From: Truepera sp. | Lineage (GTDB): Bacteria > Deinococcota > Deinococci > Deinococcales > Trueperaceae | Direction of reading: 5' to 3' | Assembly (NCBI GenBank): GCA_965218435.1 | Contig: CBDCKW010000005.1 | Location: forward strand, 192,001-256,000 | Length of the DNA: 64,000 nucleotides | Part shown: in pieces, positions 1 to 64,000 of the stretch | How positions within the stretch are numbered: position 1 is the first letter of the stretch | Layout: each line of letters opens with the position of its first letter | Made by a program: the position numbers and the translations under genes | The notes under the pieces: generated by a model | Database searches by the model: none | Told to the model about the DNA's origin: nothing | Seen by the model: only the letters and a program-made list of their open reading frames with translations

Positions 1-735
1 CAGCACCTCCTCTAAGAGTTTGTGGTAGTCCTCAGCGCCGCGTGAGGCGGAATCGTACTCGAAAATGCTGGTACGGCCACTGGCAGCCTCATCGAGGCGT
101 ACTGTCTTATGAATCACCGTCTCAAAAACAGCGGTTCCGTAAGTTTCTCGTAAAACGCTTATCACATCGTTGGAAATCGTCAACCGACTATCGAAAATCG
201 TTACGACGATGCCAAGCAGTTCGAGGTTGATATTGATGATCCGACGGATTTGATTGAACGTTTCGATAAAGTCTGCGACGGCGTTCAGGCCGTAATAACT
301 CGCCGTCACCGGTACCAAAACGTGGCTGGCTGCGACGAGTGCGTTGGTAGTTAGCGCCCCCAACGAGGGGGGGCAATCGATCACGACATAATCGTAGGGG
401 AGACCTTCTAAAGCTTCACGAAGGCGATAGGAATCGACGGCACCCTGTAGCTGAGGCTCGAGCTTGGCCAACTTGATATGCGACGCTACTAAATCGAGTC
501 GTTTGCCAACCTCGTAAGCCGTCTCACGGACCGAAAGAACGCCGCTAAAGACGTCGAATACGGTGGGAGCAGTGGCTTGCTCGGATTGCGGCAAACTCTG
601 TGTAGCGTTGGCTTGAGGATCGAGATCGACCAGCAAGGTCCGAGCTTGCTGACGCGAAAGCCCTGAAGCAAGATTGATCGCGGTCGTAGTTTTTGCAACC
701 CCACCTTTTTGGTTGGCAATCGCTATAACTTTCAA
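1..735 (-). CDS. parA: ParA/Soj family partitioning ATPase (3' end beyond window; TTG start at 735, alternative TTG at 783)
   Basis: Manual translation: KVIAIANQKGGVAKTTTAINLA (deviant Walker A), LLVDLDPQANAT, DYVVIDCPPSLG, ...RGAEDYHKLLEEVL. Absent from the ORF track because there is no stop codon in the window. Confidence 0.93.
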   Translation of the reverse strand, partial: MKVIAIANQKGGVAKTTTAINLASGLSRQQARTLLVDLDPQANATQSLPQSEQATAPTVFDVFSGVLSVRETAYEVGKRLDLVASHIKLAKLEPQLQGAVDSYRLREALEGLPYDYVVIDCPPSLGALTTNALVAASHVLVPVTASYYGLNAVADFIETFNQIRRIININLELLGIVVTIFDSRLTISNDVISVLRETYGTAVFETVIHKTVRLDEAASGRTSIFEYDSASRGAEDYHKLLEEVL

Positions 736-1271
736 AGCCTGACCATTTTCGGGGTTGCCCGCATCATTTTTTGATTCTAGCAAATTTATTCCGGTCGTAT
801 CAGTATACCCGCGTCCCGGAGCGGGACGAGTACACAGATGCCACGTCCCACACAGCCGAACTAGCGAAAGAATATTTTTCTATCTGATCGGCAAGACGCT
901 CGTCTACAACTAGCGGTGAGCATTTTACACATAAAACTGCTTTTACTCAGCTCACTTCATTCATAAGGGGTGAGACAGAATGTGACACCTGTGCAGCTCT
1001 GCCGTCTAACATAGCGACCCAATGGTAATTCTATGATCTCTGCTTCCGCACCTTCCTAGCTTGCACCCAAACCGGCGTGACTTAAAGTGGCTGAACCGTC
1101 AAGACAACAGACTACAGTGAAGGGGGCGATTCGCCTATGCGAACAAGAGAGGGATTTCTCATCTTTACCATGCTTTTTTTGAGATAAGGAAAGCTGCTTG
1201 ACAATCGGCAGCAAGTAGACTTTAATTTGCTGCTAGGTATAAACCCGAAGACGTGAGAGACGTTGGCTTGC

Positions 1272-2391
1272 TAAGTACAACCAAGCTAACTCTACGCATT
1301 AATCGCATCCGAGACGGAGAGACCCGAAAAGACAGCCTCTCTGAGGCTTTTGAGAGAAGTGTATAAGCGTCTAGGCAGCAGAAACCCTTTAAGCACTCGC
1401 CAGCAAGCTTCAATGGGATTTAGCTGCGGGGAATAAGGGGGAAGATAACGAAGGAATAAACCGTGAGCTTGCCACTGAGGTTCTTTGGCTTTGATGTTAG
1501 CGGCTTTATGGAATCTCGCGTTATTACGTTGTGTTCTCGCTCCGCTCGGACCGAGTACGACGACAGTTAAACCTTTGGGGTCAGCCGCTGCCATAAGGCT
1601 GTCGAGAAACGCCTCACACTTTTTGGCGTCACAGCTACCCGCTAAATCACGGTAAACAAGCTTGTTAGCTGCAAAGTCTAATGCGCCTATGAGATTAAGC
1701 CTTCCGGCTGAACCCTGCCGTGAAGGAATCTCGAACTGAATCCCTGAACCTTTGAGCGTCCAAGTCTTGATGAGCTTAAGGACTAAACTAAACCCTACCT
1801 GGTCAAGGTAATAGAGCTTCAAGCGTCCTGCTAAAGCCCCCTTTTCAGGGTGTCCAACACTGCTTTATGATGCTTAAGCTCGTCCTCGCTGGGACGCTTG
1901 GCCGGGACAAACCGTCCCCTCTTCCAGCTGTAGCCCATTTCTCGCAACCTCAAACGAATACCTTCAGAACCAACTTTGACGCCGTAATCCTCGTTAATTA
2001 CCTCTGAAAGCTGCCGACACGCCCAGGTTCTTTCTTCTTTTAGCTTCGCTTCCATGAACGCTTTGATGGCTTCAGTAATAAGGGGGTTTTGACCTTGGTT
2101 CTCGACATGATCGGCTAAGCCTGCATAGCCCGCTGTCTCCCAGCGGGCAAACGTGGTTCTGACCGTATCGTAGCTTTTGCCTTTGCCTACATACTGGCTT
2201 ATCCCTTGCATGCTTGCGCCCTCATGTGAAAGTCTCAGCATCTGTACCCGCAGACGCACTTTCCAGTGAATATGTGTGGGTTCTGCTCCAAGGCTCTCAA
2301 CTTCTCGTTCTCTGCTTGGCTCAAAGTGATGTAGCGGTTCGCTCGATTTGCCATCCCTTATTATTGTGGAAAGTTGGCTTGGACGTACTTA
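1272..2391 (-). mobile_element. IS630-family insertion sequence, defective
   Basis: Imperfect TIRs TAAGTACaaCCAAGCtAACT / TAAGTACgtCCAAGCcAACT with TA at both ends; encloses a two-ORF HTH + DDE_3 transposase. Confidence 0.85.
1292..2354 (-). pseudogene. IS630 transposase (OrfA frameshifted near 2270; AAAAGGGGG slippery junction; 27-nt insert in the catalytic Asp codon)
   Basis: Motifs YLDQVGF, LPPYSPQLNPIE and MGYSWKR. VVVL[GPSGARTQRN]NARFH replaces VVVLDNARFH. Confidence 0.85.
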
Positions 2392-2414
2392 GTGTAACAG
2401 GCTAGTTTCGAAAA

Positions 2415-3362
2415 GTGGACACGGTATTCGTAGGTTTGACATGCAAATAGACCGCTACTGCCCGTTATAACCAAGAATTCGAGGCTCATTTTCGTGTACC
2501 TGCGCCGAGTGCGGCGGGAATGGTGTTTATTCCCTCTGGCGTTACCATGTTAGAACAACGCTATGTTTTTTGCGTGAAAAAGGGTTCTGGGTGTCGTCGA
2601 AAGCACCTAACGATTATCGGGGTCTCGAAAGTATCGAATCGTGGTTGGCGTCGTGCAACCTGTAAGCGTAGTGACACGCACGCTACCGAGCCACACGGTT
2701 ACCCCGCCGTAATCCTTTTCTAAGGCCGTACAGTGGTACAGGTATTCGCCAACTGTGGGCATATTATTCGTTGCCCCATGTCAATTACTTATTGTGTTGT
2801 GGCGTAACTACTCAGGCGGGAGACCTCGACTTCGAGATCTTTCTATAAAGATTGGGGGAAAATCGGGGTAAAAAAGATTTCGGGCAGCAACAAAATGTGA
2901 CGTTCGCCGGAAGCACACCCCGGTCAATGACTTGATGTTGATACATTGCAATTGACCTTCCAAACAGTTTATATTTGTCACCCCCAAGAATATGGCTCAC
3001 CGACGCAAGAAACGCCTGCATAGGGGGACGAATAATTCGAGTAAAGGGGGCATGATGTTCGTAAAGGCAAGACACGATATTCGCTTGAAAGGGGCACGGT
3101 GTTCGCTTAGGGGGACAGCGTGTTCGTCTTTATGGGGCAAAGTATTCGTCTGCGGTGGACAGATTGTTCGTAACCGCTTTAGCGCCGTCTCATACGCTGG
3201 TTTCAAGGCTGCAAAGGTGCGCTACGCTTCTTCTTGACGTAGTTGGGGCAAGATGTTCGCTTTGGGTGTAAGTACAGACGTTGCGGCGTAAGTGTGGACA
3301 AAATATTCGTATCATCCGGTGTAAAACACCGAGCTCGGTCCTAAGGTGGACAAGATATTCGT
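2415..3362 (+). repeat. Iteron set of the plasmid replication origin; 17-mer consensus approx. GKGGRCANNNTRTTCGY
   Basis: Copies start at 2415, 2733, 2755, 3024, 3046, 3068, 3090, 3111, 3133, 3155, 3244, 3294 and 3346. The core block 3024-3171 has 21-22-bp periodicity and lies directly upstream of rep. Confidence 0.88.
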
Positions 3363-3389
3363 TTTGTCCGGCATAACGGCGCGGCAAAT

Positions 3390-3431
3390 GTGGAATTGGT
3401 CTTGACAATAATTCCACTCTAGCTTTAGGCT
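3390..3431 (+). promoter_or_regulatory. rep promoter overlapped by an inverted-repeat operator
   Basis: GTGGAATT(3390-3397)...AATTCCAC(3410-3417) encloses TTGACA (3402-3407). Candidate -10 TAGGCT lies about 18 nt downstream; RBS GAGGAG precedes the GTG start. Confidence 0.6.
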
Positions 3432-3463
3432 AATACAACGCACTAGGCTAAAGAGGAGCACTC

Positions 3464-4876
3464 GTGTCTCAAAGCGGCGAAAAGCTCGATCTCGAATTCA
3501 GTAAAGCGCGTGTCCGGCAAGCAAACATGCTGGCAAAAAGCGGTCAGGCCTTAGAGCTCAATGAGAAAAGGTTGATCTTTCTTACGATGGCGCGGATTAA
3601 AAGCGGCGATAAAGAACTCCTTACTCATAAGATCGGTATGAAAGAGCTTACCGAGCACTTTGGCGAGAATCCCTACGCTCGTGCTGAACGTGCTGCGCGG
3701 GGTCTACTGCGCCGTCAGGTCTTTATACCAACCGACGATGGGGGCTTTAAGGAGTTTCAGTGGACGACGCTCGCTCAGTACGTGCCAGCGGAATCGAGTG
3801 AGACGGGCGAATCTTACGTCAAGATCCGGCTCAACGAAGAACTTGCCCCACTTTTGCTCGAACTACGTGAACGCTACAACACGATCCCGCTTCTCGACGT
3901 GCTGCCGATGGAATCGTTTAACGGTCAGCGGCTCTACGAGATCTTGTGGCACGATTCGCACGGTGGCGAAAAGAAAGTCTTAACTTATAACATCACCGAT
4001 CTCAAATTCAGTATGGGGATGCGGGTGCTCGAAACCAAAGGGTCGAAAAAAGTCTGGACCGAAAAATACAAGGCTTGGCGCGACTTTCGTAAGATGCTTG
4101 AACGTGCCTGTCAAGAGTTTGAATCGCATGGCCGCCTACGCTTTTCGTTCGATCCACTGAGACAAGGCCGCGCGATCCAGCAAGTTCGCTTCCACCTTTC
4201 GCTAGTTAGAGAAGAAACGCTGCCCATCCCAGAACCTCGGCAGCTCACCTTGTCGGCTGAGGAGCAGAGCGTAGCTGACGAACTTCGCAGCACAGGCTAT
4301 ACGCTAGATGCCGACGCCTTTGTCTTGACCCACAGCCACGAAGTCGTCGCCCGGGCAATCAAGCTCGGCCGAGCCGCTGCCAGCCGCGGGAACGGCGTCA
4401 ATAAGCCGATCAGCAATCTGCCCGGTTTTATCAAGCATCTGGTAGATTCCGGGTCGGCGCTACGCTCGCTTAAACAAGACGCCTTAGGTAAACGAAAACG
4501 AGAGAAGCGAGCCGACGCGGACGAATTGGTCGAAATCATCCGGCACGCTTTCGACGCTTACCGTAACGAAGCGGCCGAGGGCATTCTCCAGACGCTCGAC
4601 GAAGATACGCTTTGTGCGCTTCCCGAGATGTTACGCGTCGAGCTCGAGACCCGCCACCGTCCCTACGTTCTCGACGTGCTAGAGAAAGCGGGCTGGCAGG
4701 GAGCCCAATATGAAATCGCCCGCAACAGCTATCTACTCGAGCTTTATAGCGATGAGCTGCCAGAAGCGGTTCACGACGTTGCGAGGTTTGTCGAAGAGAC
4801 ACAGATGCTTGCCAGTCAACCCAAAGAGGTTGCAGAACACGTCTTCAGCACCTTGAAAAACGACTTCGGTAGCTAA
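3464..4876 (+). CDS. Plasmid replication initiator, Rep_3/RepB family, with long C-terminal extension
   Basis: VRQANMLAKS...LELNEKRLI, IRLNEELAPLLLELRERY, RLYEIL, WRDFRK, GRAIQQVRF motifs; adjacent iterons and parA. Confidence 0.88.
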   Translation: MSQSGEKLDLEFSKARVRQANMLAKSGQALELNEKRLIFLTMARIKSGDKELLTHKIGMKELTEHFGENPYARAERAARGLLRRQVFIPTDDGGFKEFQWTTLAQYVPAESSETGESYVKIRLNEELAPLLLELRERYNTIPLLDVLPMESFNGQRLYEILWHDSHGGEKKVLTYNITDLKFSMGMRVLETKGSKKVWTEKYKAWRDFRKMLERACQEFESHGRLRFSFDPLRQGRAIQQVRFHLSLVREETLPIPEPRQLTLSAEEQSVADELRSTGYTLDADAFVLTHSHEVVARAIKLGRAAASRGNGVNKPISNLPGFIKHLVDSGSALRSLKQDALGKRKREKRADADELVEIIRHAFDAYRNEAAEGILQTLDEDTLCALPEMLRVELETRHRPYVLDVLEKAGWQGAQYEIARNSYLLELYSDELPEAVHDVARFVEETQMLASQPKEVAEHVFSTLKNDFGS

Positions 4877-5004
4877 TGAGTGTTCCCAGTCACGGGTGCG
4901 TTGAGCTTCGACGTCTTACCGAATAGGGGAGACCAAGGACCTGGTAGATACGGTCGTCAAATGGTCCTTGAGCGAGCGTTCGTCAGACGAGCCTAAGGTT
5001 ATCG

Positions 5005-6449
5005 TGGAGTTGGTCAGGTCAAACGGACAAAAAAGTCTACCTCAAGCAGCGAGGTTGACCAAGTGCTGAGATTCAAAATCATTGGGGCAGACATAGCCGA
5101 GGCTGCTATGAAGTCGCCAGCTGTTGTAGTACATCAAGATGAAGTCCTTGATGGCCGAGGCAGCCTGATCTCGGGTTTGAAATGACGTTTGATATACCAA
5201 ACCCTAATTGCTAGTCAGCCTCAGTCAAGCTTGGCAAGCACAATAGCGAGCAAGGAAGCGTGAACCTTAATGAAGAAACCTTCGTTGGTACGAACCTTAA
5301 GCGTTTGTGTGCCCATACTTTCGAGTTGGCTGTTGAGGGTTTCAATGCTTTTACGGTAACGCTGGAGTGAGAAGAATTCAGATAGTGTGTTTTGTTCCAT
5401 ATTTTTACGGCGAGCGGGTATGAGCTTTACCGCTGTTTCTGTCAACAGCGTGGTTTCGTCATCTCTACTGTTATAGGCTTTGTCAGCGTAGACACTTGCG
5501 CCTTGAGGTAAGCCGTAGCAGAGTTCATGCACAGGGGTAAGGTCGTATAGCAGGCCCAAGAGGGCCGGGGCACTGCCCCCTATGCTGATGACTGGCCTCT
5601 AGTAAAGCAAAACTCACCGGGACACCCGCAGGTGTACAAACTAGATGTAAGCGCCAACCGAAGAATTTTTCTTTTTTAGCAGCGCAGTAGCTGCAGAACG
5701 CCTTACCTTTTACCTTCTTACAGCGTCTTGCACGAACCCGTCGGCACACGGGTACAGGCAAACTGTCAATGATAAACACCTCCCCTCGGTTAAAGAGTTT
5801 GCTAAGCAACCCAAGTAGCCCTTCAAGCCAAGCTGCTAAGGCGTGAAGTCGGCGGTTATACCGTGACACACTTAAGCGGGGAACGTGACCTGAGCCAATC
5901 ATGACTGACAAGGCACGTTCCTGATGATTCTGAAAGTATTTCGCTGCTACCACTGCAATGGTTAAAACTTCCGGGTCGCTAACCGTGGCTAGCGGGTGAC
6001 TTTCATGCCCCAGACTTTGCAAGGTGTCGGCAATGATGCTGTAAGCGGCTATGATAAAGCTGTCGTCCATGTCGGCTGCTCCTTTACTGATGTCCTCAAA
6101 CACCAGCTTAGAAGTCAACCGCTTGGGCGGCAACTAGCAATTAGGGTACCAACTCTTTTTTGAGGGTAGCGGAGAAGCTTTCGGTGTAGGCGTTGTCGAG
6201 GCATGCGCCAGTCCCGGTAAAACTGGCTCTCATGCCTGCTGTAGCTAGCGCTCGGGCATAGGCGTAAGAGGTATATTGACTGCCCCTTATCACTGTAGTG
6301 GATGAGACCCTTAGCCGGGTGCCGCCCTGGTTTGGCCATCGCGAGCGCCTGAAGCACCAATTCGGTTTTCATGTGTGCTGCCAGGGCGTAGCCGATGATG
6401 CGTTTGGAACAAGCGTCCATTACGGCGGCTAGGTAAAGCCAACCCTCTT
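5005..6449 (-). mobile_element. IS3-family remnant (integrase C-terminal half), interrupted by IS982 and truncated by an IS5-family element
   Basis: EGWLYLAAVMDACSKRIIGY...HYSDKG (6148-6449) and YYNSWRLHSSLGYVCP (about 5050-5200); terminal TG at 5005. Confidence 0.8.
5201..6147 (-). mobile_element. IS982-family element; transposase 5221-6070 frameshifted by a 40-nt hairpin insert
   Basis: Perfect TIR ACCCTAATTGCTAGT; flanking direct repeat ACCAA; motifs IIDSLPVPVC, FFGWRLHLV, YADKAY, RKSIETLNSQL. Confidence 0.88.
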
Positions 6450-7518
6450 TAAATCATCTGCGAAATAACTTTCTAAGCAACCCACGTTGTTGAAGCTTGA
6501 CTTTTGCTCAGTCCCGTTTCTTACCAAGCCAAGCGGTTGAGCTTTCTAAAGTTGTGGAGTCCGGCGATGGTTAAGAAGGTGTCGTCGTAAACCTCGTGGT
6601 CGCCTCTATAAACACCCTCTAAGAGCTTGAACCGTTGCAGATGGGCAAAGGCATGTTCAACTGGGATACGAGAAGTGCTGATCACTTGGTTGAGGTATTT
6701 TTGAATAAGGTCTAAAGGTTTGTTGCGTCTTGCTTTACGGGGTTGATGAAAAACGCGCCGGGGATGTTCTCGGTCAATACTGTCATAGCCTTTGTCTAGT
6801 CCTACACAGAGATTGCCGGGTAAATCATGTAAAACTCGCGAGGCCCTAAGTAGATGTAGGTCACTGACTTTGCCGGGAACAAAGCGCGACAGCTGCAGGA
6901 TAAGACCTGTGGTGCTGGTGGTGGCTTGAGTTTTCAGACTATGACATTTCTTTTTGCCCGAATAGTTGTCTCGGCGTTTTTGCTTATCTTTAGGCTTTTG
7001 AACTTCTTGTTCAGTCGCGTCGATGAGAACGTCTTGTATCTCAGGGTGCTTCCTCAAAAGTTCTTCCAAGCTGCCGATACGTTTGCCGGTCTTTCCGACT
7101 TTACCAAACAGCTGGGCTTCTCGTACCGGCACAGGCAATACCGCTGCCAAACAAGGCTGCAAGCGCCTGATCAGCCGACTGACATTGCTATCATCCAAAT
7201 CAACCAGGTAGCCCAGCAGCAGTTGCGTGATATATAGGCGGTAGTAAACCAGCAAAACCAGCACCTGATCCTCTACGGCTAACTTGGCCTAGCGTCCCCC
7301 GCCTGGAGCCCGTTGGCGCTGTTTCATTGGCCGGGTGTAAGCGTCGGCTCCCTGCTCGCTTTGGGCTGCCGCTACTGCTATAACCAGCGTGTCAAACTGC
7401 GCTACGCTTAAACCGGTGAAGTTGTGGAAGTGTCCGGGTCGTTTTCGCAGTCGTTCAGCTCTTAGCATAGGCTTTACTTTACCTGTCTTCCTTCAAAGCT
7501 TATTTCGCAGATGATCTA
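6450..7518 (-). mobile_element. IS5-family (ISL2-like, HTH_Tnp_4 + DDE_Tnp_4) element; transposase 6521-7468 with in-frame TAG near 7290
   Basis: TIR ATCATCTGCGAAATAA at both ends, flanked by TA; motifs FHNFTGLS, LIDATEQ, YSGKKKCHSLKTQ, LDKGY, RIPVEHAF. Confidence 0.85.
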
Positions 7519-7753
7519 TTAAATGTCTGGTTTAATAAAGCTGCTACTCACTGCGTCGCTAGCAAGCGTTTCAACCGAAGGAGGCTGCAAAGTCAAGCTG
7601 GGTTAGGGTCGGGAATGTCGGCTTGCCCCCGTTGCCCAAGCAGCACAACATATGAATAGCATTCCTGTCCTGTTAAAAATAGTCTTGACTGCATCCTGTT
7701 ATTATGAAAACAGAAGTTCTGAATCAACGCGAGCACATACTCATTTTTAGGAG

Positions 7754-8870
7754 ATGGTAGCAATAACCCAAGCAGCGCAAGACAACACCGTTTTGTTCCA
7801 GCTCACCGGGGTCGGAGTGGTCGAGACCAATATGGCAAGCGGGCGGCTGGTGCGGGCGAACCGGACGTTTTGCGAGCTGGTCGGCTACAGCGAGACCGAG
7901 TTAAAAAAGATGAGCTACCTCGAGCTGACGCACCCCGACGACTGAGCGCGAGACGCTGAGCGTTTTGCGGCGCTGGGTCGGGCGAAAACCGGAGCGGAGA
8001 GTCGCTGACCCGCATATGCCGTAAGGACGGCGCAACCGTGTGGCTCGAGCTGCACGTCACGGTGCTGGGCGAGGAGCCGGGGGTGCGCAATCTAACGGTG
8101 GCCAGCGACGTGACCAAGCGCAAGCGGGCAGAAGACGTAATCAGGGACTGAACGAGACCCTCGAAGCGCGGGTCAAAGCCCGTACTGACGAGCTGGCGCG
8201 GAGCAACATCCGCTTTTCCCAGGCGTTCCACGCCAACCCCATCCCCGCTTGCATGACGACGTTGGGCGAGGAGACCTTCGTCGAGGTCAACGACGCTTTC
8301 TGCGCCCTGACCGGCTATACAAAAGGCAAGGCGGTAGGCAGAACTAGCCGCGAGCTGAGGATGTGGTCGTCACCCGAGGACCGGAAGAAGCTCGGCGCGG
8401 TGCAACAGGGCGGCTTAGGCTTTCGCAATCTCGAGCTAGGGCTGAGGGTCAAGGACGGCGGCGACCGCACCGTGCTGATGTCCGCCGAGGTCATCCGGCT
8501 CGGTGGCCATAAAGGGTTTCTTAGAATGTTCTTCGACGTGACCGAGCAGCGGCGCACCCAGGAGCAGACACACCAAGCGATCCAGGAGGTGCTGAGCGAC
8601 ACGAACTGGTTCAGCCAGCGGGTGATGGAGCGGCTGGCCCACATTAGAACAGGAAGCGCCACGGCGTTCGAGGCCACCGAGCTGTCTAAACGCGAGCGGG
8701 CGGTGCTGGAGCTGCTCGCCGGAGGTTTGAACAACGCCGCCATCGCTGCCGAGCTGGGTCTCGCCGCACAAACAGTCCGTAACTACGTCGCGACGATCTA
8801 TGACAAGCTTGAGGTGCACTCGCGTACCGAGGCGGTCGTCTGGGCTCGGGAGCGGGGCATCGTCAGCTAA
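7754..8870 (+). pseudogene. PAS-PAS-LuxR HTH transcriptional regulator, disrupted
   Basis: PAS motif ANRTFCELVGYSETEL...THPDD followed by TGA at 7943-7945 and frameshifts. Second PAS (EVNDAFCALTGY) and LuxR HTH (LSKRERAVLELLAGGLNNAAIAAELGLAAQTVRNYV). Confidence 0.85.
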
Positions 8871-9085
8871 GGGCTCTGCCACCCAGCCGCCAACACCACT
8901 GCGAGGTCGTGAGGGGTCAGCGTGGCGTAAAAGTCGTTGCGTGGGCAGTCTAGTAGCAAGAGCAGTTCCCCCTTGTCTATAGCCTCAGCTTTGATTTCAA
9001 CCAGCCGGACCTCGAACACGCTGCCGCACTCGGGGCAATGCGGCGGCCACAATACGTTTTTGTCGGGTTTGTTTGTCCGTTCCAT
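8867..9085 (-). CDS. Small hypothetical protein with CPECG motif (possible zinc ribbon)
   Basis: ORF with AAGG RBS, CxxC motif plus a later Cys. Confidence 0.45.
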   Translation of the reverse strand: MERTNKPDKNVLWPPHCPECGSVFEVRLVEIKAEAIDKGELLLLLDCPRNDFYATLTPHDLAVVLAAGWQSP

Positions 9086-9325
9086 GATCCTTACCCTTTG
9101 GTCATTCAGCTTAGGCGTATGAATCAGCGGTAAATGCAAGCACACCGCGAAATCGGCAACGGTAGGTCAAAGGACAGTTCTACGGAGCAACCCGTTAAGG
9201 CAAAGGCTTAGTGAGGTTTCCGTCGTCTGACAACTTTAGTTCTTATTGGCTCCCCTTAAGGACAAAGCAAAACCCCAGCTTAAGGCTGGGATCAACGGTT
9301 TTATTTAAGTGAACTCTTTACGCCA

Positions 9326-9496
9326 TCAGATCAGGCCTATAGCTGCCTCTTGCACGGCGTCGTCTATGTCCTCTTCCTTAATGGGATGGTCATCAGCTAC
9401 GAACTCCGTATCGTCTTGGCGCACCTCCTCGCTCACCCACCAAGGCGACGTATAGCGAAAAGACGAGTTACCGTCCTTAAGCAACGTTCCCCACAT
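9326..9496 (-). CDS. Possible 56-aa acidic small protein (MWGTLLKDGNSS...DIDDAVQEAAIGLI)
   Basis: Manual translation; GGGAGA RBS upstream; hairpin CCCAGCTTAAGGCTGGG downstream near 9275-9290. Confidence 0.3.
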   Translation of the reverse strand: MWGTLLKDGNSSFRYTSPWWVSEEVRQDDTEFVADDHPIKEEDIDDAVQEAAIGLI

Positions 9497-10083
9497 GAAT
9501 TATGTCTCCCATGTTAACTTTAGCGGCAAGGCACAGCCGAAAATATGGCTAAAAGCAACAAAATGGTCCACTTTATTGCCAAGCGACTACTTTTATACTT
9601 TTCAAGAAGGTACTGGGTTCCCCACTGAGCAAGTCGCTTAGCACTTCAGAAAACATCTTTGTTCGTAGTTAGACGTTTGTCACCTTGAGAAGGCTTGTTT
9701 TCAAACCCAGACTACTTTCTGAAGCGCCCTTAAACGCTTTCTGTCTGCTTTAACCCGTCTCTTGAATGGCATTCTGTTATCTGCACGGGGCAGCCCGACA
9801 CGCCCGAGACCTCTCTGGATACGGTCACAGAAAAGCTCCTATCTCACCTCAGTGTTCCACTATGGGGCGCTTTTCCCCTTTTGCATAAACAGAAAACGGT
9901 GGCCGCCAGATGCTCGACCAAAATGGAGCATAACTTTAATTGCACCCATTACTACGGTTTATAGCCTATGATACCACCTACGTTACGGATAGCTTCAGCC
10001 CATCATAAATGCTGGCGAAGTACAAGGAGGTAAGACCATGCTTAAAGACCATCCTGTTGAAGTTATTCTGTTGGCGACCGACC

Positions 10084-10124
10084 TAGAGCTTGTTATGAAC
10101 CTTCAAGGTTCATAACAAGCTCTA
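10084..10124. repeat. Perfect 20-bp inverted repeat made of two fused MITE-type TIRs; may also act as terminator for the SDR gene
   Basis: TAGAGCTTGTTATGAACCTT-C-AAGGTTCATAACAAGCTCTA. Confidence 0.75.
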
Positions 10125-10181
10125 AACAAGGTAAAACGAACAAAGGTTTGTCTTTTGAAGACGTCTCGCCTTTCGCGGCGT

Positions 10182-10931
10182 TTATAGCAGCGGCCGTCCT
10201 CCGTCAACTGGTATCACGCAGCCTGTAGAGAAGGTCAAGCTGCTCGCCACCGCTAAAACCGCTCGCGCTACGTCGTCGGCTTTAGCGACGCGCCCGAGTG
10301 GTGACTTTCGGATTTGCTCTTCGATCATCTCAGACGGCATCCGGTTAGCGTACTCGCCCAGCACCCATCCCGGCGCGACCGAAACTACCCGGATGTCGGG
10401 GGCGAGTACTCTCGCCAGCGAGCGCGTCACTGAGTCGAGCGCGGCTTTAGAAGCGCAGTAGGCCACGTTGCTACCTACCCCAGTGCGTCCGGCGATCGAT
10501 GAAATGTTGACGATGAGTCCGTCGTTAGATCGATACAGCAAATCTTTGAACGCCCGCACCGTTGCCAGCGCGCCCCGCACATTCACACGAAAAATAGTGT
10601 CGATAAGCTCATCGTTCAGACTTTCTAGGTCGTCATGCGGTACGGGCTGAGTAATACCAGCGTTGTTGACCAAGATATCGAGCTTGCCATAACGCGCTTT
10701 GACCTGCTCGGAGAGGGCGCTCAAGGTAGCACTGTCGTCTACAACGGCGTACGCGCTCAAATGGCCTTCGCCGTTCAAGCTTCCTGTCAACTGCTGCGCT
10801 TCGGCCTCGCTGCTACGGTAGGTCACTATGACCTGCGCTCCCGCTGTCGCAAGGTAACGGCATAGTACGGAGCCAATACCGCCAGTTGCCCCGGTAACGA
10901 GGGCAACTTTGTGCTCGAGGGGCGCAGTCAT
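10182..10931 (-). CDS. SDR family NAD(P)-dependent oxidoreductase
   Basis: TGATGGIG, NNAG and YCASK motifs. Confidence 0.93.
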   Translation of the reverse strand: MTAPLEHKVALVTGATGGIGSVLCRYLATAGAQVIVTYRSSEAEAQQLTGSLNGEGHLSAYAVVDDSATLSALSEQVKARYGKLDILVNNAGITQPVPHDDLESLNDELIDTIFRVNVRGALATVRAFKDLLYRSNDGLIVNISSIAGRTGVGSNVAYCASKAALDSVTRSLARVLAPDIRVVSVAPGWVLGEYANRMPSEMIEEQIRKSPLGRVAKADDVARAVLAVASSLTFSTGCVIPVDGGRPLL

Positions 10932-11027
10932 AAGGTAGGCAAAAGAGTTGGGAGGGCAAAGGGTGAGACAGTCAACTTGGGAGCACTTATCCCTTTGCTC
11001 TCTTTCTCGCTTACGCTTCTTCTCTCC

Positions 11028-12311
11028 CTAAATCTCACGCTGCCCGCCGTACCGCTCTACCCGTAATGTCGCCTGCCGCTTATGACCCATAAACCCTTCG
11101 ATGTCGCAAATCTTCTCGCAGTTCTGACCAATAAGCACGCTCGCTTCTGGGGTACACCGTTGGTAAGTGACCGTTTTCAAAAACTTGCCGACCCATAGCC
11201 CGCCCGTATAACGGGCAGCTTTGTTCGTTGGCAAAATGTGGTTGGTACCGCTGGCTTTATCACCGTAAGCGACGTTCGTTTCGGTACCCAAGAAGAGAGA
11301 ACCGTAGTTGGTCAGATGCGTTAAGAAGTAGTTAGGGTCTCTAGTTAATACCTCGACATGCTCGCTGGCGAGGCGGTTGGCTTCTTGCACGAGTTCTTCA
11401 TCGGTGTCGACCAAGATAATTTGGCCGTAGTCTTGCCAGGCTTGTCCGGCAACGTCGGCTGTTGGGAGCGTTTTGAGCTGACGCTCGATCTCCGTTTGGA
11501 TGGCGTTCGCCAGGGCTTTGCTGCTCGTTAAAAGAACGGCGGGCGAGTTCGGGCCATGCTCGGCTTGACCTAAAAGGTCGGTAGCGACCATCTCCGCGTC
11601 GGCACTTTCGTCGGCGATTACTAGAATCTCGGTCGGCCCAGCTAGAAGATCTATTCCTACACGCCCGAAAAGTTGCCGCTTCGCCTCGGCGACGAAAGCG
11701 TTGCCAGGGCCGACTAGAAAGTCAACGGGATCGATGGTCTCGGTACCTAGCGCCATTGCTGCGAGTGCCTGCACCCCGCCTAGGACATAGATTTCGTCGG
11801 CTCCGGCAAGCGCCATCGTGGCCACGGTAGCGGGGTAAAGCTTGCCGGCTTTTGGCGGGGTACACGCGACGACGCGCGCTACACCAGCGGCTTTGGCGGT
11901 TGCAACGCTCATGATAGCCGACGCCACCATCGGGTAACGACCACCAGGAACGTAGCAGCCCACCGCGTTCACAGGGATATTTTTGTGACCCAAGGTGACG
12001 CCGGGGTAGGTTTCGACCTCGAGGTCTCGAATTGATGCTCGTTGCGCCTTAGCAAAGGTGCGTACCTGCTCCAGAGAGAATTTGATCGCTGCTAGCTCGT
12101 TTTCTGAAACTTGTGTTATCGCCGCGTCAATTTCTTGTTGCGACAAGCGGAAGCTATGCGGCGTATAAGCGTCGAACTTTTCCGATAGGTCATATACCGC
12201 TGCGTCACCGCGTTCTTTAACGTCCTTGAGGAGCGCTTTGACCTTTTCTTGCACCTCGTCGCTAAGTTGCTCAAGCGCGTCTGCGTCCATCCCTCTTTTA
12301 ACGTACCTCAC
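11028..12311 (-). CDS. Histidinol dehydrogenase paralogue (HpsN/sulfopropanediol dehydrogenase-like)
   Basis: [44 protein letters not shown] rather than the GDY of canonical HisD; no his operon context. Confidence 0.85.
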
Positions 12312-12879
12312 TGTGTTACCTCCTTAAAGGTTAGGTATTAACGAAACTTGTCGACCTCGAGTACCAGCGGTACAGAAGCCGAGAGTAGGACTTGAAGATA
12401 TACCCATCGTAACCGGGTTTCGGAGCCAGTCTACCCAAAGCGAATACCTTACCGTTTGCAAGGCCGAATAAAGCGACCAGTCACGCGATCAGAAAACAGT
12501 ACGTGAGTTAAATCTGCTTACATCTCTTTCTTACCTCCATTGTCTTGGCAATCAATTTTCTCGAGCGACCTTACTCAAGTGTTTGATCGACCTTTCATAT
12601 GCTTGACGTGCCGTCCTCAATATGCTAACTTTATCGAGAACAATTTTGTTATTTGTTGTTACATTTTGGTCACAAGTTGTGGCTTTTTGTCTCGATCTTG
12701 CATAAAGCCGAACCGCTTTACATCTGTAGAGTGTTTGAGGAGTTGAAATATGCCGAGATAGAACGCAATACCTAGTCGCTGTTTGGTGTATGTATAATCT
12801 ATAAACCCAAACACACGTAAACCTGGATATGTAATAAGCTGTCTGCCTTGCGAAAGTTTCTAGCCTGGCTGGGCGTCGC

Positions 12880-14199
12880 TTGACGAAAGGGAAAAGTATG
12901 ATGCAAAAGATTCTGTCCCAGTATATGTTAGTCGTTTTGGGTTTTATTTATCTTCAACCGCTTGTTCTGGCCCAAGACGCTTTGGGGGACATTACCCCGA
13001 CGGATGAGAACGTAACCTTGCGCTTTTCCATGCTGCAAGACCCCGGCGAGGAGGGGAACGTCCAAAAGTTTATCGACGCTTTCAATGAAAAGTACCCGAA
13101 TATCAAGGTGGTGCTCGAACCTATCAGCGGTGAATACGAACAGCGCCTCATCTTGCAGGCGGCCTCACGTACTCTGCCCGACCTCTTCTGGGCTTCCGAC
13201 CAGGGCGTGCAGGTACTGGGCGATAAGAACCTGATGCTCGACCTAGACCCTTACATCGCCGCGTCGGGTCTCGATACGAGTAACTTCTATCAGTCGATGC
13301 TCGACCTCGGCAAAGTGAATGGTACCCAGTACATGCTGCCGCGCGACTACAATCATCTGGTAACTTTTTATAACGCCGATATGTTCAAAGAGGCCGGGGT
13401 TCCGCTCCCCAAGGACGGCTGGACGTGGCAAGAATTCGTAGACGCAGCCAAGGCTCTTACTAAAAAAGATGCGAAGGGTGCAACCACGCAGTACGGCGTC
13501 GACGGCAGCAACTTCAACTGGTGGGCTATCGTCGTTCCGGCTATTCGTGGTTTCGGCGGTGAGGTGGTGACTGAAGACGGTGAAATCGTCGTCGATTCGC
13601 CCGAGGCGGCGGCGGGCGTCGAAGCGCTCTACAAGCTTGTACAAGAGGGTGTAGCGACCAACTTTGCCGAAAGTGACCCGGAAACCTTCATCAACGGGCA
13701 GACCGCGATGTGGTTTCATGTACGCCCCTTGGTACAAGTCGTTAACGAAAACGCAGAGGGCAAGTTCGACTGGAACGTCGCTACTTTTCCGGCGTTCCCC
13801 AACGAGCACCGCGTCGGTACCGGTACGAGTGGCTACGGCATCTATGCGGGTACCGAGCACCCCAACGAAGCCTGGGCGCTCCTCAACTTTATCGTGAGCG
13901 AAGAAGGCCAGCGCATCTTCAGCAGCACGGGTAACGCTGTCCCCGTGCTCAAGTCTTTAGCCGATGACCCGGTATGGACGAGCGTACCCAAAGAAGGCCT
14001 CGACTACGAGGCGTTTACGCTCTACCCAGAAGCGGATACCCTGCCGCTCGAGCCGCGCCTCCCCGCCGGAGCCGCTGGAGCCGTCAATACCGCCAGAGAT
14101 ACCCTGATGGAAAGCGTCATGCTCGGCACCACCACCCCCGCAGAGATGGTCTCGAGCTGGGCAGAAGAGATTCAGCAGGCCGTTCAGCAGGCACAGTAA
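12880..14199 (+). CDS. Carbohydrate ABC transporter substrate-binding protein (CUT1); start may be 12898
   Basis: Signal peptide ending LAQ, FNEKYPNIKV, FYNADMFKEAG, WTWQEF. Confidence 0.92.
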   Translation: MTKGKSMMQKILSQYMLVVLGFIYLQPLVLAQDALGDITPTDENVTLRFSMLQDPGEEGNVQKFIDAFNEKYPNIKVVLEPISGEYEQRLILQAASRTLPDLFWASDQGVQVLGDKNLMLDLDPYIAASGLDTSNFYQSMLDLGKVNGTQYMLPRDYNHLVTFYNADMFKEAGVPLPKDGWTWQEFVDAAKALTKKDAKGATTQYGVDGSNFNWWAIVVPAIRGFGGEVVTEDGEIVVDSPEAAAGVEALYKLVQEGVATNFAESDPETFINGQTAMWFHVRPLVQVVNENAEGKFDWNVATFPAFPNEHRVGTGTSGYGIYAGTEHPNEAWALLNFIVSEEGQRIFSSTGNAVPVLKSLADDPVWTSVPKEGLDYEAFTLYPEADTLPLEPRLPAGAAGAVNTARDTLMESVMLGTTTPAEMVSSWAEEIQQAVQQAQ

Positions 14200-14209
14200 G
14201 GGGTAGGCA

Positions 14210-15121
14210 GTGGTCGATGAGCGCAATCGTTCGCTACCCTCGAGGCGAAAGGTGCAGGGTTGGTTGACCGGTTATCTGTTCGTACTACCGGTCATCCTCG
14301 GCCTCGTTTTTTTCACCATGGGGCCGATGCTCCTGTCGCTCTATTACAGCTTTACGAGTTACGACATCCTTTCGCCGCCGAAGTGGACGGGTCTGGAAAA
14401 CTTTCGCAGGCTGTTCGCAGACGACACCTTCTGGATCAGCCTGCGCGTTACCTTTCGTTACGCGCTTATTTCGGTACCGCTCAGTCTGATCTTGTCGGGC
14501 CTGCTGTCGATCTTGCTCCTCCGCCCTTTGCGCGGAATTTCTATCTACCGGGCGATTTTTTATATCCCCGTGGTAGTACCGCCGGTCGCCACCGCCATCC
14601 TCTTCGCCGACCTGTACAGCGTGCGCTACGGGATCGCCAACTACCTGTTACGTTCGCTCGGGCTCCCCGAATACACCTGGGTAAGCCGTCCGGAAACGGC
14701 GCTGAACGCCCTTATCGTCATGAGTCTGTGGGGTATCGGGGCAAGCACGATTATCTGGCTTGCCGGGCTGCAGTCGATTCCCGGCAGCCTCTACGACGCC
14801 GCCAAGGTGGACGGGGCGAGTCCTCTCAGGCGCTTCTGGCACGTCACGGTGCCGATGCTCACCCCGGTTATCTTTTTCAACCTGGTGATTGGGGTGATTA
14901 CCAGTTTGCAGACCTTTATTCAGGTCTTTGTGCTCACCGCCGGTGGGCCAGCGAACTCAACGCTTTTTATCGTGCTCAAAATCTACCAGGAGGGCTTTCA
15001 AAACTTTCAGATGGGCTACGCCTCGGCTATCGCCTGGGTGTTCTTCGTGATTATCTTGCTGCTGACGGTGCTCATTTTCCGTACCAGCGGCTGGGTTTAT
15101 TACGAGGGTGAGACACGCTGA
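14210..15121 (+). CDS. Carbohydrate ABC transporter permease
   Basis: TM segments and EAA-loop LYDAAKVDGA. Confidence 0.93.
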   Translation: MVDERNRSLPSRRKVQGWLTGYLFVLPVILGLVFFTMGPMLLSLYYSFTSYDILSPPKWTGLENFRRLFADDTFWISLRVTFRYALISVPLSLILSGLLSILLLRPLRGISIYRAIFYIPVVVPPVATAILFADLYSVRYGIANYLLRSLGLPEYTWVSRPETALNALIVMSLWGIGASTIIWLAGLQSIPGSLYDAAKVDGASPLRRFWHVTVPMLTPVIFFNLVIGVITSLQTFIQVFVLTAGGPANSTLFIVLKIYQEGFQNFQMGYASAIAWVFFVIILLLTVLIFRTSGWVYYEGETR

Positions 15122-16005
15122 TGGCGACGGCAACGTCCGGCACGCTGACCGGCAACCGCTGGAGTTCGATGAGCGGGCAAAAGCGGCTTTCGGCGATCCT
15201 CATCTACGTTGCGCTCACAGCGCTGGCTTTGGTCTTTTTGTTTCCGCTTTTTTACCTAATGTCGCGCTCGCTCATGAGCCCCGGCGAGATCAATACGCTG
15301 CCGCCCAAAGTGCTGCCTGAAACGCCGCAGTGGTCGAACTACTCGGTGGCGTGGAACCGCGCCCCGTTCTGGCGGTTTTTGTTTAACAGCGCTGTTATCG
15401 TCGGTTTGCAAGTGATCGGTACGGTCTCGTCGGCGGCTCTGTGCGGCTATGGGTTTGCCAGACTCAGGTTTCCGGGACGCAATGTGCTCTTTATCCTTGT
15501 CCTCGCCACGCTCATGCTACCGAGCACGGTGACGCTCATTCCGCTCTACATCATCTTTGCCAATGTAGGCTGGCTCAATACCTTTTTGCCGCTTACGGTA
15601 CCTGCTTTTTTCGGCGGCGGGGCGTTCAACATCTTTTTGTTCCGCCAGTTCTTTATGACCTTGCCCGTCGAACTCGACGAGGCTGCCATTATCGACGGAG
15701 CCAACCGCTGGCAGATTTTCACCCGCATCATCATGCCCCTGAGTGTCTCGCCCGTCGTGGTAGTCAGCACCCTAACTTTTCTCGCGGGTTGGACTGACCT
15801 CTTTGGCCCAATCATCTTTTTAGTAACACCTGAAAAGTGGACGCTCGCACAGGGACTCAACAACATTTTTCAAGGCTTTTACGGGCAGCCTCAAGTGCAG
15901 TACGTGGCGGCCCTGTCGCTCCTGCTGGTCATCCCGCCGCTGGCACTCTACGCCTTTGTGCAGCGCTATCTGCTCGAGGGCATCGCGCTAACAGGTGTGA
16001 AGTAG
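15121..16005 (+). CDS. Carbohydrate ABC transporter permease
   Basis: ELDEAAIIDGA motif; C-terminal GIALTGVK. Confidence 0.93.
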   Translation: MATATSGTLTGNRWSSMSGQKRLSAILIYVALTALALVFLFPLFYLMSRSLMSPGEINTLPPKVLPETPQWSNYSVAWNRAPFWRFLFNSAVIVGLQVIGTVSSAALCGYGFARLRFPGRNVLFILVLATLMLPSTVTLIPLYIIFANVGWLNTFLPLTVPAFFGGGAFNIFLFRQFFMTLPVELDEAAIIDGANRWQIFTRIIMPLSVSPVVVVSTLTFLAGWTDLFGPIIFLVTPEKWTLAQGLNNIFQGFYGQPQVQYVAALSLLLVIPPLALYAFVQRYLLEGIALTGVK

Positions 16006-16199
16006 GTTTTGGTGACGTTTTAACCTAGCTACCGTAAGGTTTGCGGGCTGGAGGGGAGAAGTAGAAAGCGAGGGGTAACGAGACTGCAGAGCGCAGGTTT
16101 TTAGGCTCACCACACGGTTAAAGCTGTCACAGACGGCAAACGTCAACACAGCCTGATAGCTGATGATTCTACACAATTTAAAAGTAAAATGACTGAAAG

Positions 16200-16997
16200 T
16201 TGTCTGGAAGGACGAGATTGTTACGGTTTGCTTACAGCACCCTGAACTGGGGAGAAACATATCCTCTAGAGGATATGTTTGCAGAGATTCACCAGGTCGG
16301 CTGGCAGGCGGTCGAAATGTTTGCGCAGCCGCTGAACTGGTTGGGACCCGTGGCGCACTGTCGGAGTCAGCTCGAGCGCGCGAATCTAACCGCAGCAACG
16401 TTTTTCGGCTCAGCCGGTTTACCGACGGACGCAACGCAGTTCACGGTGCAGCAGCGCCGTATCGACTACGCCGCCGAGTTGGGCGCTGAGGCTTACGGTC
16501 TCGTCGGGGGGAGCCGCTTGCGCTGGCGTCCTCCTACCGCCAAAGAGTACAAAGACCTGGCCCGGTTTTGTGAAGCTTTGGCAGTGTACGGGGCCGAGCA
16601 AGGTGTCGTCGTCTCGTACCACCCGCACGTCGCCTGCACCGTAGAAACCGAAGAGGAAATCGACACGCTTATGACGCAGACGCAGCGGCTCAAACTTTGT
16701 CTAGACGTTTCACACATCGCTCTGGTCGAAGAAGACCCGCTGAAGCATCTTGAAAAGTACCGCGACCGTATCGGCTACCTGCACCTGAAAGACTGGGCGA
16801 AGGGCAAGTTTGTCGAGCTGGGTGAAGGGAGTTTGGGTATCAACTTTTCTGCGTTTCTAAAACAGCTTGACGCGCAGCAGTATCCGGGCTGGGTGGTTGT
16901 AGAGCAGAGCCGCAGCGACGTTTCACCGCTGCGCAGCGCAAAGGTCAATGCCGACTATCTGCGCGGTTTGGGCTATTCATTGGGCGTAAATCCATGA
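16200..16997 (+). CDS. Sugar phosphate isomerase/epimerase, xylose-isomerase-like TIM barrel (IolE-like)
   Basis: YHPH, LDVSH, YLHLKD, ELGEG, VVEQ motifs. Confidence 0.85.
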   Translation: MSGRTRLLRFAYSTLNWGETYPLEDMFAEIHQVGWQAVEMFAQPLNWLGPVAHCRSQLERANLTAATFFGSAGLPTDATQFTVQQRRIDYAAELGAEAYGLVGGSRLRWRPPTAKEYKDLARFCEALAVYGAEQGVVVSYHPHVACTVETEEEIDTLMTQTQRLKLCLDVSHIALVEEDPLKHLEKYRDRIGYLHLKDWAKGKFVELGEGSLGINFSAFLKQLDAQQYPGWVVVEQSRSDVSPLRSAKVNADYLRGLGYSLGVNP

Positions 16998-18208
16998 CTT
17001 TGGCGCTCGGTTTATGCGGCTGCGGGGGCATGGCGCGGCGTCACCTGCTGGGACTCAAGAAATTGCACGACATAGGCAGGCTCGAGTTCGAACTTATCGG
17101 CGTCGGCGACCCGGTGCAGGGACAGGGGGAAGGTGTCGCTGACCTAGCTCATGACCTGTTCGGGCGTCGCCCCCAAGTTTTTGCTAGTTTTGCCGACCTG
17201 CACCGCGCCCTGCCGCACCTGGACGCGCTCGATATCACAAGTTCGCCCGACACGCACGTCCTTATCGGGCTCGAGGCGTTCGCGGTGGGCGTTCACGTCA
17301 TGGTGGAAAAACCTATTGCCCTGACGGTTCCGCAAGGTCTACAACTCGTTCGAGCTACCGCCGACGCCGGATGCAAATTAGCCGTCGCTGAGAACTACCG
17401 CCGTGACCCTATCAACCGCCTCGCCAAGGCTCTCATCGAAGGGGATACATTAGGGCAGGTGTTTTTAGCCGTCCAAGCCTCATCAGGAGGCGGTGAACGA
17501 GTCGTCATCACGCCCTGGCGACATCAGAAAGAAACTGGCGGCATCGTGCTCGATATGGGCGTGCATTACACGGACTTGCTCGAGTTCTATCTCGGTCCTA
17601 TCGGGAGCGTGGTGGGTATGAACCGGACGGTCGACCAGCGCCGCGTAGATGCGAACGGCAGCTGGTACGCCGTCAGCGCCGAAGACCTCACGGTCGGCGT
17701 CGCGCGCTTTGAAAGCGGCGCGATTGCCAATCTGCTGCTCAACCTTGCGGGGCGCGGTGAACAACAGTTCAGCCGGATGATGTACGGCACGGGCGGGTCC
17801 TTGAGCATTCCACCCGACCGCACCGGCAAACCCTTAAAACTGGTACAACGCCGTGAAGGTCGAGATGTGGTGCTCACGGAGGAAGAGCAACTCGCCCTCA
17901 TCCCGGATTTCACGCTCGATGAGGCGACAGCGGCGCTGTTCGGCGGCGCACGGCTGACCTCCTACACCTTGCCTTGGAGCGACATCGACGCCAACCTGCT
18001 CGCCGTAGAGTACGACGATTTCGCACAGGCAATCCTTACAAACCGCGAGCCCGAAGTTTCGGGACAAGACGGGCTGCGCTCGCTCGCGCTGATGTACGGC
18101 TTTCTCGAGTCCGAACGACTCGAGCGCTTTATGCACATCGAAGAACTGCTGAGCCCCGAACCGCTTCCCTATCAACAAGAAGTTCTCGCTGCACGGAAGG
18201 CTCACTGA
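16994..18208 (+). CDS. Gfo/Idh/MocA family oxidoreductase
   Basis: GCGGMA, EKPIA and DMGVHYTD motifs. Confidence 0.92.
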   Translation: MTLALGLCGCGGMARRHLLGLKKLHDIGRLEFELIGVGDPVQGQGEGVADLAHDLFGRRPQVFASFADLHRALPHLDALDITSSPDTHVLIGLEAFAVGVHVMVEKPIALTVPQGLQLVRATADAGCKLAVAENYRRDPINRLAKALIEGDTLGQVFLAVQASSGGGERVVITPWRHQKETGGIVLDMGVHYTDLLEFYLGPIGSVVGMNRTVDQRRVDANGSWYAVSAEDLTVGVARFESGAIANLLLNLAGRGEQQFSRMMYGTGGSLSIPPDRTGKPLKLVQRREGRDVVLTEEEQLALIPDFTLDEATAALFGGARLTSYTLPWSDIDANLLAVEYDDFAQAILTNREPEVSGQDGLRSLALMYGFLESERLERFMHIEELLSPEPLPYQQEVLAARKAH

Positions 18209-19146
18209 TGTTGCCCTGGACTGACCTTATGGATTTCGGCGTCGTACACCCTCTCGTTTATCTGGAAACCCGCAGCGACGAAAGCAAGCTGCTAGGCTCG
18301 CTGCACGCCGTCGCCGCCGACCCCTGGTTCGGCGCGGTTGAAATCGCCCCGATTGAGAATCCTGCTATTGCTCGGGAGACTCGAGCCCTCCTCAGCGCCG
18401 CTGCCGTGCAGGTTGTTCACCTCCCTATCCTGCCCATTATTTTCGACAACCTCGGGTTGGGAAGCGAAGACGACAGCGCCAGGCGAGAGGCCAAGGCGCG
18501 GCTCAAAATACTTCTCGACCAGGCAATTTTTTTCGGTGCGCCCCTCGCCATGATTGCCGCACCTAAAGACCCCGGTGAAAAGGCTAGAGAGGCTACGCTC
18601 GAGCGGTTCACTCAGGACGTGCAAGACCTCTGCGACTACGCCGACGCGAACTCGAACACGCAGCGCCTCCACCTCGTTCTTGAAAACTTCGACCGGGACG
18701 TGGAGAAAAAGCGGCTCATCGGCCCCACCACCGAGGCTGCCGCGTTTGCCGATGCGGTCGCGCGCGACAATTTCGGCCTAACGATTGACCTCAGCCATTT
18801 GCCGCTGCTCAAGGAAACACCCGCAGAGGCGCTTCGCGCGGCAGCCTCTCACCTGCTCCACGTCCATATCGGTAACTGCGTCGCGGCGCATCCCGAGAGC
18901 CCGCTTTACGGCGATTTTCATCCGCGTTTCGGTCATCCCCTAGGCGTCAACGACGTGCCGGAAGTGACGGCTTTTTTGGACGAATTGCACACGCTCGACT
19001 TTTGGACTCGCGCCCGTAAACGTTTGGGCGTGACGCCCATCCTTTCAATGGAACTCAAACCCAGCGACGGGGAGAGCAGTGAGGTCATCCTCGCCAACGG
19101 CAAACGTGTGTTCGCTCGAGCCTGGGCACACTCGAGCCGAAACTGA
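18208..19146 (+). CDS. Sugar phosphate isomerase/epimerase TIM-barrel protein
   Basis: ATG at 18208 overlaps the upstream TGA (ORF-track start is too long); LENFD, DLSHLP, HVHIGNC, DFHPRFG, SMELKP. Confidence 0.82.
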   Translation: MLPWTDLMDFGVVHPLVYLETRSDESKLLGSLHAVAADPWFGAVEIAPIENPAIARETRALLSAAAVQVVHLPILPIIFDNLGLGSEDDSARREAKARLKILLDQAIFFGAPLAMIAAPKDPGEKAREATLERFTQDVQDLCDYADANSNTQRLHLVLENFDRDVEKKRLIGPTTEAAAFADAVARDNFGLTIDLSHLPLLKETPAEALRAAASHLLHVHIGNCVAAHPESPLYGDFHPRFGHPLGVNDVPEVTAFLDELHTLDFWTRARKRLGVTPILSMELKPSDGESSEVILANGKRVFARAWAHSSRN

Positions 19147-19156
19147 CGTGTAGCTG

Positions 19157-20209
19157 ATGAAAGTCGTCGTGTGGGACAACATCGGCAACGTCTTGTGGGG
19201 GATGCGCGCCTGGGACGAATGGAACGCGGTCAATCAGGCGCAGCTTTTGGCAGAAGACCCGGACGCTGCTGAAAAGGTCATGAGCTTGGCAGAGATGTTT
19301 AGAGACTATCCGCTCGAGCTATATGAGGTTCACACTGAAGACGAGCTGGCTGCCGCTCTCCCCGACGCAGGCGTACTCATCGTCCACAAAGAGACGGTGC
19401 CGCCGGAACTGCTCGAGCAGACCCGGCACTTGCGCCTGATTCAACACCTCGGTCAAGACTACCGGGGTATTCCTATAGAAACGGCTCTAGCCATGAACGT
19501 TCCGGTCGCCGCGACGCCGCTGGTCAACTATATCGCCGTAGCTGAACATACCTGGGCGCTTATCCTCAACCATCTCAAACGCCTTCCGGCGCAGCGAGGC
19601 GTGATGGCGGCTCGAGCTTACGAGGCGAATGGGCAGTGGAAGCAAGACCGCCTTGCCGGGTTGACGCTTGCTCGAGACCTCACATTGGGGTTACTCGGCT
19701 TCGGTGAAATCGCGCGGCCCATTGCCCGCGTCGCCCAGGCTTTCGATATGCGGACGCTCTACTGGGACATCCAGCGTTTTCCTGATTTGGAACGCGTTTA
19801 CGGCGTAACTTACGTCGACTGGGACTACCTTTTTTGCCGCTCGGACGTGCTGAGCGTGCAACTTGCCTTGAACGAGCAAACGCGCGGCATCGTCGGGGCG
19901 CGAGAATTTGCGCTGATGAAGCCTTCAGCTCTGTTCATCAACACTGCTCGGGGCAAACTGGTAGACCAGGACGCGCTCGTCCGAGCCTTGCAAGAAGAGC
20001 GTTTGGGCGGCGCGGCGCTCGACGTGTTTGCCGAAGAGCCTTTGCCCGTTGACGACCCCCTACACGCGCTTCACGACCTGAACGATAAGGTAACGCTCAC
20101 CCCGCACAGCGCCTGGCAGGGCCACTGGACGCACATCCGAGATTCGCAGACGCTCTGGCTCAATGTGCTCCGTTTGTTTAAGGGTGAGGCGCTCGAGTAC
20201 CTGGTTTAA
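19157..20209 (+). CDS. D-isomer-specific 2-hydroxyacid dehydrogenase
   Basis: GFGEIA, INTARG, LDVFAEEP and TPHSA motifs. Confidence 0.92.
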   Translation: MKVVVWDNIGNVLWGMRAWDEWNAVNQAQLLAEDPDAAEKVMSLAEMFRDYPLELYEVHTEDELAAALPDAGVLIVHKETVPPELLEQTRHLRLIQHLGQDYRGIPIETALAMNVPVAATPLVNYIAVAEHTWALILNHLKRLPAQRGVMAARAYEANGQWKQDRLAGLTLARDLTLGLLGFGEIARPIARVAQAFDMRTLYWDIQRFPDLERVYGVTYVDWDYLFCRSDVLSVQLALNEQTRGIVGAREFALMKPSALFINTARGKLVDQDALVRALQEERLGGAALDVFAEEPLPVDDPLHALHDLNDKVTLTPHSAWQGHWTHIRDSQTLWLNVLRLFKGEALEYLV

Positions 20210-20245
20210 GACGATAGGTTGTAAGACAAAAGTTGAGGAGAAGAT

Positions 20246-20539
20246 ATGGTTGTGTTGGTAGCGAAGTACCACGTCAAAAAGAGCAGAGGCGACGAAGTTG
20301 CGGCCGCGCTGAAACAAATGGCCCCGCTGGTCGAAGCCGACGAACCAGGTTGCACCCTCTACCACGTCTGCCGGTCAGCGGACGACCCGGATTTCTTTTT
20401 ACTCTATGAGCACTATACCGACGAGGCTGCCCTGGCTGCCCACCGGGATACATCCCATTTCAAAGAGATTATCGAAGGAACGATTATCCCTCTGCTCGAC
20501 AAGCGCGAGCGGGAATTTTACGAGCTGGTGGTCGATTAA
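20246..20539 (+). CDS. ABM/putative quinol monooxygenase (LsrG-like) protein
   Basis: EPGCTLY, LYEHYTDEAALAAHRDTSHF. Confidence 0.85.
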   Translation: MVVLVAKYHVKKSRGDEVAAALKQMAPLVEADEPGCTLYHVCRSADDPDFFLLYEHYTDEAALAAHRDTSHFKEIIEGTIIPLLDKREREFYELVVD

Positions 20540-20562
20540 GTGGAAAAGGTGAGTATGCCAAG

Positions 20563-21531
20563 ATGAAACTCGTTTCTTACCAACTGACGACTCGGCTCGG
20601 GGATGTGACGCGAATCGGGGCGATGACCGCAGCAGACAAGGTGCTCGACCTAGCGTTTGCCCACAGCCTGTTACTCGAGGCTCGAGGGCTGACCCGGGAG
20701 GCAGCCCGGCGAATTGCCGCAGCTCTGTTCCCTGATACGATGGTGGGCTTTATCGAAGGGGGTGAGGTGGCGCTCGAGGCCGCTCAGGAAACACTGGCTT
20801 GGGCGCAAAAGGGAGAAGGGGATGAAGCACTCTTTGAACCAGCCGACCTCACCATGCTTGCGCCCGTTTCGCGTTCACCCCTCATCCGCGACTTTTTAGC
20901 CTTTGAAACCCACCTGACCAATATCTACCCCAAACTCGGGCGCGAAATTCCGCCCGAATGGTACAACCTGCCCGTCTACTACAAGGGCAATCCCGGCAGC
21001 GTCGCTACGCACGGCGACGACATTCCCATCCCTGAGAACGTAAACGAAATCGACATCGAGTTTGAAATCGCGCTTGTTATCGGCAAAGGGGGCGGCGACA
21101 TTGCGCGTGAGCGGGCGTTTGAACACGTTTTCGGTTACATGATTTTCAACGACCTTACCGAGCGCAAAATCCAGGCGCGCGAAATGTCGGTCGGTCTCGG
21201 CCCTGCGAAAAGCAAGGACTTTACCAGAGCCAACGTCTTCGGCCCTTACCTCGTCACGGCGGACGAGATTCCGGACATTTACACCCTCGAAATGGAAGCC
21301 CGCGTTAACGACGAGCTGTGGTGCAAGGCGAACCTGGGCAGCGTCTACTGGCGGTTTGAAGACATCATTGCCTACGCCTCGCAAGGCGAGTACCTTTATC
21401 CCGGTGAAATTCTCGGCTCCGGCACGGTGGGTGACGGTTCAGGTGCCGAGCGAGACACCTACCTGAAACGGGGTGACGTGGTGGCGTTGAAAGTCGAGAA
21501 AATGGGCACGTTGCGGAACCGTTTCGTTTAG
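20563..21531 (+). CDS. Fumarylacetoacetate hydrolase family protein
   Basis: DIEFEIA, FND, AKSKDF, GSGTVG motifs. Confidence 0.9.
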   Translation: MKLVSYQLTTRLGDVTRIGAMTAADKVLDLAFAHSLLLEARGLTREAARRIAAALFPDTMVGFIEGGEVALEAAQETLAWAQKGEGDEALFEPADLTMLAPVSRSPLIRDFLAFETHLTNIYPKLGREIPPEWYNLPVYYKGNPGSVATHGDDIPIPENVNEIDIEFEIALVIGKGGGDIARERAFEHVFGYMIFNDLTERKIQAREMSVGLGPAKSKDFTRANVFGPYLVTADEIPDIYTLEMEARVNDELWCKANLGSVYWRFEDIIAYASQGEYLYPGEILGSGTVGDGSGAERDTYLKRGDVVALKVEKMGTLRNRFV

Positions 21532-21543
21532 TAAGACCGGGGT

Positions 21544-24220
21544 TTACATGCTCCTATCCTTTTTAGACACGTCCGGCTCGAGCTGCCCCACCCGAAACGT
21601 GTAGCTGCCGGACCCAAGCTCGAGCGTCACCTGCTCGTTTTCTCCTTCAACACTTTCGACGCCTGCAGTTTCGCTGAGCGGTTTGGTGCTTTCAGTGACG
21701 GCTTGCACTGACGACGCCGAGATTATGACGGTTGCCGCCGTGTTGACCGGAATCTCGAGGCGGAGTGTAAACACTTCGTTTTCAAGGTGCCAGTCGCTCA
21801 CCACAGGGCCGTGAATTGTCTCGAGTTCGGCTCGAGCCGCCGTCAAACCGCCGCCCGGTTGTGGCCTGATGCGGATGTGCTGGTACCCCGGCTGGTCGAA
21901 GCCCAGCCCTGCGACCGTGGCGTAAAGCCACTCGCCCACCGCGCCGTAAGCGTAGTGGTTAAACGAGTTCATCCCCGGGTCTTGAAAGCCGCGCACCTCC
22001 GTCCAGCCGTCCCAGCGTTCCCACATCGTCGTCGCGCCCTGCGTAACCGGAAACAGCCACGAGGGGTAGCTCGTCTGCATAAGTAACTTGTAGGCGACGT
22101 CCGTGCGACCGAAGCGGCTCAGGGTGGGGGCCAGCAGCGGTGTACCGACGAAACCCGTGGTCAGGTGCCAGCCGCGCTTTTCCAAATCGCCGACGAGGTA
22201 GTCCAGCGCTGTCTCACGCTTGTCTTCAGGCAGCAGGTCGAAGGCCAGAGCCAGCAGATAACCGGTCTGGGTGTGACCGACGACCCGACCGCTTTCGGTG
22301 ACAAAAGCTTGATTGAACGCCGCCGTGACGTTTTTAGTGAGTGCCTCAAAATGTTGACGGTCGTTTTCTCTCCCTAAAACCGCCGCGATTTTTGTCATTA
22401 GCTGCGCGCAGTGCGCGAAGTACGCCGTGCCGATGAGGTCTTTGGGGGTGGGCGCGTCGTCTGGGGTTTTGGCGTTGGTAGCGAGCCAGTCGCCAAAGCC
22501 GTCGTCGGGCCGAACAAGTGCGTCGCTGGTCGTCTCCATGTACCCGAGCCAGCGCGTCATCGCTGTGTAGTGCGTCTCGAGCACGCGGGTGTCGCCGTAC
22601 CACTGATAGATCGTCCAGGGGCAGATCACTATGGCGTCCGCCCAGGCTGCAGCGCCGCTCCCCGGCACCACGTTCGGGACGACGTGTGGCACCGAACCGT
22701 CTTCTAGCTGCGCGTCTTCTAGGTCTATCAGCCATTTGGTAAAAAAGGGGGCAACATCTAGGTTAAAGCAGGCCGTGCGGATAAATACCTGCGCGTCCCC
22801 CGTCCAGCCGAGCCGTTCGTCGCGCTGTGGGCAGTCGGTGGGAACCTCGAGAAAGTTTCCCTTTTGACCCCAGAGGATGTTCGACTGAAGCTGGTTGACC
22901 AGCGGGTCGGAACATTCAAAATGTCCAGTTTGTGGCAAATCCGTGTGTAAAACGACGCCCGTAACTGTGTCCAAAGTGGGCGGCGTGTTCAGGCCCGTGA
23001 CCTCGACGTACTGAAAACCGTGAAAGGTAAAGCGCGGTTCGTAGACCTCTTCGCCCTGACCTTTGAAAATATACGTGTCCGTCGCCCTAGCTGTGCGTAA
23101 GGCTTCGGTATAGAGTGTCCCGTCCGGGTTGAGGCGTTCCGCGAAACGCAGCGTGACCTTGTTGCCCGCCTCGCCCTGCGCCCTTAAACGCGCCCAACCG
23201 ACGATATTTTGACCCAGGTCGAAAATGTACCGGCCCGGTTGGGGTTCATTCAGGGTGACGGGTTTCAGTTCAGCGACCGCTCGAACGGGTGGCATCCGTT
23301 TGGCGACCAAGTTGCGACGAGGTTGTTCGGATACCGTGACCGGCTCCCAGCCCGCAGCGTCGAAACCAGGTTCAGCCCAACCGCCTAGCTCGAGCCGCGC
23401 GTCGTAGTGCTCGCCGTTATAGAGGTCAGAGCTGAGCAGAGGCCCGGTTCGGATACGCCAGTCGGCGTCTGTAGCGATGACCTCGCGGGTGCCGTTTTGG
23501 TAGGTCAACGTAAGCTGAGCCAGCAGCAAGGGCTGCTCGCTCCACAAGCGGTTGTTGTGCTCCCACACCAGATACCCGCACGCCCAACCGTCGCCGAGAG
23601 TGGCCCCGAGTACGTTTTCGCCCTCACGGAGGTACCCTTTCACGTCGTAGGTGAGGAATTCGACGCGCCGGTTGTAAGTCCGTCCAGCCGGGGACGAGCA
23701 GGTCTTGTCCGACGCGCTGCCCGTTCAGCTGAAGTTCGTACAGACCCAGCGCCGTGACGTAAAGCCGCGCGCTGGCGACCGGGCCGCTCGGTGAAAAGCT
23801 GCGCCGCAAGTAAGGGCTCGGTTGCGAGCCTGCGTCCGTGGGCGGCGACCCGCCAATCCAAGAGCCAACCCAGACGTCGGCCCCCAGCAGGCCCATCTCC
23901 CACCAGGCAGGTTCGCTCCACGCCGACGGCGTATCGTGCTCGTCCCAAACGCGCACCTTCCAATGATAGCGAGTTGCCGACGCAAGGGGCTTGCCCTCAT
24001 AAGCAACGTGAACCGACCTGTCCGAGGCGAACTTGCCCGTATCCCAAACATCGCCCCGGTCGCGTTCTAACGCTGCGGCGCTCGAGGCGACCAGCACCTG
24101 ATAGGCCCTCTGACGGACGCCGCGTTCGGGTGAAGTCAGCGTCCAGCTGAGGCGCGGAAGCACGTCGATACCCAGCGGAAACTCGGCGTATTCGGTTCGC
24201 AGAGTGCCGACCGTAATCAT
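21544..24220 (-). pseudogene. Alpha-L-rhamnosidase (GH78), split by a +1 frameshift near 23676
   Basis: PTDCPQRDERLGWTGD, GATTMWERW and SFNHYAYGAV motifs. Removing one T from GAC TTA CAA restores GWTDYNRRVEFLTYDV and joins the two ORFs. Confidence 0.88.
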
Positions 24221-24299
24221 TTGGGCACGTCCCGGTATTTATTCTCGAGGTTCGTGTTAGGTTTCACATTTGAAATAACGTCTACTGCAAACGTCGGTA

Positions 24300-25163
24300 T
24301 CATCCGCGCTCCTCTAGATTGACGGGGCGGGCTTGCTCGAGTAGCCGCGCCAGAGTCGCCCCTAAAATCATCGTGCGGCCGTCTTGGGAGATAAAGTCAC
24401 AGTGCGTCCTGAACGCTTCTAAAGCCTGCCGGTAGGTCATAAACCCCCGTACGACTGGATAATCCGAGCCCCAGCAGAGACGTTCTCCGCCGAACCCGTC
24501 GTAGAGCGCCCGAACGAGTCCGTGTGTGCTGCGGTAAGGAAAATCCCACGTCGCGTCCGCTACCGTGTAGTAAAAACCGGACAGCTTGAGGTGGATGTTG
24601 GGGTGTCGCGCTGAAGCCAAAACCTCCGCAAGCTGCGCTTCATGACCAACCTGAGGATGCCCGAGGTGATGCACGAGAATGGGTAAATCCGGAAACCGCT
24701 CCGCTACCTTGCGGAGGGCGGCTTGCTGGTGAGGCGCACACGAGGTGCTGGCGATAAGCTTGAGTTCGGCGGCTGCCGCAAAAAACGCTAAGCCTTCTTC
24801 GCTGTAGAGCCAGCTGCCGTCATCCTCGGCTCTCAGGTAATGCGTAAAACCTTTGATGGGATACCGCGCGGCGGCGTCTCGCAAACGCTCAGCCGCGCCG
24901 GGCGTGTGGTAGGTCGCAGACCAAGCGCAGTCCACATCGGCAAACTGGTGCAAGCGCTCGGGGTAACGCCTCACCTGCGCGGCGACGTAGGCGTTATTCT
25001 CGGGGTTGTGGTCGATGTTCGCGCTAACCAGAACAGCCTGAGCGACGCCGCTTACATCCATTTCGTAAAGCAGTTGTTCAGCCCCGCCGCGCGTTTTAGG
25101 GTCGGGGACAGGCGGCTCGTAAGGCCAGGTTTCCCAGGCGTGGCTGTGGCTGTCGATGATCAC
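24300..25163 (-). CDS. Amidohydrolase_2 family protein, probable sugar lactonase
   Basis: IDSHSHAW, HHLGHP, KLSG and WGSDYP motifs. Confidence 0.85.
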   Translation of the reverse strand: MIIDSHSHAWETWPYEPPVPDPKTRGGAEQLLYEMDVSGVAQAVLVSANIDHNPENNAYVAAQVRRYPERLHQFADVDCAWSATYHTPGAAERLRDAAARYPIKGFTHYLRAEDDGSWLYSEEGLAFFAAAAELKLIASTSCAPHQQAALRKVAERFPDLPILVHHLGHPQVGHEAQLAEVLASARHPNIHLKLSGFYYTVADATWDFPYRSTHGLVRALYDGFGGERLCWGSDYPVVRGFMTYRQALEAFRTHCDFISQDGRTMILGATLARLLEQARPVNLEERG

Positions 25164-26326
25164 GAAAAGAAAGGCTCGAGCCAGTCCTCGGGAATCTCCA
25201 ACCCAAAACCGGGGGCGTCGTTCGGCACCAGAAAGCCGTCTTTACACACAGCTTGCCCCGGAACTTGGACAGTCTCTTCCAGCGGCACGCCGGGAGGAGA
25301 GCCGATAAAGTACTCGAGCCACGGCACCGCAGACATCGCGTAGCTGAAGTGCTGCCCGTAAGGGTTGCGCCCGCCCCCGTGCAAGATGACGCTTTTACCG
25401 CTCGCTTCCGCTGCGGCGGTAATCTTCAAGCAGGTGGTGAGGCCGCCACACCAGTTGATGTCGGGTTGTAAAATATCGACCACATCATGCCGGAGCGCCC
25501 ACTGAAAAGGCACGTGCGTATACCAGTGTTCGCCCGTGGTGAGCGTCTGCCACGGCAAACGGCGGCGCAAATCGACGTGGGCGTCGAAATCTTCGGAGAG
25601 CAGGCACTCCTCCAACCACTTCAGCCGGTAGGGGCGCAGCCGCTCGGCCAAGCGCACCGTGTACTCGACATCGAAGGCCATCCAGCAGTCGAGCATCAGT
25701 TCACAACTGTCGCCGATCTGTTCGCGTACCTTTGCCACGAAGGCTTCGTTTTTCTCTAAGCCCTCGAGCCCGTCCGCAGGGCCGTAAGGGCAAGCAAGCT
25801 TGTAAGCCTTAAAGTTCAGTTCCTCGTACCAGTCGGTATCATTGCCCGTGACGTAGCAAAAAAGCTTGTCTTTTTGAGGCCCGCCCAACAAGCTGTAAAC
25901 GGGTAGCCCCAAGAGCTTGGCTTTCGCGTCCCAGAGGGCCAAATCTACTGCACTCACCGCGTAAGACGCCAGGCCGGGCGAGCCGTAAACCTTTGTCATC
26001 CGAAACATCATGTCGGAAAGTTTTTCAATCGCCAAACCGTCTTCACCGATTAAGTTCGGGGCAAGGTGGTCGTCGATGATAGCCGCCGTCACACGCCCGT
26101 GGTCGGTCAGTCCCAGCCCCCAGGTGCCGTCTTGAAGCGTGACCTTGCACCACACCTGCTCCCAGGTTTTGGGCAGCCACAAATTGCGGTGCTGCTTGAC
26201 ATGCGGATAGCGCGACATCGGGTTGGCAACTTCATCGGTTTTGACCCACGGGTCGCGACTAGGTGGGGTGCCGCCTTGCCGCTCTGGAAACTTGACCCGA
26301 ACGGCCTGTACCTCAGTGATTTTCAT
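25160..26326 (-). CDS. Enolase-superfamily acid-sugar dehydratase, L-rhamnonate dehydratase-like
   Basis: ANPMSRYP, KLACPYGP, MLDCWM, WLEE, TGEH, QPDINWCGGLT. Confidence 0.82.
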   Translation of the reverse strand: MKITEVQAVRVKFPERQGGTPPSRDPWVKTDEVANPMSRYPHVKQHRNLWLPKTWEQVWCKVTLQDGTWGLGLTDHGRVTAAIIDDHLAPNLIGEDGLAIEKLSDMMFRMTKVYGSPGLASYAVSAVDLALWDAKAKLLGLPVYSLLGGPQKDKLFCYVTGNDTDWYEELNFKAYKLACPYGPADGLEGLEKNEAFVAKVREQIGDSCELMLDCWMAFDVEYTVRLAERLRPYRLKWLEECLLSEDFDAHVDLRRRLPWQTLTTGEHWYTHVPFQWALRHDVVDILQPDINWCGGLTTCLKITAAAEASGKSVILHGGGRNPYGQHFSYAMSAVPWLEYFIGSPPGVPLEETVQVPGQAVCKDGFLVPNDAPGFGLEIPEDWLEPFFS

Positions 26327-27353
26327 AAAGCTCCTCTGTACCTAAAAAGATGCCGTCTCGAGCCGCTGACAGGTAGGCGGCCTCGAGCACCTCCACCGCC
26401 CGCCGTCCTCCCGCCGCGGGCGAGCCGTTGTCGGCTTCTCCCAATGCCACCTCGACCAAGTTTTGTGACGGCAACTTGCCGATGTTGCTCATGGGCTTTG
26501 CGGCGATGTCCTCGAGTTCGGCGTCACGCCTATGAACCGTCGCCCGCTGCGCGCCCGCGTCGATGTCCACCCAGCCACGTTCACAGCTGATGAGCAGCCG
26601 GAACACCACGCCTTGCTGGTTGCCCGTGCCGCCTATGGTGCCGAGCGCGCCGTTTTCAAAAGTGACCGTCATGGCGTCGACTACATCGACGGGTGAATCA
26701 TGCTTTGCCATCATGGCGGCGACGCGGGCGGGGCGTAAGTCGGTGAGAAAAAAAAGCAAGCCTAAAGCGTGTGTGACTTGCACCTGCCCGTGTCCGCCGC
26801 CCAGTTGCGCGGGGTCGACGTACTGAGCCGGGCCGTGAACGGCGAAGTCTCGGCTGAAAGTTCCTTGAAAAAAAGGTGTCATGTCGGAGCTGTAAACCGC
26901 CTGCACGTATTGAATTCGCCCGAGGTCGCCCGAGCCGAACACTTCCTTTACTCGCTTGGCAAACGGCAAAAAGTTGAAGGAGTAGCCGACGATGAGTTGG
27001 CGCTCTTTGGCCGTGGCAAGCTCGAGCAATTCCTTTGCTTCTTGCGCGCGGAGCGTCAAGGGCTTTTCGACGAGGACGTGAAGACCGTGCTCGAGGCAAA
27101 CTTTCGCAACTTCATAGTGGCTGGCGTTGGACGAGGCGACGACAGCGGCGTCGAGAGCTTGTTCCGCAAGCATCGTTTCGAAATCGGTGTAGGCGGCGGA
27201 CACGTCGTACTTGGCGGCGGTCGCTTGTAACCGCTCGGCGCTCAAATCACAAAGGGCCGCTAGGTCTGCTCGTGGGTTCTCGAGCAAAGCCGGGATGTGA
27301 ACGTCGCTCGCCCACCAACCGGTGCCGATGACGGCGACGCGAATCTTTTTCAC
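26313..27353 (-). CDS. Gfo/Idh/MocA family oxidoreductase
   Basis: GTGWWA and VEKPL motifs. Confidence 0.9.
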   Translation of the reverse strand: MKKIRVAVIGTGWWASDVHIPALLENPRADLAALCDLSAERLQATAAKYDVSAAYTDFETMLAEQALDAAVVASSNASHYEVAKVCLEHGLHVLVEKPLTLRAQEAKELLELATAKERQLIVGYSFNFLPFAKRVKEVFGSGDLGRIQYVQAVYSSDMTPFFQGTFSRDFAVHGPAQYVDPAQLGGGHGQVQVTHALGLLFFLTDLRPARVAAMMAKHDSPVDVVDAMTVTFENGALGTIGGTGNQQGVVFRLLISCERGWVDIDAGAQRATVHRRDAELEDIAAKPMSNIGKLPSQNLVEVALGEADNGSPAAGGRRAVEVLEAAYLSAARDGIFLGTEELYENH

Positions 27354-27407
27354 GAGCGAACCTCGGAGATGCAGACGAAAGCTGAGGGACGGAGGAAATT
27401 CATAAAC

Positions 27408-28433
27408 CTACGGAACGAGCAACACTTTCGAGACGTTGCCGGGCGCGTCCAGCAAACGGTCGAACCAGGTGCCGCCGTCGGCCAGGGGCGCTTCGGTAAT
27501 CCAGGGGTCGAGGCGGACTGCACCTTGCTCGAGTAGCTCGAGCGCCCGTTTGAAGTTCGCGGGCGAGTACGCGAACGAGCCGCGCAGGGTGATTTCCCGG
27601 CGGATGATGTCGGCGGCGGGAATGGTGCTCGTCTCTTCGTGCAGTCCGCTCAGGATGACCTTGCCGGTAGTTGTAGCGGCGGCGACGCACTGCGAGCGCG
27701 TACCCGCCGTACCGACGGCGTCCACGGCGACCGGCACCCTACGTCCATCCGTCGCCGTTTTGACGACCTCGACCGTATCGTTGCCACGCGGGTCAATGGT
27801 CTCGCCGCCGAGAGCTGCGCCCATCGCCAGCCGCTCGGCGTCCAAGTCGGCGATAAAGACGCGCTTCGCGCCGTTGTTCAAGAGCACTTGCAGGCTCAAA
27901 AGGCCGATAGGCCCGGCTCCGATAATCAAACAGTCCTGCCCGCGCACCGCCCCCGCGAGTTCGCCGATACGCACGGCGCAGGCGACGGGCTCGGTCAATG
28001 CACCGGTACGCAGCGACATCGTTTCAGGGAGAAGCATGACGGACTGCGCCGGCACGCTCACGTAGTCGGCGTAAGCTCCCGGACGGTGTGCGCCGAGCAG
28101 CGCCCGCGACGGGCAGAGATGGTCGAGGCCACGCCGCTGAAAGTCCGAGTCCGCTTTACACGAGAGCGGGTTGACGGTGACCGGCTGACCCTCGGCTAAA
28201 GCCGGATTGAGGCGTCTAGCGTCAGACCCGAGTGCTACAATTTCCCCCGAAAACTCGTGCCCCATGACTAGTGGCGGCACCCGCAGCGCGTTGTGGCCTA
28301 GATATCCACTCAATTCGGAACCGCAGATGCCCGCATAGGCGACCTTGACGAGCACCTCGTCCGCTTGTGGCGTAAGGTCTTCTTGTTCCCGCATCACCAT
28401 CTTTTTCGGAGCTTCCCAAACTAAGGCTTTCAC
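27408..28433 (-). CDS. Zinc-dependent alcohol/sugar dehydrogenase (MDR family)
   Basis: GICGSE, GHEFSG and GAGPIG motifs. Confidence 0.92.
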   Translation of the reverse strand: MKALVWEAPKKMVMREQEDLTPQADEVLVKVAYAGICGSELSGYLGHNALRVPPLVMGHEFSGEIVALGSDARRLNPALAEGQPVTVNPLSCKADSDFQRRGLDHLCPSRALLGAHRPGAYADYVSVPAQSVMLLPETMSLRTGALTEPVACAVRIGELAGAVRGQDCLIIGAGPIGLLSLQVLLNNGAKRVFIADLDAERLAMGAALGGETIDPRGNDTVEVVKTATDGRRVPVAVDAVGTAGTRSQCVAAATTTGKVILSGLHEETSTIPAADIIRREITLRGSFAYSPANFKRALELLEQGAVRLDPWITEAPLADGGTWFDRLLDAPGNVSKVLLVP

Positions 28434-28454
28434 ATGTGACCTCTCTTTCAGTAT

Positions 28455-30503
28455 TTAAGCTGAACCGTTTTGTTCTTTTTGCAAAAGGTCTAACAGGTTG
28501 ATGGCGATAACATCCGGCGGAATCGCCATCCCCCCGTAGTTTCCGGTCACGCTGTTGTGGGTGTCAGCGAAACAGGTATCCAGCAAACCCTGCTCGAACA
28601 GCTCGAGCGTGTCCGGCAAATTGTGAGGCAACCAGGTTTTCTCGTTAGCGCCAAGCATCCAGCGCAACGCCGCCGTGGTGACGCCCTGTTGGTAGCGACG
28701 CCAGTCGATGTCTGGGTCGACGGTTTTCCAGTCGATGCCGTAGTGACTCGAGAGCGCAAAAGTCTCTAAGACCTCCCACTGCACGTGGTCGCGTACCCAG
28801 TTGGCGAAGTACCAATCGCTCGCGCACAAGCAGGGTTTGGTGTTGTAAAGCGCGGGGGCCGCGTCAGGCTCCCACAGATGGGTGAACGGCAACAGCGCAC
28901 GCAGCCAGTGGCGTGCCTTTTGTAAATAACGGTCGTCCCTGAAGTGCCGATACCCGAGATAATAGGCGACGGCGGCGTGTCCGGCGGCGAGCAGGTTGGG
29001 GCTGTGGAGCGGCGTTTCCCAGTAGTCGCCGCCTTCGGGACGTTGCATCTCCAAACAGTAGTCGAGCGCTTTGCGGGCGGCGTCGGCAAACTCGGATTCA
29101 TCTGTAGTTTCTGTGAGATAAAGCAGCTCGAGCACCGGCAATATCGTAATATCCAGGGCCGTGTCCTGAGCGTGGCCCATCGGTTCTAAAAAGGTCGTCG
29201 CTACGATGAAGTCGTCTTTGCGGTAGTGCCGCCCTGCCGGATCGAACGGGAACGCGCCGTTCTCCTGCTGCGCCTCGAGCAAACCTCGTCCGTGCTCGAG
29301 CAAGGCGTCTCGAGACAGGTTCTTTTCACGCAAGGGCAGATATTTTTCATGTTCAGGCTGCGCTCTGACCCACTCGAGCTTTTCCGCCAAGCGCGTCGCC
29401 GTTTCTGTGCTTGCATAGCGTGCCACATAAGCCGGGGCGAAACGCGGGAGTTTTGGCTGAACCGAGTTTTCTGTCTGCGCCGTGCCGAAGCCTTTGCCTT
29501 CGTGCCACAGGTGTGTGGTGTAGGCGTCGGCGATGCGGTGAAGCGCATCTTCAAAAGACCAGCGCGGTTCCGGTGGTGGAGGCAAACCGCGCCGTTTAAC
29601 GTAGTCCGCTACGACGTCCAAGCTAGTACCTTGGGTCAAGAAAATTTCTGCGTCGAAGTGGAGCCACTGTTCATGGTGGAGCTCGAGCGGCGGCTCGGCG
29701 TAAACCTGGTTTTCTAAAGCTTCCACCTCCGCGTCCGGCAGCATCAGCCCCAGCAGGTGCTGATTGCAGCGGTCGATAAAATTGGGCGAGGCGAATACGG
29801 GTTGCTGCTTTTGTCTGCGGTAATTGAACCAACCGGTCGCGTCCTGCACAGGGTTCCAGGCCATCCCGATGCCCACGCCCTCGTGACTCACCGCCATCAG
29901 CGGGATGGCGACCTTGTTCGGGTGCGGCATAAACCGTTTGGCCCAGGGGTCTTTGAACCAGTCGGTGCCGCTCGACCATTCCTCGCCGACGAGCCACTCG
30001 ACGCCGGGAAAGATGGCGTCGGTTTTGTCATGTCCAAAACTACCTGCGCCCACCTTTAACCAGGGGCCGCGCACGTAGCGGGCGTACTGGTTAGCTTTGG
30101 ATATATAGCGGCAAGAAATCATGAGCCGGGGCGCGTCTGGTACTAAGGTCAGCCTGACTTCTCCCACCAGGCAGTGAACCTCGAGCGGATAGTGGAGCCA
30201 GCTTTCGAAAGAGGTTCCCTTCAGCTTGTCCTTGACAATAAGGGATTTGACGCTAAAGGTTAGGGTGTCGCCTTCGCTGTTTTGGGTGTGTTTGCATGTT
30301 TCGGCCTCGAGCCGCATCGGAATCTCCTGGTCGCGCAGCAGCAGCTCGCCTAAATGTTCCAAAACACCCAAGCACTTGCCCTGCGGGCTCAACAGTTCGG
30401 CCCAGCCCCAACCGGTCAGCCGCTTGTGAACCTCGACGCGGAGGTACTCGTTTTGCAAGGTGACGGTTTCGCCGCCATAACTGGCGTGTTGGTAGACTGG
30501 CAT
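28455..30503 (-). CDS. Hypothetical 682-aa Trp-rich protein, possible carbohydrate-active enzyme
   Basis: Long ORF with GAGG RBS, first gene of the minus-strand catabolic operon. The C-terminal half has helical-repeat character. Confidence 0.75.
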   Translation of the reverse strand: MPVYQHASYGGETVTLQNEYLRVEVHKRLTGWGWAELLSPQGKCLGVLEHLGELLLRDQEIPMRLEAETCKHTQNSEGDTLTFSVKSLIVKDKLKGTSFESWLHYPLEVHCLVGEVRLTLVPDAPRLMISCRYISKANQYARYVRGPWLKVGAGSFGHDKTDAIFPGVEWLVGEEWSSGTDWFKDPWAKRFMPHPNKVAIPLMAVSHEGVGIGMAWNPVQDATGWFNYRRQKQQPVFASPNFIDRCNQHLLGLMLPDAEVEALENQVYAEPPLELHHEQWLHFDAEIFLTQGTSLDVVADYVKRRGLPPPPEPRWSFEDALHRIADAYTTHLWHEGKGFGTAQTENSVQPKLPRFAPAYVARYASTETATRLAEKLEWVRAQPEHEKYLPLREKNLSRDALLEHGRGLLEAQQENGAFPFDPAGRHYRKDDFIVATTFLEPMGHAQDTALDITILPVLELLYLTETTDESEFADAARKALDYCLEMQRPEGGDYWETPLHSPNLLAAGHAAVAYYLGYRHFRDDRYLQKARHWLRALLPFTHLWEPDAAPALYNTKPCLCASDWYFANWVRDHVQWEVLETFALSSHYGIDWKTVDPDIDWRRYQQGVTTAALRWMLGANEKTWLPHNLPDTLELFEQGLLDTCFADTHNSVTGNYGGMAIPPDVIAINLLDLLQKEQNGSA

Positions 30504-31018
30504 TTCAACCTCTTAATCGAAAAGGTAACAAGGTTACCGAGCGCTGTTGGGAAAAGCAGATTCGATGGGACTGGTTAGGCTGTGTTCCACTTCGCCATCT
30601 TGAGAAGTACACCGGATCTTGAGATAGATCTGGTGAACATAAAGTTTCGCAACCTCCTTTCTCAACTTCTTACCTGCGGTACGGTAGATCTCACCTCAAA
30701 CAAGTTATCGAACAGAACCTGCATGGAATTAGTCGAACTATCCACTTAAATTAACTGACATCAATAGCTTGCTTCGTGTGGGCATTAATACTCTCTGATG
30801 ATGGTCGCGGCTATACCTACCTCCTGAATTAACGAGCTTCCTGACCCGTCGTGCAATAACTAGAGTCAGTTCGTCGAGAACTAAGAAGTGTTTCTTAAGT
30901 TTGACATATAAAAATCTGCTGAACCTTTAACTGCACTATAACTAGAACTCCCTTTCAAGTGGGTAGGTGGCCAAGAGTTGAGCGCCGAACGAGTTTAACC
31001 TTGACTTTTCTCAAAATC

Positions 31019-31843
31019 TCAACCTTTGACTGCCCCCCCCGTTAAACCGGCGACGATATAACGCTGGGCGAGCAAAAAGAACGCCACAGCGGGGAGTAAG
31101 TTGACCGAAATAAAGGCCATAACCCGGTTCCATTCGGTCGAGAATTCGCCCCTATAGTTGACGAGCCCCAGTGGCCAGGGATGGTTCGCTGGATTGGTCC
31201 CGAGCATAATTAGAGGTAGCATATAGCCGTTCCACGACGTCACTAGCGTCAAAACGCCTACGGTTGCCAGAATCGGCAGCGACAGCGGTATGATAAAGCG
31301 AAAGTAAAAGCCGATATAGCCAATGCCGTCAACCCGCGCTGCCTCAAACAATTCGTGTGGTAGTTGCTCAAAGAACCCTCTAAAAAACAGCACTGACCCT
31401 GCAATGCCAAAGGCGACTTGCGGCAAGATCACCGCCCAGTGGGTATTAAAGATGTGCAGGTACGAGTTATTGATAACGAAAATCGGTACGATAGCGGCGG
31501 CAGCTGGAAACATCAACCCGAGCAGGAGATACGAATAGACGAAATCTTGTCCGGCGAATTTGAGATGGCTAAAGGTAAAAGCTGCCATCGACGCAACAAT
31601 CAAGACTAAAAAGACTGTAAAGAAAGCGATGTTTAGCGAGTTCAGCGCGTAACGCCAGGTTGCGGGTGAACCGAGGATATCGCTATAAGCGTCGAAACGC
31701 CACACTTGTGGCAAACCCACCGGGTTGTTGCGCAGTTCGCCGGTGGACTTGAAACCGCCGATAAAAGTCGCCCAGATGGGGAGCAGCACAAAGCCAGATA
31801 AGGTGAGCAGAAAAAGGTACTTAAAGTAGATCGCAAGTCTCAT
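31019..31843 (-). CDS. Carbohydrate ABC transporter permease
   Basis: ELFEAARVDG; C-terminal GLTGGAVKG. Confidence 0.93.
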   Translation of the reverse strand: MRLAIYFKYLFLLTLSGFVLLPIWATFIGGFKSTGELRNNPVGLPQVWRFDAYSDILGSPATWRYALNSLNIAFFTVFLVLIVASMAAFTFSHLKFAGQDFVYSYLLLGLMFPAAAAIVPIFVINNSYLHIFNTHWAVILPQVAFGIAGSVLFFRGFFEQLPHELFEAARVDGIGYIGFYFRFIIPLSLPILATVGVLTLVTSWNGYMLPLIMLGTNPANHPWPLGLVNYRGEFSTEWNRVMAFISVNLLPAVAFFLLAQRYIVAGLTGGAVKG

Positions 31844-32802
31844 ACACGCTTCCTCTTGAAGAGGCTCTGGTCACCCATGACGAAGTACTGATAGCTAAAC
31901 CCCACGACGATGCTGATGGCGAACAAGATAATACTCGCCGCTGAAGCGATACCGTAGCGTTGACGGCGCGATAAGCCCCACTCGTAAATAAAGGTCGCCA
32001 GCGTTTGGCCGTGCTCAGGCGGTGAGGGACCGTAGAGGCCGATGATGAGGTCGAAAACTTGAAACGAACCCAAAATCGCGAAAAAGAGCGAAAGTTTAAG
32101 CGCGTATGAGATAAGCGGGATTTTAATGTACAGCACGCTTTGCCAGTTCGACGCGCCGTCGATGCTAGCGGACTCGGTCAGTTCTTTGGGTACGCCTTGC
32201 AAACCCGCGATGTAAAGAATCATGTGGTAGCCAAAAAACTTCCATACCAGCACGAGTAGCACTGCAGCAAACGACCAGGTTTTATCGTCCAAGATAAAAT
32301 AAGACTTGCCGAGCAGGTTCTGAAAAAGCGGCGCGACTGCGCCGCTGCGCCCGTCTAACATATAAACCCAGATAAGCCCACTGGCAACTTCTGAGAGTAC
32401 GAAGGGCAAGAAAAAGATAAGCCGAAATATACTGTTGGTAAAGGTTTCTTTGTAGATCAGCAGCGCGCAAACGAGTGCTAACGGTAATTGCACAAATAAC
32501 GAGGTGGCGAGAATGAGCGCAGTGTTACGTAAAGCGGGCTCGAAAAAGACGTTTAGGGTGCGTTTACTAAACATCCAGACATAGTTGCTGACGCCGTTGA
32601 AGTCGATGAGTGGGCCGTAACCTTTATAGGTGTAAAAGCTCATAAGGCCTGCGCTAAATATTGGTAGGATAACGAAAATTGTAAAGATGAGCAGCGCGGG
32701 CGGCAACAAGATAAGAACAGCGTTTAAGCGCCGCCGCTGCTCGGCTTTGCCCCAACGACGTTTGGGTTTGGGTAAGGTTCGCTCGCTCAAGGCCGTTGCC
32801 AT
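31840..32802 (-). CDS. Carbohydrate ABC transporter permease
   Basis: ELTESASIDGA EAA-loop and TM helices. Confidence 0.93.
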   Translation of the reverse strand: MATALSERTLPKPKRRWGKAEQRRRLNAVLILLPPALLIFTIFVILPIFSAGLMSFYTYKGYGPLIDFNGVSNYVWMFSKRTLNVFFEPALRNTALILATSLFVQLPLALVCALLIYKETFTNSIFRLIFFLPFVLSEVASGLIWVYMLDGRSGAVAPLFQNLLGKSYFILDDKTWSFAAVLLVLVWKFFGYHMILYIAGLQGVPKELTESASIDGASNWQSVLYIKIPLISYALKLSLFFAILGSFQVFDLIIGLYGPSPPEHGQTLATFIYEWGLSRRQRYGIASAASIILFAISIVVGFSYQYFVMGDQSLFKRKRV

Positions 32803-32829
32803 AGTTTCTCCGTCAAACAGAAAAATTTT

Positions 32830-32888
32830 TAGTCAATGGGGCTTGATTGTTTCTGCTGTTTCAAAAAACAACTAAGCCCCATTGACTA
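32830..32888. terminator. Intergenic stem-loop between the SBP and permease genes (attenuator or mRNA stabiliser)
   Basis: TAGTCAATGGGGCTT...AAGCCCCATTGACTA, 15-bp perfect arms. Confidence 0.7.
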
Positions 32889-32918
32889 TTTCACAGAAGT
32901 GATGTTGCCTCGCGACTC

Positions 32919-34169
32919 CTAACGCAACTCCCAGCTTTCCTGAACAAGTTCAGCTGATGTTTGCGGGTCAACGTCACCTGTAGCGAGCTGAGCAGAAATA
33001 TCATTGACTACGCCGCCGACATCAGCACCAAGCGCCTGATCAAGGAAAATCTGATGCCACTGCGATTCGCCTAGGTCACGAGAAATCTGCGCAAAAAACG
33101 GATTGCTAAGCCCGGCGTCCGAGCCGACTGCCATCGGAATAAAGACGCCGAGTTTACCTGCTTCTATCTGGTTGTCGGCGTCCATCAGGTACTCTAAAAA
33201 GGTAACCGCTTCGTCGGGCGCATCTTTCGCTGCAACAAACCCGTTGATACCGCCCAAGGTATCGGTGGCTTCACCGGCTCCGCCTTCTATCAAAGGAAAA
33301 GAGAGCAGACCTAGCTGGTCGTCGTCTAGGCCGCCGCTTTGCGAAGCGCCGCGTTGCGCAGTGTAAACCCAGTTGCCCATGAGCAGGAAGACGGCCCCGC
33401 CATCGCCAAAGAAGCCGTAAGAATCGGTGGCACCTGTGGTCATAAAGCCCTCTTGGAAAGGCTGCATGTCGATGAGCTGCTTGAAATCCTCGCCCGCTTT
33501 GACGAAGGGCGCGGCGGCAAAACCGTCGCCCTCACCACTTTGCGCATCTAAAAAGCCCTGCTGGCCCGCTTCGCGCATCGCTAGGTAAGACCAGTAAAAG
33601 TGCAGCGGCCATTTGTCTTTGCCGCCAACCGAGATGGGCGTTAAACCTGCGTCTTTCGCCTTTTGCACGGCAGCCAAAAAGTCGTCCCAGGTTTCAATCG
33701 CTTCAACGTCGATACCCGCTTGTTCGGCAAGTGCTCGGTTATACCAAAAACCCACTTCCGATACTTGTTGAGGGAGTCCCACGACACTACCGCCCACGGT
33801 AAAGGCGTTCATGCCAGCGGGGGACATCGTCTGCAAGAAGTCGCTGTCAAGCAGGCTGGTGATGTCCCGCGTGACTCCGGCTGCTACCTGCTCTTCTAAA
33901 ATTCCGCCACCCCAGCTGTAAAAGAGGTCGGGGGCGTCGCTAGTTTGCAATAGGGTCGGAAGTTTTTTCTTAAAATCTTCGTTGTCCATTCTTTCAAACT
34001 GCACAACGATGTCAGGATGTTCCGCGTTGAACTTGGCCGCGACCGCATCTTCATATTCGGGTCGGCCATCGTCAGCTATAAGTGACAACACCTTCACGGT
34101 AGTTTGGGCTTGGGCAACGGTGCAAAGTAAGACGAGACCGGTAGCTAACAGTCTTAAAACAGACTTCAT
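32919..34169 (-). CDS. Carbohydrate ABC transporter substrate-binding protein (CUT1)
   Basis: Signal peptide AQAQ, PDLFYSWGGG, TWDDFL. Confidence 0.92.
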   Translation of the reverse strand: MKSVLRLLATGLVLLCTVAQAQTTVKVLSLIADDGRPEYEDAVAAKFNAEHPDIVVQFERMDNEDFKKKLPTLLQTSDAPDLFYSWGGGILEEQVAAGVTRDITSLLDSDFLQTMSPAGMNAFTVGGSVVGLPQQVSEVGFWYNRALAEQAGIDVEAIETWDDFLAAVQKAKDAGLTPISVGGKDKWPLHFYWSYLAMREAGQQGFLDAQSGEGDGFAAAPFVKAGEDFKQLIDMQPFQEGFMTTGATDSYGFFGDGGAVFLLMGNWVYTAQRGASQSGGLDDDQLGLLSFPLIEGGAGEATDTLGGINGFVAAKDAPDEAVTFLEYLMDADNQIEAGKLGVFIPMAVGSDAGLSNPFFAQISRDLGESQWHQIFLDQALGADVGGVVNDISAQLATGDVDPQTSAELVQESWELR

Positions 34170-34184
34170 GCGCTTCTCCTAAAA

Positions 34185-34229
34185 CTTGTCCGATATAATT
34201 TGGTACGGGTACATGTACCCTCGGACAAG
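34185..34229. promoter_or_regulatory. Palindromic operator or leader structure upstream of the ABC operon
   Basis: Perfect palindrome GGGTACATGTACCC (34207-34220), nested in CTTGTCCGA...TCGGACAAG. Confidence 0.45.
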
Positions 34230-34349
34230 GCGTTTCTTTGTCAAACAGTCTGTGCTTTACAATGCAGTTGCACGGTCTGCCCTTACGAGAACATCTAATT
34301 GAGCCTTGCTAAGACCATAACATTTTTTCGCGGGTTCCACCTCAAAACC

Positions 34350-35117
34350 TTAAGACTTTGCAGCCACCTCGCCCTCGTAGATTCGTCGACCCTCTTTGAT
34401 AAAGGGAACGGCGAGGGTCTTCGTACCTTTGTCGGCGTCACTATTGCCCATCGGCTCCGCCGAATACTGCGCCAGGTAGCTGCGCCGCATCTTTGGCGTG
34501 GTGTTGGTGCCACTGTTGTGAAACGTAAGGCTCGAGAACAGTGCGATACTACCTGCAGGTACGATAACGGGAATGCCTGGGTCCGTGCCGTGGTACCCAA
34601 CTCTGTCGTTTGTGCCTTCTTCTTTAACGTGCTCGACAAGCTCCCTCGTACCGGCACGGCTGTAAGGTAGGACGTAAATCGTCCCATTCTCTTCGCTCAT
34701 GTCATCTAGCGCGCACCAGCACGACAAGTAGGCGCTGTGCTCGAAATCGACAAAACCAGAATCCTGGTGCCAAGAAAACCTCATCCCTTTTTCGGCTGCT
34801 TTAATGACGTACTGCTCGTAAAAAAGGTAGACCTCGTCTCCCAGGAGTGCTTTGGTAATCTCAGCCATAAAGTCGCTGAACAAAAAGCCTTTCAAAGCTT
34901 CGCTGTTCGGGTGTTTGTTGGAGATGAAGTAGCGTTTATCGCGGTGGCTGATGCCTAAGGTGTCCGTGCCTTGCACGTCCATTTCGGCGTGCATCAGCTC
35001 GATATGGTGTTGCGCTTCGGTTCGTAGTGCTTCAAGATGTTTTTCGGGAATGACACGTTCTAAGATGGTGTAGCCCTCGTCATGGTACTGCGCGACCTGC
35101 TCGGGTGAAATGCTCAT
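34350..35117 (-). CDS. Phytanoyl-CoA dioxygenase (PhyH) family Fe(II)/2OG dioxygenase
   Basis: WHQD, WCALDD..EENG, H.SG.N...RR motifs. Confidence 0.9.
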   Translation of the reverse strand: MSISPEQVAQYHDEGYTILERVIPEKHLEALRTEAQHHIELMHAEMDVQGTDTLGISHRDKRYFISNKHPNSEALKGFLFSDFMAEITKALLGDEVYLFYEQYVIKAAEKGMRFSWHQDSGFVDFEHSAYLSCWCALDDMSEENGTIYVLPYSRAGTRELVEHVKEEGTNDRVGYHGTDPGIPVIVPAGSIALFSSLTFHNSGTNTTPKMRRSYLAQYSAEPMGNSDADKGTKTLAVPFIKEGRRIYEGEVAAKS

Positions 35118-35184
35118 ACCCCTACCTCCTTTTAATTTTCGCTACCTTCTCATACTACGGTCTCCGCCAAAAAAGTGCCTCCAA

Positions 35185-35214
35185 AATATCACCGAAATCT
35201 AGTACAATATCACC
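35185..35214. promoter_or_regulatory. Putative AraC-family binding site
   Basis: Direct repeat AATATCACC at 35185 and 35206 (21-bp spacing), between the divergent phyH-like and araC-like genes. Confidence 0.55.
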
Positions 35215-35216
35215 AC

Positions 35217-36119
35217 ATGAAAATATTTAGTTTTGCCGATGTCGGTCATAAGGAAGCGTTTCCCTTTTTTGTCCAACATGCGACCGTCGGAGCGGGTACC
35301 TTCGACATGCACGGCCATCATTTTTCAGAACTGGTGGTGGTATTAAGCGGTTCGGGTCGGCACGTCACTGAAGCTGAAAGCTATCCGATTTGCCGAGGTG
35401 ATGTTTTTGTGCTGAACGGCCAAACGGCTCACGCCTTTGAAGACTCGAACCAACTTAGAGTTTGCAATATCATGTATGACCCTGATCAGCTCATCAGACC
35501 ACACCAAAACCTCCACACTGTCCTCGGCTACCAAGCCCTATTTATGCTAGAGCCGTTGTACCGAAAAAACTCCGGCTTTGGCGGTAAGTTGCAACTGGGC
35601 GAAGCTGAACTGAACACAGTCATTTCCCTACTTGACGCTCTCAAGTACGAGCAGCGCGCACAGTTGCAGGGGTATCAAAGTCTTTTAGCAGCGTACTTTA
35701 TGCAGCTTGTCGTGCTGCTCTCGAGATATTACTCCGCTTCACCCGCTAGGCCGACCCAAGCGATATTGCGCTTGGCTGACGTTTTGAGTTACCTCGAGGA
35801 CAACACCCACCGCTCGCTCGAGCTTATCGAACTAGCTAGTCGTGCCAACTTGTCTAAAAATCAATTTTTGCGGGTGTTCAAAAAAGCCTTTGATACTACG
35901 CCTATAACTTATGTTGCCAATCGCAGAATTCAAAAAGCGCAAAGGTTGCTTGAAACCACCTCGCTACCTATTAGTCAAATTGCTTTTGATACCGGCTTTA
36001 TAGACAGCAATTACTTTTCTCGGCGCTTCCGGCAGGTGGTGGGCCAAAGCCCTAGGGATTACCGATCCACGCTAGGAGACAATGGACTGTCGTATAAACT
36101 AGCGTCTGATCCGAAGTGA
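35217..36119 (+). CDS. AraC family regulator, RhaR/RhaS-like
   Basis: HGHHFSELVVV..GSGRH..YPICRGDVF cupin resembling RhaR; GFIDSNYFSRRF HTH. Confidence 0.88.
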   Translation: MKIFSFADVGHKEAFPFFVQHATVGAGTFDMHGHHFSELVVVLSGSGRHVTEAESYPICRGDVFVLNGQTAHAFEDSNQLRVCNIMYDPDQLIRPHQNLHTVLGYQALFMLEPLYRKNSGFGGKLQLGEAELNTVISLLDALKYEQRAQLQGYQSLLAAYFMQLVVLLSRYYSASPARPTQAILRLADVLSYLEDNTHRSLELIELASRANLSKNQFLRVFKKAFDTTPITYVANRRIQKAQRLLETTSLPISQIAFDTGFIDSNYFSRRFRQVVGQSPRDYRSTLGDNGLSYKLASDPK

Positions 36120-36190
36120 ACAATCCTCGCCGCAAAAATCTACAATAAATAGGGGTACGAGATTGCCTATATTGGATGGTCTTGCTTAAC

Positions 36191-37138
36191 TTATGAATCT
36201 GTGCCGTCGTTTTTTGTCTGCGCCTTGTAGAGCGCCAACGCCATAAGCTGACGATTACGCCATTCGCTGCGCTCGGCCAACCTATCTGCGGGTAATGAAC
36301 GGCGGCGGTCTTTCTCAACGCGCCCAATCAGGTCATCGCTCCAAGCTTGTGGGTTGGCGCGGTCACGAGCGACAGATAGATACAAATTGCCCAAGCGTTC
36401 GGCGTAGTCACGAACCCCACCAGGTGCGTTTAGGTCAATGGTTTCAAACGGTCCCATAAACGACCAACGTAAACCGAGCCCATAAGACACCGTTTTGTCG
36501 ATATCAGCCGTGCTGGCGTACCCCTCGTCGAACAGTGCCCACGCCTCGCGCAGTAGCGCTCCTTGGAGGCGGTTGAGAATAAACCCTTCTATCTCACCGT
36601 TCACCCGCACGGGAATTTGTCCTACAGCTTCCATAAGTACATGCACACGCTGAACTGTAACGTCGCTGGTCCAGGGTGTAGGAACGAGTTCAACGACGGG
36701 CACTAGGTGAGGTGGATTGATAGGGTGGGCTACAAGATAGTTCGCTGCGTAACGCAGGCCCTCAGTAAATACCGACCCTGGAATGCCTGAAGACGAGCTA
36801 CCTACAGCGATCTCCGCGGCGATTTGGGCGTCGATAGCTTCATAGGTAGCGCGTTTAATATCCGGCCGTTCCAGCACCGATTCTTGAATATAGGTCACGT
36901 CATTGATGCTCTCGGCAAAAGCATCTACGACCTCGACGCGCCTTAAAACACGCTCTGCGTCATCAACAAGATGATGTGCTTCAAGATTATTTAAGCTGAT
37001 TCCCAGTTGGTCGATAAGTTGAGCCCGGATTTCTGGATTGTGGTCGTAGACTCGGACAGAGTAGCCAGCACGGGCGAAGACGATAACCCAGCTTACGCCG
37101 ATCAAGCCAGCACCGATCACGCCAACAGCCTCTTTCAT
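36191..37138 (-). CDS. 3-hydroxyacyl-CoA dehydrogenase family (L-gulonate 3-dehydrogenase/lambda-crystallin-like)
   Basis: GAGLIG, QESVLE, HPINPPHL, GFILNRLQ, GLGLRWSFMGPFET. Confidence 0.88.
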   Translation of the reverse strand: MKEAVGVIGAGLIGVSWVIVFARAGYSVRVYDHNPEIRAQLIDQLGISLNNLEAHHLVDDAERVLRRVEVVDAFAESINDVTYIQESVLERPDIKRATYEAIDAQIAAEIAVGSSSSGIPGSVFTEGLRYAANYLVAHPINPPHLVPVVELVPTPWTSDVTVQRVHVLMEAVGQIPVRVNGEIEGFILNRLQGALLREAWALFDEGYASTADIDKTVSYGLGLRWSFMGPFETIDLNAPGGVRDYAERLGNLYLSVARDRANPQAWSDDLIGRVEKDRRRSLPADRLAERSEWRNRQLMALALYKAQTKNDGTDS

Positions 37139-37542
37139 ATATCATCCTTCATTTCGTTTCTCCCAAGACGATCTACCAGTAAGGTTAGCGTTTTGCCATT
37201 TGGCTTAAATTGTTAAAAACCCCGAGTCCTAGGGAATAGACCCTTAAAGCAGTGAAAATGGGGGTATGTCGAGACCACCCCATTTCCAAGGCCAGTCTAC
37301 GTTAATTGAGTTGTTTACGGTTATGTACGTGATGGTCGATGATTACTTGAAGCGTTCAGTCAAGCTAAAACGTTTCAGCTTGCCAATAGCAGACAACCAA
37401 AAGGGCAGTTACGCCGAGCTGATGACCATTGCTTTGGTAGATAAACTGAGATGCCAAGATCACGTCGGTAACTGGTTCGATCTAGTTAAGATCGAGTATA
37501 CGGCACTCTTTCCAGAGTCGCCGCATAAGACGCGCTACTACC

Positions 37543-38698
37543 CAGGGCTTACGCATGTAGAAGCAGTGACTTAGCATGAGGGATGAACGAGTATGAACTA
37601 CCAAGGCTGTTAGCGCATTTTACGGTTATACCTGATCCAAGAGCACATAGCGTCTGCCACAAGCTTGAAGACATCTTGGTGATTGCGATCTGTGCTGTTA
37701 TCGGCGGGGCGAACTCGTTTAGTGAGATTGAACAGTACGGCGAAGCAAAAGAGAGCTGGCTGAAAAAGACTTTAGAATTATCGAACGGTATACCGAGCCA
37801 CGATACGTTTAGACGCGTATTTATGCTGTTAGAAGCTGAAGCGTGGCAAGGGGTATTTTTCGATTGGACACGGGCGCTGGTTTTAGAACCGACCACTAGC
37901 CCAACCGAGGTACTCGCGGTAGACGGCAAGTTCTCACGGGCGAGCGGCTTGCACTTCCCGAAGGACCGAGCGAAGCGTACGGTGAGTGTGTGGGCGAGTG
38001 AGCATCACGTTGTTTTAGCACAACAGCAAGTAGCCGACAAAACCAATGAGATAACGGTCATCCCTGAACTGCTGGAGGTGCTTGATATTGCTGGAACAAC
38101 CGTGACCATCGACGCGGCTGGTACGCAAAAACATATTGCCTGGGTCATTAGAGAACATCACACAGATTATGCCCTTGCCCTTAAAGCCAATCACAAACAC
38201 TTATTCGAGGATGTCAAATGGTTGTTTGCTCAACACGAAAGCACGCCGCATTGGACGACTTGCACAAAAGGTCATGGACGCACTGAAACCAGAGACACCT
38301 GGTTACTTACCGACCTCAGCTTTCTGGAAAACGTCTCCGCTTGGCGCGACCTTGCAGGTGTCGCACGTGTGCGGGGAACACGCGAAGTAAACGGAGAAGT
38401 GAGCGTATATGACCGTTATTTTCTTACCAGCTTGACCAACGCGGAAACGCTCGCCTACGCCGTGCGTTCGCACTGGGGCATCGAAAACGGTCTACACTGG
38501 GTTCTGGACGTTGCTTTTAGCGAAGATCAGAGCAGGGCTAGAACCGACCACGCTCAAGCCAACCCCGTCACGTTGCGGCATTTGGCTTTGAATCAACTTA
38601 AACGAGAAAAGTCGCTTAAAGCTAGTGTCAAAGCCAAGCGCATGAGAGCAGGTTGGGATGACCACTACCTCCTTAAAGTTCTACATGCGTAAGCCCTG
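37543..38698 (+). mobile_element. ISAs1-family element; transposase 37583-38692
   Basis: Perfect TIR CAGGGCTTACGCATGTAGAA; 10-bp TSD CGCTACTACC; PSHDTF, VDGK, HWGIENGLHWVLDV. Confidence 0.92.
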
Positions 38699-39111
38699 CG
38701 CTACTACCGAGTTCTCAAGCGACTCGGGCGTGTCTTTGCCGACTTCGCGTTGAGATTTGCCGGGTCAGATATGCTGCACGTGATTGACTCGAAGCCTTTG
38801 CCTATTTGTAAAGGCGTCTGCTAGAAACGTCCCCGAGCGATGACTGAAGCAACGTCAGGCCAGGGTGGACTGGGTTGGTTTTACGGCTTTAAGCTCCACG
38901 CTGTAATCAATCAACACGGCGTCATCTGCCGCTTCGCTGTCGCGCCAGCCAACGAGCATGATGTCACCGTCGCCAGATGCTTGCTCGCCAGCACCAAGGC
39001 ATGGGTCATCGTTGATAAAGGCTACGCCGGTTGCTAAATCTATGCCCAGCCTAAAGACAACGAACTTCATCCCCGAGTCTGGACACCTGCTTTAGGCTGG
39101 CTCAGCAAATC

Positions 39112-40377
39112 TGATCTTCACCCGCTTTTATGGAGTCGTAGTTAAGCAGCTTGAGAGAAGTGTACCCGTTCAAAATTGTCAGGAGATAGAAACCCCAGAG
39201 AGGAGTGCCTACGCTTGGCGTTGTAGAAACCCTCTAGGTAGCTGAAGATGCTGGTCTTAGCCTGCTGGCGGGTCTGGTAATTTGCGCCCTCGACCTCTTC
39301 GGTTTTCAGAGTAGCGAAGAACGATTCGACGACGGCGTTGTCATAACAATTCCCTTTGCCCGACATACTTTGTGTGATGCGGTTGGCTGCGAGCTCGGCC
39401 CTAAAAGCACGACTGGCATATTGGCTGCCCCTATCTGAATGATGCGTCAGTGTCGCCGTATCGGGCCGCTGCCGCGTCGCCATCGTCAACGCCGAGAGGG
39501 TGAGGTCATCGGTGAGTCCGTCGGAGAAGGCCCAGCCAATGACTTTGCGGCTGAAGAGGTCGAGCGTCACCGCCAGATACAACCAGCCCTCGGCGGTGGG
39601 TAGGTAGGTGATGTCGCTGGCCCAGAGGGTGTTGGGGGTTGCCACGTCGAAGTTCTGCTCAACGAGATTTGCTGCTTTAGGGCGCGAGTGCTGGGAGGTC
39701 GTGGTGGTCTTGAACTTTCGTTTCGTCTTGCCCCTAATGCCTGCTGAGCGCATCAGACGGGCGACGCGCTTGCGCCCGACCTTGTGTCCGGCAGCCCGTA
39801 AGTCCTTGTGGATGCGCGGCGAGCCGTAGGTGCAACGGCTCCCGCAGTGGAACATCACGATCTTCTCGCTCAACGTTTCGTCCTCCCTGACTCGCTCCTG
39901 ACTCGCTGGCTTTTTCCTCGCCGTGACCAGGCGTAGAAGCCGCTGACCGACACGGCCAACACCCCGGCCATCAAGCTGACGGCCCAAAAGTTACGGTGTT
40001 CCTTGATGAAGGTGTACCTCACCGACTTTCCCCGGCAAAGAACTTGACCGCTTTTTTTAAGATGTCACGCTCCTGTATCACCCGCTCGAGTTCTTTTTTC
40101 AAGCGCACGTTCTCTTGCTGCTCGGCGGTTAAAGCGACCTTGCCGTTCCCGGGAAAGGCCAGCTCGCCGCCCTCACGCGCCTGTTTCCGCCACTTGTAAA
40201 GGCTGTAGTCGGACACGCCCAGTTCCTGGGCGATCTGAGCCACGCTTACCCCCGCTTGTTCACTCAACCTGACCGCTTCGCGCTTGAATTCCGCCGTGTA
40301 GACCCTACGTTCTTTCATATCGCCTCCATTGTGCATCAGAGGCTTAACTCGGTCTCCGTTTTATCGGGTGAACATCA
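39112..40377 (-). mobile_element. IS3-family element (OrfA 40019-40318; OrfB to 39142, frameshifted by an 11-bp tandem duplication)
   Basis: TG...CA ends with TIR TGATcTTCACCCG; 3-bp TSD ATC; WASDITY, HSDRGSQY, DNAVVESFF; CCTGACTCGCT duplicated near 39886-39907. Confidence 0.9.
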
Positions 40378-40781
40378 ATCTATCGAATTGGTCTTCTCTT
40401 CTTTGCTGCGCTCGAGGCACCTTATTAACAGGTCAGCTCAACTCGTTCTGGTCAGTTAGAGCCAGTGTTTGCCGTAAAGTCACTGCTCACAACTTGGCTT
40501 GGTTCTTGACCCATTGAGCCACTGACCCCTAGCACTCGAGGTTTATAACTTCGCTACTACACCTCGGTACTGTATACCCAACTGAAGAACCTATCCCGTA
40601 AGGCGTTAAATCACTGAGCGCACCCTTTCTTAGTACACTAAACGCCGTAGTATCCGTAACTGCTAGTCTGAGAAAACAGCTGATTGGAAAGGCATCGTAA
40701 AGTTCACTCTTATTTACGTCTTTATTACGTGGCGGTTTTCGGATAGAGTCTGAATAAAAGTCGAGCTTAGCGGAGAACGAT

Positions 40782-41927
40782 ATGACGAGCGGTGCAATAA
40801 ATAATGCAGGTAGGCAAGTTGCCCAAAGGGTCGGCATCATCGGCTGCGGCACCATCAGCAGCGCCTATTTTAAAGCGGCGCAGCTGTTTCCGGTGCTCAA
40901 GCTTGTCGCCTGCGCCGACCTGAACAGAGAAGCTACCGAACGCGCCGCAAAAACGTGGGGGGTCGAGGCGCTTAGTGTAAACGAACTTCTCGCCCGACCC
41001 GACATAGATATCATCTTGAACCTTACGGTGCCGCAGGCCCACGCCGAGGTGACGTTACGGGCGCTTGGGGCAGGCAAGCACATCCACCTCGAGAAACCCC
41101 TAGCGCTCGACCGAACCGAGGGCACGCGGGTCGTTGCTGCGGCCGAAGCTTCGGGTTTACGGGTGAGCTGCGCCCCCGATACGTTTTTAGGTGCGGGAGT
41201 GCAGACGTGTTTGCAGCTCATAAATGGCGGCAAGCTGGGCCGAGTGGTTGCCGGAACTGCCTTTATGATGGTGCCGGGACACGAACGCTGGCATCCCAAT
41301 CCTGATTTTTACTACCTTAGGGGCGGTGGCCCACTGTTTGATATGGGGCCGTACTACCTCACTGCACTCGTGCAGCTCTTGGGGCCGGTACGCCGCGTCA
41401 GTGCCGCTTCTGCGATGAGTGGTGAACGCACCATTACCAGTGAACCGCGCCGGGGCGAACACATCCCGGTCGAGGTGCCGACGCACGTTTCGGGGACGCT
41501 CGAGTTTCACAGTGGTGCGCTCATCACTCTCGTCATGAGCTTCGACGTGCAGCACCACACCAACCATCCTATTGAGCTTCACGGCGAGTACGGCAGCTTG
41601 CAAGTTCCCGACTCGAATACCTTTGGTGGCCCGGTGTGGGTACGTCTCTCTGGCGCAGATGTATGGGAAGAGGTGCCGCTCGTCAACGGCTATACCGGTA
41701 ACATGCGGGGCATCGGCGCTGCCGACCTCGCCTCTGCACTTATCGCTGACCGACCTCACCGCTGTCACAGTGACCTCGCGTTACACGTCTTAGACGTGAT
41801 GCAGTCGCTGCACGAAGCCGCTGAGCAAAGAACACATATCACCGTAGAGAGTCGCTGCGAACGTCCTGCACCCTTACCACTAGGCGTGGCGGCAGGCGAT
41901 TTGGGCGACACCATAGGAGCATCATGA
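40782..41927 (+). CDS. Gfo/Idh/MocA family oxidoreductase
   Basis: GCGTIS, EKPLA, APDTFLG and DMGPYY motifs. Confidence 0.92.
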
Positions 41928-42586
41928 CAAATACAGAAACTAAAACTGCACTGATCAATTGGGGTGGCTGGGACGGGCACGAGCCTCAAGCGTGCGCCGA
42001 GCTATTTGTCGACCTTTTACGTGTGAACGACTTCGAGGTCAAAGTTGTCTCCGACTTGGAGGTCTACACCGACGAAGTGTACATGCATAGCCTCGACCTG
42101 GTGGTACCCGTCTGGACGATGAGCGACCTTAGCGACGAACAAGAAGCCGGACTCTTAAAAACCATCAGGAGCGGCGTCGGTTTGGCAGGTTGGCACGGCG
42201 GGATGGCGGACTCGTTTCGTAACCGGGTCGAGTATCAGTTTATGGTCGGCGGGCAGTGGGTCGCGCACCCCGGCAACGTCATCCCTTATACCGTCCAAAT
42301 CACCGAGGCCGACCCCATCACAGAAGGTCTAGCGGACTTTGAGATGAACTCTGAACAGTACTATCTGCACGTTGATCCCGGCAACGAGGTGTTAGCGACG
42401 ACAACCTTTTCGGGTGACTACGGCGACGCACCTTGGCTTGCCGGAACAGTGATGCCGGTTGTCTGGAAACGTTATTTCGGTAAAGGACGAGTGTTTTATT
42501 CTTCGCTGGGGCATGTACGTCAAGATTTCGAGGTACCGGAAGCGAGAGAGATGATGCTCCGGGGAATGCTTTGGGCCGCGCGTTAG
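41924..42586 (+). CDS. ThuA-like (trehalose utilization) domain protein
   Basis: [33 protein letters not shown]. Confidence 0.88.
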
Positions 42587-42625
42587 GCCACCTGAATTCA
42601 GGCGTCGACTCACTGCTAAAGACGT

Positions 42626-42994
42626 ATAGCATTTCCACGATTTAGGGGTCTAACTCATAGCCGCAGCGCCGAAATGAGTTAAGGACGTTTTCAGGCGTAA
42701 CAATTTTGACGGCATTACAAAAGGCTTCAACGAGTTCGCCAAGGGTAGCAGGACGAAGGCTTTTAATGAAAGTTTTGATCTTGGCAAAGAGATGTTCGAT
42801 GGGGTTCAGGTCAGGTGAGTAAGTTGGGAGATATAAGAGTTCACAGCCGAAACGTTCGATCAGCTCGCTGACTTCTTCACCGTGATGCACTGTCCAGTTG
42901 TGTAAGACTAAAACACTGCCCTTGGTAAGGGTTAGGAGTAGAACGGTCTCAAGAAAAGCCAGAAAAGCATTTTTGTTGACCGTATCGGTGACGA
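42626..42994 (-). pseudogene. IS630 transposase C-terminal remnant
   Basis: LYLPTYSPDLNPIE; truncated by the adjacent IS630. Confidence 0.8.
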
Positions 42995-42995
42995 C

Positions 42996-44255
42996 TAGTA
43001 CTCTAACCAGGTAGAACAGAGGGATAAAGCCTTTTAAGTTTAGTGCGAGCATCATCTGTAGTGAAACGCCAGTCCACCATGTTTTTGTGGTCATTACGCT
43101 GCCGAGTCCAGTGCCGAGTGTTGTTTTTGAGGGTATCCACAGAGGTTACGTGTTCAGCGAGACACTGTTTAGCTAAGACAGAGAGCTCTATTTCAGCCGT
43201 CTTGGGTAAAACGGCACCTGTCTTGGCCTTAAAGCAGCACCTACCGGGCTTGGCCGCTTCCGGGCCTGCCCGCATATTTAACCAACTACCATGCTCAGGA
43301 GTGTAGTGCCACTCGATGCGCTCGGTAATAGCACGGGCTTCCTCGGGCTCAAAGGCTTCGTAGAGTGCAGCGGTACTGTGAGTATTGAGGTTGTCGGTAA
43401 CGAGCACCACCTTCTCAGCTTGGGCGTAGTCTTCCATGATCAGGCGCTTGAGTTCGTGAGCGAAGTCAATAGCGGTACGTCGCTCAGTGACTCGCACCGT
43501 TCGTTCGCCCGCAAGGGGCTCAACGGCGAGAAACAAATTGGCGGTGCCATGGCGAGTATATTCGTAGTCTTCTCTGGCGAACTGCCCAGGTTGCAACGCC
43601 AGGCTGCCGTGAGGCGTACTGTGCAGCTGCTTGCTCAGTTCGTCGAGACATATAACCGGACGTTTGGCGTTGTAGGGCCGGGCATAGACCTCCAGCACAT
43701 CTTCCATCTTGGCGACAAAGTGGCTGCTCGGCTTAGCTAGACACCAGCTCTTGACTCGCCAAGGCTTAAGTTCGTTTTTTTGAGCCGCTTGCACACGGCT
43801 ACATTGCTGATGCTCTCGACGTAGCCCAACTCAACCATCTGCTCAGCTAAAAGCCTCAAGGTCCAGCGCTGTCTTCCGTCAGGGGGTTCGCTGCACGCCA
43901 GCATCACCAGCTTCGCCTCAATCTCTCCGGTGATTTTGGGAGCGGCACCAGGGCGAGTCTTCTCTCGTAGAGCTGTCTCTAAACCCTCTACGACGTATCG
44001 GCGACAGATGCTGCCTACGTGCTCACGCTGCACAGCAGCACTTCAGCGATCTCTTGGTAGTTTCGCTTTGGCTGCCGTTCTCGATCTGCCAGAAGCAGGA
44101 TGCGGGCACGCGTGAGGGTGCGGGCCGAACTGCTGCCGGAACGGACCAAGCTGCTTAACTGCTCGTATTCTGCCTCGCTTAGGTGGACGTGCAGATGTTG
44201 TCCCATGCCTCAGCTTTAACCTGGAAAGGGTGAAAATCAAGTTAGCTGGGTACTA
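42996..44255 (-). mobile_element. IS630-family element, defective (transposase 43003-44206)
   Basis: CTAGTAC ends; A7 slippery site; CLDE, VTDNLNTH, HYTPEHGSWLNM...AEIEL with a 75-nt insert; extra frameshift near 44015. Confidence 0.85.
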
Positions 44256-44554
44256 GATTTAGATAAGCCTGTGACTTGGTAGTTTGGCCTATCTGCTGAG
44301 AGCCTAGCAAACCCCGAAAACCCTGGGGCTGTTAAGGTTTTGGTGCGTGAGGGACGCAAATACAGCACAGATGCTGATACGGATTGCACCCTGCGAAAGT
44401 TGGTGCTACACTCCAGGAGCATTTCGGTCTTCTGGACCTACTTGAATTACCAGGCGGCAGAGTTTTCTTGGAAGTTGCTCACCGCCTGGGCTTTTTTTGC
44501 CCCGACAATAAAAAACCCCCGTGTGGGGGCTCGAGTACTGCAAGGGTGGTGAGG

Positions 44555-44855
44555 CTACGCGTCGAACAGCTCTCTAATCGGGAGTTGCCATCCCGGTACG
44601 ACCTCGCCGCCGTCGAGGGTGTCATCTACGCCCAAAACCTTGACTTCGGTAGGGGAGAGGTGCATGACGACCTGCTGGTTGCGCGGATTGATGACCACGA
44701 CCATCTTGGAGCCTGACTTCAGCCACTCGGTCACCTTGTCGCTTGCCTCGGGATAGAGATCAAAGGGGGAGACGACCTCCACGGTCAGGTCGGGCGCACC
44801 AGGCCAGAAGCCTCGCACCGGGTCTACTTTGTCGAGCCGCTCCTGGCTTGTTATA
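44555..44855 (-). pseudogene. Uma2/DUF820 endonuclease-fold protein, C-terminal fragment
   Basis: APDLTVEVVSP, K...W...G, LDGGEVVPGWQLPIRELF; N-terminus missing. Confidence 0.75.
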
Positions 44856-44869
44856 CAGACGGAACCGGT

Positions 44870-45340
44870 CTAAGGCAGTGACAGCGCGGCTAAGGCAAGC
44901 CCTGAAACCCCGAGGGCACAGCCGAGGGCGCGCAGGACGATCACGCTGTCCCATCGTCGCTGCAAAGCGTGTGCGTCCACCGGCGTAACCTTTTGCTTGG
45001 CGGCAGCCGTGAGCGCCGTGTTGATCGGCTTCGAGACGGTCAGATAAGCTCCGAGTTGCACCCCAAGTCCGACAACCGCTAAGATAGCCCAGCGACTTGC
45101 AGCTGATCCAAATCCTGTTATGAACACCAGCGCAGCCGCCGAACCCAAGCCAAGCACACCGAAGATCGGCATTCGCGCGTCGGCATAGCTGTGAAGGTGG
45201 CCCATCACGTCTACTAAGCTCGAGTCTTTTACCTGCGCTAAGGCCGGACGGCCTACCACGGCGAAGAACGCATCGGTTCCGTACACGACCCCCGCGCTGA
45301 GCAGACCGATCAGCACCAAGGCTTCGCTAACGCCGAACAT
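44870..45340 (-). CDS. DUF1772-like membrane protein
   Basis: Hydrophobic helices; PIN...RW...R signature. Confidence 0.7.
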   Translation of the reverse strand: MFGVSEALVLIGLLSAGVVYGTDAFFAVVGRPALAQVKDSSLVDVMGHLHSYADARMPIFGVLGLGSAAALVFITGFGSAASRWAILAVVGLGVQLGAYLTVSKPINTALTAAAKQKVTPVDAHALQRRWDSVIVLRALGCALGVSGLALAALSLP

Positions 45341-45441
45341 TACTGCGCCTGCTCTGTTTGATTGGGGAGCGAAGAGTGTTCCAAAGTTATCCTAAGGTGA
45401 ATTTAATTCGGCAACGATGTCTTTGCTAATTTGCGTACATC

Positions 45442-45942
45442 TTAAGCTCGCTGCGTTCTCCTGCTCCCATTTTGCCAGGCGATGATTGCCAGCCAGATCA
45501 AAAAGAAAATCGCGGTCGGCCCGATAACGGTCATCGGCAGGAACGGCGAAACGAAAGTGTAACCGCCCAGCCAAATCCCGGTCAACACGCCGGCGATCAT
45601 CATGGAACGCGATCCCGACAACGCCGCTGTGACCAGCCAGATGCCGGCAAAAATGTGCCCACCGAGCCGTACATAATCGGCAATATCATGTGGCACATTA
45701 TTGAGGGTCAACACACCTGTCATCACGTCGAGCACCAACCAGCCGTAGCCCGCCGCCTTTGCCCAGTCAGGAGCGTCGAGCTTAGCGACTAGCAGGAACA
45801 TGGCTAGATGGAACAGGATACCGGGATAGTCCGCCCACCACACGCCGGGAGCCACGGCAAAGGTGACGACCACCGGGGCGAAAAAGACAAGCGCCGCCAG
45901 TGCGATCACACGCGGGGAAAGAGAACGGATGGGGTCGATCAT
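45442..45942 (-). CDS. Hypothetical integral membrane protein
   Basis: AGGAGG RBS and multiple TM segments. Confidence 0.7.
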   Translation of the reverse strand: MIDPIRSLSPRVIALAALVFFAPVVVTFAVAPGVWWADYPGILFHLAMFLLVAKLDAPDWAKAAGYGWLVLDVMTGVLTLNNVPHDIADYVRLGGHIFAGIWLVTAALSGSRSMMIAGVLTGIWLGGYTFVSPFLPMTVIGPTAIFFLIWLAIIAWQNGSRRTQRA

Positions 45943-46347
45943 TGGGTACAGCCTCCTGAAGACTAGATGAAGTGAATTGGAATAGACTCGCTTAGCTCAC
46001 TTGGCCGCAAACTTCTGCGCGAACACCCGGTCCAGCGCGGCCAGTTCGTCGGGCGTGAAGCGAATATGAGGTCGCACCAGCAGTGGCGCGGCAACAAACG
46101 CTAAGGCTCCAGGGGAGAGTACAAGATCGAGGAATTTTGGTCCGTTAGGGCTGCGAGTATCGATCTAGACGGGCTTCCTCGAAGGCAGGACTCGGGCAGG
46201 AGAGCGTGGAGCATGAGCGCCGTGATCTGCTCCTAGAGGTGTCCGACCAACGCCGCCTCACTAGGGAAAGCCACAGGGAGGAAGTGCGCGCCACACGCGC
46301 TGCCGCCCTCGTCCGGTCGGACACCGAGCCGGGAGCGAGTGCCTGCC

Positions 46348-48141
46348 TCATCGCCCGGTCCTGCGGGCCGCGAGCAGCGCCGCGCCGCCCAGGGTGAGGC
46401 CCGCAGCCGCGACCAGCGCGGCCCGTGACCGTTCCGGCAGACGGCGTGAGCAACGGCGTGAGCACGCCTCGAGGGCGGCCCGCCGCGCCTCACTCCCCGG
46501 CTGGAACACCTCGTCCAGGTACGCCGCCAGATCGGGCGCGTCTTGAGGTCCCCCCCGAAAGCCGACGTAGCCGTCCGGGCGTACAAGATACAGGCGTGGC
46601 CCGCTGACCCCGTAGCGCCGATGCGCTTCTCCCTCGCTGTCGGCGAGCGAGAGCCCTGCCGCTGGCCCCGGGGTGGACATCCCGCCACTCTGCACGATCA
46701 CGGTGGTGCGCAGGGACGCATCGGCCACCGTGTTCAGGCGGGCCGAGAGATCGTTCAGCGTACTCAGGGTCGCCGGGTCAGGGCTGGCCCCGCTGAATAG
46801 CAGCAAATTCCAGGTTCGGCCATCGTACAGGTCGAACAGGTGCATTGTGTCCCGGCTGGGCAGGCGGACGAGCATGGCGTCCGGTGCCCGGCGGCCCGCC
46901 TTCAGGCCGCGTCCGCCGTGATCCCGGGTCAGGGGGCTGTCCGGGTAGTGGATGTTGAGTTCTGTCTGCTGCTGGGCCTGCCACTGCTGCACCGCGCGCA
47001 GCCGGAAGGCGAGCGGCCCGAGGGTGCGCATGCCCCAAGTGCGCAGCGGGTTTGGCCGCGTCGCCAGTTGGAAGATGCTCTTGGTGAAGTCGTCCACCAC
47101 GTGCGCGACCCCAAGGCGCTCGGCGTCGTAGCTGTCGAGCAGTTCGGTGCGCGCGACCCCCTTGTGGACGGCAGCGAGTTTCCAGGCCAGATTGTAAGCG
47201 TCCTGGATGCCCGTGTTCATGCCCTGTCCGCCGATAGGGATGATGATCTTGGCGGCGTCTCCCATCAGAAACGCCCGGCCACGCCGAAAGGTAGCGGCCA
47301 CGCCGTGCCGGAAACGGAGGCGGTTGGTCCACTGGAGTTCCGAGAGGGTCGCGCCGGGGTCGCCCGACAGATCGCGGATCACTCTCTGCAACTCGGCTTC
47401 GGTGGGCATCGCGCGGTTGCTCGGGTCGGTGTCGGGCGTGAGCATGTAGCAGTACCCCCGCTCGCGTCCATCCGGAAGGGGCGGCAGCGGGTTGAAGCCC
47501 AGGTAGGCCCCCGCGTGGATGAAGAAGTAGCCGCGCGCCCCCTGCGGGTGGGACCAGCGAATGTGCCCGTCGGCAATGCGAATCTGGAACCCCTCATAGG
47601 GTTCGGTCGGGAAGTCGAGGCTGAGCGCCGCCCTCACCGGGCTGCGCCCACCGTCCGCGCCGATCAGCCAACTCGCGCGCACCTGCTCGGTGCGTCCGTC
47701 CGCGTGGGTGAGGGCCGCACCCACCCCCCGGTCGTCCTGAGTAAAGTTCCCCGCCTCGATGTTGTATTCGACGGGGCGGCCAATCTCCTGAAGGTGATCG
47801 CGCAGCACGCCCTCGATCAGGCCCTGGGTGAGGATCAGCGGTGTCCCGTAGGGGCTGTCGCTGTCGTCGTAGCGGTAGTGGCCGAGGTGCTGGCGGTACG
47901 CATAGACATCCATATCGGTGAAGGTCACCGCTATGGCCTGAAACTTGGGCAGCAGGCCCATCGCGGCGTAGACCTCCTGGGTGCGTGGCCACAGCACTGG
48001 GGCGCGGGTTTCGGTGGTGGGTCCGTCTCGCCGCTCAACAACGCGCACAGACAGCCCCTGGCGGGTGAGTTCGGCGGCGGCGGTCATGCCAACCGGGCCG
48101 GCACCCACGATCAGGACGTCTAGAGATGGGGAAAGGGTCAT
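46348..48141 (-). CDS. FAD-dependent monooxygenase (aromatic hydroxylase, FAD_binding_3)
   Basis: GAGPVG, GADGGRS, GDAA...GGQGMNTGIQDAYNL, LVRPDGYV. Confidence 0.92.
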   Translation of the reverse strand: MTLSPSLDVLIVGAGPVGMTAAAELTRQGLSVRVVERRDGPTTETRAPVLWPRTQEVYAAMGLLPKFQAIAVTFTDMDVYAYRQHLGHYRYDDSDSPYGTPLILTQGLIEGVLRDHLQEIGRPVEYNIEAGNFTQDDRGVGAALTHADGRTEQVRASWLIGADGGRSPVRAALSLDFPTEPYEGFQIRIADGHIRWSHPQGARGYFFIHAGAYLGFNPLPPLPDGRERGYCYMLTPDTDPSNRAMPTEAELQRVIRDLSGDPGATLSELQWTNRLRFRHGVAATFRRGRAFLMGDAAKIIIPIGGQGMNTGIQDAYNLAWKLAAVHKGVARTELLDSYDAERLGVAHVVDDFTKSIFQLATRPNPLRTWGMRTLGPLAFRLRAVQQWQAQQQTELNIHYPDSPLTRDHGGRGLKAGRRAPDAMLVRLPSRDTMHLFDLYDGRTWNLLLFSGASPDPATLSTLNDLSARLNTVADASLRTTVIVQSGGMSTPGPAAGLSLADSEGEAHRRYGVSGPRLYLVRPDGYVGFRGGPQDAPDLAAYLDEVFQPGSEARRAALEACSRRCSRRLPERSRAALVAAAGLTLGGAALLAARRTGR

Positions 48142-48234
48142 AGTGGTCCTCCTGGCGCGGGTGAGCTCGGCTGCGCTCGCCCGGCGTCACTGTCATGCTA
48201 CTTCGCACCTCCCTGGGGCGTCCAATAGCTAACG

Positions 48235-48271
48235 GGAGCGCAGCCATAGGCGTAGCCTATGGCTGCGCTCC
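48235..48271. promoter_or_regulatory. Perfect 17-bp stem palindrome containing a LysR box
   Basis: GGAGCGCAGCCATAGGC-GTA-GCCTATGGCTGCGCTCC with ATAG-N7-CTAT core, between lysR and the monooxygenase. Confidence 0.65.
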
Positions 48272-48285
48272 GCGTCCGGGCCCGT

Positions 48286-49194
48286 TCAACGGGGCGGAAA
48301 GGGGTGAGGCGCGACGTCCCGCGCCGCTGCAAGCAGTGCCCGCGCGATGGGGAGTGGACTCTCCCGGCGCCAGGTCAGGCCCAGGGTCCAGCGCGGCGGC
48401 TCGCCCGCGAGGGGCCGGTGGATCACCCCGGCCGGGCGGTGCATCGCTAGGACCGCCGAGCGCAGCAGGCCTACGCCGCGTCCCGCCGCAATCATGCCGA
48501 GAATCGGTTGAAGCTGTATTCCCTGGTAGACCACCCGGGGCGTGAAGCCCGCCCGGCGGCAATGGTCGATCAGGGACGCACTCCCCCGGCCGCCCAGGTC
48601 GGCCCGGTGCAGGAGAAAGGCTTCCGTAGCGAGTGCAGCGAGCGACACCTCCGGCAGCGCGGCGAGGGGGTGTCGCTCGGGGAGCACCGCCTGAAAGGTA
48701 TCAGTAAGCAGCGGGTAGAAACCCAGGGTGTCTTCCACGAAGGTCTCGCTCAGGAAGCCCATGTCCACCTCACCGTTCAGGAGCGCGTGCACCTGCGCCG
48801 CCCCCAGCAATTCGCGGGAGTCGGGCACCATGCCGGGGTGAGCTTCGTTTAGCTTGCGGAACAACTGCGGCATGGGCGGGACGTTGCCGTATTCGGTGAA
48901 CTCCCAGGCCAGACGCAGCGTGCCATCGTCTAACCCCCCCGCCTGCCGGGCGCGGCGCACGCTCTGTTCTACGTAACTCAGCACGTGGCGAGCGTCCTCG
49001 AGGAGGGACTGTCCCACTTCGGTAAGCTCCGCGCCCCGGGCGGTGCGGTGGAAGAGCGTGACTCCGAGGTCCTCCTCGAGCTGGCGGATGCGCTGGGTGA
49101 GGGAAGGTTGGGTGAGGTTCGAGCGCTGGGCGGCCCGGGTGAAGTTCCGCTCCTCGGCCACGGCCACGAACAGCTTGAGCTGCTTGAGATCCAT
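48286..49194 (-). CDS. LysR family transcriptional regulator
   Basis: MDLKQLKLFVAVAEERNFTRAA...TQPSLT..IRQLEEDLG. Confidence 0.95.
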   Translation of the reverse strand: MDLKQLKLFVAVAEERNFTRAAQRSNLTQPSLTQRIRQLEEDLGVTLFHRTARGAELTEVGQSLLEDARHVLSYVEQSVRRARQAGGLDDGTLRLAWEFTEYGNVPPMPQLFRKLNEAHPGMVPDSRELLGAAQVHALLNGEVDMGFLSETFVEDTLGFYPLLTDTFQAVLPERHPLAALPEVSLAALATEAFLLHRADLGGRGSASLIDHCRRAGFTPRVVYQGIQLQPILGMIAAGRGVGLLRSAVLAMHRPAGVIHRPLAGEPPRWTLGLTWRRESPLPIARALLAAARDVAPHPFPPR

Positions 49195-49294
49195 GGAGTC
49201 AGACTATCCGGCATACATAACCAGAAGTGTATCGGTCCCGAGAAAACGCCGCAACACTAAAACAGCCGAGGCTGAACCCCAGGTTCTACGGCGC

Positions 49295-49391
49295 ACCAAA
49301 AGTTCTCGATACGGCAAACAGCGATATCACTGCAAGGACTGTAGCCGAGCGAGCCTGGACAAGACAACCCCGACTATGGGTACAGCGAAGC
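49295..49391 (+). pseudogene. IS1-like InsA zinc-finger fragment truncated by IS6
   Basis: GKQRYHCKDC motif directly before the IS6 TIR. Confidence 0.55.
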
Positions 49392-50245
49392 GGTTCCGTC
49401 AAGTTACTTCGACTGAGGTAGGCTGCTCGGGTGTTCGAAGCATCCGAAAGTCCTAAAGGCTATCGTTTTCCAAAACTGATTATCTCCTATGCGATCTACC
49501 TCTACCACCGCTTTTTGCTTTCGTTGCGTAGCCCTCCTTCAGGAGACCGAGACGTTCAGGAACTGCTGTTCGAGCGTGGCATCGACGTGAGTCACAAAAC
49601 GGTTCATGCTTGGTGCCATCCTTTTGGTCCAGCTATAGCCCAAGCACTTAGACGGCAGAAGCCTAGACGGAGTCGAAACTGGCAGCTAGACGAGGTGCGA
49701 GTCGTGATAAGTGGTGCGGTCCATTGGCTCTGGCGAGCGATTAACGAACATGGTGAGGTTTTGGATGTTCTGCTGCAAGAGAAGCGCGATACCGGCGCAG
49801 CCCAGCGCTTCTTCCGGAGACTGATCAACGATCAGGAGTTACCTGAACGCATTGTCACCGATGGGCTCAGGAGCTATGGTGCGGCACTCAGAGAGCTGCC
49901 TGAACTAGGCGCGAGTGAGCACGTTACCGTCTCGGCTGCCGAGCGGCGGAACAATCTCATCGAACAGAGTCATCGCCCTACCCGTGAGCAGAAGCGGCAA
50001 CAACGAGGTTTTAGAGCTACAACAATCACCAAGCGCTTTTTGTTTGCGCATAGCAAACTCTCAAATTTGTTTCGTCAATGTCGAGGCTCGACCCCTGCAC
50101 CTCTAAGGCGTCGCTATCTAACGCACGGCTTTGCCCAATGGCGTGAGCTGGGCATGGCGATTCCCTGAATAATCCCGAAAAGCTGATAGTCACGCGCTTC
50201 TGCTGTACCGGCAAGCTGCTCTATCCAAAATAACTTGACGGAGCC
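49392..50245 (+). mobile_element. IS6-family element; transposase 49431-50168 with a 21-nt in-frame insert
   Basis: TIR GGyTCCGTCAAGTTA; GYRFP, WQLDEV, LWRAI, VTDGLRSY, NNLIEQSHRP. Confidence 0.9.
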
Positions 50246-50521
50246 TGTTGACCGCTTCTGAAACGGTGTAGCCCTGTTCTTCGAGCAGCTTCGCTGCACC
50301 GAGCTTGAATTTAAGGGGGTACTGCCTGAGAACTCTTTTGTCTTCTGATATGGTCTTCTCGTTTGCAGGCTTCTAGACCCTGCTTGATTTGTCCGGGGAG
50401 ACGCACCAAGACCCCCTGTTCAGATACCGGCAAAAACCCTAAAAAGACGGTGCTCGGACAGGCCAAAGGTGGAACCTTAGTTATTCTGACTTCGCTGACA
50501 GTATCGTCGCCTTTGCCCTTA

Positions 50522-50869
50522 TTAAACGAGTTGTGCTTCGGGCTCGGAGAGCCACGTCTCAGCCCAAACAGAAAGGGTGTTAAGAGGAGCCTCGAGCGCC
50601 TGTCCCTTGGGTGTAAGGCGGTATTCGACCCGCACTGGCGTCTCAGGGATGACCTGTCGCAAGACCAAGCCAGCAGCCTCAAGTTCCTTGAGCCTTTCTG
50701 AGAGCATCTTATCGCTGATCTCGGGTATAGCTCGCCGCAGATCGTGAAACCGCACCGGCCCGTTTAGTAGGAGCTGCACGATTGCTCCGCTCCACCGTTT
50801 GCCGATAAGCTCGACAGCGGCATGAAAGCGCGGACATAGTTGAATGCAGGATTCGGCGGAGGGTTCCAT
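50522..50869 (-). CDS. HxlR/DUF24 family regulator
   Basis: CP...ELIGKRW, ISDKMLSERLKELE, RVEYRLT. Confidence 0.92.
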   Translation of the reverse strand: MEPSAESCIQLCPRFHAAVELIGKRWSGAIVQLLLNGPVRFHDLRRAIPEISDKMLSERLKELEAAGLVLRQVIPETPVRVEYRLTPKGQALEAPLNTLSVWAETWLSEPEAQLV

Positions 50870-51000
50870 AAGCAAAGTTTAGCATAAGCATAGCTGCTTA
50901 TTTTTTCTCAGCTACTTGACATTCTGTAATAACCGTTCTATAGTAGCTTACAAAAGGTTAGTCAAGCTAGCCTTAATCTAATGACGGCAAGAGGTTATCT

Positions 51001-51507
51001 ATGGCAGACATTGGGCTTCTCATTCTTCGACTGGTAGTCGGGCTTCTCCTAGCTGGACATGGCGCGCAGAAACTGTTCGGGATGTTTGGTGGTCCCGGTC
51101 TTAAAGGTACGAGCGGCTGGCTCGGGTCAATGGGCCTGCGTCCTGCGGGCATTTGGGCGATTCTTGCTGGTCTTAGCGAATTTGGTGGTGGCGTGTTACT
51201 GGCACTTGGGCTCCTTACCCCGTTTGGCGCGGTTGGGGTAGTCGCGGCGATGCTGATGGCGGTGCTTTTGGCTCACCGTCAGGCGCTATGGGTGACTGAC
51301 GGCGGGATGGAATACAACCTCGTGCTGATCGCCACAGCTGTCGCGCTCGCCTTCACCGGCCCAGGTCAGTTTTCGCTCGACGCGGCGCTTGGTCTGAGCG
51401 TACCCCTTTCCCTGACAGCAGGGCTTGCGCTACTCGCGCTGCTTACAGTCGTGACCGCTCTGGGCACCCGTAAAGCGCCCGCCCCTGCCCAGGCCCCAGG
51501 CGACTAA
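51001..51507 (+). CDS. DoxX family membrane protein
   Basis: HGAQKLFG, GMEYNL, GPGQFSLD. Confidence 0.92.
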   Translation: MADIGLLILRLVVGLLLAGHGAQKLFGMFGGPGLKGTSGWLGSMGLRPAGIWAILAGLSEFGGGVLLALGLLTPFGAVGVVAAMLMAVLLAHRQALWVTDGGMEYNLVLIATAVALAFTGPGQFSLDAALGLSVPLSLTAGLALLALLTVVTALGTRKAPAPAQAPGD

Positions 51508-51602
51508 AAGCTTTCTACTGAGCTGCGAGGAGGCACACGACTTGGTGTGCTTCCCTAGGTGCTTTTTCTTTCTCAGGCTCGACTATCAAAAAAAGGATTC
51601 TT

Positions 51603-52709
51603 GTGTCAGCTTCGCCCTCCACTAAAAGCACGCTCACCCCCACACGCCCCTTCGAGATCGGTCTCTACTCGTTTGCCGAGCTGACCCCCGACCCCGCGAC
51701 GGGTCAAGTTTTCAGTCCGGGGGAGCGCCTACGCGACCTTTTGGAAGAGATTGAACTGGCGGATCAGGTCGGGCTCGACGTCTACGGCTTGGGCGAGCAT
51801 CACCGTGCCGACTTTGTGGCGTCAGCGCCCGCCGTTGTCTTGGCTGCCGCAGCTACTCGTACGAAACGCATCCGCCTGAGTAGCGCCGTGACAGTCCTCA
51901 GCTCGGACGATCCGGTGCGTGTGTTTCAAGCTTTTGCCACGCTCGATCTACTTTCACAGGGGCGTGCCGAGATTATGGCGGGGCGCGGCTCGTTCGTCGA
52001 GTCGTATCCACTTTTTGGTTACGACTTAAGCGACTACGACGCTCTCTTTTCGGAAAAGTTGGAGCTTTTGCTCGCTATCCGGCAAGATGAGTTTGTTACC
52101 TGGTCGGGCAAACATCGTCCCAGCCTCGACCATCTAGGGATCTATCCGCGCCCCGTGCAGGACGAACTGCCGATCTGGATCGCGGTCGGCGGCACGCCCG
52201 AGTCGGTCGTGCGGGCTGGACATTTCGGGTTGCCGCTGGCTCTCGCCATCATTGGCGGGATGCCCGAACGTTTCGTACCGTTTGCCGACCTCTACCGCGA
52301 TTCTGCTGCGCGCTCAGGCTACACAGACCTCCCCGTCAGCATCAACTCGCACGCGTACCTAGCTGCTACCAGGCAACAGGCTGTTTCTGAGTACTACCCT
52401 TCCTACGCGCTCCTGATGAACCGTATTGGGCGTGAGCGCGGCTGGTCGGGAATGTCGCTTCCCCAGTTTGAAGCGCTGTGTTCGCTGCGCGGTGCCCTCG
52501 CGGTTGGAACCCCCGAAGCGGTTACCGAAAAGATCCTTTTCCAGCACGAGCTGTTTGGGCACCAGCGGTTTATGGCGCAGCTGAGCGTCGGGACGCTCCC
52601 ACATAGTCAGGTCATGCACGCCATCGAACTCTTAGGGACGAAGGTCGCGCCGGTGGTGCGAGCAGAAGTTGCACGCCGCACCAAGAGGCGTTCGGCAGTG
52701 GGTATTTGA
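51603..52709 (+). CDS. LLM class flavin-dependent oxidoreductase (luciferase-like)
   Basis: [30 protein letters not shown]. Confidence 0.92.
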
Positions 52710-52758
52710 CTTTACCTATAAGGGAACTACCTCTTTCTGCTCAAGCAAGCCCGGTACT

Positions 52759-53521
52759 GGCGTTGTTACATTAACTTTGGCTAAGATTGTTGAATACAGC
52801 TTGCTTACGCAACCGGCCGTACCTTTTATGCGGTTGCCACTAACTCAGTCACTTCGCGCCAAGTTGCGAACCGCTCAGACAGAGTTTGGCGGTAGTCGGC
52901 TGCTTCAAGCAAATGGCAAGATGGGCGAAAGTGAGTGTTGAGGGGCTCGAAGATGGACAGAAAGCGCCCTACATGGCCGGGAGACTTGAAGCACTGATAG
53001 CAGCCCCACGATAGGGCAAGGCCCACGTACTTGCCCCACTAGGGGCGGGCTAGTGCCCGTACAAGTGGCCGTACCCTAGGGCGGGTCTAGTGACCCCTAT
53101 GCTGAAGCGCCCGTTCTCGTCGCCTCGTTCTCTGATGCGAGTTCTCAGCACGGTTGTTTAGATACCGGCTCTGACGATGTTCAGTGTGGTGCAGCAACGC
53201 AGGGCAGCCCTATAGCTTCGTAGCTTGTCGGTCACGACCACCCTTGGCTTGGCGTTGTCCCGCAGCAGTTTGCGTAAAGAACGCTTGGCTGCCCTTTTGT
53301 CACGTTTGCTTGTCACCAGGATGTCGAGTGTATTGCCCATTTGATCGACTGCCCTCCACAGGTAGCGCCGTTCGCCACCGATATCCCGAAGCGGTAGTAA
53401 AGCCAGAGGCAGTGATTGATGATCTCGGCGGGGAAGCGGTGACGTTTGTAGAGGTCGGTGCTCATAAGTTGCCAACCTTAACATGAGCCTTGAGTTGCCC
53501 CGGAGTTAATGTGACAATTCC
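52759..53521 (-). mobile_element. IS6-family remnant with internal deletion and a hairpin-array insert
   Basis: TIRs GGcgTTGTtACATTAACT / GGaaTTGTcACATTAACT; YLWRAVDQ, VTDKLRSY, FKSPGH. Confidence 0.82.
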
Positions 53522-53548
53522 CGACTGCGGCTTTCATCCGTCTCCTCT

Positions 53549-54175
53549 CTATCTTATGCCTTTCACGAAGTGGAGCTCGACGCCCGAGAGCGGCGCGCCG
53601 ACGTCGTGCAGGGCTCCGCCCCGTGCCAGCGATCCCAGGTCGAGCGCTTTGAAGCCGAGGCTGTCGAGCAGATCGATAACGACGCGCTTTGCCTCCTGGT
53701 CGTCACCCGAAGTAAAGAGAACCGTTCGGGGCTTGTTCGGACTGAAGTCCTTGATCCACTCCATCGGAATGTTACTGATGGACTTTACAAGCCGGGCACC
53801 CGGTACCAGCTCGGACACGATTTCGCTCGACGTACGACCACCCAGCGCAGTGCGCGAGCGCGCGATCCCTGCGGGGCTGAAGTCGGCGGGTTTGTTGGCG
53901 TGGGCATTGGTGGCATCAATGAGGATTTGGCCATCCCACCTTAACCCTTCAACGGCCTTCGGCACGTCAGGCCAGTGGACAGAGAGAACGACCAAGTCTG
54001 TCTTCAAGACATCGTCCCGCGTCCCCGCTTCCGCGCCGTCGCCGAGTTCAGCGACGACATCGGCGAGGGTGTCAGGCCTGCGAGAGTTGGAGATCATCAC
54101 CTGGTGTCCGTTGACGAGCATGTGGCGCGCTATCGTACGTACTGCATTACCCGCTCCAATAATTCCGATACGCAT
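53549..54175 (-). CDS. NADPH-dependent F420 reductase-like (F420_oxidored) protein
   Basis: MRIGIIGAGN, IDATN, LVKS, SGDD.EAK motifs. Confidence 0.85.
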   Translation of the reverse strand: MRIGIIGAGNAVRTIARHMLVNGHQVMISNSRRPDTLADVVAELGDGAEAGTRDDVLKTDLVVLSVHWPDVPKAVEGLRWDGQILIDATNAHANKPADFSPAGIARSRTALGGRTSSEIVSELVPGARLVKSISNIPMEWIKDFSPNKPRTVLFTSGDDQEAKRVVIDLLDSLGFKALDLGSLARGGALHDVGAPLSGVELHFVKGIR

Positions 54176-54340
54176 AGCGATCATCTCCCAATTGCAATTA
54201 TTATAGGGTAGTATTCCCTGCGTTCGCGTCTTAAAGGCGCGTGGCAACTCCGAAGACCGGATTATTGCGATGGCGATTTGTCTTCACTGCGGTGCGACGC
54301 CGACGGTCGCCGCTTCAGGAAGGGCGTTCCCAACCTGTCC

Positions 54341-54378
54341 CGGGGGGCTGCCGACGACAACGCGTCGGCAGCCCCCCG
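54341..54378. terminator. GC-rich stem-loop downstream of the 54400-54942 gene
   Basis: CGGGGGGCTGCCGACG...CGTCGGCAGCCCCCCG, 16-bp stem. Confidence 0.6.
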
Positions 54379-54399
54379 TGTATGAGCGGGGCGGTTCGA

Positions 54400-54942
54400 T
54401 CAGAGCTCGCCAGGCACGGCGAATCGGTAGAACACCCCGCCGACCGGCTGAATACCGATCAGTAGCCACACCGCGTTCTCGAAGTCGCGGGCTCGTGACA
54501 GGTCCCCAACGTTGACCGGATCGTACCCGGCATCGCGGATAAGCTGCTCAGTGACCTCGCGGGCACCGTCGTCGGCGACGTACAGGTTGCTCGGTCGCAC
54601 CCGCTGCTCCTGCACCACGCCGAACAGCTTCCCGAAGTTCATGTTGAAGCTCTTGGCAACCGGGGCGTGGGTGAAAGACTTCACTTCGTGGGCGTAGGAC
54701 TCGAAATCGCCATGACGCTCGGGTAAGACGTTTGTCGCGTCGATTGCGATCTTTCCTTCCAGCCCGCTTACCCGGCTCAGAGCCGGCGAGATTTGTGGAC
54801 CGGGAACCGCAACTAGGACGACGTCGGCATCCGAAGCGTCTCCACCGTTACGCCCAAGCTCGTCGACCTCGTGGCCTGCGTTCCGCCAAAAGTTGGCTAG
54901 CCCTCCACCGATCTTCCCTCGTCCAATCGTCACAATCTTCAT
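54400..54942 (-). CDS. Second F420_oxidored/dinucleotide-binding oxidoreductase
   Basis: GRGKIGG, IDATN and AKSFN motifs. Confidence 0.82.
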   Translation of the reverse strand: MKIVTIGRGKIGGGLANFWRNAGHEVDELGRNGGDASDADVVLVAVPGPQISPALSRVSGLEGKIAIDATNVLPERHGDFESYAHEVKSFTHAPVAKSFNMNFGKLFGVVQEQRVRPSNLYVADDGAREVTEQLIRDAGYDPVNVGDLSRARDFENAVWLLIGIQPVGGVFYRFAVPGEL

Positions 54943-55160
54943 TTCGGTCTCCCATGGGCTGAGGGGACGGGTCGTGACGGCGCAGCTTGCGGATGGGTAG
55001 GTTGAGTGCTCATCTTATCTTCTTTCTGTCGCAGGTCGTCTCGTTACGGACTTGAAATGAGTGTGGCCTGTTCTAGGCTCGAGTGGGCAGGTCGGCACCT
55101 GCTTCTGCTTCGTTTCGCTTGCGGAACTTTCCGGGACGCTCGCTTCTCCGAGCGGACGTG

Positions 55161-56491
55161 TTACCTGAGTAGGCTAGGCCGGTACTCCGGAAAGGCCGAG
55201 CGAATGCGGCCGAGTACCCGGTCGCGTGACGCTTCGACCCGCAGGCGTAAGCTGTCGATATCGACTCCGACGAGCTCATGATTCCATTTCACGGTGCGGC
55301 CCGCGATAAAGACGTGCCGGACATTGCTGGCGTCCATCATCGTGACTACCGTGTTTGGGGCGTTGTTCATCGGGATAGTGTTGATGAGTTCTGCGTCCAG
55401 CATAATGATGTCGGCAGCTTTGCCAGGGGTGAGTGAACCGATCTTGTGCTCGAGCTGCGTCGCCCGTGCGCCGGCCATGGTGGCCATCTCGAGAACTTGC
55501 CTGGTGGTAAGGAGTTGCGGTAAGTCCTCTTCGCCCGCGAGGTAACGCTCATTCAGGAGAGCCCGTTGCAGGGTAAAGGTCGAACGCATGATCGAAAACA
55601 TGTCGGCGGTCATGTTAGTTTCTACATCCGCATTGAGGCTTGGGAGAATACCGTGGTCTAACGCCTGCTGCAGGGGGGGCATCCCGTGTCGCATCTGCAT
55701 CTCGATCGGTGTGGCCATCGAGAGATGACCGCCGGACGCGGCGATAAGCTCGAACATCTCGTCAGGCAACCGGGTCGCGTGGATGTAAAGCATGTCGGGG
55801 CCGAGTAAACCCATCTCCGACGCCCTGCGGATAGGTTCTGAGCCGGAAGGTCCGACTTCGCCAAAGGCGTGAGAGATGAGCGGAGCGCCAAAGGCTCGAG
55901 CCAGCTCTAGATTCTCCACACTCACAAAACCGCCCAGCCCGAGCGTGACTAACTGATCGTCGGACGAGAAGTATCAGGATCTGAGTCGACCTAGGCCCCG
56001 CCTTATGTTTCCAATGGTGCCGGGGTACTCGTAGCCGGGTGAGTCTGTCCGGCCTTCAGAGTAGGCAAAGAGTGCGCGGGCACCCGAGTCTATAAGCCCT
56101 TGGATCATGGCGTCCGTATGCTCAGGGGTGTGCGAGCTCTGCGAAGTGTCGATACCTGTCGTAACGCCAGCACTGATCTGATTCAGGGCGGCAACAAGCT
56201 CGGAGATGTAGTTGTCTTCAGGATCGTAAGGCGAGCGCCCCAAATCGAACTCGTCATTTTGACCCTGCGTCCAGAGGCTTTGCACAACTGAGAAGTAAGT
56301 CTGTGCGGGCCAACTGCCGGTGGCGTCAAACCCGAGGACACCGTTGGACACGATGCTCCGCTGAATCGTTTCGTAACGGTGGTGGTGCGTATTAACGAAG
56401 CCGGGCATGACGATCATGCCTGAAGCGTCGACAAGCTGGACCGCTGAGGCCTCAATATTCGGCCCAACCTCGAGGATCTTGCCGCCTTCGA
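55161..56491 (-). pseudogene. Amidohydrolase (deaminase-like), 5'-truncated and frameshifted near 55975
   Basis: VEGGKILEVG...MPGFVNTHHH; IGSLTPGKAADI; NVRHVFIAG. Confidence 0.8.
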
Positions 56492-57426
56492 CTCGAGCCC
56501 CGCATTCAAGCTCTCCAAGAAGCCTACATCCGCAAGGTGGTTGACACGGTGCAGGACTTGCCTAACGTTCTCTATGAAGTCGCCAACGAGTCGCCGGGCG
56601 GCGGGTCTATCGATGAAACCTTTGCCCAGATGTTGGGCCTGTCGGAAGTCCCTGACTGGGGAGACACCACGCAGTGGCAGTATTGGGTCATCAACGTCTT
56701 AAAGCAGTACGAGGAGGAGATGGGCTACACCAAACATCCCATCGGGATGACGATGCAGTTTCCCGTCGCCGACCAAACCAAGGTCAACGACGTGCTCTTC
56801 AACAGCCCCGCTGATTGGATTTCACCCGGCTATGACGACGACATCTTCACGGAGGGTCGCAACCCGATGGCACCGGGGAGTCCGCCGTCCAGGTGGTTCG
56901 ACGACCCGCCCGCCGCCGACGGCCGTAAAGTCATCCTCAGCGACACCGACCACTACTCGTCCATGAAGAGTAACGCGCTGTGGGCTTGGAAGTCTTCCTT
57001 CGCGGTCACAACCCGATTTTGTACGACCTCAGGATTATTAACGGAGTGAACCCTCCCGACCCCTCGGCGGGGACGCCCTCTTTCGCGTCCTATGAAGCGG
57101 CGCGCTACGCGCTGGGGGACACCCTGCGCTATGCGGAGCGGATGCAGCTGATTGACATGAACCCACGAGGCGAACTCAGCTCGACGGGTTACGTGCTGGC
57201 AAATCCCGGCCAGGCGTACCTGGTTCTCGAGCCCGGTGAAACGACTGAACCCTTCACGGTGACGCTCGACGCAGGTACTTACACGGTCGAATGGTTCAGT
57301 GTCAACAGCCGCAAGACGAAAGAAGCTGACGAACTCACGGTCGAGAGCAAGGCAAGTCTTAGCTTCACCGCGCCGTTCGCCGAGACTGGTCCGTCCGTGG
57401 TGTGTCTAAAGCAGGTTAGCCGCTGA
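56492..57426 (+). pseudogene. Glycoside-hydrolase-like protein with putative collagen-binding-type C-terminal domain; 5'-truncated, frameshift near 56995
   Basis: QEAYIRKVVDTV..LPNVLYEVANE, SDTDH, (W)FLRGHNP, YVLANPGQAYLV, YTVEWF. Confidence 0.65.
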
Positions 57427-57450
57427 TTAAGTAGTTCCGAACTCACTTAC

Positions 57451-57686
57451 CTAGAGGCTGTGATGAACTTCCGAAGCGGGTCTTGCTCAGTTGGGAATGC
57501 TCGCAGTGTTCCGTCCTGCTGGGCTTTTCTAAGGCTCCACTTGACTTTTACAAGCCTTACGGAACTTGTCCTTGACGGTTGGGTAGTTGCCGTACCTGAA
57601 GGTATGAGCAGGCTCAGGGCCGAAACTTGCGGCTACAACGGCTTCCAGAAACTCATCTTGTGACTGGAGTTCATAACACGCTCTAG
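57451..57686. mobile_element. MITE-like element of about 236 bp
   Basis: CTAGAGGCTGTGATGAACT ... AGTTCATAACACGCTCTAG ends; no credible ORF inside. Confidence 0.6.
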
Positions 57687-57697
57687 GGAAGCAATTT

Positions 57698-58405
57698 ATG
57701 ACGAGCACAAATACAGACCCAAGCGCAACTCAGTTTATCGAGAGGTTGGAAGCTTACCTTTCACCTGAGCAAGCGGTCAAGTACAGAGACGCATTGGCGC
57801 AAGGCGAGGGTGACACAACGATAAACGTACGGATGGGCCAAGTCTTCGCTCTGGCTAAGGAGTTTATCGACATGCCGATACGTGAAGTTGAAGTCTTGCT
57901 CGAGAGCCCCGTCCACGAAGTGCGTGTTGGCGCAGTAAGCATCATGGACTTTCAGGCCCGCCGCAAAAAGACGCCTGAAGCTCGTAGACGAGAACTTTTT
58001 GACCTGTACCTGAAACGTCATGACAGGATCAACAACTGGGATTTGGTAGATAGAGCCGCACCTTACGTCATCGGCGGCTACTTGTTTGACAAACCCCGTG
58101 ACGTTTTGTACGAGCTAGCTCGCTCTAAAAATGTTTGGGAACGCCGCACGGCCATTACCAGCACTTACTACTTTCTGAGACAAGGTGACGTGACGGATAC
58201 CTTCAACATCTCGGAAATACTGCTTAATGACGACCAACATCTCATTCATACAGCCGTTGGCGGGTGGCTGCGTGAAGCAGGTAAAAAAGACCTTCAAAGC
58301 CTGTTGAGCTTTTTAGATGAACATGCTACCACCATGCCGCGTGTTGCCTTGCGTTACGCCACCGAACACCTCGAGAAGCCAAAAGGGAGCATTACTGGAG
58401 CCTGA
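57698..58405 (+). CDS. DNA alkylation repair protein (AlkD-like HEAT repeat)
   Basis: INNWDLVD, WERR, AVGGWLREAGK, MPRVALRYA. Confidence 0.88.
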   Translation: MTSTNTDPSATQFIERLEAYLSPEQAVKYRDALAQGEGDTTINVRMGQVFALAKEFIDMPIREVEVLLESPVHEVRVGAVSIMDFQARRKKTPEARRRELFDLYLKRHDRINNWDLVDRAAPYVIGGYLFDKPRDVLYELARSKNVWERRTAITSTYYFLRQGDVTDTFNISEILLNDDQHLIHTAVGGWLREAGKKDLQSLLSFLDEHATTMPRVALRYATEHLEKPKGSITGA

Positions 58406-58633
58406 AGAAAGTCCAGGAAAACCGTGTCTCAAAAGGGAGAGAATGGTGCAAAGAAACTGGTTGATCGTTCTGAGTGTATTCGTTGGTTTGATGTCCAACC
58501 TTGGTTGTAGAAAAGCCATGACCTTTGAAGCGGTTGACGACGTTGCCGGGGTTGACTTGTTAGGCGAAAAATTGCGAGTGGGTGGGGACGACCGCGCAAG
58601 AGAACTTCTGGCTAGCAGTAAGGCTGCTTTATC

Positions 58634-59233
58634 ATGAGTCTCCGTGTGGTGGGTGCTGGGCTACCGCGTACGGGTACAAGCTCGCTCAAGGAAGCCCTCG
58701 AGCATCTCCTGGACGGACCTTGCTACCACATGCGGGAGATTCCCAACCACCCTTACAATTTGGGAGTGGGCTGGCAAACCGCACTTGCAGGAGAGTACCC
58801 TGACTGGGAAGAATTATTAGCTGGCTACGTTGCGACCGTAGATTGGCCTGCTTCCATGTTTTGGCGGGACCTAAGTGAAGCCAATCCTGATGCGCTGGTC
58901 CTCCTTTCCGTCCGTGATTCGCCAGCTCAGTGGCATCAGAGTGCCGACCAGAGCATTTTGCCCTACGCTCGTATGGCTCTTGCACCCGAGTGGCGGGAAG
59001 GGCGCGATTTTCTAACCCTTTTAGAACGGTTTACGGGCAGCCGACAATGGGATAACGCCACGACACTCAAAACAGCTTATGAAAGACATAACGAGGCAGT
59101 ACGCCAAAGTGTACCGCCGCAGCGGCTTTTGGAATGGCGCGTTACCGACGGCTGGACACCTCTTTGTGAAGCACTCGGCTTGCCTGTTCCTACGACCCCG
59201 TTCCCTTGGAATAACAAAGATGGTGTTGCCTAA
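58634..59233 (+). CDS. Sulfotransferase-family P-loop protein
   Basis: VVGAGLPRTGTSSL...CYHM, VDWP, GWTPLC...PFP. Confidence 0.85.
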   Translation: MSLRVVGAGLPRTGTSSLKEALEHLLDGPCYHMREIPNHPYNLGVGWQTALAGEYPDWEELLAGYVATVDWPASMFWRDLSEANPDALVLLSVRDSPAQWHQSADQSILPYARMALAPEWREGRDFLTLLERFTGSRQWDNATTLKTAYERHNEAVRQSVPPQRLLEWRVTDGWTPLCEALGLPVPTTPFPWNNKDGVA

Positions 59234-59289
59234 GAGGAGCAGCAGTTCCCAACAGTAACAAGTTGGACTTGAAAATCAGGGAGGAAACA

Positions 59290-60021
59290 ATGCTTAGAAG
59301 ATGCTTGATCGTCCTAAATGTGTTCATCTGTCTATTGTTCAACTTCGGGTTAAGTCAAGAAGCGGTGAGCTTTGAAGCAGCTGACGGCGTAAAAGTTTTT
59401 GCTGACCTTTACTCGGCAGGTGACATATCCAACCCTATCGTGCTGCTCTTTCACCAGGCGGACTACAACAAAGAAGAGTACGAAGAGATTGCTCCCAGAC
59501 TCGTCGAAGCAGACTTTAACGCGCTGGCCGTAGACCAGCGTAGCGGTGGTAACGCCTATGGCGGTGAAAATCTCACAGTCAACGCTCTGGGTAAATCTAC
59601 GAGTTATCTCGAAGCTCTCCCTGACCTCGAGGCCGCTTTAACTTGGGCGAAAGAAAAAAGTTACCAAACCATCCTCATATGGGGTAGTAGCTACTCCTCT
59701 TCGCTCGTGTTCTTACTCGCAGCCGAACACCCCGAGATTGCTGGCGTCCTCTCGTTTTCACCTGGCGAGTATTTCCCCGAACCCAACCTCGTCCAAGAGG
59801 CTGCCGCGAAGGTTACGGTGCCTGTCTTTATTACCTCGGCAGGGGGTAGTGAAACCACCGAAGCTCATGCCATCTTTACGGCGGTGGCAAGTCCAGACAA
59901 GGTGGAATATGAGCCCGACGGGATCGGCGTACACGGTTCTTTGGCGCTTGTCGCATCTACGTCAACCATCCAAGAAGGTTACTGGACGGCGGTTCTTGGG
60001 TTTCTCGAGCGGATCAAGTGA
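59290..60021 (+). CDS. Secreted alpha/beta hydrolase (dienelactone hydrolase-like)
   Basis: Signal peptide, LFHQA, DQRSGG, WGSSYS nucleophile elbow, HGS. Confidence 0.8.
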   Translation: MLRRCLIVLNVFICLLFNFGLSQEAVSFEAADGVKVFADLYSAGDISNPIVLLFHQADYNKEEYEEIAPRLVEADFNALAVDQRSGGNAYGGENLTVNALGKSTSYLEALPDLEAALTWAKEKSYQTILIWGSSYSSSLVFLLAAEHPEIAGVLSFSPGEYFPEPNLVQEAAAKVTVPVFITSAGGSETTEAHAIFTAVASPDKVEYEPDGIGVHGSLALVASTSTIQEGYWTAVLGFLERIK

Positions 60022-60398
60022 ACCTGGTGGTAGCACGGTAGCAGATCAGAGCTACTAAAGGAGGTCGGAACTGGGACTAAATCAAGGAGGAACAGGTTAT
60101 GGACACTTTGGGCTGCCGCTTGCGTTGAACATGTCTCCTAAGGCTCGAGGAACTGTACCCGAGCGATGACTGGCTAAGGACGCTCCACATTCGCTCAACA
60201 TTTGCTGGCGTTGGGATTCACAGAAACGAAGAAAACTAGAAATCCAGGGAGCTAAATGCCACCGGGTCGAGCCGGGGAGCTTATGAGGACATTAACACGC
60301 TTATTCAGCAGAACTAATGTTGATCCTGAATATTTATCAACATACCTGTTTGAGAGACAGAGCTAAACATATGGCTCAAGCCCTGAACGGAGACAACT

Positions 60399-60773
60399 AT
60401 GACTATCAAACGCATTATCCCGGAGATTCGTTCTCGTGATGTTGAGGCGACTAAAGGCTTTTACTGTGGGTTACTAGGTCTCGAGGTCGGTATGGAAGAC
60501 GGTGCATTCCTGATGTTGAACTCGCCGACGAACCCAAGTGCTCAGTTGACCGTCAATGATAACGGACACCCTAGCCTTCCGCCCGGCTTTGCAGTTGATG
60601 TTGGTAGCGCGGACCAAGTTCAGAAAGTGTATGAAACCCTCACGAAGCGCGGCTTTCCCCTTGTCGAGCCACTCGAGGACAAGCCTTGGGGCATTCATCG
60701 TTTCTCAGTGATTGATCCCAACGGGGCAAGGGTGACCATTATTGGACATTTAGAAACGGATAGCAGTTCCTGA
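60399..60773 (+). CDS. VOC/glyoxalase family protein
   Basis: FYCGLLG, PWGIHRF..IDPNG. Confidence 0.88.
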   Translation: MTIKRIIPEIRSRDVEATKGFYCGLLGLEVGMEDGAFLMLNSPTNPSAQLTVNDNGHPSLPPGFAVDVGSADQVQKVYETLTKRGFPLVEPLEDKPWGIHRFSVIDPNGARVTIIGHLETDSSS

Positions 60774-60971
60774 CAGGAGCAAGTGAGTCTTGAAAATTAA
60801 GATCGACGCCTATCTGATTGTTGTCCATCCGGCTGTACTCACGGCCGGTCCACGAATGTTCGAGAGCTTTTCTGAAGACCTCGCTCTGGCACTCGTTGAA
60901 AGGTTTTTAACGCGGGCGTGGTCGTCCTGCACTACAACGTGAAGATGCCATGACATGAAAAAGGAGACTAT

Positions 60972-61517
60972 ATGGGAAACGTCTTTTTAGATATGGCGAT
61001 GTCGCTCGACGGGTTTGTCGGCGGGTTGGACAGTAAAGACTACGGGCTCTACGACTGGTACTTTGCGCCCTCGAGGGACGCAGCGTTTGTCCAGAACGAA
61101 CTCATCGAACGAATGAGGGCGATGATCCTTGGCAAAGGCGTTTTTGGAGATGAGCCGGGTGGGTTTGAGACACCTTATAAAGTGCTCCATTTTGTCCTTA
61201 CGCACGAAGCTAGGCCGAGCGTTGAAAACGCCGGGACGACCTTTACTTTCGTCACTGAGGGAATTGAACGTACCCTAAGCCAGGCTCGTGCGGCCGCTGG
61301 TGACTAAAACGTCTGTGTCGCCGGTGGCGCGAATACAGCGCAGCAGTTTCCAAAAGCTGGACTCGTGGGCAAAGTACAAATCCACCTCGTACCTGTCTTG
61401 ATCGGAGACGGGCTTCGGTTGTTCGAGCATCTGGGTTCCGAAGATGCCAAGTTGGAGAAAACTAGGGTGCTCGAGTCCGGCGGCGTCACTCACCTTCGCT
61501 TTCGCATTATCAACTAG
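60972..61517 (+). pseudogene. Dihydrofolate reductase/RibD C-terminal family protein with in-frame TAA at 61305-61307
   Basis: MSLDGFV...; after the stop the frame continues NVCVAGGANTAQQF...PVLIGDGLRLF...HLRFRIIN to TAG at 61517. Confidence 0.82.
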
Positions 61518-61739
61518 AGCATGTTATGAACTCTGAGGCAATTGTAGCTGCTGAACGTGCGTCCTATACAGCAGTTGAACTGTTCAGCTGTTTCGGTATT
61601 CCGGACTCGAGCCTACCTTTAAGCTTTGAGCACGCGCAAAAAGACACTGCCGAAAGTTCAAAAAGCCTTACTGGGACGGAGTTCCCAAGCGTTGACCAAA
61701 CAGCTTGGAGCAATCTCCAAGGTTCATAACACGCTTTAG
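61514..61739. mobile_element. MITE-like element of about 226 bp, inserted at the stop codon of the DHFR-like gene
   Basis: CTAGAGCATGTTATGAACT ... GGTTCATAACACGCTTTAG ends. Confidence 0.65.
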
Positions 61740-61828
61740 AAAGGGTACTTGAGGAGGCCGCAGCATTCTAGCAGTCAATTATTTAAGAAAGTGGACAATT
61801 TGATGTCCCCAACTGGAGGAAAGACACA

Positions 61829-62239
61829 ATGAGTATGAGAGTGAGCGCAACCGGAACAATCGAGGCCAAGACCTGGAATTTTGAGCCTATTGAAGAACTC
61901 GGAGGCGGTAGTAAGTTGATTCGGATGAGCGCCACAGACCTCTTTCATGGAGACATCGAGGGCGAGGCTCGAGCGGAATTTGTGGCTATGGTCGCCAGCG
62001 ACAAATCAAGTGAGTTCGCTGGCATCTATCGGTTCTCAGGGAGCTTAAACGGTCGTCAGGGCACGTTCCTGCTCAACGCAACTGGTGCAAGTGATACGAA
62101 CGGAGCCACGCGGGGAACCTGGCGCGTTATAGACGGCTCGGGCACCCGTGAACTCAGCGGCGTTAAAGGTATGGGGGCCTTCGCCTATAGGTCGGGTGGA
62201 CCATCATCTTTAACGCTTGACTACGACTTGGACTTTTAG
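61829..62239 (+). CDS. DUF3224-like beta-barrel protein
   Basis: FHGDIEG, FSGSLNGRQGTF, GSGTRELSGVKG. Confidence 0.75.
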   Translation: MSMRVSATGTIEAKTWNFEPIEELGGGSKLIRMSATDLFHGDIEGEARAEFVAMVASDKSSEFAGIYRFSGSLNGRQGTFLLNATGASDTNGATRGTWRVIDGSGTRELSGVKGMGAFAYRSGGPSSLTLDYDLDF

Positions 62240-62367
62240 AAAATTCGTGGAGGCCGCAGCGTCGTGGCGAGTTTTTTGGAGAGAATAAACATTGCGGAAT
62301 AAGAGGTAACGAGACCTCAAAACTCAGCTGGGCTGTTCTTTTGACCCATAGGGAAGAAGAGGAATCT

Positions 62368-62590
62368 GTGCTCCTTAAAAATAAGCGTGCTGTGGTTAAC
62401 GGTACAACAGGGGGGTAGTCAGTGCGGTGGCTCGAGCCTCTGCTCCCGAAGGCGCAAGCCTGTTTCTAGCAGAGGGCACCCTCAGTAAGCTTAGAGCCCT
62501 AAGAGGAGAAATTGTCGACGCTGGCGGTACGGCTCAAGCTGCTGAGGTAGCTGCGCTCGAGTAAGAGGCTGCCGAAAAACACCTTACTGG
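62368..62590 (+). pseudogene. SDR oxidoreductase N-terminal remnant
   Basis: VLLKNKRAVV.G..G then frameshifted SAVARA..EGASLFLA...GGTAQAAEVAAL, with a stop. Confidence 0.55.
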
Positions 62591-62767
62591 CGCAAACGAA
62601 TTGACGGACAAGGTTCGAGTGACCGGCCTCTCATTCCAGGTGTTGATGCTCATGGCTTGGGTGCCGATCAGCCCACCGACGACGAAACCATCAAGGCGTT
62701 CTACGGCAGATAAGTGCAGGTTCTACTCGACACGCATTGGTATGGTAAACATAGCAAAGGCGAGAGC

Positions 62768-63454
62768 ATGGATTTTCTATTTGAGGCGCATTCTTTAGAC
62801 TCAAGTTTGATCGCGTCGGTATGGCGAAGCTGTAGCGCGGAAGCGGGCCGGTACATTTCGGTAGCTGCGAGCCACTGGAGTTTTATGTTTGCCAAACGCC
62901 AAGGCAAAATCTATGTTGATGTGTGCGGCCCCGAAACCAGAGCTACTTTCGGTACGTTCTCGGCAGGATCAGACGTCTACGGCATTAATTTCAAAGCGGG
63001 CGTGTTCATGCCGCAACTCCCGACCAGCAGCCTCGTCGACGCACGGCTCCAGCTACCGCAGGCGAGTGACAGGGCTTTCTGGCTCCACGATTCCGCCTTG
63101 CCGATCCCGAAGTTTGAGGATGCGGAAGCGTTCGCTGAGCGACTTGCGCGGGCCGGGCTGCTCGTGCGTGACCCAGTCGTAAGCGCGTCCCTACAAGGTG
63201 AACCTCTCCGGTTGTCCGCCCGCGCCCTGCAATACCGCTTCGTCAAGAGCACTGGGTTAACCCGGAAAACGATCTGGCAGATCGAGCGGGTACGACAGGC
63301 CGCACTCATGTTAGAGCAGGGCGTCGCTATTGCCGACACGGTTTATCAGCTGGGTTATTTCGACCAAGCACACTTGACGCGTTCGCTCAAGCATCTTTAT
63401 GGTCAATCGCCGACGAGAGTGGCGCAAGTCACCGCATCTACCGCTCCGAGGTGA
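62768..63454 (+). CDS. AraC family HTH regulator
   Basis: LSARALQYRF..TGLT, LGYFDQAHLTRSLK..GQSP. Confidence 0.88.
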   Translation: MDFLFEAHSLDSSLIASVWRSCSAEAGRYISVAASHWSFMFAKRQGKIYVDVCGPETRATFGTFSAGSDVYGINFKAGVFMPQLPTSSLVDARLQLPQASDRAFWLHDSALPIPKFEDAEAFAERLARAGLLVRDPVVSASLQGEPLRLSARALQYRFVKSTGLTRKTIWQIERVRQAALMLEQGVAIADTVYQLGYFDQAHLTRSLKHLYGQSPTRVAQVTASTAPR

Positions 63455-63687
63455 GTTGCGTTTTTTTACAAGACAAAGCCCAGACCTTACTATTAAGCTT
63501 CTGGCATGAGCCTTAAAACGTAGCTATCTCTTCTCACTACGAACTGTTAAAACGCTGTTTGTGCCGCGCGTCAAGCGGACGAACCGCACTTAACTTTAAT
63601 CAGCGCGCTCGGTAAGGTCGCCCAGCTTAGGTAACGCGCTTTTCTGGACTTCTTAAACATCATCCTTTCAACGATTGGAGTTACATA

Positions 63688-64000
63688 ATGAAATTGGCAA
63701 TATTCCGTCGAGTAATGCTTGTCCTTACAGCCCTCTGCTCGTTCCACGTGGGTGCAGCAAGCACGTTTGTCGACTTCTGCTCGGCTGAACGGGTGCAGGC
63801 GCAACCCTTAGCGTTCGAGAACACCTCGGGCCAGCCGCTCGAGGGTGCTCTTTTGGGCACAGGTACAACTGGCGTTTTGTTCTCTAACGACAGCGGCAAC
63901 GGTGCGTGTAACTGGTTTCCTTTTGCCCAAACGCTGGCAGAGGACGGCTTCCGCGTCCTCCTTTATCAATATGCCGGGGACGACCCAAGCGCCAACCGCC
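63688..64000 (+). CDS. Secreted alpha/beta hydrolase, partial (runs off the window)
   Basis: GGAG RBS; MKLAIFRRVMLVL signal-like N-terminus; GTTGVLFSN...CNWFPFAQTLAEDGFRVLLYQY. Confidence 0.65.
   Translation, partial: MKLAIFRRVMLVLTALCSFHVGAASTFVDFCSAERVQAQPLAFENTSGQPLEGALLGTGTTGVLFSNDSGNGACNWFPFAQTLAEDGFRVLLYQYAGDDPSANR

Follow-up and report, generated by a model that had tools for sequence, protein, structure and literature searches.

To our knowledge, the means by which the smallest bacterial mobile elements move have remained unexplained since the small dispersed repeats (SDRs) of Nostocaceae were described. SDR1-8 were reportedly described by Elhai et al. (2008, Genome Res 18:1484) as units of 21-27 nt that insert precisely, nest in their own copies and keep a secondary structure through compensatory changes, and an RNA route through a reverse transcriptase (RT) is said to have been suggested for them. 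For Deinococcus radiodurans, mosaic small non-coding repeats (SNRs) were reportedly described by Makarova et al. in 1999. Elements of the IS200/IS605 type move by a peel-and-paste mechanism. The SDRs of Nostocaceae are also treated in PMC5861425 and PMC4390886, and the former records no SDR-like repeat outside Nostocaceae among HIP1-rich cyanobacteria. The SNRs appear in PMC1978522 and PMC11276467 as composites of 60-215 bp. The CGTC-tagged REPs, including Rickettsia RPE-4/6 (Di Nocera et al. 2013, PMC3733652), have an 8-9-bp stem, a 4-5-nt loop and a CCA tail; that paper contains no mention of Deinococcus or Thermus.

Here we analysed a 64,000-nt stretch of DNA from Truepera sp. (the window). 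An earlier note, made from its letters, had proposed that the lineage has a system of its own, made up of very small, structured mobile inserts comparable to the cyanobacterial SDRs. The results below support this part of the note and show in addition that the inserts nest in one another. A literature search, short on subscription journals and on the primary SDR and SNR papers, brought up no publication describing elements of this kind in Deinococcota.

Filled and empty alleles in six transposase genes

NCBIfam profile matches bore out that the inserts lie in six transposases of the four IS families named before (IS630 twice, IS982, ISAs1 and IS6 twice; Table 1). All six inserts are genuine. 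Within the window's own genome (G000, to which contigs C5 and C9 belong), empty homologous sites were found for four of the six, with exact gaps at 1525-1551 (27 nt; empty paralogs C5:495690 and C5:442375), 5547-5586 (40 nt; C9:1567050), 43198-43272 (75 nt; C5:433886 region) and 49525-49545 (21 nt; C5:494702). Across the 40-nt insert, the two IS982 halves adjoin at profile positions 137 and 138. The sole G000 paralog of 37955-37978 is also filled; a contig of run X5 lacks exactly these 24 nt and is otherwise 98.6% identical (6 differences in 436 letters). At the sixth site an empty allele was looked for and none was found. The insert itself stood, and its limits, previously given as about 52993-53108, were corrected to 52997-53104 (108 nt, not about 116) by the reading frame and by the ends that it has in common with the 40-nt insert, as had been claimed; it slides over 5 registers. 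As first described, the 21-, 24- and 27-nt inserts keep the frame and share the GCGNAGC motif, which lies on the sense strand of the gene; each occupies a single register, and no base is duplicated.

Table 1 Inserts, nested units and one empty target in the window
Feature	Position (nt)	Strand	Setting
27-nt mini-hairpin element, family 27a	1525..1551	-	in frame, catalytic-Asp motif, IS630 transposase, ORF 1292-1822 minus
40-nt two-hairpin junction element, family A (A40)	5547..5586	+	frameshifts otherwise open IS982 transposase 5221-6133, minus
24-nt element, GCGAAGC mini-hairpin	37955..37978	+	in frame, ISAs1 transposase 37583-38692
Empty target site	39549..39550	.	intact IS3 transposase gene 39142-39987, minus
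75-nt nest, outer 36-nt B element	43198..43272	+	in frame, IS630 transposase 43003-43794, minus
Inner 39-nt B-type element	43219..43257	+	inserted beside inner hairpin loop of outer B
21-nt element, GCGTAGC + 4-bp hairpin	49525..49545	+	in frame, IS6 transposase 49431-50168
108-nt three-level nest	52997..53104	+	IS6 transposase, minus strand; parsed from sequence and fold
Outer A element of 108-nt nest	52997-53009 plus 53077-53104	+	41 nt
Middle unit of 108-nt nest	53010-53026 plus 53066-53076	+	28 nt, probable limits
Inner A-type element of 108-nt nest	53027-53065	+	39 nt

An assembly artefact is ruled out for sites 37955, 43198, 49525 and 52997 by independent contigs of other runs. Contigs of X1 and X2 (one sample, possibly the source sample) span 37955, 49525 and 52997 without gaps and also cover the 43198 insert, where they read C at 43207 and thereby perfect the B stem. 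The inserts of sites 1525 and 5547 recur on contigs C2, C5 and C9.

The same runs captured the nests at other stages. In X5 the joint 43219-43260 gives the outer B element without the inner one, and a 37-nt A-family element lies between 39549 and 39550 (one contig, depth 3). In X1 and X2 the outer A element at 52997 is the same, with a different 25-nt unit inside (joint 53009-53081). Un-nested B occupies the same IS630 site as the 43198 nest in genomes G004 (L014, L094, L102) and G115 (L164), while the complete 36+39 nest also occurs at unrelated sites (C9:3881833, L006, L010). An un-nested 42-nt relative of the outer A element of the 108-nt nest lies in an IS of G005 (L219). The other inserts have counterparts as well. 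Family 27a recurs with one mismatch at the corresponding site in IS630 copies of 73% identity, in C9 of G000 and in G004, and at unrelated sites in G004 (L196, L199); the A40 insert is identical in a 75%-identical IS982 lineage; and the 24-nt insert is identical in a 76%-identical paralog (C9:3906294), with a 23-nt relative within an IS6 copy at C5:494365. The 21-nt insert is single copy in G000, and G002 has a similar-looking 24-nt unit nested within one of its B elements (L002).

Element families and their folds

At least three groups can be distinguished among the inserts. Group B is a 36-39-nt bulged hairpin, in which two 5-bp helices are split by a 4-nt bulge and followed by a CGC tail; group A is a 37-42-nt two-hairpin junction; the third group comprises 21-27-nt units with GCGNAGC mini-hairpins, in which every N occurs. 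The description of the inserts as structured held for A40 (z -1.7 to -2.7) and the 108-nt insert (z -2.8 to -3.8), which fold beyond shuffles, but not for the 21-27-nt inserts as single sequences (z -0.7 to +1.6) or the 75-nt nest (z +0.1 to +0.7), whose folding is no better than that of shuffles. According to PMC13037366, GCGNAGC forms a DNA mini-hairpin with a Tm of 70-76 C, RNA versions are far weaker, and energy models of the type used here do not capture mini-hairpins.

Compensatory base pairs, which we read as a sign of selection on the fold, were found in B. Among 31 distinct 36-nt sequences, pairing holds in 97.7% of cells and 23 changes are double-sided; none of 500 shuffles paired as highly, and slid controls gave 16-52%. 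The alignment derives from a search pattern in which most columns are fixed, and its members include kin, which are not independent. One pair had been left free in that pattern; it is Watson-Crick in 94/97 copies, and all four pairs occur. In one mini-hairpin family (27b) the stem around the GCGNAGC loop also varies compensatorily, although such changes in A and 27b were judged from few variants. B loops are GNNA in 27/31 and of the RNA-type GNRA in only 11/31. Because both the GCGNAGC units and the B loops are of DNA type, DNA rather than RNA is the probable folded form; it counts against the proposed mechanism that the DNA-type loop sits on different strands in the two hairpin groups.

Lengths in multiples of three do not hold as a general rule, since inserts of 23, 37, 38 and 40 nt exist. 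Junction length varies by one base (36 versus 37, 40 versus 41), and the junctions of IS200/IS605 elements are tidier. B also forms tandem head-to-tail copies with and without a junction T. The features of MITEs, terminal inverted repeats together with a regular target duplication, were looked for, and no constant duplication was found, with one or two registers at most sites and up to five at one. Loose GCGNAGC searches gave background for the most part (178, against 79 for the reversed genome), and de novo repeat clustering gave mostly IS ends among the clusters listed.

Distribution and recurrence at the same base

B was present in 52/299 genomes of the phylum, with matches in named, culturable Deinococcus species. 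Of 65 loci found with the B pattern, 64 are titled Deinococcota, and the remaining one matches at the extreme end of a Coleofasciculus contig of 2 kb. The pattern had 0 matches in viral contigs, and the A38 pattern gave only 2 metagenome loci. In G000, 16/20 A and B sites lie within transposase DNA; outside the window's genus, B is mostly intergenic, with one copy in frame in ispD. The earlier note had left the choice between selective neutrality of transposases and targeting of IS DNA. Its premise stands for G000, but IS DNA is not required, as the intergenic copies and the ispD copy show; on the other hand, neutrality alone is insufficient to explain the 16/20 transposase sites and the recurrence of identical inserts at one base in IS copies that have diverged. 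A strict orientation to host genes was rejected: it is true of the window inserts, not of B or A generally, and B sits in both orientations. Carriers include an IS5 with an in-frame 27-nt insert (7 identical copies) and an IS3 with B that occupies up to 10 places on a plasmid of Deinococcus grandis.

The recurrence of the same insert, identical or with 1 mismatch, at the same base in IS copies 73-76% alike has a P of 1e-5 to 2e-3 against shared old ancestry, and several genomes carry B at the same sites of IS630 and IS3. Together with the concentration in transposase DNA, this recurrence speaks for homology-led spread, in which a filled IS copy would convert an empty homologous site by homing or by single-strand annealing of a short protected oligonucleotide, new sites being rare. 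However, the 12+12 bases adjoining the inserts differ at 4-7/24, the background rate, and also at the base touching the 24-nt insert, and no co-conversion tract is therefore seen. One site also holds different B variants, and both the nesting and 79 non-homologous B sites are left unexplained. We consider this account unlikely.

Search for a mobilising enzyme

The mobilisers suggested at the outset, a RAYT/HUH-Y1 or RT enzyme, were not supported, nor was an IS91-type one, as B-rich, nearly complete genomes have no RT or IS91 transposase and some of them have no Y1 either. An RNA copy, reverse-transcribed in trans by a group II intron or other RT, would fit the 8 group II intron-type RT matches in G000, the fixed 3' end, variable 5' end and one-base junction wobble of B, and its non-standard pairs, 10/11 of which are A-C on one strand and thus G-T wobble on the other. 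Against this route, RT was found in 0/5 B-rich genomes (four of them 92-99% complete), the loops are DNA-type, and B lies in both orientations to host genes, so that we hold it to be quite unlikely.

Equally doubtful to us is that the inserts are REP-like substrates of a Y1 HUH transposase (RAYT or IS200/IS605 TnpA) now gone from some carriers. The lack of target duplication, the hairpins with a bulged base and the mosaic tandem arrays agree with it, as do 22 Y1 matches in G000 and a YGTC start in 87/97 B copies (65 loci came from a pattern fixing GTC, with the preceding Y free), which resembles the CGTC tag of PMC3733652; according to that paper, however, the CGTC repeats themselves have no dedicated transposase. 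The 16/22 G000 Y1 genes that were read are ordinary-looking IS200 TnpA, with ends unrelated to the inserts. Y1 is absent from G087 (99% complete), G166 (95%) and G061 (small); G001 has 11 Y1 matches but no B, and G002 has B but no Y1. Matches were present in 3/5 genomes in each of two five-genome searches and in 14/41 relatives, with no fit to B occurrence, and no Y1 gene lies beside any B locus examined.

Least probable is a micro-intron-like removal or skipping of inserts at the RNA or ribosome level that leaves the transposases functional: the multiplied IS5 and IS3 carriers, the frequent insertion in conserved motifs and two IS982 lineages open save for the insert (one at two places with it) speak for it, but most B outside the genus is intergenic, both orientations occur, the 98.6%-identical empty allele marks a recent gain or loss, and transposases act in trans, which accounts for the movement of broken copies.

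Other candidates fared no better. IS91 Y2 was found in 0/5 B-rich genomes, and IS110 transposase, present in 3/5 genomes, is absent from G087 and G166. A DUF559 nuclease, considered after one overlap at a locus, occurs in 138/299 phylum genomes but is absent from G000, G002, G004 and G005, and B or the 27a core lies within 1.5 kb at 0/31 such loci. No recurring enzyme gene adjoins 80 B loci, and no autonomous parent flanked by element ends was found, nearby B pairs being IS pairs or larger repeats. These absence tests are weakened in that a mobiliser may be lost where old copies persist. Topoisomerase IA is present in 5/5 genomes; its presence is uninformative because B-negative G001 is included.

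Target sites carry a weak bias, with C four bases before B, a pyrimidine just before and a T-rich stretch after it. Among 79 non-homologous B sites, C stands at -4 in 44/79 and a pyrimidine at -1 in 77/79. Over the sites tested for C(-4) the count was 12/22 (null 5.9, P 0.005); the signal of the first 15 sites (10/15, null 3.9, best-of-28 P 0.024) was not replicated at 7 added sites (2/7, null 1.9, P 0.62). PMC7587558 describes type IA topoisomerase as having a cytosine four bases 5' of each cut. A bias of 4-5 bases cannot account for diverged IS copies that hold identical inserts at one and the same base. Guide-type complementarity of element to target was not found (P 0.91), nor was target likeness to the circle junction (P 0.11), and a same-strand excess (P 0.005) traces to the self-nested sites.

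Proposed mechanism and significance

We put at roughly one in two the probability that these elements, which were observed as filled and empty alleles, at unrelated sites, in tandem and nested copies, with compensatory stems and aboard still-transposing IS elements, are gene-less units of 21-42 bases that enter exact positions without a regular target duplication and are moved in trans as folded single-stranded DNA. A nicking-and-rejoining enzyme from elsewhere in the cell would cut out the folded element and join it in at a new site, probably by phosphotyrosine-type strand transfer and through a single-stranded, probably circular, DNA intermediate; the tandem copies with and without a junction T fit circles opened at a fixed point. 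One mobiliser may serve all families, with preferred sites within IS genes. It is likely to be a host enzyme or a family beyond the Pfam models for Y1, Y2, RT, IS110 and DUF559. Host topoisomerase I, the one named candidate with any signal, is a tentative and improbable choice. In the boldest and rather doubtful version, the elements would have no transposase of their own kind. They would be folded single-stranded DNAs of 21-42 bases, excised and pasted by a nicking-closing enzyme that every host has, such as topoisomerase I, and they would home to fixed sites in IS genes, ride IS elements between hosts and build the Deinococcus mosaics by repeated nesting.

The system offers exact filled and empty allele pairs, staged nests, several families in one genome and culturable carriers. 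As the usual enzyme suspects are argued against in near-complete genomes, the question of the mobiliser becomes directly testable. The elements also provide a simple possible origin for the mosaic Deinococcus repeats and represent micro-parasites seen both disabling and riding IS elements, and an enzyme able to insert oligonucleotides of 20-40 bases into DNA with precision might serve as a tool.

Comparison with known systems

With REPIN/RAYT (PMC3116915) and IS200/IS605 elements, the elements have in common probable folded single-stranded DNA units, a short target motif 5' of the junction and mosaic arrays. In contrast, the unit here is a single 21-42-nt element at empty alleles, with head-to-tail arrays and not an inverted doublet, no Y1 gene is linked, and some B-rich genomes lack Y1. 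B resembles the CGTC REPs in its YGTC at one end, imperfect hairpin, lack of a dedicated transposase and some in-frame intragenic copies; it differs in its two bulge-split helices, CGC tail and self-nesting, and the tag is missing from family A and from the mini-hairpin units.

Like the SNRs, the intergenic repeats of named Deinococcus records include mosaics; these are visibly assembled from B-type units, in tandem and nested, within larger repeats. On D. radiodurans NZ_OV024759.1 (412 kb), eight intergenic repeats contain the mini-hairpin core of the 27-nt insert, either unaltered or changed at one position, and no B unit was found there (6 of 10 loose matches read). From this common core we infer a tentative link to the SNRs.

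The 21-nt insert with its flanks had one weak match only, in a non-cyanobacterial plasmid (E 3). Unlike the SDRs, the elements occur in Deinococcota and reach 42 nt, with nests to 108; the 21-, 23-, 24- and 27-nt units fit the SDR length, whereas B and A are longer. The evidence here favours DNA, whereas an RNA route is the one reportedly proposed for SDRs. Nevertheless, the likeness is broad: both are very small, insert precisely with no evident duplication, comprise several unrelated sequence families with compensatory stems and no known mobiliser, nest in themselves and are embedded in larger repeats and genes.

Small inserts in transposase genes and their empty alleles

The NCBIfam matches agree with the earlier note on the families of the six insert-bearing transposase genes of the window (two IS630, one IS982, one ISAs1 and two IS6). 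Alignment to paralogs in the same genome (G000) separated filled from empty alleles: for four inserts, the paralogs lack precisely the inserted 27, 40, 75 and 21 nt. G000 holds no empty paralog of the 24-nt insert at 37955; a copy from another sequencing run (X5), with 6 differences in 436 letters, lacks exactly these 24 bases. The sixth insert, previously placed at about 52993-53108, was confirmed with corrected limits of 52997-53104, set by the reading frame and by shared ends, and its empty allele was not found. Contigs of two further runs (X1 and X2, one sample and perhaps the source of the assembly) contain the inserts at 37955, 43198, 49525 and 52997, which are therefore not assembly errors; the artefact explanation raised earlier is rejected for these four. 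At position 43207 the assembly has T and all three runs have C, which restores a stem pair of the family B hairpin; an assembly error or a rare variant may account for the T.

Inserts in the window and further single inserts in other loci
Insert	Position	Length (nt)	Empty allele	Remark
Window	1525	27	G000 paralog
Window	5547	40	G000 paralog
Window	37955	24	X5 copy
Window	43198	75	G000 paralog
Window	49525	21	G000 paralog
Window	52997	108
L132	G000 C9:2163163	42	paralog
L131	G000 C9:2066826	24	paralog	two-copy region, no family match
Contig C9	C9:1526571	about 24	paralog
L017	L017:783	42	paralog
L017	L017:1150	27	paralog

Element families and their folds

Family B elements are 36-39 nt long, begin with YGTC in 87 of 97 copies, end with CGC and fold into two 5-bp helices with a 4-nt bulge between them. 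The compensatory base pairs that the earlier note had asked about are present: in 31 distinct 36-nt sequences (the short class among 62 distinct B sequences), 97.7% of stem cells are paired and 23 are changed on both sides. Both-side variation is seen at only 2 of 10 pairs, and most columns were fixed by the search pattern. None of 500 shuffles matched this pairing, and the pair left free by the search pattern is Watson-Crick in 94/97 copies. Family A (37-42 nt) consists of two hairpins on a short closing stem. The third group comprises 21-27-nt units with GCGNAGC, of which paralog gaps in G000, and also in a relative (G004), exposed additional members of 23, 24 and 27 nt.

Folded as single sequences, these 21-27-nt units were not better than shuffles. 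According to the part of PMC13037366 consulted, standard parameters fail to explain mini-hairpins, which form with GNA loops only and are much weaker as RNA. Joining the end of the 27-nt element (window 1525-1551; L196:1490-1516) to its own start would give each of the only two variants a GNA-looped mini-hairpin of 2 bp at the junction, and a compensatory change spans the junction; this feature was not seen in the other families.

Nesting and mosaics

In the 75-nt insert, a 36-nt B element encloses a 39-nt B-type unit, a nest found again at unrelated sites; the 108-nt insert parses as 41+28+39. At the IS6 site of the latter, X1/X2 carry this outer element with a different inner unit (25 nt), and the relative G005 holds an un-nested 42-nt relative of the outer element. 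Mini-hairpin units lie within B at two loci (L002 and L007), which suggests that the families use one common machinery. The intergenic mosaics of Deinococcus records are composed of B-type units, tandem and nested, within larger repeats. A four-level stack was also seen in an IS5 gene (L128:380-800; G000 C9:1206092-1206364), with an A element enclosing a 24-nt unit and an inverted-repeat element of ~220 bp seated in CTAG.

Distribution and replicon setting

The strict B pattern retrieved 65 loci from species-representative genomes (27 of them from a single assembly), 64 of which are titled Deinococcota; the remaining one is terminal on a Coleofasciculus contig of 2 kb. Among named relatives, family B was met in records of Trueperaceae and Deinococcus; culturable Deinococcus species rich in B include D. 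psychrotolerans and D. wulumuqiensis. A looser pattern was found in 52/299 genomes of the phylum, including 46/108 in one family (f2) and 3/101 relatives in the window's family, all in its genus; the remaining families gave 2/12, 0/15 and 0/62. Reversed patterns used as controls had 0 matches, and no B pattern was found in viral contigs. Overall, the inserts are real, mobile and lineage-wide, and they read as a variant on the type of the SDRs (small dispersed repeats). To this extent the proposal that the lineage has its own micro-element system stands.

The 4.8-Mb genome is in 9 contigs, and the 685-kb contig of the window (C5) is likely a secondary replicon, judging from a Rep3 initiator at 3464-4876. 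A partition-type gene was recognized by eye at the window start (within 1-4876). Contig C2 (52.6 kb) duplicates the 1-4876 part at 99.9%, and window 52593-53508 is found again at C5:2062; the repeated C5/C2 copies may partly be assembly duplicates. Two CRISPR-like arrays with differing repeats lie at C9:2954573-2955901 and C3:2235-4810, and the long ORFs at window 53490-54206 (238 aa) and 28455-30503 (682 aa) had no Pfam match at E 1e-5.

Association with IS elements and target sites

In G000, a transposase match is no more than 120 nt away from 16 of the 20 A/B sites found by pattern, as against 2.3% for random positions, a background that is too low, as the query set held identified IS families only plus the sites' own flanks. 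Outside G000, a Pfam transposase adjoins B in 7/65 loci (L055, L061, L067, L074, L077, L094 and L102) in a scan of selected open frames (116 segments, then 76). The neighbours that have names are mostly housekeeping genes, and ispD holds one B in frame (L071); IS DNA is therefore not required. Pure neutrality is disfavoured as well, because near-identical inserts (0-1 mismatches) occupy the same base in diverged IS copies, with a flank identity of 73-76% (P 1e-5 to 2e-3). Homology-led conversion would be an unlikely source of such inserts, and no co-converted flank was seen around them in the diverged copies. An IS5 with a 27-nt unit has seven identical copies in G000, one insert-bearing IS982 lineage occurs at two places, and a D. 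grandis plasmid has up to 10 insert places, the one inspected being an IS3-type gene. We read this pattern as preferred sites plus hitch-hiking on ISs; of the two alternatives raised earlier, neutral and IS-targeted insertion, neither by itself accounts for all of the sites.

Two IS3 sites were observed separately. Window 6288, in an IS3 remnant (6115-6447), is the empty homolog of a G005 B site (L004) and has one C beyond the need of the open frame, left either by excision as a footprint or by slippage in a run of C. In D. grandis (L147:2501-2538), the 3' end of an IS3-type orfA contains a B unit, close to the orfA/orfB junction, and orfA stays open; other B variants occupy the same site in L067 and L151.

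Among 79 non-homologous B sites (107 found, minus 15 tandem/nested and 13 homologous, with some nested ones still included), a pyrimidine directly precedes the element in 77 and T directly follows it in 45; position -4 is C in 44. The B insertion length, 36 or 37 nt, is set by the junction T. Guide-like complementarity between inserts and targets was not found. On the gene strand, the target of the 27-nt element (window 1552-1555 and homologs) reads CTYG then A at 3/4 site types. Such a sequence resembles the nick sites of phiX174/pC194/IS91-type enzymes; an IS91 transposase was not found.

Proposed mechanism and candidate mobilisers

The most likely reading, to which we give a probability of about one half, is that a trans-acting enzyme nicks, frees and rejoins folded single-stranded DNA elements. 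The element would fold as single-stranded DNA, be nicked at both ends, be freed, probably as a circle, and be joined into a single-stranded target by the enzyme acting in trans. Here, the end products, structure and target bias are observed, and all steps in between are inferred.

Movement of an RNA copy by a reverse transcriptase (RT) appears doubtful: G000 carries group II intron-type RTs, and 0/5 B-rich genomes have an RT. Equally doubtful is a Y1 enzyme, lost or unlinked. G000 has 22 Y1 matches, and the 16 inspected resemble IS200 TnpA genes, each with hairpin ends of its own, a family assignment based on motifs; Y1 and IS110 are both missing from the B-rich genomes G087 (99% complete) and G166 (95%). 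Moreover, a Y2 transposase was found in 0/5 genomes examined, DUF559 is missing from G000 and its B-positive congeners, and no enzyme gene recurs in the neighbourhoods of B loci. The RAYT/HUH or RT mobiliser of the earlier note is accordingly not upheld, and it is possible that the mobiliser gene was lost after activity. Functional removal of the inserts from transcripts is very improbable.

Topoisomerase I, according to the part of PMC7587558 consulted, favours C at -4 of its cut. At 10/15 sites this base is present in both target and element end, against a null of 3.9 (P 0.024 as best of 28), and of these 10, three belong to family B, which prompted the idea; seven added sites gave 2/7 (P 0.62), and overall the count is 12/22 (P 0.005). 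We regard topoisomerase I as a lead, not a result.

Comparison with known repeat systems

Part of the SDR feature list used for comparison is what the original SDR description reportedly gives. In the parts of PMC5861425, PMC4390886 and PMC3116915 consulted, the SDRs of Nostocaceae behave like the present elements, which are not counted among them because host range and size differ. The tag of family B is also that of the CGTC REPs, from which it differs in stem, loop and tail as described in the part of PMC3733652 consulted. The small non-coding repeats (SNRs) of D. radiodurans are 60-215-bp mosaics with one reported copy-number change (PMC11276467 and PMC1978522, in the parts consulted). On a 412-kb D. 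radiodurans record, no B unit was found among 6/10 loose matches read, and the core of the 27-nt insert lies within intergenic repeats at 8/11 places read. Some modules may already figure in published SDR or SNR consensus sequences.
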